Notes under the pieces: model-generated | Told to the model about the DNA's origin: nothing | What the model saw: only the letters and a program-made list of their open reading frames with translations | Database searches by the model: none | Virus record (IMG/VR): IMGVR_UViG_2910123500_000001 | Location: 1-48,939 of that record | Direction: 5' to 3' (one strand) | Length of the DNA stretch: 48,939 nucleotides | DNA from: a virus | Program-made: the position numbers and the translations under genes | Shown: in pieces, positions 1 through 48,939 of the stretch | Layout of the letters: each line of letters opens with the position of its first letter | How positions within the stretch are numbered: the stretch's first letter is position 1

Positions 1-42
1 TTGTGGTTCCACCATTCGAGGGTTCGAGTCCCTTCGTTCGCC
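1..42 (+). tRNA. 3' portion of a tRNA gene that starts upstream of the window; identity not determinable
   Basis: T-arm GAGGG/TTCGAGT/CCCTT at 18-34 and acceptor 3' strand CGTTCGC at 35-41. GTGG-TT-CCAC at 3-12 looks like a long extra arm (class II). The anticodon is not in the window and no CCA is encoded. Confidence 0.55.
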
Positions 43-45
43 CTT
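1..45 (+). repeat. attL core (45-nt direct repeat)
   Basis: 45/45 identity with 48895-48939. The true repeat ends cannot be seen because the window is cut at both copies. Confidence 0.85.
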
Positions 46-67
46 ATTGCGGGTCTCTGGGCAAATG

Positions 68-89
68 GCTTGCCTAAAGCTTGCCTAAA
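68..89 (+). promoter_or_regulatory. Tandem 11-bp repeat GCTTGCCTAAA x2, candidate integrase arm-type sites
   Basis: Perfect tandem copies at 68-78 and 79-89. The same CTTG(C/A)CTAAA unit is repeated at 48760-48781, on the other side of the att core, in the same orientation. Confidence 0.55.
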
Positions 90-90
90 T

Positions 91-126
91 AGAAGCCCCC
101 AGATTTTGTGAAATCTGGGGGCTTCT
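91..126 (-). terminator. Hairpin terminator after the tail fibre gene
   Basis: Perfect 16-bp stem AGAAGCCCCCAGATTT / AAATCTGGGGGCTTCT with a 4-nt loop, 17 nt past the fibre stop codon. Confidence 0.6.
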
Positions 127-142
127 GCGTTCAAAAGCTGAG

Positions 143-1243
143 TTAGGCCAATACCTGCCCTGCCATAGTGAACCCAATAGTGTTGGCGTTGTATGTGCCG
201 TTGTTACTGCGCTCCAGTATCGTGATCGAGGTATAGCCTACTGCTGGCAAGTGGTGCAGCGTGGCGATCACGGTCAGGTCATCGGCGACGACATTGGAGC
301 TTGCACCCTGCCCGTCTACCGTGGGAGTCGAGGTGCTGTTGATGCCGAATGCCAGCACCTGGTCGCCGCTGTTTGCAAGGCCGACTGTGGTCAGTTCGAT
401 CAAGTCCTCGGATAGCCCGCAAACCACCTCAACTCGGATGTTCGGGTCATTGTTAAGTGGCCTGAACGTGCCCACTCCGTAGCTGTACACCTGGTTCCCT
501 GCCTGAACCCGCAGCTTGCGCCCCACTCGGTTTTGGGCGTTCCAGACGAAGCGCCTGCCGTCGGAGTCTTCGGACTGGCCTGCTGCTACGGTGCGGAACG
601 TACCCAGATAGCGGCGTGTAGCTGCCCCAGAGCGCACCCACACGCCATCCTGCAAGGCAAGGCCGAGGGTGCGGGTTGTGGCGTTTGTCCAGGCGTTCAC
701 GTCGATGGCTAGACTGCCTGAATTGTCATACCCGAAGACGTCGAAGACGGTGTTTGCCGTTAGTCCCGAGAGCGAGATCGACATCTGGGTAAATGTCCGG
801 GTCACCCATTCGGTGCCCGTGTAGAGCGAAATTCGGTTACCCCGAAACGGGGTGTAGAAAAGCGTCGTTGCTGCGGCAATGCCAGCGGTGGGAACAGCTA
901 CACCGTTCTGCAGGGTGAGTCTGCCTTCGGCTAGCCCGTTATCGACCCATAGCGGCACTGTAGCCCAATTGCCTACTCCAAGCCGCCGAGCCAGCCCCGT
1001 TCCGGTCAGTCCTGCTAGGGCGTCTAGGTCGAGATCCCATGCCTGCACCTCTTCGCCTATTGTCAGGCCGATGAGGCCCTGCAGCAGCGCATCAACCTGG
1101 CCCTTGAGCCATCGGGTGCGGTCTGTGAGTTGCTTGAGCTGCAGGTTAGGGGCGTTAATTTCATTGCCGCCCAGAGCGATATCATTCGCCTCAATCCGGG
1201 TGACAGCAGCCGTAAAGCTGTTGGATTCGCTTAAATCGACCAT
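143..1243 (-). CDS. Tail fibre protein
   Basis: Last gene of the baseplate operon. The N-terminus (NAPNLQLKQLTDRTRWLKGQV) resembles the conserved attachment region of P2 H-type fibres. Confidence 0.6.
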   Translation of the reverse strand: MVDLSESNSFTAAVTRIEANDIALGGNEINAPNLQLKQLTDRTRWLKGQVDALLQGLIGLTIGEEVQAWDLDLDALAGLTGTGLARRLGVGNWATVPLWVDNGLAEGRLTLQNGVAVPTAGIAAATTLFYTPFRGNRISLYTGTEWVTRTFTQMSISLSGLTANTVFDVFGYDNSGSLAIDVNAWTNATTRTLGLALQDGVWVRSGAATRRYLGTFRTVAAGQSEDSDGRRFVWNAQNRVGRKLRVQAGNQVYSYGVGTFRPLNNDPNIRVEVVCGLSEDLIELTTVGLANSGDQVLAFGINSTSTPTVDGQGASSNVVADDLTVIATLHHLPAVGYTSITILERSNNGTYNANTIGFTMAGQVLA

Positions 1244-1857
1244 CAGATATTCCTCTCTCCGTCAAAGGTTTGTGCGCCGTTGTAACCCCACAGCCCATCG
1301 TGCAGCTGCAGGTTGCTGAACAGGCTGATATTGCCAATTCGCAAATCCACAAGGGAGCTGCGGGCGTTTTTCCACTCGTTAATCAAGGCCACAATCAGTT
1401 TGATCAAATCAGCGCTAACGAGCGATTGCTGCGAGTCAAGCGTGACAACGAAAGTGCCGTAACTCACGCCTGAAAACTGCCGGGTGCCGTTGAACCTCCA
1501 ACTACCGTCGAAGCGAAGCCCCGGATTCTCGGTGATGGTGGCATTGGGATACCCCACTAGGGCCATCGCCCGCTTCACGGCATAGGGAGTGCCTGCCGTG
1601 CGGTGCAATGCGATCGCCTCCTTGATGAGCGCTCGCCGCTGCGTCTCATTCCCGGCCAGAGTCCACCCGCGGAGGCCGAGCACGTTGAACTGGTCGGCCA
1701 GGTCATACAGGGCCTCAGGCGTCACGTTGTCGATGTCGTAGACGGCCAGCACCGAGAGATCTAGCTCTGAGAGCCGGTCCAAAACGGCCTCAAACGCTAG
1801 GAAGCGCTCATCCCGAATCGCTAGTGGCAGCAGGCTAGCCGTCATTTGACCCCGCAA
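1243..1857 (-). CDS. Baseplate/tail protein, P2 gpI-like
   Basis: LLPLAIRDERFLAFEAVLDRL...TPYAVKRAM pattern. Overlaps and follows the J-like gene. Confidence 0.7.
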   Translation of the reverse strand: MRGQMTASLLPLAIRDERFLAFEAVLDRLSELDLSVLAVYDIDNVTPEALYDLADQFNVLGLRGWTLAGNETQRRALIKEAIALHRTAGTPYAVKRAMALVGYPNATITENPGLRFDGSWRFNGTRQFSGVSYGTFVVTLDSQQSLVSADLIKLIVALINEWKNARSSLVDLRIGNISLFSNLQLHDGLWGYNGAQTFDGERNI

Positions 1858-2947
1858 TGGTGATGGTGACGGCGGTGCAGTTAGCCCACTGGCTGGGAGT
1901 AATCACCAGGTCGGTGGCAGGCGTGCTGAGCGTGACCTGATAGACTCCTGCCAGACTCAGTGCAGCGATGATTTGGCTACGGATGATGTCCTGCCCTAGC
2001 TTTGCCCGCTTAGCGGTGGCAAAGGCCTGGGCTGCGGCATTGAGTTGAGCCGTGAGCGCGGTTGCATCAGCAGTGCGATACAGGGTGATGCTGGCCGTGA
2101 TGGTGTAGCCCACAGCCGTTGGAGCCAGGACACTCACCTCGTCTGTCAGCGGCCGAATTGTGTCTCCACTGAGCACCGATTGGACGGCCTGCAAAATCTC
2201 TGCGCTAGGTAGTCCTGTGCTGGTGAGCGGGTAGACCTGCACCAGCACAGGGCCGACCCCGCCTCGGTCCTCAGGCCCCAGCACAGCCACATCAACCACC
2301 GTTGGGCTAGCTGTGAGCGCCCAATACTTATAGGCCCCCTTTGAGCCAGCTACTGAAAACTGGTTGGGAGCCAGCTTAATGCGGGTACGCAGCCGCTCGT
2401 CGGTTTCGATGTCGGTGCCGCCGTTGCTGGTGGTGATGTTGGCTGCTGATACGGTGGCGATCGCATCGAGCATCTCGCTGATTTGGCCAGCGGTGAACCC
2501 ATTGCCAGCCGTGCCGGTGCTCGCGGCTTGAGCCACAACATTAACGCTGGTCCCATTGGCTGGAATTGTTGCTGCCTCGACGGTGGCAAAGCGCATCTCT
2601 GAGCCAGAAACGCCTACCCGCGTGCCCTGCGGAATCAGCAGGGAAGCAGGAGCAGCTGCTCGGCTAAAGCGCAACGTCACCCGGGCAGCTGCTGCAGGCA
2701 GTCGAATCACTCCCAGCAGTGCCCCCAGCTGATCAAGCCGGTTGTCCACGGCGTAATTGACCAGGTTTTGCTCAGCTGCGTACTGAATGCCAATGCGGGT
2801 TAGGGCCTCGCGGTAGACCAAGCCGTTGAGCAGTAGGCGCTCTGGCTGGCCTGGCAGCAGCGATTTACCCAGCGCCGCCTCAAAGGTTGCTAGGGCCTGG
2901 GCTTCAATGGTAGTCGGGTCGCGCTCAATAAAGTTTGGTTCAGCCAA
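1835..2947 (-). CDS. Baseplate wedge protein, gpJ-like
   Basis: 370 aa, positioned between the W-like and I-like genes with overlapping stop and start codons. Confidence 0.7.
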   Translation of the reverse strand: MAEPNFIERDPTTIEAQALATFEAALGKSLLPGQPERLLLNGLVYREALTRIGIQYAAEQNLVNYAVDNRLDQLGALLGVIRLPAAAARVTLRFSRAAAPASLLIPQGTRVGVSGSEMRFATVEAATIPANGTSVNVVAQAASTGTAGNGFTAGQISEMLDAIATVSAANITTSNGGTDIETDERLRTRIKLAPNQFSVAGSKGAYKYWALTASPTVVDVAVLGPEDRGGVGPVLVQVYPLTSTGLPSAEILQAVQSVLSGDTIRPLTDEVSVLAPTAVGYTITASITLYRTADATALTAQLNAAAQAFATAKRAKLGQDIIRSQIIAALSLAGVYQVTLSTPATDLVITPSQWANCTAVTITIAGSNDG

Positions 2948-3404
2948 TGGCCACCTCCGTCTGCCCTTCTACTGAGCCAATAGTCCACTGGGCGTTGATG
3001 GTCAAAGCTGCTTGGTTAGGGCGATACGGATTGACTGAAACAGACTCAAGCTCAACCCTGGGCTCCCAGGTCTCCACGGCCAGCATCGACTCACGGACCA
3101 CATGGGGCGTGGCCCGAGGTACCGGATAGTCGATGTAGAGCCAGATGTTGCTGGCGAAGTCAGGTCGGTGCGGGTCGCTGCCGTAGGGCGTGGCCAAAAT
3201 GATTTTGATTGCCTGATCCAGGTCGGTGGCATCTTGCACAATGCCGCTCCTGCCCACAGCAAAGCTCCACCAGACGGCATCGATGCCGTTGGTCGCCAGG
3301 GTCGGATCGACCTCGGCTAGCTTTCCCTGCCACCACGCTTCTAGGGCCGCAGTAGTCATCAGTTGCCCCCCAGAGCGGCGTAGACCACCCCAAACATCAA
3401 ACAC
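2940..3404 (-). CDS. Baseplate protein, gpW / T4 gp25-like
   Basis: IKIILATPYGSDPHRPDFASNIW signature typical of the GPW_gp25 family. Confidence 0.75.
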   Translation of the reverse strand: MFDVWGGLRRSGGQLMTTAALEAWWQGKLAEVDPTLATNGIDAVWWSFAVGRSGIVQDATDLDQAIKIILATPYGSDPHRPDFASNIWLYIDYPVPRATPHVVRESMLAVETWEPRVELESVSVNPYRPNQAALTINAQWTIGSVEGQTEVAIG

Positions 3405-3426
3405 AGGACGAAAATATCAAGCATCG

Positions 3427-3885
3427 CTATTGACCAGAGCTAACGATAGAGTGCCCTGCGTTGTCTGCAGCGCCGATTACGGCCATCTGCTTGCCGTTGA
3501 TCGCATTGCCGCTGCCACTGATTTTGAGTGTGCCGGTGAGGTCTACATCGCCCTTGATGACTACTTTTCCGGTGAGGATGTGCAGCTGGTTGGCGCTGCT
3601 CGCCGGCGGCGGATCAGCTTCGGAGTAACAGCCGCCCAGAATTGCCCCGCCTTCGCCTTTCTCATCAAGCAAGCAGCAGACCAGCTCACCCACTGACGGC
3701 ATCCAGTAGGCCTGATTTGCCCCAGCGCGGAACTGCAACACGGGCAGCCAGTAGCTCTCCATGCCCAGCTCGGCCACGTTGACTCGCGCCGTACATTTGG
3801 CTGAATCTATAGCGCTGATGCGGCCAAAATGAAGGCTCACAACGCCGTTGCTACTGTTGTTCTGTTTGGCTCTGTTGGCTGTCAT
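3427..3885 (-). CDS. Baseplate assembly/spike protein, gpV-like
   Basis: GRISAID...ARVNV...WLPVLQFRAG...YWMPSVGELVCCL pattern. First gene of the minus-strand baseplate operon. Confidence 0.7.
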   Translation of the reverse strand: MTANRAKQNNSSNGVVSLHFGRISAIDSAKCTARVNVAELGMESYWLPVLQFRAGANQAYWMPSVGELVCCLLDEKGEGGAILGGCYSEADPPPASSANQLHILTGKVVIKGDVDLTGTLKISGSGNAINGKQMAVIGAADNAGHSIVSSGQ

Positions 3886-3904
3886 TTGGTCCTCGGCGCG
3901 ACAG

Positions 3905-3917
3905 CCTCAGCGTTCCC
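3905..3917 (-). promoter_or_regulatory. Late-leader motif GGGAACGCTGAGG
   Basis: Minus-strand copy with a 19-nt gap between its end and the gpV ATG. Matches the motif family found before the other late operons. Confidence 0.6.
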
Positions 3918-3936
3918 AGGCGGGAAACCTGGGGGC

Positions 3937-4809
3937 ATGAATAATCTAGCGATCGCACCCCAAACCCCCGGCCATCTGGTTCCCCAGCAGGCCAGCTCCG
4001 ACGACCACCTGATTGAGCTTTGGCTGGCGGGCTTCGATTCTCCCAGCACCCGCAAAGCCTATACCAGCGCCATTAATCGGCTGCGGAAGTGGCTTGGCGC
4101 TGTGGGCCTGCGCCAGGTCACCGCCTCCGACCTGGTGGACTACCGCGATAGCTTTAAAGCCAGCTGGAGCGACGCTACCCGCAACCAGCACCTGGCGGCC
4201 ATCAAAAGCCTGTGGAGCTTCGGCTGCGACCTGTGCTACCTGCCCTTCAACGTCCCCCACGCGGTCTACAAGCTCAAAAAGCCGCGCCCGGTTACAGCAG
4301 AGCGCATTCTGACCGAGAAGGAAATGCTCAAAGCCATCCAGTTAGAGCCTGACCCAGGAGCCCAAATCTTTCTACGAATTTTGTACGGAACTGGCATCAG
4401 AGCCAGCGAGGCTATTAGCCTGCGGTGGTGCGACTTTCAGCGCCGTGGGAATCGAGTTTTTCTGCAGGTTCAAAACGGCAAAGGTGGGCAGTTTCGAGAA
4501 ATCGGCTGCCCCCCAAAACTGTACCAAGAGCTGATGGCCCGCCAAAGCCCCACGGCAAGCGGTTCTGAGCTGGTTTTTGGGGTGCCCTATATCCACGCCT
4601 ACAGGTGGGTGAAGCAGGCCCTCACCCGCATCGGCAAACCCGAGGCCTCTCCTCACTGGGCCAGGCACTGTCACGCAGTGGTCAGCCACGAGCACGGAGC
4701 AGATTGGCACTCAATCGCCCGCCAGCTGGGCCATAAGCGGGCCTCATTCACGATGGACCGCTATGGCCACTTCACCGGAAAGGCCAGCTCTGACTATATC
4801 GACTGCTAA
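3937..4809 (+). CDS. Second tyrosine recombinase (XerC/D-like)
   Basis: GIRASE, HWARHCH, LGHKRASFTMDRYGH give the R..HxxR..H..Y catalytic pattern. The ATG at 3937 was chosen because the 3829 start would overlap gpV antisense. Confidence 0.8.
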   Translation: MNNLAIAPQTPGHLVPQQASSDDHLIELWLAGFDSPSTRKAYTSAINRLRKWLGAVGLRQVTASDLVDYRDSFKASWSDATRNQHLAAIKSLWSFGCDLCYLPFNVPHAVYKLKKPRPVTAERILTEKEMLKAIQLEPDPGAQIFLRILYGTGIRASEAISLRWCDFQRRGNRVFLQVQNGKGGQFREIGCPPKLYQELMARQSPTASGSELVFGVPYIHAYRWVKQALTRIGKPEASPHWARHCHAVVSHEHGADWHSIARQLGHKRASFTMDRYGHFTGKASSDYIDC

Positions 4810-4956
4810 AACCCTGAAAGTCTTGCTATCAGAAGCTTTTAGGCTCTTTAGCCTTGATAAGATAATTACCCTTAATTATCGTTAGTTGTGCCCACGCTTG
4901 AAAGCCTTGATCGCCCATGCTACAAAGGCTTCAGCGTTTACAACTTTTGGATTCCT

Positions 4957-5280
4957 ATGAACAAGGGCGAACTCGTAGACAAAGTTTCAGAGAAGGCATC
5001 GGTCACGAAGAAGGAGGCCGATGCCATTATCAGCGCGATTATTGACTCCATCGTAGAGGCCGTTGCTGACGGCCAGAAGGTTACCCTGGTAGGCTTTGGT
5101 TCCTTCGAGCCGCGCTCTCGGGCCGAGCGAGAGGGCCGCAATCCCAAAACTGGCGACACGATGGTCATCCCAGCCAGCGTAGTACCGGCATTCTCGGCAG
5201 GTAAACTGTTCAAAGACCGACTCAAGCCGGAACCCGAGCCGGTGGCCGCCGCTCCAGCCAAGGGCAAAGGCAAAAAGTAG
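4957..5280 (+). CDS. HU/IHF-family DNA-binding protein with a Lys-rich tail
   Basis: MNKGELVDKVSE...VTLVGFGSFEPRSRAEREGRNPKTGD is a classic HU pattern. C-terminus is AAAPAKGKGKK. Confidence 0.85.
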   Translation: MNKGELVDKVSEKASVTKKEADAIISAIIDSIVEAVADGQKVTLVGFGSFEPRSRAEREGRNPKTGDTMVIPASVVPAFSAGKLFKDRLKPEPEPVAAAPAKGKGKK

Positions 5281-5310
5281 TTTCTCTCGCGTTCTTTCTG
5301 CTCTCTATTA

Positions 5311-5337
5311 CCCCGGCCCGTTGGTCGGGGTTTTTTA
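5311..5337 (+). terminator. Rho-independent terminator after the HU gene
   Basis: CCCCGGCC-cgtt-GGTCGGGG stem followed by TTTTTT. Confidence 0.7.
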
Positions 5338-5676
5338 TTGGGCCGGCAGCAGATATTTGCTTAATGCAGCCTCAACCACATCAACCAAAAAGCACCTGTC
5401 CTGCTCAGCTCTGTCCTCAATCGCCTCGACCAAGTCGGCATCGAGCTTGAATTTTTTCTCCACCTTGGGCCGATCGCCAATCTGCCGAGCAGGCTTGGCT
5501 ATGACGTAGTGAGTTATCCGGCCCTGAACGATGGTGCCTGTAACTCGATCCAGCAGCGCTGCTGTCGTGGGCTTCTTTTTAGCTAAGAAATACGCTTTTC
5601 CAAACTCATCCAGCATCACCTGGTTGGGATCTTCATCCGGGTGTGCATCAATTCTTCGCTGGCGTTTAGTGGGCAC
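5335..5676 (-). CDS. Ribbon-helix-helix (CopG-like) DNA-binding protein
   Basis: The C-terminus KFKLDADLVEAIEDRAEQDRCFLVDVVEAALSKYL fits an RHH pattern. GTG start with an AAGGAG Shine-Dalgarno sequence. Confidence 0.45.
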   Translation of the reverse strand: MPTKRQRRIDAHPDEDPNQVMLDEFGKAYFLAKKKPTTAALLDRVTGTIVQGRITHYVIAKPARQIGDRPKVEKKFKLDADLVEAIEDRAEQDRCFLVDVVEAALSKYLLPAQ

Positions 5677-5713
5677 TTTCTGTCTCCTTCAAAAGGGTTC
5701 CTATTGACACTTG

Positions 5714-5727
5714 CCTACAGGGTTCCC
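5714..5727 (-). promoter_or_regulatory. Late-leader motif GGGAACCCTGTAGG
   Basis: Minus-strand copy upstream of the 5676 GTG start. Confidence 0.45.
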
Positions 5728-5858
5728 GCACTTTTCAATGCAACAGGGGAAATCCCAAAATCCTTCCCTCAAAACCCCCTCTCAGGTTCGTAGGCTTTAG
5801 GCTTTGCCCAAAGGAGGAATCCGCGAATCTACTGATATACAACGGTTTTGGCAATTCT

Positions 5859-5872
5859 GGGCACTCTCTGGG
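5859..5872 (+). promoter_or_regulatory. Late-leader motif variant GGGCACTCTCTGGG
   Basis: Its last base is 21 nt upstream of the small terminase ATG at 5893. Confidence 0.45.
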
Positions 5873-5892
5873 ACAGCCGGAGAATAGTTAAT

Positions 5893-6504
5893 ATGCAACG
5901 CCGAACCAGTCAGAAAACCCAAGGGAAAAAAGCCTCTCAAGCTGTTATTAATAAGGGCTTTAAGCTCTTTTGTCAGCAGCAAACTTTAGCTGCGATCGCA
6001 AAGGCAACTGGCTACAGCTCTGAAACTGTCAGCAAGTGGGCCAAAGGCAAATCCCAGACCAACCCCAGCGGCGATAGGAGCGGTCCCTGGAAAGAGCGGC
6101 GCATGGAGCTGCTGCTCAAGGCCCAGACCACACCTCCCGCAGCAGCTGCCCTGGCAGTGGCCCCAGCAGCGCCCCGGCAACAGGCCGAGCGGGTTGTGCT
6201 GGAGGTGGCCAGCGAGGTGGCCAGCAGCAATGTGGTGGACTTTGGGGCTAGGCGCGATCGCAAATCAATTCTGGAGGATTGCAAGACCATCCGGCAGGAG
6301 CTGCGACGGGCGGTGGAGCGCCTGGTGGAGCACGATGACTTTCGCCCCCTAGGCAGCTGCGCCACAGCGTTTGAGAGAATCGCCCGGCTGGAGATTGAGC
6401 TGGACCCTGCCACACCGATGGAGTGGGTTCGGACGGCAGTTGAGCGGGGTTGGTCGGTGCCTGATCTGGCAGATGCGATCGTGGCCGAGCGGAGGGTTAG
6501 CTAG
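5893..6504 (+). CDS. Putative terminase small subunit
   Basis: N-terminal HTH (QQTLAAIAKATGYSSETVSKWAKG). Lies immediately upstream of the large terminase gene. Confidence 0.5.
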   Translation: MQRRTSQKTQGKKASQAVINKGFKLFCQQQTLAAIAKATGYSSETVSKWAKGKSQTNPSGDRSGPWKERRMELLLKAQTTPPAAAALAVAPAAPRQQAERVVLEVASEVASSNVVDFGARRDRKSILEDCKTIRQELRRAVERLVEHDDFRPLGSCATAFERIARLEIELDPATPMEWVRTAVERGWSVPDLADAIVAERRVS

Positions 6505-6506
6505 GT

Positions 6507-7958
6507 GTGGCCCTTTCATCGCTCAAGCAATGGCATGAGGTAGAGCAGTGGGCGCTGGCTAAGAAGCGCCAGGCCGAGGCATCAGACAAGGTGCTGACGT
6601 TCCGTGAGTTCGTCTGCCAGGTGATGCCCTCCTACCAGTGGTATCGGCACTGCGAAGTGCTGGCTGACATTCTGCAGGAGGTGGCCGACGGTAAGCGCCA
6701 CCGGCTAATGATTTTCATGCCGCCCCGGCACGGCAAAAGCCAGCTCACCTCTCGCCTCTTCCCCGCCTACTACCTCTACCGGCACCCAGAGCGCTTTGTT
6801 GGCATCAGCAGCTACGCAGCAGATTTGGCTCACGGCTTCAGCAGAATTTGTCGGGAGAATTACCGCAAGGTAGGTGGCCAAATCAAAAACGATTCTGGCC
6901 AGATTAAGCACTGGGAAACGGTCAGCGGCGGTGGCCTGTGGGCGGCAGGGGTGGGCGGCCCCATCACGGGCAAGGGCTACCACCTGGGCCTGATTGACGA
7001 CCCCTTGAAGAACCACGCCGAGGCCTTCAGCGAGACCATCCGGCGAGGGCAGAAGGAGTGGTATGAATCGACTTTCGCCACTCGTGAGGAGCCTGGCGGC
7101 GCTCAGATTGTCATCCTGACCCGATGGCATGAGGACGACCTGGCAGGCTGGCTGCTGGGCCGGGAAGTGGGCGATGACGAGGAAAGCCCGCCGGAGCACT
7201 GGCACGTCGTCAACCTACCTGCGATCGCAGAGGACGAGGCGATCAAAATCCCCGATACCTGCACCCTGGAGCCGGACTGGCGGCAGCCAGGGCAGCCGCT
7301 GTGCCCCGAGCGCTACTCGCTCTCGCGCCTAGCCAAGTTCAGGAAAAACCCCTACTTCTGGGCGGCCCTCTTCCAGCAGCGCCCCAGCCCACTGGAGGGC
7401 GACTACTTCAAGCGCGACTGGTGGCAGTTCTACCAGCAGCCCCCGGCCAAGTTCGACCGGGTGATTATCTCGGGTGACTGCGCCTTCAAAGAGACCAGCA
7501 GCAGCGACTTTGTGGTGCTCCAGGTGTGGGGCGTGGTGGGCGGCCTGTATTACCTGCTAGACCAGGTGCGAGGTCGCATGGACATCAACGCCACCCTGAC
7601 GGCGGTGCAGGCCCTCTCGGCCAAATGGCCGCAGGCCCGCGCCAAGCTGATTGAGGACAAGGCCAACGGCCCGGCGGTGATCGACCTGCTCAAGCGAAAG
7701 CTGCCAGGTATGATTCCGGTCAACCCCGAGGGCGGCAAGGTAGCGCGGGCAGTGGCTGTGAGCCCCTACGTGCAGTCGGGTAACGTGTTCCTGCCTGAGT
7801 CGGCGCGGTGGGTGCTCGACTTCATTGAGGAGTTCGCCGCCTTCCCCAATGGCTCACACGATGACCAGGTGGATGCGATGACCCAGGCGATCAACTGGCT
7901 AGAGACCGAGGCTCGCAGCCACGGCCCTGCTCAGAAGTCTGGCCGCCGCTTTGCTTAG
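6507..7958 (+). CDS. Terminase large subunit
   Basis: Walker-A-like FMPPRHGKSQ, LGLIDDP, TRWHEDDL and the C-terminal nuclease motif GSHDDQVDAMTQA. Confidence 0.85.
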   Translation: MALSSLKQWHEVEQWALAKKRQAEASDKVLTFREFVCQVMPSYQWYRHCEVLADILQEVADGKRHRLMIFMPPRHGKSQLTSRLFPAYYLYRHPERFVGISSYAADLAHGFSRICRENYRKVGGQIKNDSGQIKHWETVSGGGLWAAGVGGPITGKGYHLGLIDDPLKNHAEAFSETIRRGQKEWYESTFATREEPGGAQIVILTRWHEDDLAGWLLGREVGDDEESPPEHWHVVNLPAIAEDEAIKIPDTCTLEPDWRQPGQPLCPERYSLSRLAKFRKNPYFWAALFQQRPSPLEGDYFKRDWWQFYQQPPAKFDRVIISGDCAFKETSSSDFVVLQVWGVVGGLYYLLDQVRGRMDINATLTAVQALSAKWPQARAKLIEDKANGPAVIDLLKRKLPGMIPVNPEGGKVARAVAVSPYVQSGNVFLPESARWVLDFIEEFAAFPNGSHDDQVDAMTQAINWLETEARSHGPAQKSGRRFA

Positions 7959-8118
7959 GCGTACTACAAGCGGCCTGGGCTAGATCTGGACTAGATTTGG
8001 CCTACTGGCACATAGGTTTTGGGCGTAATCGGGCGTACTACAGAGGCCTCAACCCCGCATTCTCGCGTTGATTAGTTGCCTATACAGCAGCTAGTCACGG
8101 CTGGGAGATTACCCACTA

Positions 8119-8131
8119 GGGAACTCTGAGG
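8119..8131 (+). promoter_or_regulatory. Late-leader motif GGGAACTCTGAGG
   Basis: A 22-nt gap separates its end from the portal ATG. A second, shorter copy GGGCACCTGAG overlaps at 8130-8140. Confidence 0.6.
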
Positions 8132-8153
8132 GCACCTGAGCCGCAGCCCTGCC

Positions 8154-9689
8154 ATGACCTACGACCGAAGCGCCGAGAGACTTAAAGCCACACCCATCAA
8201 CGACGGCCAATCGCCCTTTCCTGACAAGGTGAAGGCGGCGGCTGAAGACAATAAACCTGGCCCCCGCACCCCAGGGGCAAAGTACCGAGAGATGGAGCGC
8301 TTTTGGCAAAAGCTGCGCGATGTGCGCGGCGGCACCGAGGCCATGCGCGACGCGGGCAAGAGTTACTTGCCAGAGGAGCCCGACGAGGCCCCAGAAACAT
8401 ACGCCAACCGACTGGGCCGAGCCACGCTGGCCCCCATCTACGAATGGCTGGTGGGCGTGTTTGTCGGCATGATTATGCGCAAGCCAATTGCTCTGCCGAC
8501 TGAGGGCATCCCCAGCGATGTGCAGGCCCACCTGGCCAATATCGACTTGGAGGGCAGCAGCCTTGATCAGTTCGCCAGTGACCTGCTAGAGTCGGCCATC
8601 GACTACAGCTACTGCGGCGTGCTGGTGGAGTACCCCACTGCCGAAGGTATCGCAACTCGCGCCGATGAGGTGGCTGCGGCCCTGCGGCCCTACTGGGTGG
8701 CTTACCCCGGCGATCGCATTCTCGATATGCGCTGGCACCAGCAGGGCAGCCAGCACTACCTCAAGCAGCTGCGGCTGCTGCAGCACCTCTGCGAGCCCGA
8801 CGGCGACTTTGGCGAGCGCTCAGTGGAGCAGGTGATGGTCTATGACAGAACCCCTGCAGGCGTGACCTGGCGGACGTTTCGGGAGAGCAAAGAGAAGAAA
8901 TGGGTGGAGCACCAGCAGGGCACTCTCAGCCGCGCCGAAATCCCCTTTGAAGTGCTCTGGACAAATCGCAAACAGAAGATCACCAAGCCGCCGATGATTG
9001 AGGCTCTAAACCTCAACATCAGGCACTACCAGCTATCGGCTGACCTGGATTACAGCCTGCACATCGCCAGCGTCCCCCGCTGGCTGTTCTTCGGCACTAC
9101 GGCTGAGGATTTGGGCAGTGTGGGCAGCGTGAGCGAGGCCATCTGCTTCCCCAACGAAAACGCCCGCGCCGAGTGGAGCATCCCCGATATTTCAGCTTTT
9201 GAGCCAGTGCGCGATCGCATGGGTGAGGTGGAGCGCCAGGCCAAAGCAATGGGTCTAGCAGCGATGGTGGCCCAGAAGAACGTGGGTGAAAGCGCCGAGG
9301 CAAAGCGCCTGGACCGTGGCCAGGGTGACTCTCGCCTGGCAGTGCTGGCCCAAACGCTGCAGCAGGTGATCGACCGCTGCCTGGGCCACCACTACGGCTA
9401 CATGGGCCTAACCCCTGCCCAGGCTCCGGCCTGCCAGGTCAACCGCGACTTCGACACCACCACCCTCGATGCAGGGATGCTCGGTGCCCTCACCGGCGCT
9501 GCCAATGCTGGCAAGCTGAGCGACCTGACCTACCACGGCCTGCTCAAGGCGGGCGAAATCGGGCTGCCGGACGATTGGACCCCTGAGCTAGAGGCAGAGC
9601 GGCTGGAGCAGCAGCGAGCCCGCGACACGGCTCGCCCGCTGCTGGCCAATGGCCTGAAAAATCCGCTCGATTCGCTCCTAGAGGGCTAG
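8154..9689 (+). CDS. Portal protein
   Basis: 511 aa, directly after the terminase. Called on size and position only; no family motif was recognised. Confidence 0.65.
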   Translation: MTYDRSAERLKATPINDGQSPFPDKVKAAAEDNKPGPRTPGAKYREMERFWQKLRDVRGGTEAMRDAGKSYLPEEPDEAPETYANRLGRATLAPIYEWLVGVFVGMIMRKPIALPTEGIPSDVQAHLANIDLEGSSLDQFASDLLESAIDYSYCGVLVEYPTAEGIATRADEVAAALRPYWVAYPGDRILDMRWHQQGSQHYLKQLRLLQHLCEPDGDFGERSVEQVMVYDRTPAGVTWRTFRESKEKKWVEHQQGTLSRAEIPFEVLWTNRKQKITKPPMIEALNLNIRHYQLSADLDYSLHIASVPRWLFFGTTAEDLGSVGSVSEAICFPNENARAEWSIPDISAFEPVRDRMGEVERQAKAMGLAAMVAQKNVGESAEAKRLDRGQGDSRLAVLAQTLQQVIDRCLGHHYGYMGLTPAQAPACQVNRDFDTTTLDAGMLGALTGAANAGKLSDLTYHGLLKAGEIGLPDDWTPELEAERLEQQRARDTARPLLANGLKNPLDSLLEG

Positions 9690-9701
9690 GGAACACTGCG
9701 G
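9689..9701 (+). promoter_or_regulatory. Late-leader motif GGGAACACTGCGG
   Basis: The 16-nt stretch CTAGGGAACACTGCGG is identical to the copy at 17934-17949. Its last base is 38 nt upstream of the scaffold ATG. Confidence 0.6.
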
Positions 9702-9738
9702 CTGTAAGCTCTGTGAGCCCCTAGTAGGGAAGAAGCCA

Positions 9739-10488
9739 ATGCCTTTTCAGCTCAAAACCGAATTTGAAAATGTCGATGATGCGATCGCATACATCAAAAC
9801 GCAGGTAGCCCCTGAACTAACGCGACTAGCAGTTATCGAAGAGACCGATTTGCCTGCTGTCAAGCGAAACCGTGATGCCCTCAAGGCCGAAAAAGTGGCG
9901 ACTCAGGAGAAGCTCACCGCCGCCGAAACCAAGGTGAGCGAGCTGGAAGGTAAAACCGCATCCACCGCAGACAAAGACGCCGAGTTCAGTCGCATTCTGG
10001 CTGACCAGAAGGCTGAATTTGATAAGCGCCTCAAAGAGATTGAGGACCGTGAGGCGGTGAAAGAGAAGCAGGCCGCCCAGAATGCTCTGGAGCGAGATGC
10101 GATCGCAGAGCTGAGCAAGGGCCAGTATCGGGTCAATAACGCGGCTCAGGTGTTGGCACTCCACAAGGCCAAAGTGCTTGGCGTGAACGGCGACCTCAAG
10201 CGCGACGAGGCCACCGGTGAGGTATACGTTGACCTAGGCGACTATAAGCGCCAAAGCATTGAGCAGTTTGTCGAGTCGGTAGAGGCCAAAACCGAGAACC
10301 AGCACCTGTTCAAGCCTAAAGGCGGCTCGGGTAGCGAGACTCCGGCGGGCGCTGGCAGCACCGGCGGCGGCGGTGGGGCGGGCGTGAACCCCTTTAAGAA
10401 AGAGACCTGGAACATGACTGAGCAAACCCGTCTCTACCGCACCAACCGGCCCCTCTACGACCGCTACAAGGCCGAATCTGGCAAGTAA
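9739..10488 (+). CDS. Scaffolding protein (putative)
   Basis: Charged, coiled-coil-like sequence located between the portal and capsid genes. Confidence 0.5.
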   Translation: MPFQLKTEFENVDDAIAYIKTQVAPELTRLAVIEETDLPAVKRNRDALKAEKVATQEKLTAAETKVSELEGKTASTADKDAEFSRILADQKAEFDKRLKEIEDREAVKEKQAAQNALERDAIAELSKGQYRVNNAAQVLALHKAKVLGVNGDLKRDEATGEVYVDLGDYKRQSIEQFVESVEAKTENQHLFKPKGGSGSETPAGAGSTGGGGGAGVNPFKKETWNMTEQTRLYRTNRPLYDRYKAESGK

Positions 10489-10518
10489 TTTAGCTTTCCA
10501 TCCCAACAGACCATAGGC

Positions 10519-10551
10519 AGCGCCCCGACTCAAAACCGGGGCGCTTTTTTT
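10519..10551 (+). terminator. Rho-independent terminator
   Basis: 9-bp stem AGCGCCCCG / CGGGGCGCT followed by a T7 run. Confidence 0.75.
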
Positions 10552-10552
10552 C

Positions 10553-10566
10553 GGGAACGTTGAGAG
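10553..10566 (+). promoter_or_regulatory. Late-leader motif variant GGGAACGTTGAGAG
   Basis: Directly after the terminator; its last base is 79 nt upstream of the capsid ATG. Confidence 0.4.
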
Positions 10567-10644
10567 CAGCGCAGGGCAGTGCCCGCGCCATCCGAGGCAG
10601 TGCCGACGATGCACAACCCCCACTGACCTCAACACTTCAGAAAA

Positions 10645-11646
10645 ATGGCTACTACTTCTATTGCAGACATCATCGTTCCAGAGATCTGGGTGCCCTACAT
10701 GCAGGAGCGCACCACCCAGAAATCTGCCCTCTTCCAATCCGGCATCATCGAGCAGTCTGAGACCTACGACGACCTGATCACTAAAGGCGCTAACACCGCC
10801 AATATGCCTTTCTTTAAAGACCTCTCTGGCCGCTCTCAGGGCCTGAGCGAGGACATTCCCCTCAACCCCAAAAAGATCGGCACTGGCGGCGATGTGTGCG
10901 TGATTCAGCGCCGTGGTGATGCCTGGAGCAGCTCCGACCTGGCCAAGGCCCTCTCTGGCGCTGACCCCGCCGATGCGATCGCAGAACTGGTCTCGGATTA
11001 CTGGGTGCGTGACATGCAGACCACCCTGCTGTGCATTCTCAAGGGCGTGTTTGGCTCCACGGCAATGGCAGCCGAACATGTTCGCAACCTCGCCATTGAG
11101 GCCGGTGCTACGGCCACCGAGGACAACCTGATTAGCTCTGGCGGCGTGCTCGATGCCTTCAAGCTGATGGGCGACAAGCTCGACGCTTTTGCTGGGATCG
11201 CCATGCACGGCGATATCTACTGGGAGCTCGAAAAGCAGGACGTGATTGAGTTCTTGGCTCCGAGCGGGCAAAACGACCAGCCGATTCGCACCTATAAGGG
11301 AAAAATGGTGATCGTCGACGACACGATGCCCAAAGTTCCTGGCACCACCAGCGGCTTCAAGTACACCACCTACCTCTTTGGCATGGACACCATCGCTTAC
11401 GGCGAAGGCACGCCCATGGGCGAGTTTGGCGAGGACATCAGCGTCGAAACTGACCGCGACATCCTGGCCGGTAAGGGCTACCTCACCAACCGCCGCCACT
11501 TCACCATGCACCCCAAGGGAGTCAAGTGGAAGGGCATCCTCGCAGGCGCTACCCCCACCGACGCTGAGCTCGAAGCAGCTGCTAGCTGGGAGCGGGTGTT
11601 TGAGAAGAAGAATGTGCCGATCGCAGCCCTAGTCACCAACGGCTAA
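10645..11646 (+). CDS. Major capsid protein
   Basis: 333 aa following the scaffold gene. The N-terminus MATTSIADIIVPEIWVPYMQE is typical of coat proteins. Confidence 0.7.
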   Translation: MATTSIADIIVPEIWVPYMQERTTQKSALFQSGIIEQSETYDDLITKGANTANMPFFKDLSGRSQGLSEDIPLNPKKIGTGGDVCVIQRRGDAWSSSDLAKALSGADPADAIAELVSDYWVRDMQTTLLCILKGVFGSTAMAAEHVRNLAIEAGATATEDNLISSGGVLDAFKLMGDKLDAFAGIAMHGDIYWELEKQDVIEFLAPSGQNDQPIRTYKGKMVIVDDTMPKVPGTTSGFKYTTYLFGMDTIAYGEGTPMGEFGEDISVETDRDILAGKGYLTNRRHFTMHPKGVKWKGILAGATPTDAELEAAASWERVFEKKNVPIAALVTNG

Positions 11647-11676
11647 GGCCAAAGCCACCCTATTGAGGCAAAACCC

Positions 11677-12051
11677 ATGGGACTAACAGGCTTTGAGCTG
11701 GCCCGACGGCTGGCACAGGCAAATGTCGATTACGAGGCGGCCCAAAACCTGATCCGCCAAGTCAGCGCTGCACCTGAGTTGCAGCCACCAAAGGCAGACA
11801 AGCCTGCGGTGGTCATCCCCCACGCCCTGGCGCTGATCAATTCCACCGATTCCGCTGCAGCGGAAAAACTTGTGCCACTACCAGGCATTGGCCCAGCTGC
11901 AGCTCGCAAACTGCTGGAACGGCGGCCAGAGGGAGGTTACGCCTCCCTGGAGCAGGCGGCTGAGCTGAACCCAGAACTGGCCGAACGGCCTTTCAACGTG
12001 AAATGGGATGCGATCGCATCCTGGCAACCCAAAGGAATGCACGATGGCTGA
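11677..12051 (+). CDS. Helix-hairpin-helix (ComEA-like) DNA-binding protein
   Basis: LVPLPGIGPAAARKLLERRPEGGYASLEQ is an HhH motif. Confidence 0.5.
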   Translation: MGLTGFELARRLAQANVDYEAAQNLIRQVSAAPELQPPKADKPAVVIPHALALINSTDSAAAEKLVPLPGIGPAAARKLLERRPEGGYASLEQAAELNPELAERPFNVKWDAIASWQPKGMHDG

Positions 12052-12766
12052 CTTCAACTCATTCTCTAAATCAGCGACCAGAACGACCACGGCCGCCAAC
12101 AGAACCAAAGCTACTGCTAGGCCCAAAGCTAAAGCTGCTGCCAAAACCAAAGCGGCCAAAGCCAAAGCTGCGGAGAAGGCCAAGGCCGCCAAAGCTAAAG
12201 CTGCTGCCAAAACCAAGGCCGCCAAAGCCAAAGCTGCGGAGAAGGCCAAGGCAACCAAAGCTAAAGCTGCTGCCAAAACCAAAGCGGCCAAGGCTAAAGC
12301 TGCTGCCAAAGCCAAAGCAACCAAAGCCAAAGCTGCTGCCAAAACCAAGGCCGCCAAAGCTAAAGCTACGGCCAAAGCCAAAGCTGCCGCCAAAACCAAG
12401 GCCGCCAAAGCTAAAGCTACGGCTAAAGCCAAAGCTGCCAAAGCCAAAGCTACGGCCAAAGCCAAAGCTGCCAAGCCCAAGGCTACTAAGCCCAAGGCCA
12501 CTAAGGCTAAAGCTACTAAGCCCAAGGCCACTAAGGCTAAAGCTACTAAGCCCAAGGCCACTAAGGCTAAGGCCACTAAGGCTAAGGCAACTAAAGCCAC
12601 CAAGCCCAAGGCCACTAAGACCAAGGCTACTAAATCTAAGGCAACGGCTGGCAAGGTCAAGGGTGCTAAGCGGGTCATGACTGCTGGCAAAAAAGGTGGC
12701 AAGGGCGGCGGCGGTGGCGGCGGTGGTCGCACCTATAACCGCGATAGCAAGGGGAGATTCGCCTAA
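12044..12766 (+). CDS. Histone-H1/AlgP-like Lys/Ala-repeat protein
   Basis: About 190 aa of KAKAAAKTKAAKAKAAEKAKAA and KPKATKAKAT repeats, then a G8 run and RTYNRDSKGRFA. ATG at 12044 with an AAAGGAA Shine-Dalgarno sequence. Confidence 0.6.
   Translation: MADFNSFSKSATRTTTAANRTKATARPKAKAAAKTKAAKAKAAEKAKAAKAKAAAKTKAAKAKAAEKAKATKAKAAAKTKAAKAKAAAKAKATKAKAAAKTKAAKAKATAKAKAAAKTKAAKAKATAKAKAAKAKATAKAKAAKPKATKPKATKAKATKPKATKAKATKPKATKAKATKAKATKATKPKATKTKATKSKATAGKVKGAKRVMTAGKKGGKGGGGGGGGRTYNRDSKGRFA
12110..12640. repeat. Coding tandem repeats (about 66-bp then 30-bp units; boundaries approximate)
   Basis: The period is visible in both DNA and protein. The repeats create spurious long ORFs in other frames and on the opposite strand. 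Confidence 0.7.
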
Positions 12767-13146
12767 TGCCTTGGACACCAACCACCAAGGCCCGTATCAT
12801 GGCAGCCCTCCGGCTGCCCCAGGCGGCTCCCCGCTGGTGGGAGCTGGTTGAGGATGCCATGACGCGGGTTGAAATGCTCAGCGGGGGCAGCTCCATCGGC
12901 TATGTCGAGGGGCTGCTCACCTCCATTGAGGCGGCTAAGACTGCGATCGCATCTGGGGCGGGGGATTCAGCCCTGGTTCGGGCGGATGTGCTGGAGTGGC
13001 AGCCCGGCCAGCGCAACGCCGGGTTTTCTCAGGAGTTGGCGGGCAAGAAGGAAGACCTGATCTGCGCGCTCTTCACCGAGCCTGAGCAGGTGCAGATCCG
13101 CCGCATTGCCAGCGGCAGCGGCAACAGAGTGAGGATTCGCAGGTAA
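12766..13146 (+). CDS. Hypothetical head-module protein
   Basis: Start codon overlaps the preceding stop (TAATG) within the late operon. Confidence 0.4.
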   Translation: MPWTPTTKARIMAALRLPQAAPRWWELVEDAMTRVEMLSGGSSIGYVEGLLTSIEAAKTAIASGAGDSALVRADVLEWQPGQRNAGFSQELAGKKEDLICALFTEPEQVQIRRIASGSGNRVRIRR

Positions 13147-13622
13147 TGGATAAATCAGAAGTTAAGGCCATTGTCCACGAGCACATAAATCGGCTCATGA
13201 ACGAGCTGGGTCCAGTGCGCAGCTGGAACGTGACGGTCAAATATGACCGCCTGTCCAGTGATGCCCACACCACGATCAACGCTGAGATCGGCTTTGACTA
13301 TGCCTATGAGCAGGCGGTCATCACGATAGACCCCGATTCGCAGGATGACGCTAACCACGTTTTGCGCAACCTACGGCATGAGCTGATACATCTGCTGCTA
13401 GCCCCCATAGAGGCTTACAGGGGCGTTGTTCGCTCAATGCTGGATGAACAGCAGGAGGAGGTTGAGGCTGCGGCTGAGCGTGTCGCCATTGAGCGCTGCG
13501 TGATGAACGTTGAGCGGGTTCTCGACTGGGGCCTGAAGATTCCCCTGATGCCTGAAGAGGCCGCACCTGAGCAGCCCCAGGCAGCCGAGCTTAAGACCCC
13601 CCGAAAGCGATCGCAAAGCTGA
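13146..13622 (+). CDS. Hypothetical protein with an HExxH motif
   Basis: LRHELIHLLL is a possible metallopeptidase motif, but it has no other support. Confidence 0.35.
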   Translation: MDKSEVKAIVHEHINRLMNELGPVRSWNVTVKYDRLSSDAHTTINAEIGFDYAYEQAVITIDPDSQDDANHVLRNLRHELIHLLLAPIEAYRGVVRSMLDEQQEEVEAAAERVAIERCVMNVERVLDWGLKIPLMPEEAAPEQPQAAELKTPRKRSQS

Positions 13623-13627
13623 GAACC

Positions 13628-13828
13628 ATGCCTCAACCTGCCCTCCGGCAAGCCCTTATCACCTTCGCTGCCACCACTACAGAGGGGATGACAACCATGG
13701 GTTGGCTCGATGAAGCCCACGAACCAGGGCGTATCGTGATTTGGGCTGATGAGCAGCGCACCGCAGGGCTCTCAATCCCAAAAGAGGCAGCAACCTGCAT
13801 CACCTACTGCGATCGCAACCCTGAGTAA
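13628..13828 (+). CDS. Small hypothetical protein
   Basis: 66-aa ORF that fills the gap in the late operon. Confidence 0.3.
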   Translation: MPQPALRQALITFAATTTEGMTTMGWLDEAHEPGRIVIWADEQRTAGLSIPKEAATCITYCDRNPE

Positions 13829-13834
13829 CCCCTA

Positions 13835-15478
13835 ATGCCTGACTACCGCAAGCTCGAAAACCTGGTAGAGCGCTATTCCAACGCCGTTGCCGGGCTCGAC
13901 GCTGATGTGGTGGAACGGCTATCGGACGCGCTCGATGCGAGCTACCGCAACCTGGAGCGGGAGCTGCGCAAGATTTACCCAGAGTGGGAGAGCATGGGCA
14001 GCCTCTATGCTGCTCAGCGTCGCCTACTGCTGATGGATCAACTAAAGCCGGTGCTAGCCATGGTGCGGCCCGACCAAGAAGCTGAGTACGAGGCACTTTT
14101 CACCGAGGCCATACGGCTAAGCCACACCAGTGGGGGCACCCTGGCCGATGAGCTGGTGCGCATTGTTGATCCCGGCTACCCGCTGCAAGAGTTTTCGACT
14201 ATCCCGATTGAGGCTGCGGCATTGCAGGCCCGAGATGGCCTGCAGCGGCTGCGGCGACACGATGAGAAATTTCGTAGCAAGGCCAGTGCGATCGTTGAGC
14301 AGGGGCTCTTGCAGGGGTGGGGTGCGGCCAAGGTAGCCCAGCAGCTGGCCAGCGAGCTGGGGGCGCTTAAGAGCAAAGCGGAGACCATTGCTCGCACCGA
14401 GACGATGTCGGCTTTTAACGATGCGGCTCAGCAGCGGTACGAGAAGAACGGCATTGAGGGCGTGCAGTGGCTGATTACGCCCAATGAGAACTTGTGCAGT
14501 ATCTGCGTCGCCCGCAACGGTAACGTGTACCCCGTGGGCAAGGTGCGGCTGCCGGCCCACCCCCGATGCCTCTGCATCTGGCTCCCCTGGTCCAAGGACT
14601 GGCAGGAGATGGGCCTCATTGATGAGGCGTTCATGCGAGATTACCACAGGGACAACTTGACCAAGGCCAAGGGAAAGGGCATTGAGCCCGACAACGGCCC
14701 TACCTACTGGGAGCGTAAGGCCGGGCAGCAGAAAGCCCCCAAACCCCTATGGAAACCGGCCAACAAGGCTGGCGATGCCAAGGCTGAAGCGGTTGCTCCT
14801 AAGCCTAAGCCTAAGCAGGGCAGCGCTGGAGAGGATAAGGGGCCGGTAGTGGTGCGCCCTGCCAGGCCAAAAGGCCCGGAGCCAGCAGTGCCACAGCAGC
14901 CCTACCAGACCCCAGCGGCAACGCGCCGGTGGGAAGACGGCAAACGCCTTCAGCCATTTGAATCAGCAGCCATCTTTGACAGCAACGGCAGCCTCATTTT
15001 TGAGAAGGACGGTGGCAGCTTTAATGTTGAGTTCAGCGATGCTGAGCTGCGACGGCTGCGAGGGCAGATCCTTACTCACAACCATCCGCCCGACCTGTTG
15101 CCGGAGGCAGAACTCAAAAACCACGGCTACAGTTTTAGCCAGGCTGATATTCTGTTTGCGATCGCAAACGATTTACAGGAAATGCGGGTTGTGTCCCCTG
15201 GCTACCGCTTCAGCCTGCTGCGGCCTGAGGGTGGATGGCCAGAGTGGACTGGCAGGAGTGAGGCTGAGCTAGGAAAGAGCTACCAGAAGATTTTGAACGG
15301 CGAGATAGGGCGGCTACTCAAAGAGATGGACGAGGCCCTAGGGAAAGACCCAGACCTAGCCAAAGCTCTGGATCGCCAGTTCAATACCAATGCCACTCAC
15401 GAAGCAGCTCGCCGCTTCGCTGAGCAGGAGGGACTAATCTACAAGCGGGAGCGCTGGAAGGAGCAGAAAGGTGACTGA
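13835..15478 (+). CDS. MuF/SPP1 gp7-type minor head protein fused to a JAB/RadC-like C-terminal domain
   Basis: MuF core: [13 protein letters not shown]...[15 protein letters not shown]...[10 protein letters not shown]-terminus: [14 protein letters not shown]...ILTHNHP...SFSQAD, a JAMM-like E..HxH..SxxD pattern. Confidence 0.75.
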
Positions 15479-15683
15479 CGGCCCTAAGGTGAACAAACTA
15501 GATGACGCGCCGCTCTACCAGATGCCAGGACGTGTTTGCCGCAGCTGCAAGCACGTCACCAGCCTGAGAGACCGCACCTGCATCGCATTCTCTCGGGGTA
15601 TCCCTGACGAGATCTGGGGTGGGGACAACGATCACCGCCAGTCCTACCCCGGCGACAAAGGTATCCAGTTTGAAGCGAGGTAG
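15471..15683 (+). CDS. Small Cys-containing protein overlapping the MuF stop codon
   Basis: 70 aa with CRSCKH...C. GTG start, apparently translationally coupled to the MuF gene. Confidence 0.35.
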
Positions 15684-15968
15684 CTAGGCAACAAATTGGC
15701 CGCAGGGAGATACCCCCCGATCACCGCCTTGACTAGCTGCCGAGAGACGCAACTAGTCAACCGTCACAAACACTGGCACAATCGCTGATCCTGCAAGAGG
15801 TTGAGGCTGTTTTTGCAGGACTGATAATACAAATCGTATTACACGAGATTTCAACGTTTTAGGTGTGTGACAGTTGGGTTCAAAAGTCCAAAATTAGTCC
15901 AACCTGCTTTGTAGTACGTTTTGCGATCACAAGGGTGGGGGGTGCGATCGCCCCTCGATCCTAGCAGT

Positions 15969-15981
15969 GGGCACTCTGAGG
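15969..15981 (+). promoter_or_regulatory. Late-leader motif GGGCACTCTGAGG
   Basis: Located at the end of the 306-bp head-tail gap, with a 7-nt gap before the ATG at 15989. Confidence 0.55.
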
Positions 15982-15988
15982 GAGTCCG

Positions 15989-16453
15989 ATGCACCGGAAA
16001 AGTTTTATGCCGACTCCGCCAATCCTTCAGCTCCACCAAGCCCTAGAAGCCGTCGCGCCCATTGATGGCGTGGCGGATCTGGGAGACGGCACCTATCGCA
16101 TTGACTTCAGCGATTCAGCCACTTCAGAGCAGCAAGCTGCTGCAGAGGAACTGGCCAAGATCTGGCAGCCTGAGCCTGAGCAGGAGTGGGCCAAATTCAC
16201 CGACGCCCTGGCTCAGGTGACAGGCTTCTACGCTGCGGTGGCCCAGTCCCCTATGTGCTCATTCATCACAGCTCGCATGGTGCGACTGGCCAGCAGAGAG
16301 GCCTTTCAGGACGCAGCTGACCCGCTGCTGCAGATCTGGAATGCAGCCCCGCCGAACCTGACTGCCGAGCAGCGGGCTGCGGTGCAAGCCCTAGCCGATG
16401 CTCACCACCTCCCCCTAGCCTTCCGTGCCAGCAATCAGATTGAGGTGCAGTAA
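15989..16453 (+). CDS. Hypothetical head-tail joining module protein
   Basis: First ORF of the tail operon. An alternative ATG lies at 16007. Confidence 0.4.
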   Translation: MHRKSFMPTPPILQLHQALEAVAPIDGVADLGDGTYRIDFSDSATSEQQAAAEELAKIWQPEPEQEWAKFTDALAQVTGFYAAVAQSPMCSFITARMVRLASREAFQDAADPLLQIWNAAPPNLTAEQRAAVQALADAHHLPLAFRASNQIEVQ

Positions 16454-16929
16454 TGGCGTCCCCTCTGGCTAGATACGCAAATCTGAGCCTGCTCTTTCAG
16501 GTGCCCACCGGCGAGCCGATCGAGAATGCTGACGGGGATGTTGCGATCGCAACGGTGCCCCTGCCGGTGGTGGCCTACGTCAAGCAGCAGTCGAGGAGCA
16601 ACACGCCCCGCCAGGATGGGGAGCTGTGCCAAACCAATCTCAGTGGGTTCTACCTGGCCCCTCAAATCATCCCGGCTGAGGTTGAGGGTGAGTCGGTGGC
16701 TGAGGCTATCGAGTGGGATTTAGAAGGCGGGTTCATCCTGCCTGCTGATGGCTGGGCCACGCTCGCGGAGTATGAGACCTTCATCACGGCCAACACGACC
16801 CGCATCCGGCGGCGCAGCGAGTTTGTGTATGCTCCCAACCTGCTCAACCAATTCGGCGTAGACCGGCTGCTGGGGCAGAAGCTGGAGGGTTTCCTGATCC
16901 AGCGTTCCGACTGGGTCAACAAGGTTTAG
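16453..16929 (+). CDS. Hypothetical head-tail joining module protein
   Basis: Start codon overlaps the preceding stop codon. Confidence 0.4.
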   Translation: MASPLARYANLSLLFQVPTGEPIENADGDVAIATVPLPVVAYVKQQSRSNTPRQDGELCQTNLSGFYLAPQIIPAEVEGESVAEAIEWDLEGGFILPADGWATLAEYETFITANTTRIRRRSEFVYAPNLLNQFGVDRLLGQKLEGFLIQRSDWVNKV

Positions 16930-16931
16930 TT

Positions 16932-17345
16932 GTGATTCGGGTCAAAGTTAAGTCGGCCAGTGCGCTCAAGAAGCTGGCGACTCTGGCTGAAAAGGCCAAG
17001 CACATGGATCGGCCCCTGCGGCAGGGTGCGCTTTACAAAGAGCGCTCTACCAAAGAGCAATTTGCTAGTGAAACCGACCCAGATGGGGCCGCCTGGGCAC
17101 CGCTGGCTCGCAGCACCCTCAGACGGAAGAAAACCAGCTCGATCCTACGCGAAACCGGCTCGACAGCGGTTTCTGTCGCGATGGTCGGCCCTTCTGGGCT
17201 GGTGGTGCGCGTTGTGGTGGGGACGGGCTATGCAATCTACCACCAGACGGGTACGACGAAGATGCCTCAGCGCAAAATTCTGGGCTGGGCGGACAAAGAC
17301 CGAGAAAAAATTGCCAAAATTTTTGAGCGCTACTTTAGCGTCTAA
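16932..17345 (+). CDS. Virion morphogenesis / tail completion protein (P2 gpS / Mu gpG-like)
   Basis: DPDGAAWAPLARSTLRRKK...YAIYHQTGTTKMPQRKILG pattern. Confidence 0.6.
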   Translation: MIRVKVKSASALKKLATLAEKAKHMDRPLRQGALYKERSTKEQFASETDPDGAAWAPLARSTLRRKKTSSILRETGSTAVSVAMVGPSGLVVRVVVGTGYAIYHQTGTTKMPQRKILGWADKDREKIAKIFERYFSV

Positions 17346-17365
17346 CGGCCTGCTCGATCCGCACA

Positions 17366-17378
17366 GGGAATACTGCGA
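17366..17378 (+). promoter_or_regulatory. Late-leader motif variant GGGAATACTGCGA
   Basis: A 25-nt gap separates its end from the ATG at 17404. Confidence 0.4.
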
Positions 17379-17403
17379 TCGCAACCCTCTGAGCAAAAAC
17401 CTC

Positions 17404-17937
17404 ATGGATCTCAGCCCTGCAGAACAGTCTATTAAGGTCCGGCTAGCCCCCCTCAAGCAATTGGGCCTGCGCACCCTGCCTGAGACGGCAGCTGAGGCAG
17501 GCGTGGTAAGCGGCAATGGAACCCTGACCCTGCAATGGACCTCTGACGAACCCGGCGCGGCCACCGACACAATGAGCCGAATGCAGGACTGCGCGGTCAA
17601 TTGGGAAATTGACGGGCGTGTGCGTGGCCTGCGTAACCCCACTCAGGGACTGATCAAAATACGGCAGCTGCTCTACTGGCTGACCATTGGCTTTAAGCCA
17701 GACGGCTGCGGCCCGCTCTACGCTACGGGGTTTCAGTTTCTTGAGCGTGAGAACAACTACTGGCGGTTCAAATATCAGATGGCCTGCAAGAGCAAGCTGA
17801 TTGGCCTTGGCATGGAAGAACCCGGCGACCTGGGTGTGAACCTGAGAGAAATCTTCTTCGACGCCGTGGAGTTGAGCGATCGCTACGGCATCAGCATCTC
17901 GGAGGGAGACCTGCCAGAACCGCCCCCAATTATCTAG
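17404..17937 (+). CDS. Hypothetical tail-completion-like protein
   Basis: Internal ATG of the 16960-17937 ORF. The upstream part of that ORF overlaps the 16932-17345 gene in another frame. Confidence 0.4.
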   Translation: MDLSPAEQSIKVRLAPLKQLGLRTLPETAAEAGVVSGNGTLTLQWTSDEPGAATDTMSRMQDCAVNWEIDGRVRGLRNPTQGLIKIRQLLYWLTIGFKPDGCGPLYATGFQFLERENNYWRFKYQMACKSKLIGLGMEEPGDLGVNLREIFFDAVELSDRYGISISEGDLPEPPPII

Positions 17938-17949
17938 GGAACACTGCGG
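17937..17949 (+). promoter_or_regulatory. Late-leader motif GGGAACACTGCGG
   Basis: Identical to the copy at 9689. A 24-nt gap separates its end from the ATG at 17974. Confidence 0.6.
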
Positions 17950-17973
17950 GGGACAAAGCATTTTGGCCCCGCC

Positions 17974-18225
17974 ATGCCCAGATATCTCTACAGCGGCCCC
18001 AGAACCGCCATCAGCCTTCCCCCTGCCTCTGAGGGCCAACCGCCTCAGGAGGTGGCTTTGGTTCCCCATCAGGAGGTGGAGCTGCCTGCTGAGCTGCCCT
18101 ATGTGCAGCGGCTGGTTGGCAAAGGCCAGCTGGTTGCGATCGCAGCAGAGCCTGAGGCAGAAGCTGAGCCCAAACCCACGCGCAGCCGCACCACCCGCAC
18201 AACCAAGGAAGAGGGGGATAGTTAA
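17974..18225 (+). CDS. Small hypothetical protein
   Basis: 83 aa; its stop codon overlaps the sheath ATG. Confidence 0.35.
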   Translation: MPRYLYSGPRTAISLPPASEGQPPQEVALVPHQEVELPAELPYVQRLVGKGQLVAIAAEPEAEAEPKPTRSRTTRTTKEEGDS

Positions 18226-19733
18226 TGGTTACAGGTTTTTCCCACGGCGTATTTACCCGCTACGTCGATACCGTCCCCCGCCCAGTCACGGTGGTTCCCA
18301 GCGCAGTGATTGCGATTGTGGGCACTGCGCCAACCTACCGATTGGCAGCTGTTGACAGGCATTTGAACGACCCAGTGCGCGTGATCAACGACGTTGATGA
18401 CGCTCAGTTTGGAGGCCCTAAAAGCATGGGCTTCACTATCCCCTATGCTCTCGACGCACTGCGCGACAACGGCGCGGGCACCGTCGAGATTGTCAACGTC
18501 TTTAATGCGAACGTCCACAAGACCACGGCCCAGGCCGTGAGCCACACCTTCGCAACCACTGGGGCAATGGCTGACAAGCTGCAGCTGCAGCAGGTAACGG
18601 GCACTGCTCCCACCCAGACGGTGGTAAGCGGAACCAAGGCTGAAGGCCTGACGGACACCTTCACCCTCACCAACCAGGCCGGGGGCACGACCTACGCGGC
18701 GGGCACCGACTACACGTATGACGCCATCACGGGCATCGTCTCTCGCGTGAGCGGCGGCACTATCCCCAGCGGAAGTCAGGTCAAAGTGACCTACACCTAC
18801 GCTGACCCATCGAAAGCAACCTCGACTGACGTTGTTGGGGCGGTCACCAATGGCGATCGCACTGGCCTGCAGGCGCTCAAGGATATCTACAACCTGCGTG
18901 GCTACCGGCCCAAAATCATTATCTGTCCTGGCTTTAGCGACCTGACCACGGTGGCTGCTGAGATGGGTGCGATCGCAAATGACCTGGAAGCCTACTACAT
19001 CCTCGACAGCGCGGTGGGCCTCACTCGGGATGAGGCTGTTGCAGGCCGAGCTGGGACATCGCCAGCGGCCAACTTCGGCACGGCATCCCGGCGGGCCATC
19101 TTGGCCTACCCCCGCGTCTATGACACGCAAGAGGTGCCTCAGTTACAACCCTATAGCCAGTATCTGGCTGGCGTGATGGCCAACACCGACGCTGAGCTGG
19201 GCTACTGGTGGAGCCCTTCTAACAAGCCAATCCAGGGGATTACGGGCGTTGAGCGCCGCCTGACGGCAGATTTTACCGACCCCAATACGGACGTGACAGC
19301 CCTCAACGCGGCTGGCGTGACCACCATTTACAACAATTTCGGCAGCGGGTTCCTGGTGTGGGGCAACCGCTCTGCGCTGTACCCCAGCGACACCACGCCG
19401 CTCAACTTTATCGCCGTGGGCCGCACGCTGGACATCTTCCACGAGTCGCTGCAGCGGGCCTCGCTCCCGTTTGTAGACCGGCCCATCAACAACGCTCTGA
19501 TCGATGCGATCGTCGAAACCGGCAATGGTTTCATCCGTGAGCAGGTCATCCTGGGGGCGCTGCTGGAGGGCTCAAAACTGTTTTACGACAAGGCTAAAAA
19601 CCCGCCCACCTCGCTGGCTGCGGGCCGCATCGTGTTCAGCATCAGCATGATGATCCCGACCCCCGCCGAGACCATCATCTTCGAGACCACGCTCGATATC
19701 AACCTGCTCGGCAATCTGGGAGGCAATAGCTAA
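18225..19733 (+). CDS. Tail sheath protein
   Basis: 502 aa. The N-terminus GVFTRYVDTVPRPVTVVPSAVIAIVGTAP is typical of sheath proteins, and the tube gene follows. Confidence 0.85.
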   Translation: MVTGFSHGVFTRYVDTVPRPVTVVPSAVIAIVGTAPTYRLAAVDRHLNDPVRVINDVDDAQFGGPKSMGFTIPYALDALRDNGAGTVEIVNVFNANVHKTTAQAVSHTFATTGAMADKLQLQQVTGTAPTQTVVSGTKAEGLTDTFTLTNQAGGTTYAAGTDYTYDAITGIVSRVSGGTIPSGSQVKVTYTYADPSKATSTDVVGAVTNGDRTGLQALKDIYNLRGYRPKIIICPGFSDLTTVAAEMGAIANDLEAYYILDSAVGLTRDEAVAGRAGTSPAANFGTASRRAILAYPRVYDTQEVPQLQPYSQYLAGVMANTDAELGYWWSPSNKPIQGITGVERRLTADFTDPNTDVTALNAAGVTTIYNNFGSGFLVWGNRSALYPSDTTPLNFIAVGRTLDIFHESLQRASLPFVDRPINNALIDAIVETGNGFIREQVILGALLEGSKLFYDKAKNPPTSLAAGRIVFSISMMIPTPAETIIFETTLDINLLGNLGGNS

Positions 19734-20252
19734 ATGAGCAAAATCTACAACTTCGACACCCTGGCGGTCTGGCTTGACGGTGTTAGCTTGGCAGGCCACA
19801 TCAATGAGGTTGAGCTGCCGGAACTGGAATTTGACATGCGCGAGCACGAGAGCCTAGCGCTGCGGGGCACTAGCGAGTATCCCACTCGCATGAATGCCCT
19901 TGAATGCACCATCACCTGGGCAGACTACACCCCCGAACTGGCCAGGGCAGCAGCCAACCCGTTTAAGGCCGTAAACCTGCAGATGCGAGCCAACTTTGCT
20001 GAATACACGGCTGGCAGCAAGACCGGCGATGTGCTCCAGGTGATCAGCCTAACTGGGCGCTTCAAAAACAATCAGCTGGGCTCCTACAGCCCCGGCGAGA
20101 TGGAGCGCGAGTCAGTCTTGGCCATCGACTACGTGAAAGAGGTCTGGAACGGTCAGGTCATGCTGGAATTCTCTGTCAACCCTCCCATCTACCGCTCTGG
20201 CCCCGGGGCTCCTGACCTGTTCGCGCTACTGAGAGCCAACCTGGGTCTCTAG
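19734..20252 (+). CDS. Tail tube protein (P2 FII-like)
   Basis: NFDTLAVWLDGVSLAGHINEVELPELEF...ECTITW pattern. Confidence 0.75.
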   Translation: MSKIYNFDTLAVWLDGVSLAGHINEVELPELEFDMREHESLALRGTSEYPTRMNALECTITWADYTPELARAAANPFKAVNLQMRANFAEYTAGSKTGDVLQVISLTGRFKNNQLGSYSPGEMERESVLAIDYVKEVWNGQVMLEFSVNPPIYRSGPGAPDLFALLRANLGL

Positions 20253-20305
20253 CCTTCTACCTTTCATCCTCCGCCCCCTGCCCTCTACCCACTCACCCCT
20301 AAATC

Positions 20306-20716
20306 ATGACCACCAACCTAGAAGTTATCCGCACCCTGGAACCCGCTGCAGCTCCTGCTTCCAGCGTCAGCCTGCCCTCCTCTGATCCGGTGGCTCACGC
20401 CTGGGACGGTCGGCCCATCTACCAGATCTCGGAAGAAGACTTGGATGCGGATGCATATTTCCAATTTCAACGGATGGCCACGCAGAACAAAAAGAACCCC
20501 GATGAGGCCATGCGCTGGCTCATGATTCGGCTGTTCACGCTGGGAGATTGCGATCGCATGACGCTAGACCACATCAGCGGCAAACCCTCGCAGAATCCCC
20601 AGTGCATCGGCTTTAAAGCGCTAGCCATCCTGGGCACGCTCACCGGGCAGTTTGTCTCGGGGATGCCCTCGGGAAAGGACTCGTCCACCTCTGCCGATTT
20701 GCAGGATGGAGTTTAG
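20306..20716 (+). CDS. Tail assembly chaperone (gpE/G-like)
   Basis: Located between the tube and tape measure genes and contains a slippery heptamer. Confidence 0.7.
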   Translation: MTTNLEVIRTLEPAAAPASSVSLPSSDPVAHAWDGRPIYQISEEDLDADAYFQFQRMATQNKKNPDEAMRWLMIRLFTLGDCDRMTLDHISGKPSQNPQCIGFKALAILGTLTGQFVSGMPSGKDSSTSADLQDGV

Positions 20717-20841
20717 GCGATTTTAGAGGGCTCTCGGTAGCTGAGCTGCGCTATTGGATTGACGAGATATCAGCAGCTCAGAAGGACGTGGCTGAGGCAG
20801 AAGAGCAGGCCCGACGTGAAGCGGAGAAAAAGCGAAAATGA
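20306..20841 (+). CDS. Chaperone -1 frameshift product (E+E' / GT-like)
   Basis: The -1 frame is open from 20617 to a TGA at 20839-20841 that overlaps the tape measure ATG. The extension reads ...DFRGLSVAELRYWIDEISAAQKD.... Confidence 0.65.
20671..20677 (+). promoter_or_regulatory. Slippery heptamer G GGA AAG (-1 programmed frameshift site)
   Basis: X XXY YYZ in the zero frame (S-G-K). This is the same heptamer used at lambda G/GT. Confidence 0.65.
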
Positions 20842-23081
20842 GCGTCGAGTCACTGCAAATCTTGCTGGAGGCCGTAGACCAGGCCTCTCAACCGATTCAG
20901 GCTGTTGCCGATTCGATTGAGGGGCTAACTAAGCTATCAGGCGACATGAAGTCGCTCGGCCAGGGCGTCTCTGACTTTGGCCAGGGCATGGTCCGCAACG
21001 TCACGCTGCCCATTGTGGCGGGCCTGGGCGAAGCGGCGCGGGTGGCGATTGAATTTGAGTCAGTAATGGCCGACCTGAACAAGGCCTACGGCTTTGAGCA
21101 GGGCACTCAGGAAGCAGCCGAAGGTCAGCGGGTGGTCAAGAAGCTCAGCATGGAGCTGGGACGAATGCCCACCGACATTGCTGCGATCGGCACCGAGGCC
21201 GGTAAGCTCGGCGTCAAATTTGACCAGTTCGAGGACTACACGCGCCTGGTCACCAGTGCGAGCGTGGCCTTTGACATGAGCGCCCAGCAGGCCGGTGAGA
21301 GCATTGGCGTGATTACCAACGTGCTCGGCTACATGGATAACCAGGGTCGGGTCAACATTGAGGGCTTGGGCAAGCTCGGCGATGCCATCAACTTCCTGGC
21401 TGACAGCGGGGCCACCTCCGAGAGCGCCATCATTGGCGTGCTTCAGCGGGCGGGTGGCACGACCCGAACTTTTGGCCTGGCCAGCGAGTCGGCGGCAGCG
21501 CTGGCGGCGAGCTTCCTCAACCTGGGCTACCCCCCTGAGGTGGTGGGGACGGCGCTCAACGGAATGCTGCCAATGCTGCAAAATGCCACCCAGCAGACGA
21601 GCAAATTCCAGCAGACCCTAGAGGATATCGGGCTCCCAGCGGCTGAGCTGGAGAAGATGATCAAGCAGGATGCGGTGGGAGCTATCGACACTCTGCTGCA
21701 GACCATTGCAGACTCGGGCGACACATCGGTCATCTCTAAGATGTTCGGCACCGGCAGCGATGCGGCCATGATGACCAGCATGGTGCAGAACTTGGAGCTA
21801 TTCAGAAAGACCATGGGCAGCCTCGACAAGGTGGAGGCGGGCTCGATGATGGACACGTTTGCCAAGCGCAGTGCCACGACAGCGGCTGGACTAGAGCGGC
21901 TGCGGGCTACCACCTACATCTTGAGAAATGAGATCGGCTCGGCCCTGCTGCCAGCCATCAACAGCATTTTGGGGGCTTTAACGCCTCTCGTGCAAAAGTT
22001 TGCGACCTTTGCAGAAGCCAACCCTCAAATCGTCAAAATGGGCATTGCCCTGCTGCTGGTGGCCGCCGCAATTGGCCCTATTGCGATCGCAATAGGCGGC
22101 GTCATAACCACTCTTGCAGCCATCCCAGCGGCTCTAGCAGGCTGGCAGGCGCTGATGCTGATGTTTGCCTCAGGCGGTGGCATAGCGGCGGCTCTGGGGA
22201 CCGTGAAAGCGATGATCATGGGCGTTGTGACCAGCGCGGCAAGCCTAGGAGCCATCCTGCTTGGGGTGGTCTATGGCGTGTTTGCCCTGGGTGGCGCACT
22301 GATGGGCGTGAGCGTGAGCTTCGGCACCTTTCTGCAGACCATCAAGTTTTCGCTGATGGAGCTGCCTGCCAACCTGGCAGCGCTGCCCGCAGCGGTGGGA
22401 GCAATCTTCTCTGCGATGGCTGCAGCAGCCCGCATGGCTGTGATGAACATCGTCATCACGTTCAGGATGATGGTCACCACCATGAGCAGCGTGTGGGCCC
22501 AGGTGAGGGCGGTGGCCACCGCTGGCGTAATGAGCGTTGTGGCCGCTATTCGCGCCGGAGCATCTGCTGCTGTGAGCGCTGTAACAGGCATGGGCAGTGC
22601 AATTCTCGCTAGCATCCGTGCGATCGCATCCCAAGCATTTGCAGCGGGCAGAAACATCGTCACCCGCATCGCAGACGGCATCAGGTCGGGCATTGGGGCG
22701 GTGCAATCGGCAGTCAGCTCGGTGGCCGCAGCGGTGCGCTCCTTCCTGCCCAACTCGCCGGTGCCAGAAGGGCCTTTGACCATCCTCAACAACCTCAGCA
22801 ACAACCCAGGCACCAAAATCGTGGAGATGCTGGCGGCGGGCATGGCCGGAGCAGCTGGCACCCTGGGCGACACAATGGGTGCGGTGGGTGGCGGCGCGGT
22901 GGGTGGCCTGAATGTGCCGGTGAGCGCCGGCGGCGGCAGCGCCCCTGTGAGCATCGTCGTGCAGGTGAATGGGGTGGGCAATGCGCAGGAGGCTGAGGCT
23001 ATTGGCGACAGCTTCGCTCAGCGGGTGCGCCAGGTGTTAAGCGACGTGGAGCGGCAGAAGGCACGAGTCAGCTATGGTTAA
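20838..23081 (+). CDS. Tail tape measure protein
   Basis: 747 aa, rich in Ala/Gly and helices with central hydrophobic segments, in the canonical position. Confidence 0.85.
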   Translation: MSVESLQILLEAVDQASQPIQAVADSIEGLTKLSGDMKSLGQGVSDFGQGMVRNVTLPIVAGLGEAARVAIEFESVMADLNKAYGFEQGTQEAAEGQRVVKKLSMELGRMPTDIAAIGTEAGKLGVKFDQFEDYTRLVTSASVAFDMSAQQAGESIGVITNVLGYMDNQGRVNIEGLGKLGDAINFLADSGATSESAIIGVLQRAGGTTRTFGLASESAAALAASFLNLGYPPEVVGTALNGMLPMLQNATQQTSKFQQTLEDIGLPAAELEKMIKQDAVGAIDTLLQTIADSGDTSVISKMFGTGSDAAMMTSMVQNLELFRKTMGSLDKVEAGSMMDTFAKRSATTAAGLERLRATTYILRNEIGSALLPAINSILGALTPLVQKFATFAEANPQIVKMGIALLLVAAAIGPIAIAIGGVITTLAAIPAALAGWQALMLMFASGGGIAAALGTVKAMIMGVVTSAASLGAILLGVVYGVFALGGALMGVSVSFGTFLQTIKFSLMELPANLAALPAAVGAIFSAMAAAARMAVMNIVITFRMMVTTMSSVWAQVRAVATAGVMSVVAAIRAGASAAVSAVTGMGSAILASIRAIASQAFAAGRNIVTRIADGIRSGIGAVQSAVSSVAAAVRSFLPNSPVPEGPLTILNNLSNNPGTKIVEMLAAGMAGAAGTLGDTMGAVGGGAVGGLNVPVSAGGGSAPVSIVVQVNGVGNAQEAEAIGDSFAQRVRQVLSDVERQKARVSYG

Positions 23082-23553
23082 CAGCGCCATTACCCCTAAC
23101 AAACGGCCTAAAGCAGGCACCCAACCCTTTGGCCTGCTGGGCGATATCGAGATTGAGGTCAGCCTGGCCCCGCGCAAATTTAGCTACAACGAGGGCAGCA
23201 GCTTTGCCGAGCACCCCCGCATTGAGGGCACACCAACCCTCCAATACACGGGGGAGGAGCTGCGCAACCTCGATTTGGCGTTTCGGTTTCACTTTGGCTG
23301 GTGCAACCCGGATGAGCAGCTGAAGAAACTGCAGAAAGCCCGGCGCGATCGCAAGCCGATGCTGCTGCTGATTGGCACTGGCAGGTTCAAGACCTACTAC
23401 GTGATTGAGGAGATCAAAGTTGCGCTGACGGACTGCCTGCCCGACGGCGTGACCCTCTCGATTGAGGTTGATGTAAAGCTGGTCGAGACGACTGATCGGC
23501 CTAAGCCGCTGAGCTTGCAGTCCGCCAGCCCCTTCAAGAAGAGGTTGGTCTGA
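23074..23553 (+). CDS. Tail protein, P2 gpU-like
   Basis: FGLLGDIEIEV...FAEHPRIEGTPTLQYTGEELRNLDLAFRF pattern. Confidence 0.65.
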   Translation: MVNSAITPNKRPKAGTQPFGLLGDIEIEVSLAPRKFSYNEGSSFAEHPRIEGTPTLQYTGEELRNLDLAFRFHFGWCNPDEQLKKLQKARRDRKPMLLLIGTGRFKTYYVIEEIKVALTDCLPDGVTLSIEVDVKLVETTDRPKPLSLQSASPFKKRLV

Positions 23554-23771
23554 TGGAATTCACGGCATATCAGACTCTGCAGGGGCAACGGTGGGACGCG
23601 ATCGCTCAGGCGGTCTACGGCTCACCCTATGCCTATGAGGGCATCATTTTCGCTAATCCCCAGTACCGGCACCTGCTACAGCTGCCGGGGGGCGTGGTGC
23701 TGCGCATTCCGGTGGTGGCTCAGACCGAGCCGACGATTCCCAAGGAACTGCTGCCGCCGTGGAAGCGCTAG
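23553..23771 (+). CDS. Tail protein X (LysM-like, P2 gpX-like)
   Basis: YQTLQGQRWDAIAQAVYG...LPGGVVLRIPV pattern. Confidence 0.7.
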   Translation: MEFTAYQTLQGQRWDAIAQAVYGSPYAYEGIIFANPQYRHLLQLPGGVVLRIPVVAQTEPTIPKELLPPWKR

Positions 23772-24232
23772 ACCCTATCAGGGCAGAGCTGTGCTGGCGG
23801 CCCGCTGGGGTTCACCGCACATGGCATGAAGGGATTCGGGTCGAAGTACTTGCAGCCGGGGCAGCCTGCAAAGCGGGATACGGCTGGAGGTGAGGGTGGT
23901 GGGGCAGCTGGCGGGTCGATGATGCAGCGGCAACGCGGGAGCGGCGGCAGGGATGCCCATCGCTCTCGGAACGCCTCACTAGCAGCAAGAAGCTCTGGGC
24001 CAAGATTCTCAAAGACTTTTGTTGCTGCTCGAAGCGCCGCCGCCAATGGCTCAATATTCACTGAAATTCGTAACTGCATCGACCGCCGATGGTGCAGCTT
24101 TCCACCTCGGTATCTGAGCTTGCCGGTAGTCAGCAGGGTGTAAATGCGCTGATACGAAAGCCCAGACTCGGCTCTGTAGGCTGCGATCGCAACCTGGGCC
24201 GAGTCTGGGCTGATTTGGAATAGCTGAGTCAT
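23768..24232 (-). CDS. HTH plus Cys-rich C-terminal domain protein
   Basis: N-terminus AIAAYRAESGLSYQRIYTLLTTGKL is HTH-like. C-terminus is CRC...GCPGCKYFDPNPFMPCAVNP. The ORF extends to 24268. Confidence 0.4.
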   Translation of the reverse strand: MTQLFQISPDSAQVAIAAYRAESGLSYQRIYTLLTTGKLRYRGGKLHHRRSMQLRISVNIEPLAAALRAATKVFENLGPELLAASEAFRERWASLPPLPRCRCIIDPPAAPPPSPPAVSRFAGCPGCKYFDPNPFMPCAVNPSGPPAQLCPDRV

Positions 24233-24303
24233 TACCACGGTTAGGCGGACAATGTGGCGCTCAGTCATGGCGAGTTGATTGAGAGATGTCCAATTCTACC
24301 CAC

Positions 24304-24594
24304 TCACATCGGGTCGATCCCAATAACCAGCGCCTGGTCTAGCCACTGGCTAATCGTCGCTCTGTTGCCGCCGGTGACCATCGCATCAAAGCTCTGCCGC
24401 AGCACCTCTAGCTGGCCAGTATCGTCGCGCCACCCTGGGTAAAAGGCCCAGATCCGGAAATAGGCAGCCAGGTGCGATCGCTCTTCGGCTGTCAGCTCCC
24501 GATCTTCTGTGCAGTAGACCTTTACGGCTTTGGCCAGCTCGCCGCTGGTCTCGTTTCGCCAGTAGACAAGGATGTTTTCCACTATCTCCTCCAA
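24304..24594 (-). CDS. Hypothetical protein
   Basis: 96-aa ORF with a non-ATG (TTG or GTG) start. Confidence 0.35.
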   Translation of the reverse strand: MEEIVENILVYWRNETSGELAKAVKVYCTEDRELTAEERSHLAAYFRIWAFYPGWRDDTGQLEVLRQSFDAMVTGGNRATISQWLDQALVIGIDPM

Positions 24595-24740
24595 ATGAAC
24601 AGATCTGACTGAGCTTTTTTCCAGTCCTGATGGCCAGAGCGAGGGACGTTGACCACAACGGGACCATCAGGGGTTTGAGCGATCATTTCGCGGATGCAGG
24701 GCACCTCACGGATCAAAACGACAGGGGCTTGTGGGGGCAT
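24582..24740 (-). CDS. Small hypothetical protein
   Basis: Internal ATG of the 24582-24839 ORF, 16 nt after the stop codon of the preceding small ORF. Confidence 0.3.
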   Translation of the reverse strand: MPPQAPVVLIREVPCIREMIAQTPDGPVVVNVPRSGHQDWKKAQSDLFIWRR

Positions 24741-24756
24741 AGTTGTAGGTTCAACT

Positions 24757-24897
24757 TTTAGCTTGGCTTGTGATGCGTTGGCGGGTAAGCACGTTGCCGT
24801 TGGCGTCAACTTTGTAGGTGAAGGCCTTGGGGTCGCCACCGAGGAAAAAGTGGGTGACGTAGGCTCTTTGAGTCTCGTTCAAGTCTTCGTAAAACAT
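24757..24897 (-). CDS. Small hypothetical protein (46 aa; below the ORF-track cut-off)
   Basis: Hand translation gives MFYEDLNETQRAYVTHFFLGGDPKAFTYKVDANGNVLTRQRITSQAKS. Confidence 0.25.
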
Positions 24898-24924
24898 ATT
24901 GGGTGAAATAAAGTTGCGGGGAAT

Positions 24925-25374
24925 CTAGGCAGTTCCTTGGGCCTGGCGCACCCAGGCGATCAGCTTTTGCTGCCACTGGCGGTCTCTCTGCTGGTGCAGG
25001 TAGACGCCGATGCCAAACAGCTCGCAGGCTGAGCGAATAGCGTCGGCGGTGGCCCGTTCGATGGGGTCACCCTGGGCCATGTCGTTGCCGTCTCTGCTGA
25101 TCAGCTCGTGCTCGGCTGAACCTGGGGCCTGGCGGGGCACTCCGCAGATGGTTAGGGTGCAGCGGATCACGCAAAACCGCTTGTCTTCATGCACCAGGAA
25201 GATGGGGTCTGAAAATGCGATCGCCCAGTCTTCGGGGCAAATCTGGTCAAGGTAGGCCAGCAGGCTCCTCCAAGGGATGAAGACCCACTGCCCGCCACCG
25301 GGCAGCTTGCGAATCCGGTGAACCTCTGGAGGCAGCTTGGCAGTGAGCTTAGGCAGGACTTCAGTGAGTTTCAT
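24925..25374 (-). CDS. Rad52/DUF1071-like single-strand annealing protein
   Basis: LPGGGQWVFIPWRSLLAYLDQICPEDWAIAF and ATADAIRSACELFGIGVYL resemble conserved Rad52-family segments. Confidence 0.5.
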   Translation of the reverse strand: MKLTEVLPKLTAKLPPEVHRIRKLPGGGQWVFIPWRSLLAYLDQICPEDWAIAFSDPIFLVHEDKRFCVIRCTLTICGVPRQAPGSAEHELISRDGNDMAQGDPIERATADAIRSACELFGIGVYLHQQRDRQWQQKLIAWVRQAQGTA

Positions 25375-25540
25375 TGGTCTTCTCCTGGCGAAAATCTTTG
25401 GTCAGTTCGTCAACAACTCGCGCCTGCTCTTGAAGCCAAACGGCGCGGTGGATGGCCTGCTGCTGGGTGAGTGTCGGATCAGCTTTCCGAAGCCGGTTGG
25501 CTATGGCCTGTGTTTGTCGGGAAACTTGAGGCTCGGTCAT
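25361..25540 (-). CDS. Small protein (59 aa), paralog of the 34322-34453 ORF
   Basis: Hand translation gives MTEPQVSRQTQAIANRLRKADPTLTQQQAIHRAVWLQEQAR.... About 15/31 residues match the other copy. Confidence 0.45.
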   Translation of the reverse strand: MTEPQVSRQTQAIANRLRKADPTLTQQQAIHRAVWLQEQARVVDELTKDFRQEKTNETH

Positions 25541-25602
25541 TTTTCAATTGCTGTAGGGAGTGCTGGAGTGAGGCGAAGGGCGGGGCGGCCCGCCCGTGGG
25601 AT

Positions 25603-26097
25603 TTAGCAGTCAGTTAGCGGCTGCGGGTCGCGCTCGGTCCAGCTCCAGTTCACGGTGTTGGCAGACTGGGTAGCGTAGACAATTTGGCCTTGGCTGTCGC
25701 GGGGGCGTCGGCCCAGTTCGCGCAGGTAGCCCTCCAGATAGGGGCGGTTGAGGAATCGGATTGCATTGCCAAAGGCGGCATCGCAGCTGCCCCAGCAGCG
25801 CCACTCGGTCTCATCCATGACAGCGTCACGCTCGTCGATGGCGATGCGCAGGGTGACCTCCTGAGTGGAGGGTGCGATCGCATTGAGCCGGGCCAGCAGC
25901 TGCTCGATATCAGGCTCGGTGTCGCGGCCAGAGCCACGGTTAATGCCGGGAGCTGCGACGGCGGTAGAACTTGCGATCGCGGGAAATGTTGATACCATTT
26001 GAGTTGAAACTCCATCGATGTGGTTTTCGCAAAACCCCCGCCGACGCCCTGGAAAAGCTGGTGGGGGTTTTGTTGTGTGAGCGGTTAGGTGGCTCAC
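25603..26097 (-). CDS. Hypothetical protein, first gene of the minus-strand cassette
   Basis: An alternative ATG at 25998 has a GGAG Shine-Dalgarno sequence. Divergent from the 26175 gene across a palindromic operator. Confidence 0.4.
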   Translation of the reverse strand: MSHLTAHTTKPPPAFPGRRRGFCENHIDGVSTQMVSTFPAIASSTAVAAPGINRGSGRDTEPDIEQLLARLNAIAPSTQEVTLRIAIDERDAVMDETEWRCWGSCDAAFGNAIRFLNRPYLEGYLRELGRRPRDSQGQIVYATQSANTVNWSWTERDPQPLTDC

Positions 26098-26108
26098 ACC
26101 TCCTATTG

Positions 26109-26155
26109 TCTACAATAGATTGTAGATTGTCAATGCCCTATAATAGGCTATTGAC
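26109..26155. promoter_or_regulatory. Operator/promoter region with palindromes
   Basis: Perfect TCTACAAT-AG-ATTGTAGA at 26109-26126. Imperfect GTCAATGCC...GGCTATTGAC at 26129-26155 encloses TATAAT at 26139-26144. Confidence 0.6.
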
Positions 26156-26174
26156 TAATACTAGTTAACTGTTT

Positions 26175-26450
26175 ATGATTGCCTCACAAAGACTGATAAT
26201 TCGGGAGGCGATTATGACGGCTGCGTTGATGGCGACTATTGATATTTCTGCGTTTTGGCCTGAGGCCAAGACAGTAAACGCTGTGTACGTGGAGTATGGG
26301 CCTAAATTTGGCCTCAATGCTTACACGCTCAAGAAGGCTAAAGAGGGGGATTTGGAGAGCGCAAAGATGGACAACCTGCTGGCTCTGCGACGGCTGTGCA
26401 GCGAATGGGCAGGGCGCGAAGTCTCTCTAGACGAAATTGTCAGGAGCTAG
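26175..26450 (+). CDS. Small Cro/XRE-like regulator (putative)
   Basis: Divergent from the cassette. LNAYTLKKAKEGD...MDNLLALRRLCSEWAGREVSLDEIV is HTH-like. An alternative ATG lies at 26214. Confidence 0.35.
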   Translation: MIASQRLIIREAIMTAALMATIDISAFWPEAKTVNAVYVEYGPKFGLNAYTLKKAKEGDLESAKMDNLLALRRLCSEWAGREVSLDEIVRS

Positions 26451-26521
26451 GCCGTGCTTAAGCACGACTCGGTGGGCCGCTCCGAGCTGCGCCCCTAATT
26501 TTTCCGCCGCATCGGAATGAG

Positions 26522-26555
26522 GCACTAGCCCCCGGCACTCGCTGGGGGCTAGTGC
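26522..26555 (+). other. Perfect 12-bp-stem hairpin
   Basis: GCACTAGCCCCC-ggcactcgct-GGGGGCTAGTGC with no T-run. It sits immediately before the motif at 26561. Confidence 0.6.
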
Positions 26556-26560
26556 TGCAG

Positions 26561-26573
26561 GGGCACTCTGAAG
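26561..26573 (+). promoter_or_regulatory. Late-leader motif GGGCACTCTGAAG
   Basis: A 21-nt gap separates its end from the gpD ATG. Confidence 0.5.
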
Positions 26574-26594
26574 CCATCCCACACCGCTCCTGCT

Positions 26595-27617
26595 ATGCCC
26601 CGCGCCGCCGTCTTTAAGCTCACTTACCTGGGCACCGACATCACCAACGAGATCAACCCGCTGACCCTCCAGATTGCCTACACGGACAACCTGGAGGGGG
26701 AGGCCGATGACCTGGCCATTGCGCTGCTCAACTCTGACCTGCGGTGGCTCGATACGTGGTTGCCCGCCGAGGGTGATCGCGTGGCCTTGGAGCTGGGCTA
26801 TGAGGGTGAGGCGCGTCTAGGGCCGGTGCAGTTTGAGGTGGATGAGCCAGAGTGGTCGGGTATGCCTGACGGGTTCAAGTTGCAGGCGCAGGCGGTGCCG
26901 CTGACCTCCAGTTTGAGGGAGCGCCGCAGTCAGGCTTACGAGAACACGACCCTGCGTGCGATCGCAAGCCGAATTGCTGAAAAGCACGGCCTGGAGCTGG
27001 TTGGCGAGATTCCTAACATCAGGTTCAAGCGCCTGTCACAGTCGGAGCAGACCGATCTCGAGTTTTTGCGCGAGACGGCGGCTGAATACGGCCTGCTGTT
27101 CAAAATTGAGGGCACCACGCGCCTGGTATTTTTTCAAGAGAGCGACCTGGAGGCGGCAGCGCCGGTGCTCACCGTCAAGCGCACTGAGATGGCCAACTAC
27201 CGGCTCAGACGGAGCGCGTCGGGCACCTACAAGGCGGCCACCGTGAGCTACCAGAACGCTGAGAGCGGCGAGTTCATCGAGGTCACGATTGACCTCAACG
27301 GAGCCGAGGTGCCCAAGCCCAAGGATGGGCAGGAGGGTGCGATCGCGAGTGAGTCGATCCTGCGTATCCGCGAACGGGTGGAGAGCCGGGCCCAGGCTCG
27401 ATTAAAAGCGGTGGCTGCCCTCAAGCGGGCCAACAGTGCGCGGGTGGAGCTGGACTTTGAGGCTGAGGGCAATGTGCTCTTTGCGGCGGGCAGCTGCTTC
27501 ACCTTGGAGGGTTTCAAACGGCTCGACGGCAAGTATCTGCTCAGCCGGGTGCGGCACCAGCTCGATAAGGGCCGAGGCTATCGGTGCAGCGTGGAGGCGC
27601 GGAAAGTCGAGGGCTGA
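26595..27617 (+). CDS. Baseplate hub / late control protein D (gpD, VgrG-like)
   Basis: LTYLGTDIT...LQIAYTDNLEGEADDLAIAL...YKAATVSYQN pattern, 340 aa. Confidence 0.8.
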   Translation: MPRAAVFKLTYLGTDITNEINPLTLQIAYTDNLEGEADDLAIALLNSDLRWLDTWLPAEGDRVALELGYEGEARLGPVQFEVDEPEWSGMPDGFKLQAQAVPLTSSLRERRSQAYENTTLRAIASRIAEKHGLELVGEIPNIRFKRLSQSEQTDLEFLRETAAEYGLLFKIEGTTRLVFFQESDLEAAAPVLTVKRTEMANYRLRRSASGTYKAATVSYQNAESGEFIEVTIDLNGAEVPKPKDGQEGAIASESILRIRERVESRAQARLKAVAALKRANSARVELDFEAEGNVLFAAGSCFTLEGFKRLDGKYLLSRVRHQLDKGRGYRCSVEARKVEG

Positions 27618-27623
27618 GCCTCA

Positions 27624-27636
27624 GGGAACTTTAAAG
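27624..27636 (+). promoter_or_regulatory. Weak late-leader motif variant GGGAACTTTAAAG
   Basis: Located between the gpD stop codon and the FHA gene start. Confidence 0.3.
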
Positions 27637-27638
27637 GT

Positions 27639-28262
27639 GTGGCAAGTGTGCCATCGCTCCATCCACCCTCAGCACCAATGGCCAGACTTGCCTGTTATTT
27701 CGTCGCTTCGACCCGCCCGCGCATTCTCGATACGGATCAGGCTCCAGAAGGTAAGTCCCCCTGGACTGTGGGCCGGTCTCCTGAGAGCCAAATCACCTTC
27801 CACAAACCAACCGTCTCCAAAGCTCATGCCCTAATTCGCTACTTTGAAGAGGTAAGGGCTTGGCAGCTTTTGGATTGTGGCAGCCTCAACGGCACGTTCG
27901 TTAATGGCGAGCGGATCGCCCCTTCTCAATGGCGAAACCTGATGGAAGGGGACACAATCGACTTTGGCACCATTGCAGCTCGCGTTCGCATCTCTTTTGA
28001 TGATGATGAAACCCTGCATACCATCGCTGAAGACGAGACGCCAACCTGCAATTTGAAGCCGGCCCTAACTCCGGCTGTTGGTCCAAAGCCAGAGCCAACT
28101 GTTCAACAGGGTGCCGGAGACAAAAGCAAGATGCCGTGGGCGTTGGCTGCGGATGCTCTCGACTGGCTGCAGTCGCCCATCTCTCTGTCGGGAGCAATGT
28201 ACCGACTCCTCGTGTTACTGGCTTTCCTGACGGCTATGGTCGTAGTCGTAATCCACAAATGA
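27639..28262 (+). CDS. FHA-domain protein with a C-terminal transmembrane anchor
   Basis: WTVGRSPESQITFHKPTVSKAHALI...GSLNGTFVNGERI fits FHA. The C-terminal hydrophobic segment is LLVLLAFLTAMVVVVI. Start is GTG at 27639 or ATG at 27678. Confidence 0.7.
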   Translation: MASVPSLHPPSAPMARLACYFVASTRPRILDTDQAPEGKSPWTVGRSPESQITFHKPTVSKAHALIRYFEEVRAWQLLDCGSLNGTFVNGERIAPSQWRNLMEGDTIDFGTIAARVRISFDDDETLHTIAEDETPTCNLKPALTPAVGPKPEPTVQQGAGDKSKMPWALAADALDWLQSPISLSGAMYRLLVLLAFLTAMVVVVIHK

Positions 28263-29344
28263 TTTCAACTCTGGCTGCCGCGATCGCGCTGTGCCCTACT
28301 GCCGCTGCTGCCGTCAATAGCAGGGGGGTGATCTGGCTGTGCAATGAGCCCTTTGCGGCGCTGCTGGGGCACTCCAGAAGCGAAATTGAAGGGCAGGTAT
28401 GTTTGAGCGAACTGGCCCTCCTAGGGGAGCAGGCAGCGGCCCACAAGCAGCATCAGGCGCTGATGGCGGGCAGCGTGGAGAGCTATGAGCTGGACGGCCA
28501 CTGCTGCCGCCCAGACGGACAAAGTTTTTGGATGCATCTGGTGGTGGGGTGCTTCGACCATAGCTACTCGCTTGTGTTTGCCCACAGCATCACCCGGCAT
28601 CAGGAGGTGTCGGCCTTGGAAGTGCTTAAGGATGAGCTGTTGGAGGCAATCCGCTTGCGGCAGTTCGTCCTGTGGTATCAACCCATTGTCCACCTGGCTA
28701 CCGGCAGGATTTTGGCTCAGGAGGCGCTGGTGCGGTGGCAACACCCTAACGGCCTGCGCTACCCAAATTACTTTTTGCCCTTTGCCAGGCACCTGGGGCT
28801 GGAGACCTGGATCTGCCGTATCGTCTTGGGGCTGGCCGCAAAGCAGCTGCGGGCTTGGTCTGATACTGGCGAAACCTGGGCTGTGGCTGTCAATATTGAG
28901 CCCTCAACACTGGAGCTGGTGGCCTTTGAGGAGATGGTCGAGTTTGCAATCGCGCGCTACGGTGCCCCCGCAGACAGGCTGTGGCTAGAGATTGTGGAGA
29001 CTCAAAGTCTCGACATTGAGTCTCTGGTCGATAAGTTGAGGCGGTTGAGCAAGCGCCACCTGTTGGCCATCGACGATTTTGGTGCGGGCTATTCCAATCT
29101 GGGAGCAGTCACCCGCTATCCAGTGCAGGCACTCAAAATCGACAAGCACCTGATCAAAGGGGTGGACCACGATCCGGGCCTGCAAACGGTGGTGGGCACA
29201 GTTATTGTCATGGCTCACGAGTTGGGCCTAAAAGTCGTCGCTGAAGGTATTGAAACCGAGGCGGAGCTGCAGTGGCTTAAGACTTACGGCTGCGATTTCG
29301 GGCAAGGATTCTGGCTGGGCAGACCTGCGGCGGCGAAGCAGTAG
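28259..29344 (+). CDS. PAS-EAL c-di-GMP phosphodiesterase
   Basis: QEALVRW, EIVETQ, AIDDFGAGYSNL, KIDK, AEGIETE and GQGFW motifs. The ATG overlaps the FHA stop codon (ATGA). Confidence 0.85.
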   Translation: MISTLAAAIALCPTAAAAVNSRGVIWLCNEPFAALLGHSRSEIEGQVCLSELALLGEQAAAHKQHQALMAGSVESYELDGHCCRPDGQSFWMHLVVGCFDHSYSLVFAHSITRHQEVSALEVLKDELLEAIRLRQFVLWYQPIVHLATGRILAQEALVRWQHPNGLRYPNYFLPFARHLGLETWICRIVLGLAAKQLRAWSDTGETWAVAVNIEPSTLELVAFEEMVEFAIARYGAPADRLWLEIVETQSLDIESLVDKLRRLSKRHLLAIDDFGAGYSNLGAVTRYPVQALKIDKHLIKGVDHDPGLQTVVGTVIVMAHELGLKVVAEGIETEAELQWLKTYGCDFGQGFWLGRPAAAKQ

Positions 29345-29459
29345 GCAGCAAATCTACGCATGGCTCTGGCGGGCTGACTTAGAAATTCAGTAGTTGTCTC
29401 AATGGCACGGTCTAAAGCGCTACCGATGATAGGTTTAGCCACCTCGCCCCCGCCTCAGT

Positions 29460-30230
29460 ATGCGCCCGTCTACTCCCGCCGCTACGAACTGCCTCGAAGC
29501 TTTGATTGCTTACAAGCAAAACCCTTCAACCGAAGGCCGAAATAAATTGGTACGGCTCAATGCAGGCCTAGTGCGAAAAGTTGCACACCGCATCCTACAG
29601 CAGTGCAATGAGCCCTATGAAGACCTGGAGCAGATTGGTTACCTGGGCCTGATCCGGGCCATCGAGCGCTTCGATCCGACTCAGGGCTGCGCTTTCAGCT
29701 CGTTTGCGGTGCCCTACATTCGGGGGGACATGCTGCACTACCTGCGCGATCGCAGCGGCACCGTCAAAATCCCCCGCCGCTGGCAGGACTTGCAGAAGGA
29801 GGCGCAGAAACTGCAGCCGCAGCTGCAGCGGGTGCTGGGGCGCACGGCTGATGAGACTGAGCTGGCCCAGGCGCTGGGTGTGCCGGTGAGCGAGTGGCAG
29901 GAGGCTAAGTTCTCGAACAAAAATCGTCACCTCCTAAGCCTTGATGCCAGGGTAGGCGGACAGGATGATTCTGCGATTACGCTGGGAGAAACTCTCCCGG
30001 ATGCGAACTACCAAGTAATGCAAAAACTTGAGGAAGATCGGGCGCAACTGCAGCGAGCTATGCAGGGCTTGGAAGAGGGCACGCGCACTGTGATTGAGTT
30101 TGTGTTTTACAACGGTCTATCTCGAAAAGAGGTAGCTAAAAAAATTGGTGTTAGCCCTATGACGGTCAGCCGCAGACTTCAGGAAGGCCTGCAGCAAATG
30201 GCTTCATGCCTGGGCGCTGCTAAGGCATGA
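29460..30230 (+). CDS. Sigma-70 family sigma factor, group 3 (SigF/SigB-like)
   Basis: YEDLEQIGYLGLIRAIERFDPTQGCAFSSFAVPYIRGDMLHYLRDRSGTVKIPRRWQDL, plus the region 4 HTH LSRKEVAKKIGVSPMTVSRRL. Confidence 0.85.
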   Translation: MRPSTPAATNCLEALIAYKQNPSTEGRNKLVRLNAGLVRKVAHRILQQCNEPYEDLEQIGYLGLIRAIERFDPTQGCAFSSFAVPYIRGDMLHYLRDRSGTVKIPRRWQDLQKEAQKLQPQLQRVLGRTADETELAQALGVPVSEWQEAKFSNKNRHLLSLDARVGGQDDSAITLGETLPDANYQVMQKLEEDRAQLQRAMQGLEEGTRTVIEFVFYNGLSRKEVAKKIGVSPMTVSRRLQEGLQQMASCLGAAKA

Positions 30231-30305
30231 AAAAACCGCCCAGGAGAGGCGGCGTGGTGCGGTTTGTATGGGTTTCTCCTACTAAGAACCATGTGTGCCA
30301 GTCGG

Positions 30306-30457
30306 CTCAGGATGCCGCTTAAGCCAATTCAGGATGCTCAGGACGTTTCGCTCAGGATTTTCAGGATAGGACTCTCAGGACGGCTCAGGATGCCCATCCT
30401 GTCGATAATCCTGAGCCGTCCTGAGGGGTTTTCGGATTCCATCCTGAGTATCCTGAG
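30306..30457. repeat. Converging array of (C)TCAGGA(T) 8-mers
   Basis: Seven plus-strand copies (cores at 30307, 30329, 30338, 30352, 30361, 30375, 30385). Four perfect and one degenerate minus-strand copies (30397, 30409, 30419, 30442, 30451). Perfect 18-bp inverted repeat at 30374-30391 / 30408-30425. Confidence 0.85.
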
Positions 30458-30465
30458 CATTTTGC

Positions 30466-32229
30466 CTAGGCTGTGCCACTTACGGCATAGAGGGGGGCAC
30501 CATTCTCAAATCTGCTCAGAATCATTCCCTCTTCAGCCATTCGGTTCAAGACCGCTTTAGCCTCCTCAGCAGAGAGTTTTTTTAGGTCTGTGATCGCACT
30601 CTTGATTTGGTGCCCAGGGACAAATCCGTCTTGTCGTTCTAGGTAAGCGACTACCTTGGCTTCTACCGATTCAGATGTCTGCTGTTGGAAGGCATTCTCT
30701 AGCCGCTGCTGGTCAGTTTGGGGTGCGGCTCCATAGGTGGGTTCAGCATCTTGAGAGGGGCTCGGGTAGGCCATACGACCGGGTACAAGGCAGGGTTTTA
30801 CATCTCCGTCGAACTGAGGGAATGAGCACAGCAACGGCTCACCTTTGACGGCTGCCAGCTGATAGAAACCGCTATCAAGTTTCTTCAATTCTGCCACCTG
30901 CGGCCCGGTCAGAGAATCGACGTGCTTCGAGTACCATGCCGGCATGTGGGAGAAGCCATCGGCGCACCGCTCCGATCCGCAGATGACAGACCAAAGGTTT
31001 TGCAAACTGGCGGCAGAGATGCCCTTGATATCGCTGCCGTTTTGGGTCTGCGACATCAGGGCCAGCATTGCCCCTTGGGCGGCTCCGGTCGCCAGCAGGA
31101 GCTTAATCAGGCTGCTGAACTGTTTGGTCACTTTCTTGTCTTCGTCGGTTTCGGCCTGTGACTCTAGCAGGTCAGTGACGGCCAGGGCCTCGTCTAGCAC
31201 CAGCCAGTGAGTCTCCTTGCACCGGCCATCGAGAATGGCGGCAATCATCGGCTGCACCTCTGCCAGGACAGCAGCGACATCGGCATGGATGTTGAATGCC
31301 CGCAACCGGTAGCCCTTCCAGTGGTGGGGCACGCGATCGCTGTCCTTCAAGGTCAGGTAGGTGACATGCTGAGCGTCTTTCAGCAGGTGCAGCAGCGTGT
31401 TGGTCTTGCCGCCCCTAGACGGTGCCAGCAGCTTCAGGTGCGTCTCTGGGCGCAGCGACAGCACTCCGCGAGGAATGGCAGTTCTGACGGCTGAACTGTC
31501 GTCACAGGGCTGAACCGACTCAGCTGGGACTGCGATCGCACCTAGCCGGGTAGTCGGCCCAATGTTGCCCCCGGTCGGCTGCGGCTCGGGTTCAGGCGTA
31601 GAGTCTGCCGGCAGGGCTGCTTGCTGCTGTGCCCCTGCCCGTAGCCGCTTGAAATCATCCTCACTGGCTAGGACGTACTCAGCCACTTCGGCAGCATCAA
31701 CGGCCATCAGCAGCTCGGGGGTGTGCTTGATGTGTTGCCCGTACAGCTCATGGAACCGGCGCTTTGCCACGCTGTAGGCAAAGTAGCGGTGCTCGTCACT
31801 GGGGAGCTGAGCTAGGGCATGGGCCAGCCTGTTGCCGCAGGTGAGGATCAAGGCGTACTCAGCCTTTTGGGCGGCGCTCATGTAGCTGTAGTCTTCGAGC
31901 TCTGGCAACTCCATCTGAGCACCAGAAGCAGCCCCTAGCATCTCGGCGGTACCGGTATCGCTGAAGGGGATGAGCATCACCCGGCCAGTCTTCTTGGCCT
32001 GGCCCATCACCCCAGCTATGTAGGTCACTACACCGATGCCGATCGGGATGGTGGCCAGCCCGCCAGTCGTGATGGCAGCCAGGCCCCCTAGCGCTAGGCT
32101 GGTCAGCCCCAAGGTCTTGCTCAGATTCCCGGCGGCGCGCTCGGCCTGGGCGTCTTCCACCAGTGATGTCAGACGGCGCTTGAGGACGATCTGAGCGTTT
32201 GAAACTTGCTGCTGAATCTCGGTGCTCAT
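30466..32229 (-). CDS. Membrane-anchored FtsK/SpoIIIE/TraB-like (FtsK-HerA superfamily) ATPase with a C-terminal wHTH
   Basis: N-terminal hydrophobic hairpin, Walker A LLAPSRGGKTNT, Walker B HWLVLDEA, LALMSQTQ...IKGISAASLQN, and a gamma-like C-terminus ...AKAVLNRMAEEGMILSRFENG. Confidence 0.6.
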   Translation of the reverse strand: MSTEIQQQVSNAQIVLKRRLTSLVEDAQAERAAGNLSKTLGLTSLALGGLAAITTGGLATIPIGIGVVTYIAGVMGQAKKTGRVMLIPFSDTGTAEMLGAASGAQMELPELEDYSYMSAAQKAEYALILTCGNRLAHALAQLPSDEHRYFAYSVAKRRFHELYGQHIKHTPELLMAVDAAEVAEYVLASEDDFKRLRAGAQQQAALPADSTPEPEPQPTGGNIGPTTRLGAIAVPAESVQPCDDSSAVRTAIPRGVLSLRPETHLKLLAPSRGGKTNTLLHLLKDAQHVTYLTLKDSDRVPHHWKGYRLRAFNIHADVAAVLAEVQPMIAAILDGRCKETHWLVLDEALAVTDLLESQAETDEDKKVTKQFSSLIKLLLATGAAQGAMLALMSQTQNGSDIKGISAASLQNLWSVICGSERCADGFSHMPAWYSKHVDSLTGPQVAELKKLDSGFYQLAAVKGEPLLCSFPQFDGDVKPCLVPGRMAYPSPSQDAEPTYGAAPQTDQQRLENAFQQQTSESVEAKVVAYLERQDGFVPGHQIKSAITDLKKLSAEEAKAVLNRMAEEGMILSRFENGAPLYAVSGTA

Positions 32230-33104
32230 GCCTGCACCTCCTCATCTTCCAGGTCGGTCAGCCCGGTCAATTTGTAACAGCTCTCGAAGCCGAACACCTC
32301 GATCACCCCGTTGAGCAGCAGGAACACAACGGTGCTGCCGCTGTGCTCAAAAGTGACCAGGAAGCAGCCGATTTCAAAAACGTAGCTGGTCACAATCACC
32401 AGGCCATCGAAGATGTAGTTGTCTACCTCGGCGTACTGAAATTCAGCGTTTCGGATCTTTGCGATCGCTAGAGCTCTGGGGCTGAGGTCATCTACCCGAT
32501 ATTTGCGAACCCGGTCAAGCCTGGCTTTACGAACTTTGATGCTGACCGAGCGGATTGCTTTGGCCTGAAGGATGCCGCTGACCGCAGCTCCCACTAGCGC
32601 GATGTAGAAGTTGGGGTCAGCCCAGACGAGGTAATTGTCGAAGCTGGTGTTGCCGAAAGCTCGGTAGCCCGGCACCCAGCCGAAAGCGAAGTTGGAGCTT
32701 AGGCGGACCAGCTTCAGGGGACTGGGCAGCACTCGGCCCAGCTGAGCCCCATCAGAGACGCCTAGCTTCGGAACGAATCTGACGTCTTCGGCGACCCGGC
32801 CAGAGCCGTAAATCTCGCTGGTGCCGGCGTTGAGCAGCACGAGCAGACTCTCGGTGGTGAGGCCGTAGGCATAGACCATGCCGGCACTGAACAGCAGCAC
32901 CTTGCCGGTGATTTCAATCTTGCCTCTGCCCTTGGCTTCCTCGGGTTCTGTCAGCCAGGCCAGGCCGCGAGCAATCCAAACGATGGGGCGGCCCAGCTGA
33001 GCCAGCAGGGGCGTTTTACTAGAGGCTTTAGGCTTCCAGTTGTTGTCCCTGGTAGCGGTGTCTGCAGGTGTGGTGGTGTCTGCGGGAGGATTAGCTGATT
33101 TCAT
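32226..33104 (-). CDS. Polytopic membrane protein
   Basis: Several hydrophobic helices (VLLFSAGMVYAYGL, FYIALVGAAVSGIL, GLVIVTSYVFEIGCFLV, VVFLLLNGVI). Its stop codon overlaps the ATPase start. Confidence 0.55.
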   Translation of the reverse strand: MKSANPPADTTTPADTATRDNNWKPKASSKTPLLAQLGRPIVWIARGLAWLTEPEEAKGRGKIEITGKVLLFSAGMVYAYGLTTESLLVLLNAGTSEIYGSGRVAEDVRFVPKLGVSDGAQLGRVLPSPLKLVRLSSNFAFGWVPGYRAFGNTSFDNYLVWADPNFYIALVGAAVSGILQAKAIRSVSIKVRKARLDRVRKYRVDDLSPRALAIAKIRNAEFQYAEVDNYIFDGLVIVTSYVFEIGCFLVTFEHSGSTVVFLLLNGVIEVFGFESCYKLTGLTDLEDEEVQA

Positions 33105-33119
33105 CGGTTGAGTCTCCAG

Positions 33120-33626
33120 TTACTTGAGTTGGCCAAACGTGCACATCTTTCCGGCGCTCATGGCGGGCTCGGTGTCGATGGTGATGACCGCGCCATCCTT
33201 AACGGCTGCGACCAAGTGGCCGGATTCCGCATAGAGGGGATACCAGCGCCCCAGCGCGGGGTTGAAAATCGGTGCAGTGGGGTTGAGGCCCCAGTTGATG
33301 AGGTCTTGATCGACGGTGCCGGGGTTGTAGCGAAATCGGTTGAGCCTGACCCCGCAGGTGTGGTCGAGCACGTTGGCCCGCTGGTAGGCGTCTGAGAGTT
33401 GCGCTCGCTGCTGAATCTGGGCTAGCTCGGCCTCGGTTTTTTCCTGAGCTCGCAGCTGAGAGCGCTGCACTGAAACCCGCGTCATTGTCTCGCGCTCGCT
33501 CATGTTGTCCCAGACTGCCAGCGTGTTCTGAGTTCCCAGCAGGCCCATACACGCAGAAAACCCAGCGAGGACTGGCAGGCCCCACCGGCTAACGGCTTTG
33601 TGTTTATCGGTTGGAATGAAATTCAT
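33120..33626 (-). CDS. Signal-anchored protein with coiled-coil and globular domains
   Basis: The ATG at 33626 (MNFIPTDKHK...) was chosen. It has a TM segment WGLPVLAGFSACMGLLG. The longer ORF to 33764 would overlap the upstream gene. Confidence 0.45.
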   Translation of the reverse strand: MNFIPTDKHKAVSRWGLPVLAGFSACMGLLGTQNTLAVWDNMSERETMTRVSVQRSQLRAQEKTEAELAQIQQRAQLSDAYQRANVLDHTCGVRLNRFRYNPGTVDQDLINWGLNPTAPIFNPALGRWYPLYAESGHLVAAVKDGAVITIDTEPAMSAGKMCTFGQLK

Positions 33627-33681
33627 GGCTGTCCCTGAATCACGGCAAAGGCCCCTACCGACAGCAGTAGGGGCGAGGAAG

Positions 33682-33996
33682 CTAGACGCTTGCGTAGCAG
33701 AGGCTTTCTGCGATCGCATTGACCAAGGTGACTGCTTCCCCCCAACTCGTGAGTTCTTCGTCAAGCTGCTGCACCAGAGTCAGCAGTTCGCTGTCGGCGG
33801 TGGGGTAAGCGTCTAGCAGGGCAATGTCTAGGCGCTCTGAGATGCCGTCCTGCTGGACAGCTGATGCGGCATACGCTAGGGCGGCCATCAGGTGCAGGCG
33901 AGTCTCTACGGTGAGGTGCTGCAGGGTGCTGCCGTAACGCTGCTGTAGGGCCTGCACCGAAGGCAGATCGAGGTAATAGGTCAGGCAGTTAGCCAT
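33682..33996 (-). CDS. Hypothetical helical protein
   Basis: 104 aa, preceded by copy A of the 81-nt leader element. Confidence 0.4.
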   Translation of the reverse strand: MANCLTYYLDLPSVQALQQRYGSTLQHLTVETRLHLMAALAYAASAVQQDGISERLDIALLDAYPTADSELLTLVQQLDEELTSWGEAVTLVNAIAESLCYASV

Positions 33997-34074
33997 AATT
34001 GGGTTAAGTCCTTACGTAGTTTGCGTGGGATGAAGGCCCCCGAAAGTGGCGTGGAAACTGGTTTCGGGGGTTAT
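33994..34074 (-). repeat. 81-nt intercistronic element, copy A
   Basis: 80/81 identity to 34245-34325. The minus strand reads TAA-CCCCCGAAA(16 nt)TTTCGGGGG...AAGGA...ATG. Confidence 0.85.
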
Positions 34075-34247
34075 CTAGTCATTTTTTTCGGCTGCAGCCG
34101 TTGGGGGAGACTTCCAGGCGGGGCAACCTCAGCGATTTCCGTTGCCAGTTTCTTAAGCAGGTCTGGCCGGTCGGCCAGCTGCCCGATGTAGTTTTTGGCT
34201 GTCTCGAAGGCTGCTTCTTGAAACGATTGGTCGAAGTTGCTATTCAT
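34071..34247 (-). CDS. Small protein (58 aa; below the ORF-track cut-off)
   Basis: Hand translation gives MNSNFDQSFQEAAFETAKNYIGQLADRPDLLKKLATEIAEV.... It is bracketed by the two 81-nt elements. Confidence 0.4.
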   Translation of the reverse strand: MNSNFDQSFQEAAFETAKNYIGQLADRPDLLKKLATEIAEVAPPGSLPQRLQPKKMTR

Positions 34248-34325
34248 AATTGGGTTAAGTCCTTACGTGGTTTGCGTGGGATGAAGGCCCCCGAAAGTGG
34301 CGTGGAAACTGGTTTCGGGGGTTAT
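34245..34325 (-). repeat. 81-nt intercistronic element, copy B
   Basis: Same unit as copy A, again spanning from the upstream stop codon to the downstream ATG. Confidence 0.85.
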
Positions 34326-34453
34326 TCTGTGATCTGCTGTTGCAGGAGCCAGACAGCACGGCGGCGGGCTTGTCTAGCGGTCAGCTCTGGGCTGGCGGAC
34401 TGGATGCGAGCGGCCAGAGCTTCGATCGTCGGTCGGTCAGCTTTTTGGGTCAT
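34322..34453 (-). CDS. Small protein (43 aa), paralog of the 25361-25540 ORF
   Basis: Hand translation gives MTQKADRPTIEALAARIQSASPELTARQARRRAVWLLQQQITE. Confidence 0.4.
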   Translation of the reverse strand: MTQKADRPTIEALAARIQSASPELTARQARRRAVWLLQQQITE

Positions 34454-34505
34454 AGGTCATCGCTTTGATTTTGAGAATTTACGATCGCACTCAACGGCCA
34501 GAGCG

Positions 34506-35225
34506 CTACTGCTGCAGACGTTTGCGGATATCCTTGCGGGCCTGCAACCTGCCCTCAATCTCGGCGAGCTGACGGGCCATCTCCTTCTCGTAGGCCCGTT
34601 CCCTGATTAGTTCCAACTCGGCCTCTCCGGCCTCCACCTCGCCCAAATCATCGGCATCTATCTCAGCTACGAGGGCGTCGAGCTTGTTTTTGGCGCTGAG
34701 AACGATTGCCCCTCGCTCCTTCTCAAGCTCCTCCTTGCGAGTTTTCCAGTTTTCGGCAACGGACTCTTTAGGAATGGTGGTAACAGCCTCAGGCAGTGCT
34801 CCCACAACCTCTGCGAGACCGTGAATCCAAGCGGCCCCGGTTAGCTGGTCTGCCCTCTGAAAATACGCCTGCATAAGCGACTTCCCTAGCTCAGTAAACT
34901 TGTCATCCGCCTTCAACAGGTCGCTTGAGACGACCTGAATCAGAGCTTTATAAGCTTTCCTTACGGCTGTATCGCTAACGCCAAACTCACGGGCCAGCTC
35001 GCGGGCCGAAAATGCCCCGTCTGCTTTGTCGTGAGTCGAAAATAGGCTCCCAATCTCGCTCCAGTAGTTAATCGGTTCGACCTGGTTCGCAGCAGGTTCG
35101 GGGGTGGTTTGCTCTTGGTTCTCATTCGGTTCGATATTGCTGGACTTCTCGGTTTGTTGCTCGGTTCCTTCGTCAATCAGCATCTGTTTTTTCCTTGTTT
35201 TGGCAAAGTTTTTGGCGCGGTTCAT
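34506..35225 (-). CDS. HTH plus coiled-coil protein, first gene of the minus-strand operon
   Basis: FSARELAREFGVSDTAVRKAYKAL is HTH-like. The C-terminal half is charged and helical. Confidence 0.45.
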   Translation of the reverse strand: MNRAKNFAKTRKKQMLIDEGTEQQTEKSSNIEPNENQEQTTPEPAANQVEPINYWSEIGSLFSTHDKADGAFSARELAREFGVSDTAVRKAYKALIQVVSSDLLKADDKFTELGKSLMQAYFQRADQLTGAAWIHGLAEVVGALPEAVTTIPKESVAENWKTRKEELEKERGAIVLSAKNKLDALVAEIDADDLGEVEAGEAELELIRERAYEKEMARQLAEIEGRLQARKDIRKRLQQ

Positions 35226-35402
35226 GAGCGGTTCGCGTGAAGAGTTTTGTCAGTTCGCAAACCAGGTTCGCACATTCTCAATATACCGCATGGGTAGGGC
35301 ATGGGTGGAGCACTCATGCCGAATTAGTCACAATCCTATAACTTACGGGTACTGCATGGGTGCTTGATTGCGTAGGATTGGGCTAGTGATTAGTGAGCAG
35401 CC
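35226..35402. promoter_or_regulatory. Divergent promoter/operator region
   Basis: GTTCGC x3 (35231, 35253, 35266), GCATGGGT x3, and AATCCTA...TAGGATT inverted repeat. Confidence 0.5.
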
Positions 35403-35702
35403 ATGCCAGATGAACAGCCAATGAAGGATTGCGATTGGAGCAAAGTCACGCTCCCAAGGCCCTCCAAAGCTCAATCAAGGCCTTCCATTGGTGAGCTGAG
35501 TGACCTGGACTGGGCCAAGCTGATGGTGGTCTCCAAGCTCATCCACAAGTCAATTGCGTCAGTGCTGCAAACTGCCGTGATCACTTATCTCAACCGCAAC
35601 TGGCATAACCACCTGGAGCGGCTGCACATAGTCGCTAACCGCGAGAACATCAGCATCGAAGAGGCTTTTGAGAAAATCGTTAAGGAAGAATTGGAGCCAT
35701 GA
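35403..35702 (+). CDS. Ribbon-helix-helix regulator (putative)
   Basis: SIGELSDLDWAKLMVVSKLIHKSIASVLQTAVITYLNRNW fits an RHH pattern. Confidence 0.4.
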   Translation: MPDEQPMKDCDWSKVTLPRPSKAQSRPSIGELSDLDWAKLMVVSKLIHKSIASVLQTAVITYLNRNWHNHLERLHIVANRENISIEEAFEKIVKEELEP

Positions 35703-36163
35703 CCCAAGTTTGTGTTTGCGATCGCTGCCGTGTGCCGGCAACTGAGGAAACGATGTCACTCACCGGCTGGTGGCACCTGGTCACCGAGTCTAAAAAGAGC
35801 CGCCCCGCAAAGCCTAAAGGCCAACCGCGCCTCAAAGCTGATATTTGCCAGCCGTGCATTGAGGAAATGGGACTGCGCACGAATCTTGAGCCAACTCGGG
35901 GAGAGCTGTACCTACGCTGGATGAAGGAACACCCAGGTCGCTCAGCAATAGAAGGGCTGCGCAAGACTGCTCTGGCCGATGCCTACATTGAAGATACGTT
36001 TTGCGATCGCTGTGAAGAGATTTGCTCTGAGCAGTACGTGCGGCTGGAGAGCACCTGGCTGACTGAGGCTCAGGAAAAGGTCTGCATAGACTTGTGCCCT
36101 AGCTGCGCTGCGGCAGTAGAGATGCCCGTTGCGCCGCTGGAGAGCCAAGCGCTAAGTGTGTGA
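35699..36163 (+). CDS. Multi-CxxC zinc-finger protein
   Basis: CVCDRC, CQPC, CDRCEEIC and CPSC pairs. Confidence 0.45.
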   Translation: MTQVCVCDRCRVPATEETMSLTGWWHLVTESKKSRPAKPKGQPRLKADICQPCIEEMGLRTNLEPTRGELYLRWMKEHPGRSAIEGLRKTALADAYIEDTFCDRCEEICSEQYVRLESTWLTEAQEKVCIDLCPSCAAAVEMPVAPLESQALSV

Positions 36164-36194
36164 TCTAGGGCAAACTGTGGACAGGAACAAACGC

Positions 36195-36228
36195 AAAAGC
36201 CCCCTGGCCTTAGGCCGGGGGGCTTTTT
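36195..36228. terminator. Bidirectional rho-independent terminator
   Basis: AAAA-GCCCCCTGGCC-tta-GGCCGGGGGGC-TTTTT, located between convergent genes. Confidence 0.75.
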
Positions 36229-36243
36229 GTTGAAAACTTGGTC

Positions 36244-36978
36244 TCAGCCTGCGGGTTTGACTACCAGCATTACAAAGCCCAGATCCTCGGAAAAGCTTAG
36301 GGTGTAGGTTTTACCGTCATGAGCAGTTTGAATTTCCGTGTCGGAAGTTGAGGCAAGAGTGTCCAAGCCATTTCGTAGCCAGTCTTTGCCGCCGTCCCAT
36401 CCCGGTGAGGCAAGATGCATAAAACCCGTGAGGTGAACAGAGTTTTCGGCTAGAGCATAGTCATCGTCATTCGGTAAACCCGCAATCATGGTTGCCTGCG
36501 TTAGCTCGTTATCAGGGCCGATTAACTCAACATGAACTAGGTTGTTTTCAGAGGTTCCCTGCACCCTAGGTTGGCCACCAACGGGAGAGCTTTGCTCAAA
36601 AACAAAGCCAATTTCAGGCTTTTCAAATATGCTCTGAAAGCCAGCCCTGGAGAGGCCGATACCGGCTGGTGCCTCTAGTGCCGGTGCAGGCTCTGGTGCT
36701 GCAGCCACTTGCTGCACGGGCGGGGCAGCAGCCACCTCAACAGCGGCAGGATCTGTGGCAATGAGGCTGACGAGGGGCGCGGAGCAGAAAATCAAGCTTC
36801 TAATGAGCAGGCGCTTGGGCACGGAGTATTTGCCTAAAAGCCTTCCGGTAGGCGGTGCGACGGAGGTGGCCATGGTGAGCATTGCTAGGGCTATGCCGAT
36901 CTGGCTAACGCTGACAAGAGCGCAGAGGCCGAACAGGCCAGTGAAGGCCCAGCCTGCGCGGGTCGTGAAGGTTTTCAT
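36244..36978 (-). CDS. Membrane-anchored or secreted protein (accessory gene)
   Basis: N-terminal hydrophobic segments, a Pro/Ala linker and a C-terminal globular domain. Confidence 0.5.
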   Translation of the reverse strand: MKTFTTRAGWAFTGLFGLCALVSVSQIGIALAMLTMATSVAPPTGRLLGKYSVPKRLLIRSLIFCSAPLVSLIATDPAAVEVAAAPPVQQVAAAPEPAPALEAPAGIGLSRAGFQSIFEKPEIGFVFEQSSPVGGQPRVQGTSENNLVHVELIGPDNELTQATMIAGLPNDDDYALAENSVHLTGFMHLASPGWDGGKDWLRNGLDTLASTSDTEIQTAHDGKTYTLSFSEDLGFVMLVVKPAG

Positions 36979-37091
36979 GAGCTAGGAACAGAAACGCTTA
37001 GCTCAGAATTCCCGGCAGCTTGAGCCGATTCCCGTTGGATGTTATGAGGCAGATATGATTTGATGCTCAAAGGCTAACCTGAGGGCTGCAA

Positions 37092-37823
37092 ATGATGCTA
37101 ACCGAGTACCTGGAGCAGTTTGACCGGATCGAGGGGTGGTTGCATAAGCCGACAGCCATCATGACCTTTAGGCTATGCGAGTTTCAAAGGCACATGCGGT
37201 TCGCTGGGAACCTGGTGGAGATTGGGACTTACCACGGTCGCTACTTTTTTGCGTTTTCCGGTGCAGCGGAAAAGGGAGAGATCTGCATCGCGGTTGACCT
37301 GTTTGAGGACCAGGCCCGCAATGAGGACTTGCCGGGCTATGACGAGGTGGGCTCAACGGGCATCCATTCCTTGACCCAGGACATTTTCAGGGACCATGCC
37401 AGAAATCTGCTGCCAGAGCACAATGTGCTGATAGTTCAGGCCTCCTCGCTCGACATCAGCCCACGCCACCTAATGCCCAACGGGCTACAGGCCAGGTTCT
37501 TTTCCATAGACGGTGGCCACTCTGCTACGGTCTTTAAGCACGACCTGCTGCTGGCTGAGCAGGTCATTGCAGAGCACGGCATCATCGCAATCGATGACAT
37601 CCTCAACCCCCAGTGGCCTGGCATCATCACCGAGGTGATCCGTTACCTCGACCGGGGAGAGCCACAGCTCAAGCCGATTGCGTTTCTGCCCAACAAACTG
37701 CTGCTGGGTAAGGGAAATTTCGTGGAGCTGTATAAGAGCTTCCTCCGGGTCAAGTTCCCGGAGGCCCTAGAGCGCAAGGATGCAGAGCTTTCAACCTTCT
37801 TGGTTGACCAGTACCGAGGCTGA
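37092..37823 (+). CDS. Class I SAM-dependent methyltransferase (Methyltransf_24/CmcI-like)
   Basis: LVEIGTYHGRYFF...IAVDLFED...FFSIDGGHS...GIIAIDDI pattern. Confidence 0.55.
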   Translation: MMLTEYLEQFDRIEGWLHKPTAIMTFRLCEFQRHMRFAGNLVEIGTYHGRYFFAFSGAAEKGEICIAVDLFEDQARNEDLPGYDEVGSTGIHSLTQDIFRDHARNLLPEHNVLIVQASSLDISPRHLMPNGLQARFFSIDGGHSATVFKHDLLLAEQVIAEHGIIAIDDILNPQWPGIITEVIRYLDRGEPQLKPIAFLPNKLLLGKGNFVELYKSFLRVKFPEALERKDAELSTFLVDQYRG

Positions 37824-37931
37824 TGCAGTTTCGAGGGCTTTTACCTACGAAAGTCTCAATTTGAGCGCCCTAGCCCTGATTTCTGGTTCAGAATAAAACC
37901 GTTAGGGCAAATGTTTGCATAACGGGACTTC

Positions 37932-38588
37932 ATGGTTTCTACGCCTCTGCAACACACGCTGATCAAAGAGCGGATTCTTGCGAACCTTAAGGCTGAATAC
38001 CCCTTTATCGTCGATTGCTCAATACAGCTAGCAGCCAACGGATGGCAACTGGGCATCCGCACGGATCCAATGCCAGATGGCTTTTTTGATGAGATGGGCA
38101 ACGTGCTAGCGATCGCAGAGCGTGTTGCAGAATTTCGCACCCTGAAACTCAATGACAATCAGCCTGTTGAGGCAGAGGGGCTACGGGCCTGGTGCGAGCA
38201 ACTTTTCACGGACGACTCAGGGGAGGGTGACCTCAAGGAGCTGTGCAGATTCCTGATGAAGGATGCCAGACAGCTCCGCAGCATCATCACCATCAGCCCC
38301 AGCGGGGTTTACCTCAGCTTCATCCCACAGCAGGGGCAAAGGTCCAAGGTAGCCCCCAATGAGCTTTTGGGAAAAACCATTGCTCAGGTAATTGGCCAGA
38401 CGGCCCATGACGAAATTATCAGCGCCGTCAGACGGTCTCAAAGCACTGGCCAGGACCAGTTCTGCGTGTATGAGGCGGTGTTTGGCGACGGGGAGAGGCA
38501 GCGCTACACCGCCAGAGTCTCAGCTAAGCCAGATGGGTCACTTGCTTGGCTTGCCGTTACCCGTCTTGAATCCATTTCTCACGACTAG
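37932..38588 (+). CDS. Hypothetical protein with a PAS-like C-terminal domain
   Basis: LLGKTIAQVIGQ...YEAVFGDGERQRYTARVSAKPDGSLAWLAVTRL is PAS-like. Its 3' end overlaps the convergent gene by 51 nt. Confidence 0.35.
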   Translation: MVSTPLQHTLIKERILANLKAEYPFIVDCSIQLAANGWQLGIRTDPMPDGFFDEMGNVLAIAERVAEFRTLKLNDNQPVEAEGLRAWCEQLFTDDSGEGDLKELCRFLMKDARQLRSIITISPSGVYLSFIPQQGQRSKVAPNELLGKTIAQVIGQTAHDEIISAVRRSQSTGQDQFCVYEAVFGDGERQRYTARVSAKPDGSLAWLAVTRLESISHD

Positions 38589-38915
38589 GTCACCGTTCGC
38601 GGCTCTGACGCCAATAATCACTTCCTGAAGGGCGAACATGGTTACCGGGTCACCGTTGGGAAATTTGAAGGAGCCCATAGCTTCGAGGGCAAAGGCAATT
38701 CCAGAGTTGGGGAGCGAGGCGAAACTGGTGCTCTGGTACCGCTGAAACATGGATCTTGGTGGAGAGTAGCCGGTTTTTTCCTTGAGAAGGTCCACAAAGT
38801 CCTGCCAATTTTCTAACCCCAACTGCTCTCGACAGTGAAGCAAAACCATTGAGTACGCTTCGATTCCAGCCCTAGACGCCTTGGTTGGATCCATAAGTTT
38901 GAGATTTGAGGTCAC
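38538..38915 (-). CDS. Candidate CI-like repressor (HTH)
   Basis: Divergent from the RHH and replication operon. Contains LGLENWQDFVDLLKEKTGYSPPRSMFQRYQ. Start is GTG at 38915 or ATG at 38894. Confidence 0.35.
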   Translation of the reverse strand: MTSNLKLMDPTKASRAGIEAYSMVLLHCREQLGLENWQDFVDLLKEKTGYSPPRSMFQRYQSTSFASLPNSGIAFALEAMGSFKFPNGDPVTMFALQEVIIGVRAANGDLVVRNGFKTGNGKPSK

Positions 38916-39061
38916 ACATCCATGATTCAGGATTTAACCCCGATCCTAGGGTTTTTCGGGTGAGCGTCTCCTAACTTTCCTGAATCTTGGTACTTACTGT
39001 TGCGATCGCAAGAGTTAGATCGTACACTCAGGATCGCGGATTCAAGATTGGAGTGAAGAAA
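38916..39061. promoter_or_regulatory. Divergent promoter/operator region (immunity-like)
   Basis: TCAGGA/TCCTGA cores at 38927, 38978 and 39028. ATTCAGGA (38925) and TCCTGAAT (38978) form an 8-bp inverted repeat. Confidence 0.45.
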
Positions 39062-39304
39062 ATGCCCCGAGGCGATCACCTAGCTGGAATTAATGTCTAC
39101 AGGTCCACGCAGAAGCGACTCTCCACGTTCTGCCGACTGACTGGCCGCTCTCAGGTTTGGGTTATCAGCACGTCTATCGAAGAGTGGCTAGCCAAACAGC
39201 CGGAGGCACAGAAGGTGGAGGAAATGCTGGCAGAAGAGGCCGCAAAAGCATCTCAGGAGCAGGAGGAGGAGCAATTGCTCTCCCCAAAGCAGCGAGCGGC
39301 TTAG
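39062..39304 (+). CDS. Ribbon-helix-helix Cro-like regulator (putative)
   Basis: GINVYRSTQKRLSTFCRLTGRSQVWVISTSIEEWL fits an RHH pattern. Confidence 0.4.
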   Translation: MPRGDHLAGINVYRSTQKRLSTFCRLTGRSQVWVISTSIEEWLAKQPEAQKVEEMLAEEAAKASQEQEEEQLLSPKQRAA

Positions 39305-39316
39305 CGGTTAATAAAG

Positions 39317-39348
39317 AGCCCCCACAGGTAGGACTGTGAGGGCTTTTG
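39317..39348 (+). terminator. Rho-independent terminator (one mismatch in the stem)
   Basis: AGCCCCCACAG-gtagga-CTGTGAGGGCT followed by TTTT. Confidence 0.55.
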
Positions 39349-39596
39349 AGAATTTTTTACTTCAACAAATTGCAGCCCAAAGGGGGCAACAACTTGGATA
39401 TCGCAGTGACGGGCACCGAAACGCAGGCGTCGCAGTGACGAGCATCACAACGATGGCTATCTTAATGAATCTAACACGAAGCAACACTCGGAATCGGGAC
39501 GGAATTCCCGAACAGTCAGATTTTACATGCACTTCACCCGCTCAGTCAGCTTGCTTAAGCACGCTGCTGCAGTGCGATCGCTCGGTAGTGAGTTCA

Positions 39597-39623
39597 GGCG
39601 TGGCTTTGGCCGACGCCTTTTTG
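39597..39623 (+). terminator. Terminator/attenuator-like hairpin just upstream of the primase-helicase start
   Basis: GGCGTGGC-tttg-GCCGACGCC (one bulge) followed by TTTTTGTTTG. The ATG lies at 39644. Confidence 0.45.
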
Positions 39624-39643
39624 TTTGCTGTTTTGAGGTTCTG

Positions 39644-42600
39644 ATGGTTTCGATAGACACTCCACCTGCCCCAAGTCATATCGCCCCAAAGCACTGGCAG
39701 GAATGGGTTACAGGCAGCCAAGTATCTCCCCATATTGCGGCACTTAATCTGTCTGAATACTCCGGTCAGGCGGTCATTGAGATGCTGGCTGACAAGCCCC
39801 TTAGCAAGCTGGGGCCACACTCAAAAATCTATGTCACCGCTGGGATGAGGCGCATTTTGCAGCGCTACGAAGGCCCTAGCCAGGGGGGATGGGGTCTTTT
39901 TGGGCTTGACCCGCTCAACGACTGGCAGCAGTCGAGCTGGTTCAGGTTCAAGCCTGACACTCCTCACTTTGACTCAGAGCGACAGCGCCCGGTCAAATAC
40001 GAGAGCCCAGCCGGGGAACCAACCCGCGCTACGTTCCTGCGCGTGAGTTACGCCGATTCAGTTTTAACAGCAGAGAGGATCAAAGACAGTTATGAAACAG
40101 CGTACTGTGCATTCCGGTCAAGGCTTTATGACAAGCTCCAACAAGCGGCGAAAGCCAAGGGCCAGCAACTACAAAGTTCACAAGAGCCCGCTACTGGAAG
40201 TGATGACGATAGACCTGCACAGATTTTTGAGGGGGATGCCTGGTTCGCAGCCGCCAGAGGTCAGTTCAAAAAAGCTCATCAAATCCTGAGCCAGGCACGA
40301 GAACCCATTGAGGATGAAGGCTTCTGGCCGTGGGTAGACCGCTTCGTTTTACCTGTGGCTATTGTCGAGGGGGAGAAGAAGGCTGGGGCCATGCTCTCTC
40401 TCGGTATCCCCGCGATCGCAATTCCAGGTATTCGCAACGCCGTGCGCACCCGTGACAAAGAGGGCAACCGGCTGCTGGAGCCCTACCTCATCCCAGAGCT
40501 AAAACACTTTGCCACGGAGAACCGAGAGGTCACGGTCTGCTTTGACTACGAAACCCGCCAGGAGCAGCGGCTGGAGCTAGACCTGGAAATCGAAAAAATC
40601 AAGGTGCAGTTCAGCAGGGCCAAATGCCAGGTGAAGGTGCTGGAGCTGCCTGGCCCCCAGAAGGGGGTGGACGATTTCATAGTGGCGCACGGCTGGGAAG
40701 CTTTTGCAGCGCTCTACGATGGCGCTCCTAGCTTTGAGCTTTGGACGGTGATCCGCTACAGCAGGCTGACCTACAAAACCGATCTGGAGCTTAACCAGCG
40801 CTATTTAGGAGACATCCCCATCCCGCCCACAGCGAAGCTTATTGCCATCAGCTCACCCAAAGGCACCGGCAAAACCGAGAGCTTCCGGTCGCTGGTGGAA
40901 GAGGCCAGCGCTCGCGGCCAGCGCACCCTGCTTATCACTCACCGAGTGCAGCTGGGTCAGGCCATTTGCGATCGCGTCTACCTGCCCTACGTGACCGAGC
41001 TGCGCAGCAGCGAGGAGGGCTCGCTGCTGGGCTATGGCGTGTGCATCGATAGCTTGCACCCCGAGTCTCAAGCCCGGTTCAATGCCGAGGACTGGAGCAA
41101 TGCGCTGGTCATTATCGACGAATGCGAGCAGGTTGTTTGGCACCTGCTGAGCGCCACCACAGAGGTCAAAAATCGCCGGGTCGAAGTGCTCAAGCAGCTG
41201 CAGACCTTGCTCAACGGCGTGCTGGCCAGCGACAGGGGCCGCATTGTTCTCTCCGATGCCGACCTGTCAGATCTGAGCCTCGATTTTGTTCATTCCCTGC
41301 TCAACAACCGGCTCAAGTTTGAGTCCTTTGTGGTGGCCAACCGCTACCAGCCGCAGGAGCCTTGGGAGGTAACGCTCTACCGCCAGAGCAAGCCCGCCCA
41401 ATGGATGGCAGCACTGCTGGAGCACATCGGCGACGGGGGCAAGCCCTTCGTAGTTACGCAGTCGCAAAAAACGAAATCCAAGTGGAGCACCACCACGCTG
41501 GAGAAGCTGCTCAATGAGCGATACCCAGAGCTGCGGGTGCTGCGCATTGATAGCCAAAGCGTGGCCGACCCCAGCCACCCAGCCTACCTCTGCACCTCCA
41601 ACCTCAATGAGGTACTGCTGGGGTATGACGCGGTGATAGCCTCTCCCACCATCGAAACCGGGGTGAGCATCGACATCAGAGGCCACTTCACCAGCGTCTG
41701 GGGCTGTATGCAGGGTGTGCTGCCTGAGAACTCTGCCAGGCAGTCACTGGCCCGGGTGCGAGAGCCGGTGCCCAGGCACATCTGGTGCAGCCCTTTTGGG
41801 GTAGGCCGAGTTGGCAACGGCGGCACATCTGTGCGCTCAATCCTGGCCGCAGAGTACAAGCTCGCTAAGCGCAGCGCCCAGGTGCTCAGCTACGCAGCCC
41901 TGGGAGATGACATGATCTCGGCCTTTGGCTCGGTGCTGCGAATTTGGGCAGCAATGGCCTGCCGCATCAATGCGGGAGCAGTTCGCTATCGGGACTCGGT
42001 ACTCTACGGCCTGCAGCAAGAGGGGCACACCGTTACGGAGGACGACCAGGTGCGGCCCATTGTGGGGTTAAACGTTGACCTGGAAAAAATTAAGCGGGAG
42101 CAGTTCGCCAAGGAATGCGAAGCCACTTCAGCTGAGGAGGAGATTCACACCGAGCGCGAGTATGAGGAGCTGAAGGGCAAAAAGGCCAAAACCAAATCCG
42201 AGTGGTATAAGCAGCGGAAATACGAAATTCAGCAGCGCTACGGGCAGGAGGTGACCCCCGAGCTGGTGGCAAAAGATGCTGACGGTTGGTATCCCCAGCT
42301 CAGGCTTTTCTACTACCTCACCCTCGGCAATAGCTTTCTGGCAGAGCGCGATCGGGGAGCTTTTGACACCCAGCTGAAATCTGGTGCTGCCTGGCTACCC
42401 ACCCTCAACCGCTCGCAACTAAGCCTGCGGGTGAAGGCCCTCGACTACCTGGGCATCAAAAAGCTTTTCAACACCCAGGAGTGCTTTAACGGTGGCACCA
42501 GGGCCGATGAGGCCGAGATTGAGGCGGGCGATCGCACTCACTACGATGATGCACACCCCCTCCTCTTGGAGGTCGCCGAGGCGGCCCGCAAATTCAGCTG

Positions 42601-42877
42601 GGAGATCAGGGCCATTTTGGGCATCACCACTAGTGAGAAAATGTCGCCAATACAGATCTGCCAGGCTCTTTTGGGCAAGGTAGGCATAAAGCTTGAGTGT
42701 GTTTGCCAAGAGGGTCCGCGTGGAGCCAGGCAGCGCATTTACAGGTTTAGACAGCCGCAGGACGGAAGGGCTGAAGTCCTTGAAGGCTGGTATCTGCGAG
42801 ACGTTTCAGCTCATGACGCCGGGGGAGCGGTGCACACCCCTGGTAATAAAGAGATTTACTCTGGGGAGGCCGCATGA
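39644..42877 (+). CDS. Toprim primase-like plus P-loop helicase replication protein (DUF3854-type N-terminus)
   Basis: HWQEWVTGSQVSPHIAALN, Toprim-like VAIVEGEKKAGAMLSLGIPAIAIPG, Walker A SSPKGTGKTES and Walker B LVIIDECEQ. The ATG at 39644 has a GAGG Shine-Dalgarno sequence. Confidence 0.7.
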   Translation: MVSIDTPPAPSHIAPKHWQEWVTGSQVSPHIAALNLSEYSGQAVIEMLADKPLSKLGPHSKIYVTAGMRRILQRYEGPSQGGWGLFGLDPLNDWQQSSWFRFKPDTPHFDSERQRPVKYESPAGEPTRATFLRVSYADSVLTAERIKDSYETAYCAFRSRLYDKLQQAAKAKGQQLQSSQEPATGSDDDRPAQIFEGDAWFAAARGQFKKAHQILSQAREPIEDEGFWPWVDRFVLPVAIVEGEKKAGAMLSLGIPAIAIPGIRNAVRTRDKEGNRLLEPYLIPELKHFATENREVTVCFDYETRQEQRLELDLEIEKIKVQFSRAKCQVKVLELPGPQKGVDDFIVAHGWEAFAALYDGAPSFELWTVIRYSRLTYKTDLELNQRYLGDIPIPPTAKLIAISSPKGTGKTESFRSLVEEASARGQRTLLITHRVQLGQAICDRVYLPYVTELRSSEEGSLLGYGVCIDSLHPESQARFNAEDWSNALVIIDECEQVVWHLLSATTEVKNRRVEVLKQLQTLLNGVLASDRGRIVLSDADLSDLSLDFVHSLLNNRLKFESFVVANRYQPQEPWEVTLYRQSKPAQWMAALLEHIGDGGKPFVVTQSQKTKSKWSTTTLEKLLNERYPELRVLRIDSQSVADPSHPAYLCTSNLNEVLLGYDAVIASPTIETGVSIDIRGHFTSVWGCMQGVLPENSARQSLARVREPVPRHIWCSPFGVGRVGNGGTSVRSILAAEYKLAKRSAQVLSYAALGDDMISAFGSVLRIWAAMACRINAGAVRYRDSVLYGLQQEGHTVTEDDQVRPIVGLNVDLEKIKREQFAKECEATSAEEEIHTEREYEELKGKKAKTKSEWYKQRKYEIQQRYGQEVTPELVAKDADGWYPQLRLFYYLTLGNSFLAERDRGAFDTQLKSGAAWLPTLNRSQLSLRVKALDYLGIKKLFNTQECFNGGTRADEAEIEAGDRTHYDDAHPLLLEVAEAARKFSWEIRAILGITTSEKMSPIQICQALLGKVGIKLECVCQEGPRGARQRIYRFRQPQDGRAEVLEGWYLRDVSAHDAGGAVHTPGNKEIYSGEAA

Positions 42878-43263
42878 TGACGCAGCTTCCCGCCTGGGTC
42901 AAACCCGGCGCGATCGCATTCGACCGCAGCACCTTCACCTGCTTCACCGTCTGCCGGGTTCGCCAGGCGAAAGGCAATGGCCCGCTCTACCTGATGCACA
43001 AGCACGAAGGCGATCTAGGGGCTGGCCACCGGCTGGAGGATTGCAAGCTGGCAGAGCTAGGCGACCTGCTGAACTGCCGCCGGTACATCTTCGAGGACCT
43101 GGCCTTGGCGCTGACCCTGAAAGGCAGCGAAATCGTGCTGACGCGGTCCCAGAGCAGTGCCATCGTGGCTCTACCAGAGGAGCAGATCGACTTTGCCGCT
43201 TCAGTTCAGAGCTTTGCCAACTTCTTCAGCGGCGTGATTGTGGCTGAGGAGGTGGAAGCGTGA
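42874..43263 (+). CDS. Hypothetical protein
   Basis: Start codon overlaps the preceding stop in the early operon. Confidence 0.4.
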   Translation: MMTQLPAWVKPGAIAFDRSTFTCFTVCRVRQAKGNGPLYLMHKHEGDLGAGHRLEDCKLAELGDLLNCRRYIFEDLALALTLKGSEIVLTRSQSSAIVALPEEQIDFAASVQSFANFFSGVIVAEEVEA

Positions 43264-43772
43264 TTGAGCAGCTCAGCCTACTAAGCCTCACCCCCGAGCC
43301 CGAATCTGAGCCAGCCCCTGCTCCTGAAATCCCACTCTGCCACTGCTGCGCGGTTCCTGGCTGCGACAGCCTGATCAGCGAAATCCTGCTGATGTGCAGC
43401 CGCCACTGGGGGCAAATTCCGAGGGAGTTGCAGGCGATCTACTGGGCGCACTACCAAGCCCCTGACTCCCCCGAGTGCATCGCAGCTACTGCGGCAGCGG
43501 TGGCTGCCGTTAGTCCCCCGGTTCTAGAGCCGTCCCGTAATCAGATCCGCTTCCTAATCGGCGATCGCGTCTGCATCACCGAGCCAATTCAGGGTCGCTC
43601 CAGGCCAAACCCAGAGGACAAGAAAAAACCCATCCCTGTTTGGTTCACCCCATGGGAGGGCCGTGTTGGTACCTACTGCGGCCTCAACAGAGCGGGCTTG
43701 GCGCTGGTCGATTTTGGCGTGGGGCTTTACCCCGTTTCACTCAAATCACTTTCATTTGCGGAGATGACCTGA
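43260..43772 (+). CDS. Hypothetical Zn-finger plus SH3-like protein
   Basis: Contains CHCCAVPGC...CSRHW. Confidence 0.4.
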   Translation: MIEQLSLLSLTPEPESEPAPAPEIPLCHCCAVPGCDSLISEILLMCSRHWGQIPRELQAIYWAHYQAPDSPECIAATAAAVAAVSPPVLEPSRNQIRFLIGDRVCITEPIQGRSRPNPEDKKKPIPVWFTPWEGRVGTYCGLNRAGLALVDFGVGLYPVSLKSLSFAEMT

Positions 43773-44005
43773 TGTCGCTCGACAAACTACTGATAAACCA
43801 AAAGCTCACAGACATCACGATAGGTCAGTTGGCCCAGCTGCTGAAGGAGTCGGGAGCTGGGCGCATGTCACTCTCCCAGGACTACATAAGCGGCAAAAGG
43901 CACTGGGTGCTGGTGATGGCCCACAACGACAGCGCTGATCGGCTTAGTCAGTGCATCAAGCAGCTTGATGCAGAGGACTTAGCGGCAGAGGTGGAAGAGA
44001 GCTAA
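43772..44005 (+). CDS. Small hypothetical protein
   Basis: The ATG overlaps the upstream TGA (TGATG). This is the internal start of the 43640-44005 ORF. Confidence 0.35.
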   Translation: MSLDKLLINQKLTDITIGQLAQLLKESGAGRMSLSQDYISGKRHWVLVMAHNDSADRLSQCIKQLDAEDLAAEVEES

Positions 44006-44460
44006 TGCCAATGCAGCGTGAGCTTTATCCGCCGAATTGGGATGCGATCGCACTGGCCAAAAAAGAGTCTGTGGGTTGGCACTGCGAGAACTGTGATCGC
44101 CCCTGCCGCATCAGCGGTGAGTCCCTCTACGACTTCATCCTCCGCATTGAGGGCGAGCCCCATCCTGACTTGGATTGGGTCAATCAGGCCGCTATCTCAA
44201 CCATCTGCGAGAAGCCGCAGCGCTGGACGCTCACCGTGGCTCACCTGAACCAAGAGCCCAGCGATTGCTCTGATGCAAACCTCAAGGCCCTCTGTGCCCC
44301 CTGCCACCTGGAGCACGACCGGCCCTTCCGCTTAGCCAACAGGGCCAGAAAGTTGGAGCGCCAAGGCCAACTCAACCTGCTCCGGCCACCGGCGATCGCA
44401 CCCATCGCAGCAGACCTAGGCAGAGACCCAACCCGTATCCAGCCGACCCTTTGGAGTTAG
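44005..44460 (+). CDS. HNH endonuclease
   Basis: WHCENCDRPC...VAHLNQEPSDCSDANLKALCAPCHLEHD pattern. Confidence 0.8.
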   Translation: MPMQRELYPPNWDAIALAKKESVGWHCENCDRPCRISGESLYDFILRIEGEPHPDLDWVNQAAISTICEKPQRWTLTVAHLNQEPSDCSDANLKALCAPCHLEHDRPFRLANRARKLERQGQLNLLRPPAIAPIAADLGRDPTRIQPTLWS

Positions 44461-44464
44461 GCAC

Positions 44465-46180
44465 ATGGCAACCCGACCCCGACAGCAATTCGCCCCAGGG
44501 CAACTGGTCAGGGTTGCCCATCCCCTTCCCGCAAACAGAGACCTGAAAAACGAAGTTTTGGAGATAGTCGAGATGGTAGGAAAGAGCGCAGTTGTATCGA
44601 AGGACTCAAAGCGCCGTGTCGTCGGCACTGAGCAGTTAGAGACGGTTGAGCGGCCTATCCCTGCTGAGCCTACGGTTGAAAGCTCACGGCCAGAACCAGA
44701 GGCCCCAGAGCGGAAGTTCCAGCTTGGCGACCAGCTCAAGCAAGACCTCAACACCGAGGGCACTGGCAGCTTGCCTTCCCTCATTAGCTACGGCGTCCTA
44801 GTAGACTACTGCCCAATGCCCAACGCGGGACCAAAGCTTCTACCGTTCCTGCGCTGGGAGAACGGCACTCAGGGCTGGGCCTCAGAGGATCAGCTAGAGC
44901 CAGCTGATCGGCCCGTAGTGGTTCCAAAGTTCTGCGCTGGAGATCGCGTACAAACTGACTACAGCAAGCATGATCAAGCCTCACCACCCCCTGGCCTAAA
45001 TGGCGTAGCGGATAGGCAGCGAGGCTATGTTGAGGCAGTAAGGCCTCGTCACGGTTACTTCGGCTATTGGGTGCGATTTGACGGTTTTGATCGAGCCGTT
45101 GAAGTTCCTCTGCAATTCCTAGCATCCGAGCAGTCCGATTCTGACGCAACGGAAAGTGAGATCGCAGCGGTTGAAGCCGAGATTGTGGAAGCCGAGCCAG
45201 CTGCTCGCTTGGCCCAGCTTGAAGAGGAAATTCAGGCTAGCTTGACCCAGATTGACGAGGGTCGCTCTCGGCTCTGGTCCGCCGTGGCAGCCGTGAAAAA
45301 TGAGGAGCTATGGCGCGAGGCTGGCCACCCCAATTTCATCAGCTACTGCAAAGAGCGCTGGGGCTGGGAGAAGTCCAACGCCTACGACAATGCGATCGCC
45401 GGTGAGGTCTATCAGTCCCTAGTGCTTTCCGGCGCAGCGGAAAACGAGCTGCCTCAGAGCCTGGGAGCGATGCGCGAGCTGGCCAAAGTGCCAGAGAGTG
45501 AGCGCATGGAGGTGCTGCAGCAGGCACAGGTGGCCACCGGTGGCCGAGTCACGGGTAAAGCGGTGAGAAATGCGGCCAGGCCTAAAGTAGACCCCGATCA
45601 GCCCGCCGATGAGGAAAAAGCCGAGCTAGAGGAACCCACCTACCACGACGCCGACGGTAGGCCCCTTTGCCTAAACGATGCTGTGGTCTCCGCCAAAGGC
45701 TACGCCCTGCTGGGCAAGGTTATTGCCTTTGACCACAACCACTACCTGCCCGTGGTCATCCTTCAGCCCGACGGCACAGAGTCGAACGTCAAGCCCGAAA
45801 CCCTACTGGTAGCAGAGCTGAACGAATTGCCAGCCAGCCCCGCAGAGCTGCCGCAGCCAGCCGCCCCAGAGGCGAAAAACGCCCACTCGGATGCGGAAAC
45901 GCCCTCGCCTGTTGTAGAGGCTTCTGGAGGGGGCTGGCAGATCGGAGACATCGTGGTAGACGAGTATCGCCCCTACAGCCCCATGGTCATCACCAAAATG
46001 AGCGAGACTCAGGCCTGCTGCTGGGACATGCTCAACGAGACCTGGATCGGCTGGAAGAGCCTACAGCCCTACACCGAAAAGACCTCAATCAGCCTTGAAA
46101 GCATCTGCAAGTGGCGGCTGCAGAAGCTGGTGAAGGTGCTGGGCAAGGATGCTGTCACCGCAATGCTGGAGGAGGTGTGA
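44465..46180 (+). CDS. Large DNA-binding protein with a ParB/KorB-like HTH and repeated SH3/KOW-like modules
   Basis: ELWREAGHPNFISYCKERWGWEKSNAYDNAIAGEVYQSL, plus several GD(R/Q/I)V...-type small beta modules. Confidence 0.45.
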   Translation: MATRPRQQFAPGQLVRVAHPLPANRDLKNEVLEIVEMVGKSAVVSKDSKRRVVGTEQLETVERPIPAEPTVESSRPEPEAPERKFQLGDQLKQDLNTEGTGSLPSLISYGVLVDYCPMPNAGPKLLPFLRWENGTQGWASEDQLEPADRPVVVPKFCAGDRVQTDYSKHDQASPPPGLNGVADRQRGYVEAVRPRHGYFGYWVRFDGFDRAVEVPLQFLASEQSDSDATESEIAAVEAEIVEAEPAARLAQLEEEIQASLTQIDEGRSRLWSAVAAVKNEELWREAGHPNFISYCKERWGWEKSNAYDNAIAGEVYQSLVLSGAAENELPQSLGAMRELAKVPESERMEVLQQAQVATGGRVTGKAVRNAARPKVDPDQPADEEKAELEEPTYHDADGRPLCLNDAVVSAKGYALLGKVIAFDHNHYLPVVILQPDGTESNVKPETLLVAELNELPASPAELPQPAAPEAKNAHSDAETPSPVVEASGGGWQIGDIVVDEYRPYSPMVITKMSETQACCWDMLNETWIGWKSLQPYTEKTSISLESICKWRLQKLVKVLGKDAVTAMLEEV

Positions 46181-46183
46181 GTC

Positions 46184-46486
46184 ATGCCCATAAAGCTCAT
46201 CAAAATTAGCTACAACCCTCGCCTAAAAAGCGTTGTAGACGCAGCTATTCACCTGCTCAACGTCACTCTATATGGGCGCTGTGAGGTGAGTATCCAGCAC
46301 TTTGAGTCAGAGCAGGAGCTGGAAACCTTTCTGCTTAACGGTGCCGACGGCCCAGAGCAGGAGCATGAAATCCCTACTTTCACTTGCCCGGAGTGCCACC
46401 GCACCAGCTATAACCCCAACGACGTGCTCAACAGCTACTGCGGGGCCTGCAATCGTTTTTTTGAGGAGTCAAACGTTGATGGCTAA
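46184..46486 (+). CDS. Small zinc-ribbon protein
   Basis: CPECHRTSYNPNDVLNSYCGACNRFF pattern. Confidence 0.45.
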   Translation: MPIKLIKISYNPRLKSVVDAAIHLLNVTLYGRCEVSIQHFESEQELETFLLNGADGPEQEHEIPTFTCPECHRTSYNPNDVLNSYCGACNRFFEESNVDG

Positions 46487-47009
46487 AGGTTTTGGAAAAG
46501 AGCAGCAGTCGGATCAAATTTGGGTCGAGTCACTAGTCAAATCTCGCACACTGCAACCTGCGATCAACCTCAAATGGGGCAAGCAGCAGGCGCAGCTCAC
46601 CCCCCAGGAGGCAACCCACCATGCCCTGGCAGTACTCGAAGCGGCGGCAGCTGCTGAGCTAGACAGCGCTCTGATGCGGTGGGCCGTGGAGGTTGCTGGC
46701 TCGTCTCCAGTCCAGGGCGCTCAACTGCTGCAGCTATTTAGGCAGCAGCGCGAAGCAGGCCAAATTCCGAGTTGCACTATGGACCTGGGGGATGAGTCGA
46801 TCCGCCCTGACACGGCTAGAGAGCGGGCTAAATACTTGCTGATGAATGCGTTCAACACCGAAGTCGAGGCATTTCTGTTGGTCTTTGCCATACAAGATTT
46901 GGGCTTGGCTGCAGAGCAGGCAGACCAAATGCTGCAGGAGTTTCGGGCACTCAGAGGTCTACAAACTGATTGGAACCGTGAAGGGCTAAGGGGTGATGGC
47001 GATGAGTAA
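46479..47009 (+). CDS. Hypothetical protein
   Basis: Internal ATG (MAKGFGKEQQ) that overlaps the upstream stop codon. Confidence 0.35.
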   Translation: MAKGFGKEQQSDQIWVESLVKSRTLQPAINLKWGKQQAQLTPQEATHHALAVLEAAAAAELDSALMRWAVEVAGSSPVQGAQLLQLFRQQREAGQIPSCTMDLGDESIRPDTARERAKYLLMNAFNTEVEAFLLVFAIQDLGLAAEQADQMLQEFRALRGLQTDWNREGLRGDGDE

Positions 47010-47307
47010 CGAATCTACTCGGTTAGAAGAGCTGAAGCAGCGATATTTTGCCCTGGCTCATGCCATGCAGACTGGTGTTGCCTTCACGATGGAGTTTGAC
47101 CCTTCCCAGGTTGCACCCAAGCACCTGAGGGTAGGCGTGAACTCTGCAATGGTTGAGCACTCCGCAGTGGTGCGGCTGCTCTTGGAGAAAGGCATCTTCA
47201 CCGAGCTGGAGTTTTACGAATCTCTCTGTGAGGTCATGGAGGAAGAGGCGCAGCGCTACAAGAGGCAGCTGCGGGAGCATTACGGCGGAGATGTAGACCT
47301 GGCATGA
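46993..47307 (+). CDS. Hypothetical protein
   Basis: 104-aa ORF overlapping its neighbours in the same operon. Confidence 0.35.
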   Translation: MMAMSNESTRLEELKQRYFALAHAMQTGVAFTMEFDPSQVAPKHLRVGVNSAMVEHSAVVRLLLEKGIFTELEFYESLCEVMEEEAQRYKRQLREHYGGDVDLA

Positions 47308-47657
47308 CGGACACAGCCCAGACAATAGCCCTGCTGCTAGAAACCGCTGCGGCTCAGCAGAAGCTGGCCGAGGCCGCCCTGGAGATGGCTAGAGATCTAC
47401 AGCGCCAGACTCAAGAGCATCAGTGGGTGAAACTTACAGAAGCCGCCCTAATGCTGGGCAGCGCCTTCACAGCGGGCAAAATTGGCGACGACATCAAGGC
47501 TGGGCTCTTCAAGTACGGGCGAGACTACATCAACACCAGCAACGGCGTGAAGCCTAACTACGCCGTGAAGGTTGCTCGCCTGCGCAAGGTCTACGAGCTG
47601 GAGCCAGAGAAGCGCCCCACCTACCCCCAGCCAGAACCTGCTCAGAAAGAGGCTTAG
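47304..47657 (+). CDS. Possible excisionase / recombination directionality factor
   Basis: Last early gene, convergent with and overlapping the integrase by 4 nt. WVKLTEAALMLGSAFTAGKI is HTH-like. Confidence 0.3.
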   Translation: MTDTAQTIALLLETAAAQQKLAEAALEMARDLQRQTQEHQWVKLTEAALMLGSAFTAGKIGDDIKAGLFKYGRDYINTSNGVKPNYAVKVARLRKVYELEPEKRPTYPQPEPAQKEA

Positions 47658-48760
47658 ATGGGTCTGTTCAGCCTGGCCCGCTCCCATGCCTGCTGCATGT
47701 GGTCCCTGTTCAGAAACTGCTGATAAATCCGGTTGTGAACCACCAGGCTGTGATCCATCATCTTGGCGGCAATGCTGGGGTCTAGGCCCATCACTGCCGC
47801 CCTGGCCGCCCAGCAGTGCCTCAGGTCGTAGGGGACAAATGGCATCTGGTTGCGGTTGAAATACTGCGAAACGCGCATCCCATAGTCGCTGTTGCGCTTA
47901 GCTGTCAGCCTGGGCAGCTCTACATCCCAAAGCCGAAATCGCTCCCACCAGTCGTCTGGCAAAGGCCAAACGCTGTGGGGCTTTCTGTTTTTGCCATCCT
48001 GCACCAGGGCAATACCTGGGGGCTCCTTGAGCGCTTCCAGGTCCACAAAAAACACCTCATGATCCCTAAGACCATAGGTCGCCATGAGGGCATAAACACA
48101 CTGCCACGGGCGCGACGGTATCTGGTCGTAGTAGGCCAATATTTCTTGGTCACTAGGCAAGTCACGAGGGTTCACCGAGCTGGGGCTATACGCGCCCCTG
48201 TAGGCCGTGAGGTTGGCATCGAGCTGCGCCAGTCTGGCCAGTGCTCCATAGGCCATAGCGGCCCGCTGCCGTGCCCTGGTGTCAGGCTTAGTGGTCTCCA
48301 GCAGTACCTTGACCAGCAGCTCGGCAGAAAGGTCTTTGTCCGCTGGCAGCCGCCGAAACGGGATCTGGTAATCCTTTTCCCAGGTCGTCTCGCTCTGGGG
48401 GTTGCGATCGCGGCGCTGGAAATAGTTTTGCTCGAATGCCTCCACCCAATCGGCGCAGGTTTGGCACCGGCGCTCAGTGGCGGACCAGTCCGCCCAGCTG
48501 AATCGCCCCATAGGAAGGTCAGAGGCCAGGCGCTGAGCATCGGCCAAAGATCGCTTCACCCCAGCCGGGTTGAGAAAGACCCCCAAAGCAATCCTCTGCT
48601 GATAGGGTTTATCCTTTGAGCTATTGGGCTTCGGTGGTAGCGTGGCCCTTAGGTAGAGCCGGTTGCTTCCCTTCACTTGAACAATCTGCACCCCAGAGCG
48701 GGCTGCCTTTAAAGAGGCGTTGGCTTCTGCCAGCAAATCCTCAACGGAACGCTTGCCCAC
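47654..48760 (-). CDS. int: Tyrosine integrase
   Basis: YGLRDHE, PYDLRHCWAARAAVMG and MDHSLVVHNRIYQ give an R..HxxR..H..Y pattern. Adjacent to attR. Confidence 0.85.
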   Translation of the reverse strand: MGKRSVEDLLAEANASLKAARSGVQIVQVKGSNRLYLRATLPPKPNSSKDKPYQQRIALGVFLNPAGVKRSLADAQRLASDLPMGRFSWADWSATERRCQTCADWVEAFEQNYFQRRDRNPQSETTWEKDYQIPFRRLPADKDLSAELLVKVLLETTKPDTRARQRAAMAYGALARLAQLDANLTAYRGAYSPSSVNPRDLPSDQEILAYYDQIPSRPWQCVYALMATYGLRDHEVFFVDLEALKEPPGIALVQDGKNRKPHSVWPLPDDWWERFRLWDVELPRLTAKRNSDYGMRVSQYFNRNQMPFVPYDLRHCWAARAAVMGLDPSIAAKMMDHSLVVHNRIYQQFLNRDHMQQAWERARLNRPI

Positions 48761-48781
48761 TTGACTAAAACTTGCCTAAAA
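48760..48781 (+). promoter_or_regulatory. Tandem CTTGACTAAAA / CTTGCCTAAAA repeats, candidate integrase arm-type sites
   Basis: Same unit and orientation as 68-89. A degenerate third copy GCTTGCCCA lies at 48751-48759. Confidence 0.5.
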
Positions 48782-48894
48782 TTCAGCCCAAATAATAGCT
48801 TTTAAGTTTGATAAAGCAAACGCAAACAACAGAAAATCAGCGTTATTCGGGCCGCAAAACTGCTTAAACGTGAAATCAAGGTGTTGACAGGGGG

Positions 48895-48939
48895 TTGTGG
48901 TTCCACCATTCGAGGGTTCGAGTCCCTTCGTTCGCCCTT
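48895..48939 (+). repeat. attR core (duplicate tRNA 3' fragment)
   Basis: Identical to 1-45. No matching tRNA 5' half (GCGAACG...) lies upstream, so this copy is partial. Confidence 0.8.

Follow-up and report, generated by a model that had tools for sequence, protein, structure and literature searches.

Which function does the 13-mer GGGMACNCTGMGG, which stands ahead of nearly every late operon in this viral DNA, perform, and what reads it? The initial annotation had proposed it as a candidate SigB/SigF-class promoter served by a sigma factor encoded in the same DNA, with an activator site or an RNA-level signal as alternatives. The window analysed is the whole stretch of 48,939 nucleotides; it is a cyanobacterial prophage, integrated at a tRNA.

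Number and placement of the motif

Five exact copies of GGGMACNCTGMGG are present in the window, compared with 0.10 expected from 100 dinucleotide shuffles (shuffle maximum 2), which agrees with the earlier statement that the motif is not expected by chance. These five are among the six copies that had been listed as strong, and lie where they had been placed (Table 1); the sixth, at 26561, has one mismatch. The weaker copies at 5859, 10553, 17366 and 27624 are likewise present, and the one reported at 5714 in fact spans 5715-5727 (-). When two mismatches were allowed the count was barely over chance (37 found, 27 expected), and the significance is therefore carried by the strong copies and their location.

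A scoring matrix trained on nine copies, with a cut-off of at least 11 bits, gave 18 matches in the window. Intergenic DNA makes up 11.3% of the window, yet it contains fifteen of these (binomial p = 4e-12) and six of the nine matches outside the training set (p = 1e-4); the reported bias against coding sequence stands. All twelve accepted copies are oriented towards the following gene, and in eight of them the start codon lies 19-25 nt beyond the motif. The gap of 41 nt at 27624 assumes that the FHA gene starts at 27678, and would be 2 nt if the GTG at 27639 were used. A 16-mer said to be shared by the scaffold and 17937 sites was recovered as CTAGGGAACACTGCGG (9686 and 17934); both times the TAG within it serves the upstream gene as stop codon.

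Table 1. Predicted J-Boxes, hairpins and cassette genes in the window, with counterparts in the Trichocoleus relative; gap, nucleotides from motif end to start codon.
Feature	Position (strand)	Sequence	Remarks	Gap	Gene following	Relative
J-Box	3905-3917 (-)	GGGAACGCTGAGG	exact match	19	ATG 3885, operon gpV-gpW-gpJ-gpI	identical, L006:4437
J-Box, weaker	5715-5727 (-)	GGGAACCCTGTAG	matrix 11.8, intergenic	38	GTG of 5335-5676 (113 aa)	GGGAACACTATGC, L006 6544-6552 (-)
J-Box	5859-5871 (+)	GGGCACTCTCTGG		21	ATG 5893, presumed small terminase	GGGAACTCTGGGG, L006:6685, better than window copy
J-Box	8119-8131 (+)	GGGAACTCTGAGG	exact match	22	ATG 8154, portal	motif 92%, upstream flank 37% identical
J-Box	9689-9701 (+)	GGGAACACTGCGG	exact match, overlaps portal stop codon	37	ATG 9739, scaffold	identical
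J-Box	10553-10565 (+)	GGGAACGTTGAGA		79	ATG 10645, major capsid	
J-Box	15969-15981 (+)	GGGCACTCTGAGG	exact match	25	ATG 16007, opens next virion operon	GGGCACTCTGGGG, L006:17891
J-Box	17366-17378 (+)	GGGAATACTGCGA		25	ATG 17404, Gp37-like protein	motif 92%, upstream flank 27% identical
J-Box	17937-17949 (+)	GGGAACACTGCGG	exact match, overlaps preceding stop codon	24	ATG 17974, tail gene block	identical
J-Box	26561-26573 (+)	GGGCACTCTGAAG	one mismatch	21	ATG 26595, gpD	GGGCACTCTGGGG, L008:7091
J-Box, degenerate	27624-27636 (+)	GGGAACTTTAAAG	matrix 11.1, core GGG..A...T intact	41	FHA-EAL-sigma cassette	GGGAACTCTGAGG, perfect, L008:8153
J-Box	37001-37013 (-)	GGGAATTCTGAGC	matrix 13.6, intergenic, outside training set	22	ATG of 36244-36978	
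Terminator hairpin	10519-10552 (+)		9-bp G+C stem then U-run; ends 1 nt before capsid J-Box			
Hairpin	26521-26556 (+)		16 bp, no U-run in window; directly upstream of gpD J-Box			
FHA-domain protein	27678-28262 (+)		Pfam FHA E = 3e-18; cassette gene 1			
EAL protein	28136-29344 (+)		cyclic-di-GMP phosphodiesterase family, Pfam EAL E = 1e-59			
Group-3 sigma factor	29460-30230 (+)		cyanobacterial SigF subfamily, Pfam regions 2, 3 and 4			

The baseplate operon encodes the Pfam families Phage_base_V, GPW_gp25, Baseplate_J and Tail_P2_I, and its copy of the motif sits in a gap of 51 nt between divergent genes. The scaffold gene matches phrog_206 (head scaffolding protein), the major capsid label rests on a weak Gp13-like match (24.9 bits, under the Pfam threshold of 26.4 bits), and the small terminase is named for its position ahead of the large terminase, its HTH_23 match being sub-threshold. 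One further good copy, at 37001-37013 (-), came from the matrix scan; no other good copy lies beyond the virion region, and the gene that it precedes (244 aa) has no match in Pfam or PHROG.

Conservation and surrounding signals

The Trichocoleus relative, the only close one (portal 86% and gpD 89% identical), has retained the motif at 11 orthologous sites. When ten site pairs were aligned by position, each of positions 1-10 was identical in 9-10 pairs, whereas the 30 nt upstream reach just 27-50% identity at four of the sites (portal, scaffold, 17404 and gpD). At the portal and capsid sites conservation extends into the leader past the motif. GGG, A5 and T9 are invariant in 24 of 24 copies, and the GAGG half varies (also GCGG, GGGG, GAAG and TCTGG). 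The non-virion region of the relative holds no strong copy. Phages with a 55%-identical gpD have neither the cassette nor the motif within 10 kb on each side of gpD, and the co-occurrence of sigma gene and motif is that of a single lineage.

Terminator-like hairpins stop 1-4 nt ahead of the capsid and gpD copies. The capsid-site hairpin (RNA fold -18.8 kcal/mol) is identical in the relative; the gpD-site hairpin (-36.1 kcal/mol for 26512-26560) is shorter there (10 bp, -21.1 kcal/mol, L008:7040-7090) and is followed by a U-run. This placement suggests that the capsid and gpD copies may begin independent transcription units. We looked for a conserved -35 element at the copies and found none, as had been reported before, and the A+T content of the -35 region is 41%, against 42% overall. 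No sigma-70-type -10/-35 pair was found beside the motif copies; the best matches of this type in the window are located elsewhere, at 26105-26179.

Promoter class and the phage-borne sigma factor

The J-Box, an extended -10 promoter recognised by group-3 sigma factors, was described as SigJ-dependent in Nostoc punctiforme and other cyanobacteria and has the consensus GGGaAtacT (Gonzalez et al. 2019, PMC6495340). Its published set holds GGGAATACT 41 times, GGGAACACT nine times and the variant GGGAACTCT, and the pilB J-Boxes read GGGCACGCTGGGG in Synechococcus elongatus, GGGAACACT in Geitlerinema and GGGAATAGT in Synechocystis (PMC6495340). The phage motif shares with it a GGG trio directly preceding a hexamer with invariant A and T (GGGAAC(A/T)CT versus GGGaAtacT), a weak or absent -35, a forward-facing position near the gene and a G-rich continuation as in high-GC hosts such as S. 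elongatus; the first nine letters of the 17366 copy are the Nostoc consensus GGGAATACT itself. It differs in that J-Boxes have been published for host genes only (pili, motility, gas vesicles, cell shape) and here precede virion operons, in that they were defined for SigJ whereas the sigma encoded here looks SigF-type, and in that the phage -35 region is not AT-rich. The SigF-dependent PpilA1 promoter of Synechocystis PCC 6803 (GGG followed by TAAGTT, -12 region GGGTAAGTT; Asayama and Imamura 2008, PMC2532724) belongs to the same sigma subfamily and also has GGG and then a hexamer with T at -7, and SigF autoregulates its own gene (PMC2532724), which may be compared with the J-Box before the phage cassette. 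However, in PpilA1 position -12 is T and position -10 is A, whereas the phage motif carries A/C and C/T there, and this sole dissected SigF promoter (GGGTAAG) needs a -32 TAGGC and an AG-rich tract, neither of which is conserved here.

The invariant GGG, A5 and T9, the missing -35, the sigma family and the joint conservation in the relative support the SigB/SigF-class reading, and the 13-mer very probably belongs, as a promoter, to the cyanobacterial J-Box / SigF -12 class. Two points of the first proposal need amending: GGG would be the extended -10 element with the hexamer following it, so GGG(A/C)AC as such does not form the hexamer; and the host sigma may read the same promoters.

The sigma gene that had been proposed is real. 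Its product scores 366 bits against NCBIfam PRK07408 SigF (cut-off 261), shares 63-74% identity with the chromosomal SigF proteins that were aligned and with the copy in the relative, and is almost identical to chromosomal SigF in regions 2, 3.0 and 4.2; both its domain architecture (regions 2, 3 and 4) and its NCBIfam match point to SigF and not SigJ. The FHA-EAL-sigma cassette adjoins gpD on its downstream side, and the three genes are conserved downstream of gpD in the relative. The FHA start is our own reading (the longest ORF begins at 27639), the EAL coordinates are those of the longest ORF, and a PAS_9 match in the EAL protein (25.1 bits) is under its 27-bit threshold. A conserved spacer of 115 nt precedes the sigma gene and may hold a separate promoter.

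Phage sigma factors such as SPO1 gp28 and gp33/34 and T4 gp55 turn on middle or late genes, and those of SPO1 and T4 are highly diverged and phage-specific. The present prophage likewise pairs a phage-borne sigma with a distinctive promoter before virion genes, but its sigma, at about 70% identity to chromosomal SigF, is a copy recently acquired from a host, so it probably has its specificity in common with a host regulon. Bacillus phages carry SigF/SigG-like sigma genes (PMC9429907), and tblastn found 29-34% identical sigma genes in many of those listed. Sigma-70-type genes are described for S-LBS1 and for a Ca. Synechococcus feldmannii prophage with P2-like tail genes, the latter resembling ours as a cyanobacterial prophage that combines gpV/W/J/D-type tail genes with a sigma; those sigmas are called rpoD-like, however, and interpreted as modulators of host metabolism, and the sections of that report on these genes give no cognate phage promoter (PMC12284385).

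We favour, with a probability of about 65%, the account that the twelve J-Boxes are late promoters for a SigF/SigJ-type RNA polymerase, driven mainly by the phage sigma through positive feedback. GGG would form the extended -10 element (about -15 to -13), (A/C)A(C/T)N(C/T)T the -10 hexamer, in which the A at -11 and the T at -7 do not vary, and G(A/C)GG the G-rich stretch from hexamer to start site, with no specific -35 required. A group-3 SigF/SigJ-type polymerase would start about 7 nt after T9, that is, 3-4 nt beyond the 13-mer, so that at eight of the twelve sites the 5' leader would measure about 16-22 nt, and the twelve promoters would split the virion genes of the prophage into short transcription units. 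The prophage would provide its own SigF-type sigma, which we think probable as the main driver, from the cassette; since the cassette itself lies behind a J-Box, the sigma, once made, would reinforce cassette and virion operons mutually. A promoter type known from host pilus and motility genes would here front almost every virion operon, and a phage-borne cyanobacterial sigma would thereby gain a concrete, testable role.

Competing explanations

The J-Boxes could instead be read by host SigF/SigJ; the cassette would then be no late-gene regulator but an accessory module for reprogramming the pilus, motility and cyclic-di-GMP physiology of the host. Because the phage sigma nearly matches chromosomal SigF in the regions that read DNA, the host sigma may well read the same promoters. 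The phage copy might have a different purpose; the same motif stands on host pilB genes, EAL and FHA are signalling domains and not virion parts, and the interpretation given to cyanophage sigmas so far is that they modulate the host (PMC12284385). On the other hand, the cassette of the relative lies behind a perfect J-Box beside gpD, as if co-regulated with the virion genes, a lysogen in which host sigma sufficed would express its virion genes whenever SigF was active, and the relatives with a 55%-identical gpD that lack the cassette also lack the motif. We consider this unlikely as the main explanation, although reading by the host and by the phage sigma are mutually compatible. Action of the motif at the RNA level, by signalling translation initiation or ribosome loading or as a 5'-leader site for processing or protein binding, would suit the tight spacing to the start codon, the conserved leaders at the portal and capsid sites and the likeness of GAGG to a Shine-Dalgarno core. 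Such a role is improbable, as the invariant letters lie outside the GAGG half, which at 19-79 nt from the start codon is too distant for a Shine-Dalgarno; the motif and leader regions have no common fold (mean z = 0.02) and no Rfam match, terminators end just upstream of two copies, and the divergent gap at gpV leaves no space for a promoter upstream of the motif.

Late transcription in P2-type phages relies on an activator, which acts at the late promoters, and P2 has ogr right after gpD, the place that the proposed regulator takes here. That regulator is a sigma factor, however, and not a zinc-finger activator, and there are about twelve promoters as against four in P2. The virion module here resembles that of P2 (gpV, W, J, I, D, U, X), so the motif might be the site of a late activator or repressor (compare P2 Ogr and Mu C) acting with the housekeeping sigma. 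Against this, the motif is without dyad symmetry, and no copy has a TGT-N12-ACA site in the 90 nt upstream of it. Since just 19-25 nt separate the motif from the start codon, a core promoter lying beyond an activator site would initiate inside the gene, and the absence of sigma-70-type pairs beside the copies also speaks against this idea, which we judge very improbable. That the copies are chance occurrences or non-functional repeats, such as remnants of a small mobile repeat, is hardly credible: the near-chance count of the two-mismatch pattern speaks for it, but it is contradicted by the number of exact copies, and by their intergenic confinement, uniform orientation and retention in the relative despite diverged flanks.

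Distribution and conservation of the intergenic motif

The window carries five exact copies of the 13-mer GGGMACNCTGMGG, against 0.10 expected from 100 dinucleotide-preserving shuffles, which bears out the initial annotation in its judgement that such an element would not be expected even once by chance. The five lie where that annotation had placed them, and the sixth of its strong copies, before gpD, is one position off. Its weaker variants are likewise all present, except that the minus-strand copy given as 5714 lies at 5715-5727 and that the copy at 27624, with three mismatches, is detected by matrix scan only. With up to two mismatches a loose pattern gave 37 matches against 27 expected, which is near chance, and the case therefore depends on the strong copies and their location.

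Location was assessed on a gene map drawn from codon statistics, with a weight matrix built from nine copies and a match threshold of at least 11 bits. Fifteen of the 18 matrix matches are intergenic in a window of which 11.3% is intergenic (p = 4e-12), so that the motif is, as claimed, denser outside coding DNA; outside the training set the figure is 6/9 (p = 1e-4). The scan also added a copy at 37001-37013. All 12 accepted copies are co-oriented with the downstream gene, at 19-79 nt from its start codon, the gap at the FHA gene assuming a re-read start at 27678. Eleven lie in the virion region (3.9-27.6 kb) and the remaining 18.6 kb holds one good copy. The motif overlaps the upstream gene by one base at 9689 and 17937, its first G being the final base of the TAG stop codon of that gene.

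Coordinates of motif copies and other features (window positions unless a locus is named; the gap runs from motif end to start codon)
Feature	Coordinates	Strand	Sequence or match	Gap (nt)
Motif, gpV	3905-3917	-	GGGMACNCTGMGG, exact	19
Motif, 5676 gene	5715	-	2 mismatches	38
Motif, small terminase (presumed)	5859	+	2 mismatches	21
Motif, portal	8119	+	GGGMACNCTGMGG, exact	22
Motif, scaffold	9689	+	GGGMACNCTGMGG, exact	37
Motif, capsid	10553	+	2 mismatches	79
Motif, 16007 gene	15969	+	GGGMACNCTGMGG, exact	25
Motif, 17404 gene	17366	+	2 mismatches	25
Motif, 17974 gene	17937	+	GGGMACNCTGMGG, exact	24
Motif, gpD	26561	+	1 mismatch	21
Motif, FHA gene	27624	+	GGGAACTTTAAAG, 3 mismatches	41
Motif, gene 36244-36978 (ATG)	37001-37013	-	GGGAATTCTGAGC	22
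FHA-EAL-sigma cassette	27678-30230			
Cassette of the Trichocoleus relative	L008:8210-10765			
Motif before the relative's cassette	L008:8153		GGGAACTCTGAGG, perfect	
Spacer before phage sigma	29345-29459		115 nt	
Direct repeat	1-45, 48895-48939		45 nt, exact	
Integrase-family match	47654-48760	-	weak	
Tyrosine recombinase (XerC/D-like)	3937-4809			
HU/IHF-like DNA-binding protein	4888-5280			
Divergent sigma-70 pair	26105-26179	+/-	TTGACT-17-TATGAT (+), TTGACA-17-GACAAT (-)	
HTH_3-type gene of the relative	L009:5505-5711			
J-Box-like site and terminator	36168-36229	+	GGGCAAACTGTGG	
Folded segment with that terminator hairpin	36181-36232		-32 kcal/mol	
Element at recombinase start	3922-3939	+	GGGAAACCTGGGG	
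Site within gpV 3' end	3444-3456	-	GGGCACTCT	
Matching site in the relative	L006:3973	-	GGGCACTCTCTGG	
J-Box-like site opposed to its neighbours	25519-25531	+	GGGAAACTTGAGG	
J-Box core 9-mer	37005-37013		GGGAATTCT	
J-Box core 9-mer, other viral contigs	L011:14077, 16516, 1577 (-); L012:1996; L015:3887; L003:7981; L002:12337		GGGAATTCT	
Sigma-like gene of distant relatives	L002:5515-5913, L003:6331-6612, L004:4065-4463, L007:42-218			

A metagenome-assembled contig from Trichocoleus, whose portal and gpD are 86% and 89% identical to those of the window, has retained the motif in front of its orthologues of gpV, the 5676 gene, the small terminase, portal, scaffold, capsid, the 16007, 17404 and 17974 genes, gpD and the FHA gene. 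Each of motif positions 1-10 is identical in 9-10 of ten orthologous pairs; in four pairs (portal, scaffold, 17404, gpD) the 30-nt upstream flank is just 27-50% identical. GGG (positions 1-3), A at position 5 (A5) and T at position 9 (T9) are invariant in all 24 copies, 12 from the window and 12 from the relative. A search of GenBank for near-identical phages found none.

In the distant relatives L001-L005 (portal 34-43% identical) the pattern GGG[AC]AC.CTG has no copy, and in L007, of the same portal group, a looser pattern gave one coding-region look-alike only. A still looser pattern gave 0-2 intergenic J-Box-like sites per locus in L001-L005 and L007, by a rough estimate not above chance, and comparison of their upstream regions by eye revealed no common motif. 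Upstream of the terminase, distant relatives have a sigma-like gene of another kind, with 36-56% identity to the phage sigma across the matched region 2-3 stretch (in L002 the ORF, 5563-6144, encodes 193 aa), and they may use another promoter code. In the viral contigs L011-L017, with sigma homologues at 33-46%, the core pattern is without clear excess within 10 kb of the sigma gene.

Probable promoter class of the motif

The motif shares its invariant letters with the cyanobacterial J-Box. Gonzalez et al. (PMC6495340) aligned 93 SigJ-dependent promoters of Nostoc punctiforme on GGG and obtained the consensus GGGaAtacT, in which GGG is read as an extended -10 and aAtacT as the -10 hexamer, with its A and T nearly invariant; conservation at -35 is weak, the gvpA transcript starts 10 bp from the centre of the hexamer, and SigF is suggested as the reader in species without SigJ. 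In all 24 copies the GGG trio stands directly 5' of the hexamer, for which the consensus is AAC(A/T)CT with the invariant A5 and T9, and the 12 window copies face forward, ahead of the gene that would open a transcription unit. Both GGGAATACT and GGGAACACT occur in the SigJ promoter set, 41 and 9 times respectively. Among the pilB promoters tabulated in the same paper, that of Synechococcus elongatus PCC 7942 (GGGCACGCTGGGG) fits the phage pattern everywhere but at position 11, where it has G, as do copies in the relative; Geitlerinema PCC 7407 has GGGAACACT, Acaryochloris GGGCATGCTGAGA and Synechocystis CTAGGGAATAGT.

The same arrangement of GGG followed by a hexamer is found in Synechocystis PpilA1 (PMC2532724), the one biochemically dissected SigF promoter, which has GGG and TAAGTT with the T at -7. 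It differs in its TAGGC at -32, about 16 nt 5' of GGG, which is not found in the phage copies. Upstream of the 24 copies aligned on GGG there is no conserved column, no TAGGC and no YAGGC at a fixed distance, which agrees with the initial annotation's remark that a consistent -35 element was missing. The -35 region of the copies is 41% A+T against 42% overall, whereas that of the J-Box is described as AT-rich.

By the layout of the J-Box and PpilA1, the extended -10 would occupy positions 1-3 and the hexamer positions 4-9, with a G-rich segment at positions 10-13 between the hexamer and the start of transcription. The start is predicted 3-4 nt beyond the 13-mer, so that leaders of about 16-22 nt would result at 8 of the 12 sites. 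We consider it probable (roughly 0.85) that the phage element is a J-Box-type extended -10 promoter, an identity that would explain the missing -35.

Two other roles for the motif were weighed. That it is a signal acting in the RNA is improbable, as its conserved letters lie outside the GAGG half and its distance to the start codon exceeds the Shine-Dalgarno range. The motif with the next 47 nt (60 nt in all) has no common fold (mean z = 0.02) and no Rfam family match; moreover, a terminator with a 9-bp stem and U-run stops 1 nt short of the capsid copy, and a 16-bp hairpin stops 4 nt short of the gpD copy. We give even less credence to an activator site. The motif lacks dyad symmetry, and the P2 Ogr dyad TGT-N12-ACA (near -55), which occurs 6 times in the entire window, is absent within 90 nt upstream of all 12 copies. 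Where just 19-25 nt remain to the start codon, a core promoter cannot fit downstream of the motif.

Housekeeping sigma-70 promoters were considered as well and rejected: the best matches in the window are a divergent pair apart from all copies. A consensus scan placed no sigma-70 matches at the copies, and two weak ones in the 300-nt gap upstream of 15969.

The phage sigma factor and its cassette

ORF 29460-30230 (+) does encode the SigB/SigF-class sigma factor that had been proposed. Pfam detects sigma-70 regions 2 (63 bits), 3 (33 bits) and 4 (40-45 bits), without region 1, and with the NCBIfam model PRK07408, 'RNA polymerase sigma factor SigF', the protein reaches 366 bits (cut-off 261). 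Among database proteins it is most similar to chromosomal SigF from Leptolyngbya-like cyanobacteria (65-72% identity); it shares 73% identity with the copy in the relative, and its regions 2, 3.0 and 4.2 align as nearly the same as those of host SigF. The architecture of SigF has been described as r2-r3-r4, with SigJ (alr0277) placed in an r2-r4 family (PMC11119718); classified in this way, the phage protein is SigF-type, the architecture favouring SigF over SigJ.

The sigma gene lies between gpD and minus-strand genes and is the last of three genes after gpD, following those for an FHA-domain protein and for an EAL protein, of the cyclic-di-GMP phosphodiesterase family, in which a PAS match falls below threshold. 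The relative has the same trio 3' of gpD, with a perfect motif in front; the degenerate copy before the window's cassette retains GGG, A5 and T9. The J-Box before the cassette suggests that the cassette activates its own expression, and positive autoregulation of this kind is known from Synechocystis sigF (PMC2532724). The cassette may also alter motility and cyclic-di-GMP signalling in the host. The only negative control, a single lineage contrast, consists of four metagenomic contigs whose gpD is 55% identical; they have no cassette and no strong motif copies within 10 kb on either side.

The initial annotation had put the motif forward as a candidate promoter for the phage sigma before late operons. 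A promoter of J-Box/SigF type is supported, and that the phage sigma rather than a host sigma is its main reader is what we infer, with a modest preference, from the sequences. The serious rival is that a host sigma reads these promoters: the phage sigma is so near to host SigF that the phage copy could chiefly reprogram the host. We think this rather unlikely as the principal explanation, and the two readings are mutually compatible.

If the circuit were confirmed, the J-Box/SigF code would serve phages besides host motility genes, a phage would be able to recruit a barely diverged host alternative sigma as its late-gene regulator, and induction of the prophage might be linked to the pilus/motility regulon of the host. 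A bolder and doubtful extension is that all virion operons are wired into the host SigF/SigJ pilus/motility regulon, with the phage sigma, EAL and FHA proteins forming a J-Box-driven positive-feedback switch. Such a switch would turn on the virion genes together with the J-Box genes of the host, for type IV pili and motility, and lower cyclic-di-GMP, one promoter code thus governing phage and host behaviour. Under such a shared regulon host sigma activity could trigger or prime the prophage. The system amounts to a complete, testable circuit, in which about 12 mapped sites of one promoter class are paired with a SigF-type sigma carried by the phage, probably in a feedback loop, and its compact -35-independent promoters with a matching sigma are a possible orthogonal expression pair for cyanobacteria.

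J-Box promoters and phage late sigma factors are each already known, and cyanobacterial prophages with sigma genes have been noted (PMC12284385). The papers located on sigma genes of cyanophages and cyanobacterial prophages treat them as modulators of host metabolism and assign no promoter. We found no report linking a cyanobacterial prophage sigma gene to a phage promoter set.

Some features of host sigF loci were also observed. Two FHA-domain genes adjoin sigF in the Egbenema chromosome (L029:75-1729). The 5' regions of three host sigF genes (L026, L028, L029) have common conserved blocks AACGATGGTT ... GCAAGGTG; no conserved autoregulatory GGG motif was found in the 400 nt upstream of these genes. 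The spacer before the phage sigma is partly kept in the relative and loosely resembles block AACGATGGTT; a part of the leader may have been taken up by the phage along with sigF.

Prophage context and further promoter-like sites

The window has a G+C content of 58%, and the HIP1 octamer GCGATCGC is abundant (site flanks). Its first and last 45 nt are identical and align to tRNA model positions 31-71, from the anticodon loop to the 3' end. Because these terminal repeats match the 3' part of a tRNA, we read the window as a prophage cut at its attachment-site repeats in a tRNA gene; the repeat itself is probably the core of the attachment site, at which the contig was broken. A weak integrase-family match adjoins the right end.

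By gene content the window is a P2-like myovirus. The genes gpV, gpW, gpJ and gpI lie on the minus strand in the left part, and the large terminase, portal, scaffold, capsid and gpD are present; the gene 5' of the large terminase is the presumed small terminase. Tube, tape-measure, gpU and gpX families are present in the relative. The right half encodes a DUF3854/AAA protein of 1116 aa. A second tyrosine recombinase and the HU/IHF-like protein are encoded between the baseplate operon and the terminase, an odd position for a P2-like layout.

Several promoter-like sites lie outside the accepted set. The divergent sigma-70 pair, each member matching at 10/12 positions, is located between the genes 25603-25998 (-) and 26175-26450 (+) and looks like a repressor/Cro-type switch region within the tail gene block; an HTH_3-type gene occupies the corresponding region of the relative. 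The element GGGAAACCTGGGG ends 2 nt 5' of the recombinase ATG (3937), back to back with the gpV J-Box in a 51-nt divergent gap, and is conserved with that ATG in the relative (L006, opposite 4437). Its predicted start is the A of the ATG, so that a leaderless mRNA is predicted.

GGGCACTCT stands about 15 nt before the gpV stop codon, upstream of gpW, and the relative has a better match, GGGCACTCTCTGG, at the matching place; the pair may be an internal promoter or be kept merely as coding sequence. A spacer of about 10 nt separates GGGCAAACTGTGG from a downstream terminator hairpin that is very stable and has a U-run; the site could specify a very short transcript or be a chance match beside a bidirectional terminator. 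GGGAAACTTGAGG is oriented against the two minus-strand genes on either side of its 228-nt gap, and may be a promoter of antisense transcription or a match by chance.

Finally, there are further copies of the J-Box core 9-mer GGGAATTCT in other viral contigs of cyanobacteria, and several of these contigs have genes for sigma homologues (33-37% identical). The copy at L011:14077 lies 3' of a terminator-like T-run and 27 nt before a gene. This recurrence may reflect a wider use of the J-Box by phages.

What the first reader, a model, noticed from the sequence alone, without database searches (positions are those of the whole stretch)
27639..30230. Accessory operon downstream of gpD: FHA-TM protein, PAS-EAL c-di-GMP phosphodiesterase and a SigF-like sigma factor
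Three signalling or regulatory genes sit where a P2/Mu-type tail operon would normally continue. The FHA and EAL genes are translationally coupled (ATGA overlap). The EAL domain keeps its catalytic motifs (EAL, DDFGAGYS, KIDK, EGIETE, QGF), so it is probably an active c-di-GMP phosphodiesterase. In Synechocystis, SigF is required for pilA1 expression, type IV pili and motility, and c-di-GMP controls aggregation and phototaxis. A prophage supplying both could rewire pilus, motility or surface behaviour. That could block superinfection through pili or reprogramme the host, and the sigma could also drive late transcription.
Basis: partly seen in the sequence, partly recalled or inferred. Interest (0 to 1): 0.7.

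Follow-up and report, generated by a model that had tools for sequence, protein, structure and literature searches.

The report
Phage cassette: FHA anchor, c-di-GMP phosphodiesterase, SigF sigma
A temperate virus integrated in a filamentous cyanobacterium carries, right after its last tail gene, a conserved three-gene set (a membrane-anchored phosphothreonine reader, an enzyme that destroys the signal c-di-GMP, and a copy of the host's pilus/motility sigma factor) that recurs in unrelated cyanobacterial viruses and probably lets the virus switch host surface behaviour.

Summary
The window is a complete P2-like prophage of Pseudanabaena sp. FACHB-2040, bounded by a 45-nt tRNA-like att repeat. 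Three same-strand genes follow gpD. The first is a tail-anchored FHA protein (27678-28262). The second is a PAS-EAL protein (28259-29344, ATGA overlap) with every catalytic EAL residue. The third is a full-length SigF-family sigma (29460-30230).

This is not a one-off. gpD-FHA-EAL-sigma recurs in two related phages, with dN/dS of 0.13-0.15, the same as the tail genes. FHA-EAL, or FHA-EAL-sigma, also recurs in at least three unrelated phage backbones. In one of these lineages the sigma is rebuilt as region 2 fused to KilA-N.

The sigma is 60-71% identical to host SigFs and branches outside them. Its region 2 is almost unchanged.

No canonical SigF promoters occur in the phage.

Best reading (about 0.45): a mobile host-reprogramming cassette that lowers c-di-GMP and supplies extra SigF, pushing the host toward a piliated, motile, non-aggregated state. 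Timing and targets are untested. It is a new variant of a known kind.

The parts
1..45 (.). Left copy of the 45-nt exact direct repeat (att core). It reads as the variable arm, T-arm and 3' acceptor strand of a long-arm tRNA.
   Evidence: family D6: 1-45 = 48895-48939, 100% identical; truncated tRNA model match at 1-42, weak, 15.3 bits; source contig length equals window length
48895..48939 (.). Right copy of the att repeat, about 135 nt from the tyrosine integrase gene 47654-48760(-).
26527..26550 (+). GC-rich hairpin upstream of gpD. In the related phages it is followed by a T-run and so looks like a terminator.
26561..26570 (+). GGGCACTCTG, the phage-specific operon-start motif, 24 nt before the gpD start codon.
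   Evidence: Five of 11 hits with at most one mismatch lie within 45 nt upstream of operon-first start codons on the same strand (binomial about 1e-5).
26595..27617 (+). gpD tail protein, the last gene of the P2-type tail operon.
   Evidence: PF05954, 47 bits; phrog_52, 1e-86; 89% identical in L002
27624..27633 (+). Degenerate copy of the operon-start motif (GGGAACTTTA) between gpD and the FHA gene. L002 has GGGAACTCTG at the same place.
27678..28262 (+). Tail-anchored FHA protein of 194 aa. The FHA domain is encoded at about nt 27762-27968, a conserved juxtamembrane motif DALDWLQ at 28152-28172, and the C-terminal transmembrane helix at 28197-28253.
28259..29344 (+). PAS-EAL c-di-GMP phosphodiesterase of 361 aa. 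PAS is encoded at about nt 28292-28606 and EAL at nt 28631-29326. The start codon overlaps the FHA stop codon (ATGA).
29345..29459 (+). 115-nt spacer with a block conserved in three phages (GTAGTTnTCTC...GGCAyGGTCTAAArCGCTAC). It may be an internal promoter or control element for the sigma gene. Its function is unresolved.
   Evidence: no Rfam family
29460..30230 (+). SigF-family (group 3) sigma factor of 256 aa with regions 2, 3 and 4.
30235..30253 (.). GC-rich hairpin between the convergent sigma gene and the minus-strand operon. It is scored as a terminator on the minus strand, and an equivalent hairpin follows the sigma gene in L002.

Best explanation
The three genes form a self-contained accessory cassette of temperate cyanophages that takes over two host regulatory layers at once.

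Shown by the analysis:
1. The cassette lies inside an att-bounded, apparently complete P2-like prophage, immediately after the terminal tail gene gpD. No + strand terminator separates the genes.
2. The first gene encodes a cytoplasmic FHA domain with intact phosphothreonine-binding residues, held on the membrane by a C-terminal anchor.
3. The second gene is translationally coupled to the first. It encodes a PAS-EAL protein with every residue needed for c-di-GMP hydrolysis.
4. The third gene encodes a complete SigF-family sigma. Its core-binding and -10-reading region 2 is almost identical to that of host SigFs.
5. The genes are conserved together under purifying selection, and they recur as FHA-EAL or FHA-EAL-sigma in unrelated phage backbones.

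Inferred:
- The EAL enzyme lowers cellular c-di-GMP.
- The FHA anchor places or gates the enzyme at the membrane, according to host Ser/Thr-kinase phosphorylation. The phage encodes no recognisable kinase of its own.
- The sigma binds host core RNA polymerase and fires SigF-type promoters, in particular the major pilin gene. As a phage copy, it may escape host control.

In cyanobacteria, low c-di-GMP and active SigF both favour type IV pilus function, motility and a non-aggregated state. The predicted net effect is therefore a switch of the infected or lysogenic filament toward a piliated, motile, dispersing state. The cassette follows the phage's own operon-start motif along with gpD, so I think expression together with late genes (on induction or infection) is somewhat more likely than constitutive expression in lysogeny. 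This is not settled.
For: Prophage context:
- 45-nt terminal direct repeat with tRNA-like sequence, next to an integrase.
- Full head, tail and baseplate gene set.
- HIP1 sequence at 1.1 per kb.
- Source is Pseudanabaena sp. FACHB-2040.

Domain identity and active sites.

Tail anchor: the C-terminal transmembrane helix is conserved in 15 family members.

Conservation in related phages:
- The Trichocoleus phage L002 has gpD 89%, FHA 58%, EAL 71% and sigma 73% identity. The blocks on both sides of gpD plus cassette are replaced.
- L006 has the same order.
- dN/dS is 0.13 for EAL and 0.15 for sigma, against 0.10-0.14 for tail genes.

Recurrence in other backbones:
- L036: integrase, then FHA-TM, EAL, and sigma region 2 fused to KilA-N.
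- L039: FHA-TM then PAS-EAL.
- L010: FHA-TM then EAL.
- L016: a membrane protein, then EAL, then sigma region 2 fused to KilA-N.
- Start/stop overlap of the first two genes recurs in L002, L006, L036 and L016.

Sigma:
- Sigma region 2 (the stretch EPYEDLEQIGYLGLIRAIERF...AFSSFAVPYIRG.MLH.LRDR) is almost unchanged from host SigFs. Only 17 of 165 host-conserved columns are changed in both phage sigmas.

Origin:
- The one host sigF locus examined has no EAL or FHA neighbours, so the cassette is not a copied host operon.

Precedent: FHA fused to GGDEF domains exists, so FHA control of c-di-GMP enzymes is known.

Literature:
- SigF drives pilA1 and is autoregulated (PMC2532724).
- SigF1 is needed for pili and competence and suppresses biofilm (PMC11345509).
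- In Nostoc, the SigF regulon is essentially pilA (PMC6495340).
- High c-di-GMP gives biofilm and aggregation and inhibits motility; low c-di-GMP allows motility (PMC10124867).
- Loss of a diguanylate cyclase switches on gliding in Leptolyngbya (PMC10581220).
- A Bacillus phage sigma about 62% identical to host SigF reproduces the host sigma's regulon (PMC9429907).
Against: - Nothing about activity, expression time or targets was measured.
- The phage sigma lies outside the sampled host SigF cluster. It carries shared changes in region 2.4 (F94Y) and region 4.2 (E227K/R, T237S, R242E), so its promoter preference could differ from host SigF.
- In L016 and L036, region 4 is replaced by a KilA-N DNA-binding domain. 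That argues these sigmas can evolve toward non-host promoters.
- The cassette is preceded by the phage's own operon-start motif GGGCACTCTG, not by a recognisable independent promoter. It may therefore serve the lytic programme rather than host behaviour.
- FHA-TM also occurs without EAL or sigma (L037, L040). Its primary job may be something else.
- The host genome was not available. The presence of a host SigF and its identity to the phage copy are not shown.
Confidence: 0.45

Rival explanations
1. The sigma is mainly a phage transcription factor. It directs host RNA polymerase to phage middle or late operons, possibly those marked by GGGCACTCTGrGGG. It may also drive its own gene, as host SigF does. 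EAL and FHA would play a supporting role.
For: - The motif sits 10-45 nt upstream of the first start codon of the terminase, portal, neck/tail (15989), baseplate and gpD operons. Variants occur before the FHA gene and, with a 2-nt insertion, in the conserved block before the sigma gene.
- GGGCAC resembles the GGGTA(A/T) -10 element of SigB/SigF-type promoters (own knowledge; GGTAA for SigF in PMC2532724).
- Both phage sigmas share F94Y in region 2.4 and three region 4.2 changes.
- The sigma region 2 plus KilA-N chimeras show these sigmas being retargeted.
- L035 has a SigF-like sigma right after its terminase gene.
Against: - There are no canonical SigF promoters in the phage: 0 exact matches, and 1 relaxed match against 4.0 +/- 2.0 in shuffles.
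- The motif has no conserved upstream (-35-like) partner.
- Region 2 is almost identical to host SigFs, which predicts the host-type -10 element.
- The motif is absent from the other cassette-bearing phages.
- L010 and L039 carry FHA-EAL but have no sigma gene in the available flanking sequence.
Confidence: 0.22
2. The cassette is a superinfection-exclusion or receptor-modulation module. By altering pilus number, dynamics or surface polysaccharide, it stops other phages from adsorbing to the lysogen.
For: - Phages commonly encode inhibitors of type IV pilus assembly for this purpose (PMC11461919; review PMC11656802, both listed).
- SigF and c-di-GMP both act on pili and exopolysaccharide (PMC2532724, PMC10124867).
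- In L036 and L016 the cassette lies next to the integrase, a typical place for lysogenic-conversion genes.
- FHA-TM occurs alone in some phages. A membrane-anchored protein could target the pilus machine directly.
Against: - The predicted direction is toward more functional pili, not fewer: an active phosphodiesterase plus an intact, host-like sigma.
- No similarity to any known pilus inhibitor or defence protein was found.
- In the window the cassette follows a structural gene and the late-operon motif. It has no evident lysogeny promoter.
Confidence: 0.12
3. The cassette is a counter-defence. The EAL enzyme destroys c-di-GMP used as an immune signal, for example by CD-NTase/STING-type systems. 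The sigma and FHA protein would secure phage transcription.
For: - Phages are known to degrade or sequester cyclic-nucleotide immune signals, and bacterial STING effectors bind c-di-GMP (own knowledge, not tested here).
- EAL genes occur on at least 18 further IMG/VR viral contigs.
Against: - This does not explain the tight linkage to a tail-anchored FHA protein or to a SigF-type sigma.
- L010 carries a GGDEF gene (a c-di-GMP synthase domain) as well as the EAL. That fits signalling control better than signal destruction.
- No match to known defence or anti-defence families.
- No such immune system is known here for the host.
Confidence: 0.07

Closest known systems
Phage-encoded homologues of sporulation sigma factors SigF/SigG in Bacillus phages (Eldridge g169, SP10 g120, Goe3 g157; PMC9429907)
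   Same: A phage carries a copy of a host alternative group-3 sigma. When the copy stays about 60% or more identical to the host sigma, it reproduces the host regulon and changes a host life-style decision. The sigma here is 60-71% identical to host SigFs.
   Different: The host phylum is different, as is the regulon: pili and motility rather than sporulation. Here the sigma is linked to a c-di-GMP phosphodiesterase and an FHA membrane anchor, in a cassette that moves between phages. Some versions replace region 4 with KilA-N.
Cyanobacterial SigF (Synechocystis Slr1564; S. elongatus SigF1; Nostoc punctiforme SigF)
   Same: It scores above the curated cut-off of the cyanobacterial SigF model. 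It has the same length and regions, and region 2 is almost identical.
   Different: It is phage-borne. It branches outside 118 host SigFs, which are about 81% identical to each other against 60-71% to the phage copies. It has shared substitutions in regions 2.4 and 4.2. Its genomic neighbours differ entirely from those of a host sigF.
Stand-alone and sensor-linked EAL phosphodiesterases with solved structures (TBD1265 2r6o/3n3t, MucR 5m1t, RocR 3sy8, DosP)
   Same: It has the full catalytic, metal-binding and substrate-binding residue set and the loop-6 motif. Sequence matches range from E=2.5e-44 (MucR) to 1e-27 (RocR). The sensor domain followed by EAL resembles DosP.
   Different: It has no GGDEF partner domain. 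It is encoded by a phage and translationally coupled to a tail-anchored FHA protein. Its N-terminal domain has close relatives only in the related phages.
Small FHA regulators and FHA-GGDEF proteins (OdhI/GarA; FHA-GGDEF 6hbz/6hc1; T6SS TagH/Fha1)
   Same: It has the same phosphothreonine-binding residues. FHA coupled to c-di-GMP enzymes has precedent as fused proteins.
   Different: Here the FHA is a separate protein of about 190 aa with a C-terminal membrane anchor. It belongs to a small family of about a dozen 50%-identity clusters. All eight genomic contexts examined (windows, L002, L006, L010, L036, L037, L039, L040) are phage-like.
P2-type accessory ('moron') genes such as old, tin and fun(Z), and phage-encoded pilus inhibitors (e.g. 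PlzR, PMC11461919)
   Same: These are non-structural genes inserted at operon ends or near int in temperate phages. They change host phenotype, and pili are a frequent target.
   Different: There is no sequence relationship. The components here are host-type signalling and transcription proteins rather than small dedicated inhibitors. Expression in lysogeny has not been shown.

Membership tests
EAL-domain c-di-GMP phosphodiesterase (catalytically competent class) | EAL domain HMM above the curated threshold | tested here: met
   PF00563 scores 202.6 bits against a cut-off of 31.3, covering residues 125-356
EAL-domain c-di-GMP phosphodiesterase (catalytically competent class) | Catalytic, metal and substrate residues (E..R of EALxR, N, ExxE, DD, K, EGxE, Q) and loop 6 DFG(T/A)GYS | tested here: met
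   E155, R159, N212, E244/E247, D272/D273, K293, E329/E332, Q349 and DDFGAGYS are present. They align with TBD1265 and MucR and are conserved in five phage EALs.
EAL-domain c-di-GMP phosphodiesterase (catalytically competent class) | Hydrolysis of c-di-GMP to pGpG | not testable with these tools
   Requires an enzyme assay
Cyanobacterial SigF (group 3 sigma-70, NCBIfam NF005644) | Family HMM above the curated cut-off; regions 2, 3 and 4 present | tested here: met
   366.4 bits against a cut-off of 261. Sigma70_r2, r3 and r4 are all above their thresholds.
Cyanobacterial SigF (group 3 sigma-70, NCBIfam NF005644) | Groups within the clade of chromosomal SigF orthologues | tested here: not met
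   The window and L002 sigmas pair together outside 118 host SigFs in the NJ tree. The split of hosts versus phage sigmas has 96/100 bootstrap support. Caveats: no independent outgroup, and long-branch effects are possible.
Cyanobacterial SigF (group 3 sigma-70, NCBIfam NF005644) | Recognises TAGGC-N15-GGTAA promoters (pilA1, sigF) | not testable with these tools
   Only indirect evidence: region 2 is almost identical to hosts, and no such promoters occur in the phage itself.
FHA phosphothreonine-binding domain | Domain HMM above threshold and conserved G-R, S-x-x-H and N-G-T/S residues | tested here: met
   PF00498 scores 66.3 bits against 20.7. GR33, S47/H50 and N71-G-T73 align with OdhI/GarA.
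PAS sensor domain | Domain HMM above the curated threshold | tested here: inconclusive
   TIGR00229 scores 27.4 against 22.9 and passes. Pfam PAS_9 scores 25.4 against 27 and fails. The homologous L039 protein has clear PAS hits and aligns across this region.
P2-type tail operon (FI-FII-T-U-X-D) | gpD homologue as the terminal gene after sheath, tube, tape measure, gpU and gpX | tested here: met
   Sheath 18225, tube 19734, tape measure 20838, gpU 23074, gpX 23553 and gpD 26595. A 2.8-kb block, mostly on the minus strand, is inserted between X and D.
Lysogenic-conversion 'moron' | Own promoter and terminator; expressed from the repressed prophage | tested here: inconclusive
   No sigma-70-like promoter lies directly upstream. 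The nearest is at 26151-26179, before the 91-aa ORF. A hairpin follows the sigma gene. Expression cannot be tested here.
Known anti-phage defence systems (PADLOC) | Match to a defence-system protein model | tested here: not met
   FHA and EAL have no hits. The sigma shows only generic sigma-domain similarity to MzaA, at 32.7 bits.

The most novel reading that the evidence does not exclude
The trio is a horizontally mobile 'signalling take-over' cassette specific to temperate cyanophages. A phage-only family of tail-anchored FHA adaptors reads host Ser/Thr phosphorylation and gates a partner c-di-GMP phosphodiesterase at the membrane. A phage lineage of SigF-derived sigmas redirects RNA polymerase; in some phages it is rebuilt as a sigma-region-2/KilA-N chimera, a sigma architecture that one literature search for KilA-N plus sigma factor did not find. 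Together these let the virus decide when a filament becomes piliated, motile or competent, or leaves an aggregate.
Probability: 0.3. Interest if true: 0.8.

Novelty: new variant of a known kind. Interest (0 to 1): 0.64.

Why it matters
Very little is known about what temperate phages do to filamentous, mat- and biofilm-forming cyanobacteria. Here a phage carries copies of the two best-established controllers of cyanobacterial surface behaviour, SigF and c-di-GMP turnover. They are wired together with a phosphothreonine reader, and the same wiring recurs in unrelated phages.

If the cassette works as proposed, prophage induction or lysogeny would directly alter pili, gliding, aggregation and probably natural competence. 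That has consequences for bloom and mat dynamics and for gene flow.

It also offers three things:
- a natural, compact tool for lowering c-di-GMP and forcing the SigF regulon;
- a new small protein family (tail-anchored FHA);
- a sigma/KilA-N chimera that bears on how sigma factors can be re-targeted.

The host is a culture-collection strain, so the predictions are directly testable.

Tried and rejected
- DNA similarity to 50,697 GenBank phage records: no match.
- Exact-protein look-ups of the window's own sigma and FHA in the assembly index: not on record.
- Genome-collection scan with gpD: found only the Trichocoleus phage. The host genome is not a species representative, so the attB tRNA and the host's own SigF could not be examined.
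- Canonical SigF promoter TAGGC-N13-17-GGTAA: 0 hits. The relaxed version gave 1 hit against 4.0 expected. The idea that late operons carry classical SigF promoters is rejected.
- A c-di-GMP riboswitch or any other Rfam family in or around the cassette: none. Only chance microRNA-like hits on a palindrome.
- ARAGORN: no complete tRNA in the window.
- A phage-encoded Ser/Thr kinase or phosphatase as FHA partner: none found among the ORFs of unknown or accessory function scanned with Pfam.
- Origin from a host FHA-EAL-sigF operon: the one host sigF locus examined has housekeeping neighbours.
- Known defence systems: none.
- Pseudogene or hitch-hiker status: rejected by dN/dS of 0.13-0.15 and by recurrence.
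- IMG/VR contigs with EAL genes: none had an adjacent sigma or FHA.
- Neighbours of FHA-TM in the FHA-only phages: no Pfam matches.
- Literature searches for cyanophage or prophage EAL, SigF, or KilA-N-sigma fusions: no precedent in the held library.


Full report
**1. What is in the sequence**

Four same-strand ORFs fill 26595-30230.

- 26595-27617 is gpD (PF05954 at 47 bits; phrog_52 at 1e-86).
- The next ORF is an FHA protein. Its longest frame starts at GTG 27639. The N-terminus MA(R/K)LACYF is conserved in all homologues, and the 194-aa public model agrees, so the start is ATG 27678.
- The FHA stop codon overlaps the start of a 361-aa EAL protein as ATGA at 28259-28262.
- After a 115-nt spacer comes a 256-aa sigma factor, at 29460-30230.

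Pfam and NCBIfam confirm each domain:

| Domain | Score (bits) | Cut-off (bits) |
|---|---|---|
| FHA (Pfam) | 66 | 20.7 |
| EAL (Pfam) | 203 | 31.3 |
| PAS (TIGR00229) | 27.4 | 22.9 |
| PAS_9 (Pfam) | 25.4 | 27 |
| Cyanobacterial SigF (NF005644) | 366 | 261 |

Sigma regions 2, 3 and 4 are all present.

**2. Are the proteins likely to be active?**

- *EAL domain.* It aligns with the characterised phosphodiesterases MucR and TBD1265. It keeps E155 and R159 (EALVRW), N212, E244/E247, D272/D273 within DDFGAGYS, K293, E329/E332 and Q349. These columns are also conserved in four other phage EALs.
- *FHA domain.* It keeps the phosphothreonine-binding G-R33, S47-x-x-H50 and N71-G-T73, aligned with OdhI/GarA.
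- *Membrane anchor.* The last 21 residues of the FHA protein contain a strongly hydrophobic 19-mer, with two residues after it. The protein is therefore tail-anchored, with the FHA domain in the cytoplasm.
- *Sigma.* It retains almost all of region 2 as found in host SigFs. Only 17 of 165 host-conserved columns differ in both phage copies. These include F94Y in region 2.4 and E227K/R, T237S and R242E around the region 4.2 helix-turn-helix.

**3. Context**

The window equals a whole 48,939-bp contig of Pseudanabaena sp. FACHB-2040.

- Its two ends are an exact 45-nt direct repeat. The repeat reads as the variable arm, T-arm and acceptor strand of a long-arm tRNA. The truncated tRNA model match is weak.
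- A tyrosine integrase lies next to the right copy.
- HIP1 (GCGATCGC) occurs 1.1 times per kb.
- The element encodes terminase, portal, capsid, sheath, tube, tape measure, gpU and gpX. It also encodes baseplate V/W/J/I at 143-3885 on the minus strand and a replication protein.

It is therefore an apparently complete P2-like temperate myovirus delimited by att sites, and the three genes lie inside it.

gpD is the terminal gene of the P2 FI-FII-E-T-U-D operon (established knowledge of P2).

Between gpX and gpD there is an inserted block, mostly on the minus strand, that includes a Rad52-like gene. gpD therefore needs its own transcription signal. No + strand terminator-like site lies between gpD and the end of the sigma gene, and a GC-rich hairpin follows the sigma gene.

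**4. Conservation in relatives**

A Trichocoleus MAG contig (L002/L005) and Logan contigs (L003, L004, L006) carry the same order: tube, tape measure, gpU, gpX, a variable block, then gpD, FHA, EAL and sigma.

| Protein | Identity to the window (L002) |
|---|---|
| gpD | 89% |
| FHA | 58% |
| EAL | 71% |
| Sigma | 73% |

The blocks on both sides of gpD plus cassette are non-homologous, for example DdrB-like in place of Rad52-like.

dN/dS is 0.13 for EAL and 0.15 for sigma. This is indistinguishable from tape measure, gpU, gpX and gpD at 0.10-0.14. dS is saturated for FHA. The genes are therefore maintained by selection, not decaying cargo.

**5. The cassette is mobile**

The FHA-TM protein has only three full-length relatives in the 5.8-billion-protein index. 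A profile search of 1.84 billion representatives finds about a dozen small (165-200 aa) family members. All share the same N-terminus, FHA residues, acidic linker and C-terminal anchor.

Their neighbourhoods are all phage-like:

| Locus | Arrangement |
|---|---|
| L036 | integrase, FHA-TM, EAL (overlapping), then a 287-aa protein with sigma region 2 fused to KilA-N |
| L039 | FHA-TM then PAS-EAL |
| L010 | FHA-TM then EAL (overlapping); a small GGDEF gene elsewhere on the contig |
| L037/L038 and L040/L041 | FHA-TM alone |
| L016 (a relative of L036) | two other small membrane-type proteins in place of FHA-TM, then EAL and the sigma/KilA-N gene |

The closest EAL relatives are likewise these phage proteins. 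After them, identity drops to 45% or less, to generic bacterial EALs that lack the N-terminal domain.

The one host sigF locus examined sits among housekeeping genes without EAL or FHA. Generic EAL genes occur on 18 IMG/VR contigs, none with an adjacent sigma or FHA. One further cyanophage-like contig has a 37%-identical SigF-like sigma on its own.

The repeated, ordered and often overlapping arrangement in different backbones is the strongest argument that the genes work together.

**6. Where the sigma comes from**

Its nearest non-phage relatives are SigFs of Leptolyngbya-like cyanobacteria, at 60-71% identity. Those host proteins are about 81% identical to one another.

In a neighbour-joining tree the window and L002 sigmas pair together and lie outside all 118 host sequences. 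With the L035 sigma added, the split between hosts and phage sigmas has 96/100 bootstrap support. Pairing of the two cassette sigmas alone drops to 47/100.

There is no independent outgroup and long-branch effects are possible. Even so, this is not a recently captured ordinary host paralogue.

**7. Promoters**

The Synechocystis SigF promoter is TAGGC (-32) and GGTAA (-12) (PMC2532724). It has no exact match in the window. A relaxed version gives 1 hit against 4.0 +/- 2.0 in shuffles.

The phage instead has its own motif, GGGCACTCTG(r)GGG.

- Five of the 11 hits with at most one mismatch lie 10-45 nt upstream of the first start codon of the terminase, portal, 15989, baseplate and gpD operons, always on the coding strand. 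The binomial probability is about 1e-5.
- L002 has three copies before gpD and one between gpD and FHA. The window has a degenerate copy at the latter place.
- The motif has no conserved upstream partner. It is absent from the other cassette-bearing phages.

It marks gpD plus cassette as part of the same regulon as the structural operons. What reads the motif is unknown.

The spacer before the sigma gene contains a block conserved in three phages. No Rfam family, and in particular no c-di-GMP riboswitch, matches.

**8. Most likely mechanism**

*Shown:* the anatomy, intact active sites, coupling, purifying selection and mobility.

*Inferred:*
- The EAL enzyme lowers c-di-GMP.
- The FHA anchor tethers or gates it at the membrane in response to host Ser/Thr phosphorylation. 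The phage has no recognisable kinase, and FHA-GGDEF fusions show that this logic exists.
- The sigma loads onto host core polymerase and fires SigF-type promoters.

Published work shows the following:
- SigF drives the major pilin gene and is needed for pili, motility and competence, and it suppresses biofilm (PMC2532724, PMC11345509, PMC6495340).
- High c-di-GMP causes aggregation and blocks motility, while low c-di-GMP permits it (PMC10124867).
- Loss of one diguanylate cyclase switches on gliding in Leptolyngbya (PMC10581220).

Both arms therefore point the same way, toward a piliated, motile, non-aggregated filament. The Bacillus precedent shows that a phage sigma about 62% identical to the host's reproduces the host regulon (PMC9429907).

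I put this at about 0.45. The rivals are:
- a phage-promoter sigma, 0.22;
- superinfection exclusion, 0.12;
- counter-defence, 0.07 (no PADLOC match).

A remainder is left for something not yet thought of.

**9. Novelty and verdict**

Phage-borne copies of host sigmas and stray EAL genes on viral contigs are known kinds of thing. What appears to be new:
- the conserved, mobile three-part cassette;
- the phage-restricted tail-anchored FHA family;
- the SigF lineage in cyanophages, including sigma-region-2/KilA-N chimeras.

Five literature searches found no description of any of these.

I rate it a new variant of a known kind, with interest 0.64. The anatomy is solid and the strain is available for experiments. 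The function, timing and targets remain inference.

Noticed in passing
window 30306-30458: A dense array of 7 direct and 5 inverted copies of (C/T)TCAGGA(T/C), including perfect 18-nt palindrome arms CTCAGGACGGCTCAGGAT / ATCCTGAGCCGTCCTGAG. It lies between the convergent sigma gene and the 587-aa minus-strand gene. It is absent from the related phage L002. It looks like an iteron, operator or centromere-like array.
   Followed up: partly
window 3447-3456(-), 5859-5868, 8119-8128, 15969-15978, 26561-26570; L002 6879, 7017, 7091, 8153: The motif GGGCACTCTG(r)GGG lies 10-45 nt upstream of the first start codon of the structural operons, with no conserved -35-like partner. It is a candidate late-operon control element of this phage group. 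The factor that reads it is unknown.
   Followed up: partly
L016 2721-3587 and L036 9355-10218: Proteins of 287-288 aa in which a SigF-like sigma region 2 (about 36% identical to the window sigma) is fused to a C-terminal KilA-N DNA-binding domain in place of region 4. Each lies directly after an EAL gene. One literature search for such an architecture returned nothing.
   Followed up: partly
L010 11669-12169: A phage-like contig with FHA-TM and EAL also encodes a 166-aa stand-alone GGDEF protein (RPGGDEF motif). That phage therefore carries both a c-di-GMP-making and a c-di-GMP-breaking domain.
   Followed up: no
window 23768-26097(-) versus L002 3571-5302(-): The block inserted between gpX and gpD is swapped between the two related phages. 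The window has a Rad52/22-like single-strand annealing protein (24925-25374). L002 has a DdrB-like protein at the equivalent place.
   Followed up: no
window 12003-12766: An ORF after the major capsid gene is made of 33-nt and 15-nt tandem repeats that encode Lys/Ala/Pro/Thr-rich (KAKA/KPKATK) repeats. It is strongly A-skewed.
   Followed up: no
window 3829-4809(+) and 4888-5280(+): A second tyrosine recombinase (phrog_1, 6e-41) lies beside the baseplate genes, in addition to the att-proximal integrase. It is followed by an HU-family DNA-binding protein.
   Followed up: no
window 30466-33764(-): Three consecutive minus-strand genes (587, 292 and 214 aa), convergent with the cassette, have no match in Pfam, NCBIfam (first two), PHROGs or PADLOC. 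L002 has a different set at this place, starting with an M23 peptidase.
   Followed up: partly
L035 7962-8651: An IMG/VR cyanophage-like contig (HIP1-rich) encodes a 229-aa SigF-like sigma, 37% identical, shortly after its terminase gene. It has no EAL or FHA nearby. SigF-type sigmas therefore occur in more than one cyanophage lineage.
   Followed up: partly

Follow-up and report, generated by a model that had tools for sequence, protein, structure and literature searches.

Some FtsK-type motors use a winged-helix tail to read short oriented DNA words of 8 bp, a device that serves chromosome segregation in the case of FtsK and SpoIIIE and conjugation in the case of TraB and its clt locus. To our knowledge, TraB/clt is the sole conjugation system of this kind and is confined to actinomycetes, and we know of no case of double-stranded conjugation in a diderm phylum. 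Streptomyces TraB is described as reading direct 8-bp clt repeats via its C-terminal part and as pumping double-stranded DNA (PMC4447253; PMC3429521). The locus described here lies in a viral stretch of 48,939 nucleotides, analyzed at its full length and referred to as the window, and encodes on the minus strand a 587-aa ATPase whose stop codon is followed by a dense array of oriented repeats (Table 1). We tentatively favor a composite reading, just short of probable: the ATPase would be a DNA-translocating motor in the membrane, and the array its self-specific loading site, similar in function to clt. A search of open-access papers gave no description of this ATPase family or of a cyanobacterial TraB-like system, in agreement with a preliminary description of the sequence that knew of no such architecture on a cyanobacterial prophage.

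Table 1. Features of the ATPase operon and its downstream array (positions in the window)
Feature	Position	Strand	Basis or remark
Intrinsic terminator of the ATPase operon	30235..30253	-	7-bp stem, TTTTTT tail; beyond the array
Right flanking box GACTGGCACA	30294..30303	-	directly past the last repeat; orientation as left box
Distal block, 7x (C/T)TCAGGA(T/C)	30306..30392	+	antisense relative to the ATPase gene
Perfect 18-bp inverted repeat at the block junction	30374..30425	.	arms 30374-30391 / 30408-30425, 16-bp spacer, 2 repeats per arm
Proximal block, 4 exact and 1 degenerate CTCAGGAT	30396..30458	-	sense relative to the ATPase gene
Left flanking box AAGTGGCACA	30472..30481	-	lies in the final ATPase codons
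587-aa membrane-anchored P-loop ATPase with C-terminal winged helix	30466..32229	-	WP_190489063.1, "hypothetical protein", Pseudanabaena sp. FACHB-2040
C-terminal winged helix-turn-helix, residues ~520-585	30475..30672	-	AF2: three helices and a beta-hairpin, pLDDT 94-97
ATPase core, residues ~255-485	30775..31467	-	AF2 pLDDT 92; Foldseek PDB matches
Walker B, HWLVLDEA	31189-31206 (WLVLDE)	-	
Walker A, LLAPSRGGKTNT (core listing: APSRGGKT)	31402-31425	-	
N-terminal hydrophobic hairpin, residues ~42-78	31996..32106	-	predicted membrane anchor; Kyte-Doolittle scan
292-aa multi-pass membrane protein, conserved operon partner	32226..33104	-	stop overlaps ATPase start (ATGA); hydrophobic segments
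~168-aa conserved operon partner	33120..33626	-	listed ORF 214 aa, start probably M47
104-aa conserved operon partner	33682..33996	-	

Domain layout and fold of the ATPase

The reading frame and both Walker motifs are as the preliminary description had given them, and the layout it proposed, a hydrophobic hairpin followed by a P-loop domain and a winged helix, is borne out by the Kyte-Doolittle scan, the AF2 model and a profile of the tail. The hydrophobic N-terminal stretch is kept in long and short forms of the protein and in distant relatives, and the N-terminal module is common to paralogues with FtsK_SpoIIIE, HerA/DUF87 and AAA_10 (VirB4-like) domains; one of the paralogues, P0089, has a bona fide FtsK_SpoIIIE domain (75 bits). 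Within the core, G274 and K275 of Walker A are invariant or nearly so (13-52 homologues), D346 and E347 of Walker B are conserved among homologues, and the invariant columns comprise H264, K275, Y291, K295, D298, P301, W304, D346, E347, G382, Q394 and N397. In FtsK, a polar residue and an arginine finger ("TQRP") lie past the strand that follows Walker B. The corresponding element here is an invariant SQTQN motif (LMSQTQN) with Q394 and N397 at the TQRP position; the arginine at that position is not conserved (family consensus SQTPN), nor was another candidate arginine finger detected. The AF2 model used for comparison covers residues 250-587 (52 sequences, pLDDT 92), a full-length model from 13 sequences having been poor (pLDDT 50) and set aside. 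In this model the core and the winged helix are joined by a linker of ~35 aa that is of low confidence or disordered, and the motor lacks the FtsK alpha domain.

Scans with Pfam, NCBIfam, PHROG and PADLOC returned no model for the ATPase and nothing usable for its operon partners. Pfam gave nothing for the 587-aa protein at E<=0.1, FtsK_SpoIIIE and Ftsk_gamma included, and PF01580 matches only 2 of 44 family members, at E ~8e-4 and below its curated cut-off. Renewed searching with the 44-sequence alignment added a single protein, the 278-aa fragment P0116. No relationship was found when the family profile was aligned by hhalign to the FtsK-domain paralogue P0089 (probability 0.6%). Homology was detected for the paralogue families P0064 and P0093 (95% probability), although no Pfam FtsK model matched either of them. 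Searches of PDB sequences by phmmer and by profile recovered P-loop motif matches only. Judged from sequence, the ATPase family is one that lacks annotation.

Structure comparison is more informative. The best Foldseek matches in the PDB are TcpA (2e-5), the FtsK motor (2ius and 6t8o, 4-6e-5), EccC and VirB4, with FtsK-family alignments of modest TM-score (~0.4) and an rmsd of ~5.4 A over ~240 columns; RecA and RadA align with an rmsd of 9-12 A, and ORC is among the weaker matches. In a viral structure library, TM-score and rmsd are best for A32 packaging ATPases and for phage "FtsK" proteins, and the top E-values belong to an uncharacterised Nodularia phage protein and to primase-helicases with a C-terminal winged helix. 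A structural similarity to FtsK-HerA translocases, anticipated in the preliminary description, is present at modest scores, and its FtsK/TraB-like motor stands as a modest resemblance to the solved folds of TcpA, FtsK, EccC and VirB4, but not as membership in a sequence family, since no FtsK/SpoIIIE sequence model matches. Its gamma-type winged helix fared similarly: the tail is a winged helix, but Ftsk_gamma does not match it, and its profile is closest to the BlaI/MecI-like 2g9w (E=3e-7), followed by DsvD, Hop2 and ArsR. On our reading, the 587-aa protein would be anchored in the membrane and would belong to the FtsK/TcpA-like branch among P-loop motors, and it is slightly more likely than not a ring-shaped translocase of double-stranded DNA.

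The primase-helicases and the ORC match also bring up a role in replication, in which the protein, as an ATPase with a winged helix, would act in the manner of P4 alpha or Orc1 as initiator or helicase, with the inverted blocks that adjoin its gene as iterons. Initiator genes often adjoin inverted origin repeats. However, the primase-helicases align with a TM-score of 0.25-0.30 and an rmsd of ~20 A, compared with 0.36-0.43 for the FtsK/A32-type ATPases, the AF2 model has no AAA+ lid domain, and both the membrane hairpin and the membrane proteins of the operon are conserved. The window array has no AT-rich unwinding stretch, and a dedicated replicase is encoded on the same elements (a DUF3854 protein here and possibly the large proteins of L001, L002 and L015 described below). 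We regard an origin as quite improbable, even more so than the regulatory role considered in the next section.

The repeat array and its covariation with the winged helix

Of the 42 exact TCAGGA copies in the window, 11 fall within 30307-30456, a density for which the Poisson probability (at least 11 copies in 151 bp) is 1.5e-19. Seven copies start on the plus strand (30307, 30329, 30338, 30352, 30361, 30375 and 30385) and four on the minus strand (30409, 30419, 30442 and 30451), with a degenerate minus-strand copy, ACAGGAT, at ~30396-30402. The array repeat has the consensus (G)CTCAGGAT(G/A), and the plus and minus blocks face each other. Same-sense copies have a modal spacing of 9-10 bp, and spacing in the distal block is 9-14 bp except for one 22-bp gap. 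The polarised 8-mer array of the preliminary description, with seven plus and four minus copies and one degenerate minus copy, is confirmed by these counts, as is the perfect 18-bp inverted repeat formed by its inner copies; the distance from the stop codon to the first repeat, given there as 8 nt, measures 7-8 nt. The parallel that it drew with KOPS does not extend across the element. Outside the array (48.8 kb) TCAGGA was observed 31 times against 27 expected from shuffles, and the motif is neither enriched nor strand-polarised (Fisher p 0.27 to 1), so that there is no KOPS-like skew. Motif polarity of the KOPS kind over the element was rejected on these grounds.

When folded as single-stranded nucleic acid, the window array forms a long hairpin (-81 kcal/mol, z -6.9), and it lies between convergent genes. 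Both properties would suit a purely structural element, a bidirectional terminator or single-strand hairpin that adjoins the ATPase gene incidentally. However, the equivalent region of L003 has an unexceptional fold (z -1.9), and a strong hairpin is therefore not a conserved property of these arrays. In addition, the two blocks are unequal (2-4 vs 5-10 copies), and the motif shifts with the protein tail over 15 related loci. The only terminator-like site in 29900-30700 is the canonical minus-strand one at 30253-30235, 40 nt past the array, and the array itself contains no GC-rich hairpin with a U-run of the intrinsic-terminator kind. An Rfam search gave only spurious miRNA-hairpin matches. The separate terminator, the motif/tail covariation and the L003 fold effectively refute the structural-hairpin reading, which retains almost none of our credence, and with it the fallback of the preliminary description that the block is a mere terminator palindrome.

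A 10-bp box brackets the array on both sides. Its consensus, AACTG(G/T)CACA, lies at -15 to -19 from the stop codon in 11-12 of the 15 distinct loci of relatives; it is read there in two different frames, so that the left box is conserved at the DNA level. Past the array, the window has the terminator and then a convergent sigma-factor gene, with no gene trailing the array. L001, L009 and L011 each have, starting 20-40 nt past the right-hand box, a small ORF whose ribosome-binding site is strong, and some relatives have AT-rich DNA past the box.

The small ORFs of these three loci are compatible with an operator, at which the winged helix would only regulate transcription, either read-through of its own operon or the small genes past the array, and the membrane role of the ATPase would be unrelated. 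Moreover, the closest sequence relatives of the tail, winged helices of the BlaI/MecI type, are repressors. In the window, however, the array precedes a terminator and a convergent gene instead of a gene to regulate, its left box sits in a coding region, and the 10-14 repeats in two blocks seen across loci far exceed the needs of an operator. Fusion of the winged helix to a membrane ATPase would also go unexplained, and we consider regulation alone improbable.

Comparison of related loci provides the main argument for recognition of the array by the tail. The ATPase has 17 close homologues and about 100 distant ones, and its relatives include proteins with a Zn-ribbon tail. An array is present past the stop codon in all 15 distinct related loci with a winged-helix ATPase, down to ~20% identity, as the preliminary description had expected of orthologues; the negative control L016, an FtsK-domain paralogue without a winged helix, has none. 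In 14 of the 15, 2-4 sense copies come first and 5-10 antisense copies after them; the sense copies of these 14 loci sit at similar offsets (+3 to +10, +9 to +19 and +32 to +42 past the stop), and the array of L014 is built from a palindromic motif. Scanning with the family alignment yielded 4 loci in genome contigs and zero in viral and metagenome contigs. Nothing matched when 50,697 phage and 72,556 plasmid records were searched by tblastn with the ATPase and with P0031, a distant relative, or in a blastn search of the region against plasmids.

The repeat motifs, among them CTAGAC, CGAGAC, GTAGGTG and GTGGGTG, fall into 8 classes, and motif class tracks the C-terminal 58 aa and not the ATPase core. 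L001 and L009 have ATPases that are 94% identical, tails that are 55% identical, and different motifs, whereas L001 and L010 share a motif with ATPases at 81% and tails at 91% identity. The ATPase of P0017 is divergent, but its tail resembles that of P0010, and the two loci have one motif in common. Motifs predicted in advance from the tails were right for P0003 (TCAGGAT), P0005 (CTAGAC) and P0011 (GTGGG, not GTAGG). For P0020 the prediction was GTAGG and the motif found was GTGGG, one base off; this misprediction gave rise to the rule that G in EIR[N/G]AC specifies GTGGG instead of GTAGG, a one-residue N/G to A/G correlation, and the rule then correctly predicted P0011. The covariation strongly supports the earlier proposal that the winged helix reads the 8-mers, and we consider it very probable that the winged helix binds the array repeats.

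Operon partners, carrier element and possible roles

All three genes upstream of the ATPase gene have counterparts in related loci. Homologues of the 292-aa membrane protein are found upstream of the ATPase in L001 (82%), L009 (85%), L011 (31%) and several further contigs; the ~168-aa protein has 68% identity to L001 and a weak match to L002, and the 104-aa protein has 66% identity to L001 and 43-46% to L002 and L011. The window, a contig that is complete at 48.9 kb and whose two ends are identical over 45 bp, carries phage structural genes along with a CyRepA-like replication gene (DUF3854). CyRepA is a replicase of plasmid type (PMC10079941). The designation of the element as a prophage is only partly borne out by these features. 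One reading of the 45-bp end repeat is as a tRNA 3' end, from the T-arm-like sequence GGTTCGAGTCCC, and no tRNA or Rfam family was detected at the contig ends. The ATPase module is carried by several kinds of mobile element. L014 encodes a protelomerase; ParM-like (ALP_N) genes head the ATPase operon in L001, L011 and L015 and in no other loci; and the uncharacterised proteins of 1185-1307 aa encoded by L001, L002 and L015 are large and possibly replicases. Among the window ORFs scanned there is no ParM or ParA, and no relaxase or VirB4 was identified.

These properties bear on whether the array is a centromere, that is, a partition site coated by winged helices where the ATPase anchors the episome at the membrane or septum and the DNA stays in the cell. 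The spacing of 9-10 bp between most same-sense repeats is also seen in parC-type centromeres. A single array per element with no genome-wide polarity, the ParM-like genes leading the same operon in three loci, and the plasmid-type replicase are likewise consistent with partition. However, where ParM and a small downstream gene are present, the loci resemble complete partition cassettes as they stand, and the window has no ParM; the protein predicted to bind the array is the membrane ATPase of 587 aa and not a small ParR/ParB adaptor. We know of no partition adaptor that is fused to a membrane-anchored FtsK-like ATPase, and the conserved multi-pass membrane partners would be unexpected in a partition system. 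On this evidence tethering appears rather unlikely, and a role in transfer, which we tentatively prefer to one in segregation, is a possibility. Transfer is also one of the candidate roles named in the preliminary description, next to multimer resolution and exclusion.

The loading-site reading can be expressed as a series of steps. The winged helix, tethered via its flexible linker, would bind the 7-8-bp repeats that lie 7-8 nt past its own stop codon, and the array would constitute a cis-acting, element-specific loading site whose functional parallels are clt for TraB and KOPS/SRS for FtsK/SpoIIIE. The repeats are about one helical turn apart in two facing blocks bracketed by the 10-bp box, an arrangement in which the winged helices of an oligomer could fill neighboring repeats, so that the motor forms at the membrane on double-stranded DNA belonging to the element. 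The motor and the co-transcribed membrane proteins would then move element DNA through a membrane barrier. The likeliest barrier would be the septum between filament cells, resulting in cell-to-cell spread; alternatively, DNA may be cleared through a closing septum.

A more specific version of the loading-site reading is relaxase-free, TraB-like pumping of double-stranded DNA between cells in filamentous cyanobacteria, hence beyond the Actinobacteria, as a portable module of phage-plasmid-like elements. The inverted blocks would load two motors, one per loop arm, so that a circular episome is fed apex first through the septal membrane, and the element would have two routes of spread, by virions between filaments and by DNA pumping along a filament. 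Taken with all of its parts, we consider this version unlikely. The element already has phage genes for its own spread, which counts against the composite claim, as do the lack of any known case of double-stranded conjugation in a diderm phylum and the repeats phased at ~10 bp, which also have the look of a partition centromere.

The family itself is unannotated, contains roughly 100 sequence clusters whose named members are all cyanobacterial, and follows the same logic as FtsK and TraB with no detectable sequence relationship to them and with a site that is built differently. Its 8 classes of motif, together with natural tail swaps and the one-residue correlation, amount to a ready specificity table, and this comparative table makes protein-DNA recognition directly testable. 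Should the module prove to transfer DNA from cell to cell, no earlier system in a diderm phylum would have been both double-stranded and relaxase-free, and bloom-forming and mat-forming cyanobacteria would have a further route of gene flow, new to science. Should it serve segregation instead, it would represent a new type of centromere-binding machine. In either role, pairs of array and tail could provide orthogonal DNA-targeting parts for cyanobacterial genetics.

Comparison with known systems

FtsK with KOPS and SpoIIIE with SRS resemble the present system in having a flexibly linked C-terminal winged helix (gamma) and an oriented 8-bp motif, and the fold of the 587-aa protein shows a modest similarity to the FtsK motor. 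In contrast to KOPS and SRS, which are dispersed chromosome-wide and polarised, the motif here forms one dense array and shows no skew elsewhere. The 587-aa protein also differs in lacking an alpha domain, in a tail that is not gamma-like in sequence, and in a two-helix hairpin where FtsK and SpoIIIE have four transmembrane helices.

TcpA is an FtsK-like type IV coupling protein that acts on single-stranded DNA with a relaxase and a mating-pair apparatus as partners. The protein from Clostridium perfringens pCW3 is the best solved match (E 2e-5, 240 columns); it is likewise encoded on a mobile element and likewise places a compact ATPase of FtsK-like type behind an N-terminal membrane anchor. 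Unlike the 587-aa protein, TcpA has no fused DNA-binding domain, and neither a relaxase nor a VirB4 was identified among the window ORFs scanned.

The partition systems parC/ParR and sopC/SopB share with this locus dense short repeats about one helical turn apart that adjoin the gene for their known or putative binder and are recognized in an element-specific manner. Their binders are small adaptors, however, whereas the binder here would be fused to a membrane-anchored, motor-type ATPase, and we know of no counterpart among partition centromeres of the two-block inverted layout with its flanking box.

TraB/clt of pSVH1, pIJ101, pJV1 and actinomycete AICEs differs from the cyanobacterial system in that TraB matches FtsK_SpoIIIE models and the 587-aa protein does not, no sequence relationship being detectable between them. 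The clt repeats are described as direct, whereas those of the window and of 14 of the 15 related loci form two inverted blocks, which in the window are flanked by the 10-bp box, and the present host is a diderm cyanobacterium whose element carries phage structural genes. Nevertheless, TraB and, by prediction, the 587-aa protein combine an N-terminal part associated with the membrane, a motor resembling FtsK and a C-terminal domain for DNA recognition, and the two systems share co-transcribed membrane proteins, which in TraB systems are the Spd proteins, and hosts that are multicellular and filamentous. In both, cis repeats of ~8 bp lie on the same element as the protein that reads them, as described for TraB (PMC4447253) and as predicted from motif/tail covariation for the cyanobacterial ATPase.

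A repeat array behind the ATPase gene

The ATPase of the window (WP_190489063.1, "hypothetical protein" at NCBI, Pseudanabaena sp. FACHB-2040) is encoded by the gene that closes an operon on the minus strand, and its stop codon is followed by an array of short repeats in two facing blocks. The preliminary description of an ORF abutted by converging repeats proved accurate, including the inverted repeat; the full repeat is (G)CTCAGGAT(G/A), and a single degenerate minus-strand copy sits between the two blocks. Elsewhere in the 48.9-kb window TCAGGA occurs 31 times against 27 expected from shuffles, with neither enrichment nor strand polarity beyond the array, so the 11 copies within 151 bp have a Poisson probability of 1.5e-19.

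Features of the window discussed in the text
Feature	Position	Strand	Remarks
Identical ends	1-45 and 48895-48939		45 nt; contain T-arm-like GGTTCGAGTCCC
Tyrosine recombinase	3829-4809
Further box copies	15759-15875		three copies, clustered with a hairpin
FHA-domain, PAS-EAL and sigma-70 family genes	27639-30230	+	between tail genes and array
Terminator-like site	30253-30235	-	past the array
Box, right copy	30294-30303	-	immediately past last repeat
Array	30306-30458		7 exact TCAGGA on +, then 4 on -; 11 exact cores in total
Perfect 18-bp inverted repeat	30374-30391 / 30408-30425		within the array
ATPase ORF	30466-32229	-	587 aa
Box, left copy	30472-30481	-	within last codons of ATPase gene
DUF3854 protein	39527-42877	+	1116 aa; DUF3854 (E 7.6e-37) and AAA domain
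Integrase-like ORF	47654-48760	-	368 aa; right end of window, adjoins 45-nt repeat

The preliminary description had allowed that the block might be only a terminator palindrome. As a single strand the window array does form a very stable hairpin (z -6.9), but the array of the related locus L003 has z -1.9 and no comparable hairpin, so the hairpin is not what is conserved. The sole terminator-like site near the array lies past it, so transcription of the operon probably continues across the repeats. A mere terminator or hairpin is effectively refuted. That the array, lying directly behind the ATPase gene, acts as an operator for its flanking genes is improbable.

An addition to the first finding is a 10-bp box, AACTG(G/T)CACA, in direct orientation on both sides of the array in 11-12 of 15 related loci (box-bearing relatives are L001-L003, L005, L006, L009-L013 and L017). 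The left box is translated in two different frames depending on lineage, giving TGT or TVT versus QLS or VSQ, and is therefore conserved as DNA and not as protein. The box has no overall enrichment across the window. Three more copies, AACCGTCACA, CACTGGCACA and, on the minus strand, AACTGTCACA, lie within the phage structural module, in a non-coding gap of 510 bp.

Covariation of repeat motif and winged-helix tail

In this wholly computational analysis, downstream DNA was compared for 15 distinct winged-helix relatives, which range from 77% to ~20% identity and many of which lie on short contigs. An array follows the stop codon in all 15, a favourable outcome of the check, proposed earlier, on whether orthologous ATPases keep one. 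The layout is common to the window and 14 of these loci, with two to four gene-sense copies followed, in the relatives, by five to ten antisense copies; the gene-sense copies stand at near-fixed offsets (+3 to +10, +9 to +19 and +32 to +42), and same-sense spacing is mostly 9-10 bp. The array is absent from L016, the one examined paralogue with a true FtsK domain and no winged helix. Among distant relatives, the proteins P0019, P0022, P0023 and P0028 have a Cys4 zinc ribbon (InsA/IS91-like) in place of the winged helix and others an unrelated helical domain, which makes the DNA-binding tail an exchangeable module.

Repeat motifs at the window and related loci
Motif	Loci
CTCAGGAT	window, L001, L010
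(A)CTAGAC	L002, L011
GACGAGAC	L009
GTAGGTG	L003/L004, L005, L006
(G)TAGAG/T	L007, L015
GTGGGTG	L008, L012, L017
CGGGGAA	L013
GCCCTAGGG	L014 (palindromic; array starts ~95 bp downstream of stop)

Judged by sequence, the motif tracks the tail and not the motor. The ATPase cores of L001 and L009 are 94% identical and their C-terminal 58 residues 55%, and their motifs differ; for L001 and L010, which share a motif, the corresponding values are 81% and 91%. The tails of L002 and L009 resemble each other (73%), and so do the motifs, CTAGAC at L002 and CGAGAC at L009; P0017, which joins a P0010-like tail to a divergent ATPase, has the motif of P0010. Motifs predicted from the tails, ahead of any look at the DNA, were borne out for P0003 (TCAGGAT) and P0005 (CTAGAC). 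GTAGG, predicted for P0020, was ruled out, its array having GTGGG. This miss drew attention to a one-residue correlation, in which E(I/V)R-N-AC accompanies GTAGG and E(I/V)R-G-AC accompanies GTGGG, and the rule then predicted P0011 correctly. From the linkage in every locus, the motor-independent covariation and the successful predictions, we infer that the tethered winged helix very probably binds the repeats, which is the best-supported step of the proposed mechanism.

Fold and kinship of the motor

The ATPase begins with a hydrophobic stretch (residues 42-78) whose 37-residue length fits a two-helix hairpin. In the P-loop core the Walker A lysine and Walker B Asp-Glu are invariant, as are Q394 and N397 after the strand next to Walker B, and Y-x-T-x-K-x-x-D-x-x-P-x-x-W is a motif specific to the family. 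Residues 250-587, modelled by AF2 on an alignment of 52 sequences (mean pLDDT 92), end in a winged helix of three helices and two strands, joined to the core by a linker of ~35 residues with low model confidence. Searched against solved structures, a profile of the tail alone matched a BlaI/MecI-like winged helix (3e-7), then DsvD, Hop2 and ArsR, and did not match FtsK gamma; of the "gamma-type winged helix" first proposed, the winged helix stands and the gamma type does not.

No Pfam, NCBIfam, PHROG or PADLOC model matched the ATPase, and sequence methods found no link between its core and FtsK. In the PDB its best structural match is TcpA of pCW3, an FtsK-like coupling protein (2e-5), followed by the E. 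coli and Pseudomonas FtsK motors (4-6e-5) and then EccC and VirB4, a modest similarity of ~240 columns at ~5.4 A; RecA, RadA and Rad51 rank after these with far larger rmsd. In a viral structure library the best superpositions are phage 'FtsK' proteins and A32-type packaging ATPases. There the lowest E-values are those of an uncharacterised protein from a Nodularia phage and of primase-helicases that likewise end in a winged helix, with poor TM-scores (0.25-0.30); that the array is an iteron origin and the ATPase its initiator-helicase is very improbable. The Nodularia phage protein (BFVD A0A482MIE7, 712 aa, vB_NspS-kac65v161) matches both ATPase and winged helix (E 2.9e-10); tblastn of the window ATPase against the phage collection found nothing, so any kinship is remote.

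A ~200-aa N-terminal membrane module is common to dozens of paralogue clusters (P0013-P0017, P0042-P0115) with other NTPase cores, which touch HerA/DUF87, AAA_10, nSTAND3 (STAND-type), NACHT and ATPase_2 models. One paralogue, P0089, joins this module to a bona fide FtsK_SpoIIIE domain (75 bits), which links the ATPase to FtsK indirectly. We conclude that the motor is FtsK/TcpA-like in fold and architecture and lies outside the FtsK/SpoIIIE sequence family.

Carriers and proposed function

The window is the entire 48,939-bp contig. Its identical ends are either an att core or a circular-assembly overlap, and ARAGORN and Rfam found no tRNA there. The integrase-like protein has homologues (35-40% identity) at L007 1131-2195 and L008 3448-4488, at a distance of a few kb to the module with the ATPase. 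With these ends, the integrase-like gene and the recombinase, phage structural genes (terminase, portal-like, capsid, sheath and tape-measure) and a DUF3854 replication protein, the element is a temperate phage or phage-plasmid. DUF3854 proteins of CyRepA type are cyanobacterial plasmid replication proteins (PMC10079941), and the co-occurrence of one with head and tail genes suggests a phage-plasmid. The PAS-EAL gene near the array encodes a cyclic-di-GMP phosphodiesterase, and at L017 a sigma-70 gene is likewise convergent to the ATPase homologue.

Relatives keep as upstream operon partners a 292-aa multi-pass membrane protein and ~168-aa and 104-aa proteins. At L001 (6332-7327), L011 (474-1520) and L015 (2154-3140) the operon opens with a ParM-like (ALP_N) gene, accompanied by a divergent RHH_5 gene; short palindromes occur in the intergenic region at these loci. 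A distant module relative (L014, 556-1977) has a ResT/TelK-type protelomerase as its neighbour, pointing to a linear cyanobacterial plasmid-prophage, and other carriers have serine recombinases (L002) or IS elements (L003). Given such varied neighbours, the module moves among mobile elements; all named sources are cyanobacteria (Leptolyngbyaceae, Leptolyngbya and Pseudanabaena).

The simplest reading that accommodates the membrane anchor, FtsK/TcpA-like core, flexible linker and membrane partners is that a DNA motor at the membrane would load specifically on the array of its own element, for which TraB/clt is the precedent (PMC4447253; PMC3429521). Repeats spaced by one turn could place several tails of one oligomer on the same face of the DNA, and, more speculatively, two assemblies of opposite orientation could load on the inverted blocks. 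As output of such loading we slightly favour cell-to-cell transfer over septal segregation or tethering, because a ParM cassette is already present in several carriers, there is one site and not a dispersed set, the module is portable among mobile elements and the named hosts are filamentous. Of the rival readings, an array acting as a centromere or tether is the strongest, though rather improbable.

Searches of open-access papers turned up no account of this ATPase family, nor of any TraB-like system from cyanobacteria, and those of phage and plasmid record collections found no ATPase homologues. Compared with known systems, the likeness to FtsK/KOPS is the more distant one: by sequence the ATPase falls outside FtsK/SpoIIIE and its tail outside the FtsK gamma domain. 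The window system would work like TraB/clt, although the clt repeats are described as direct, whereas the window site consists of inverted blocks with a flanking box.
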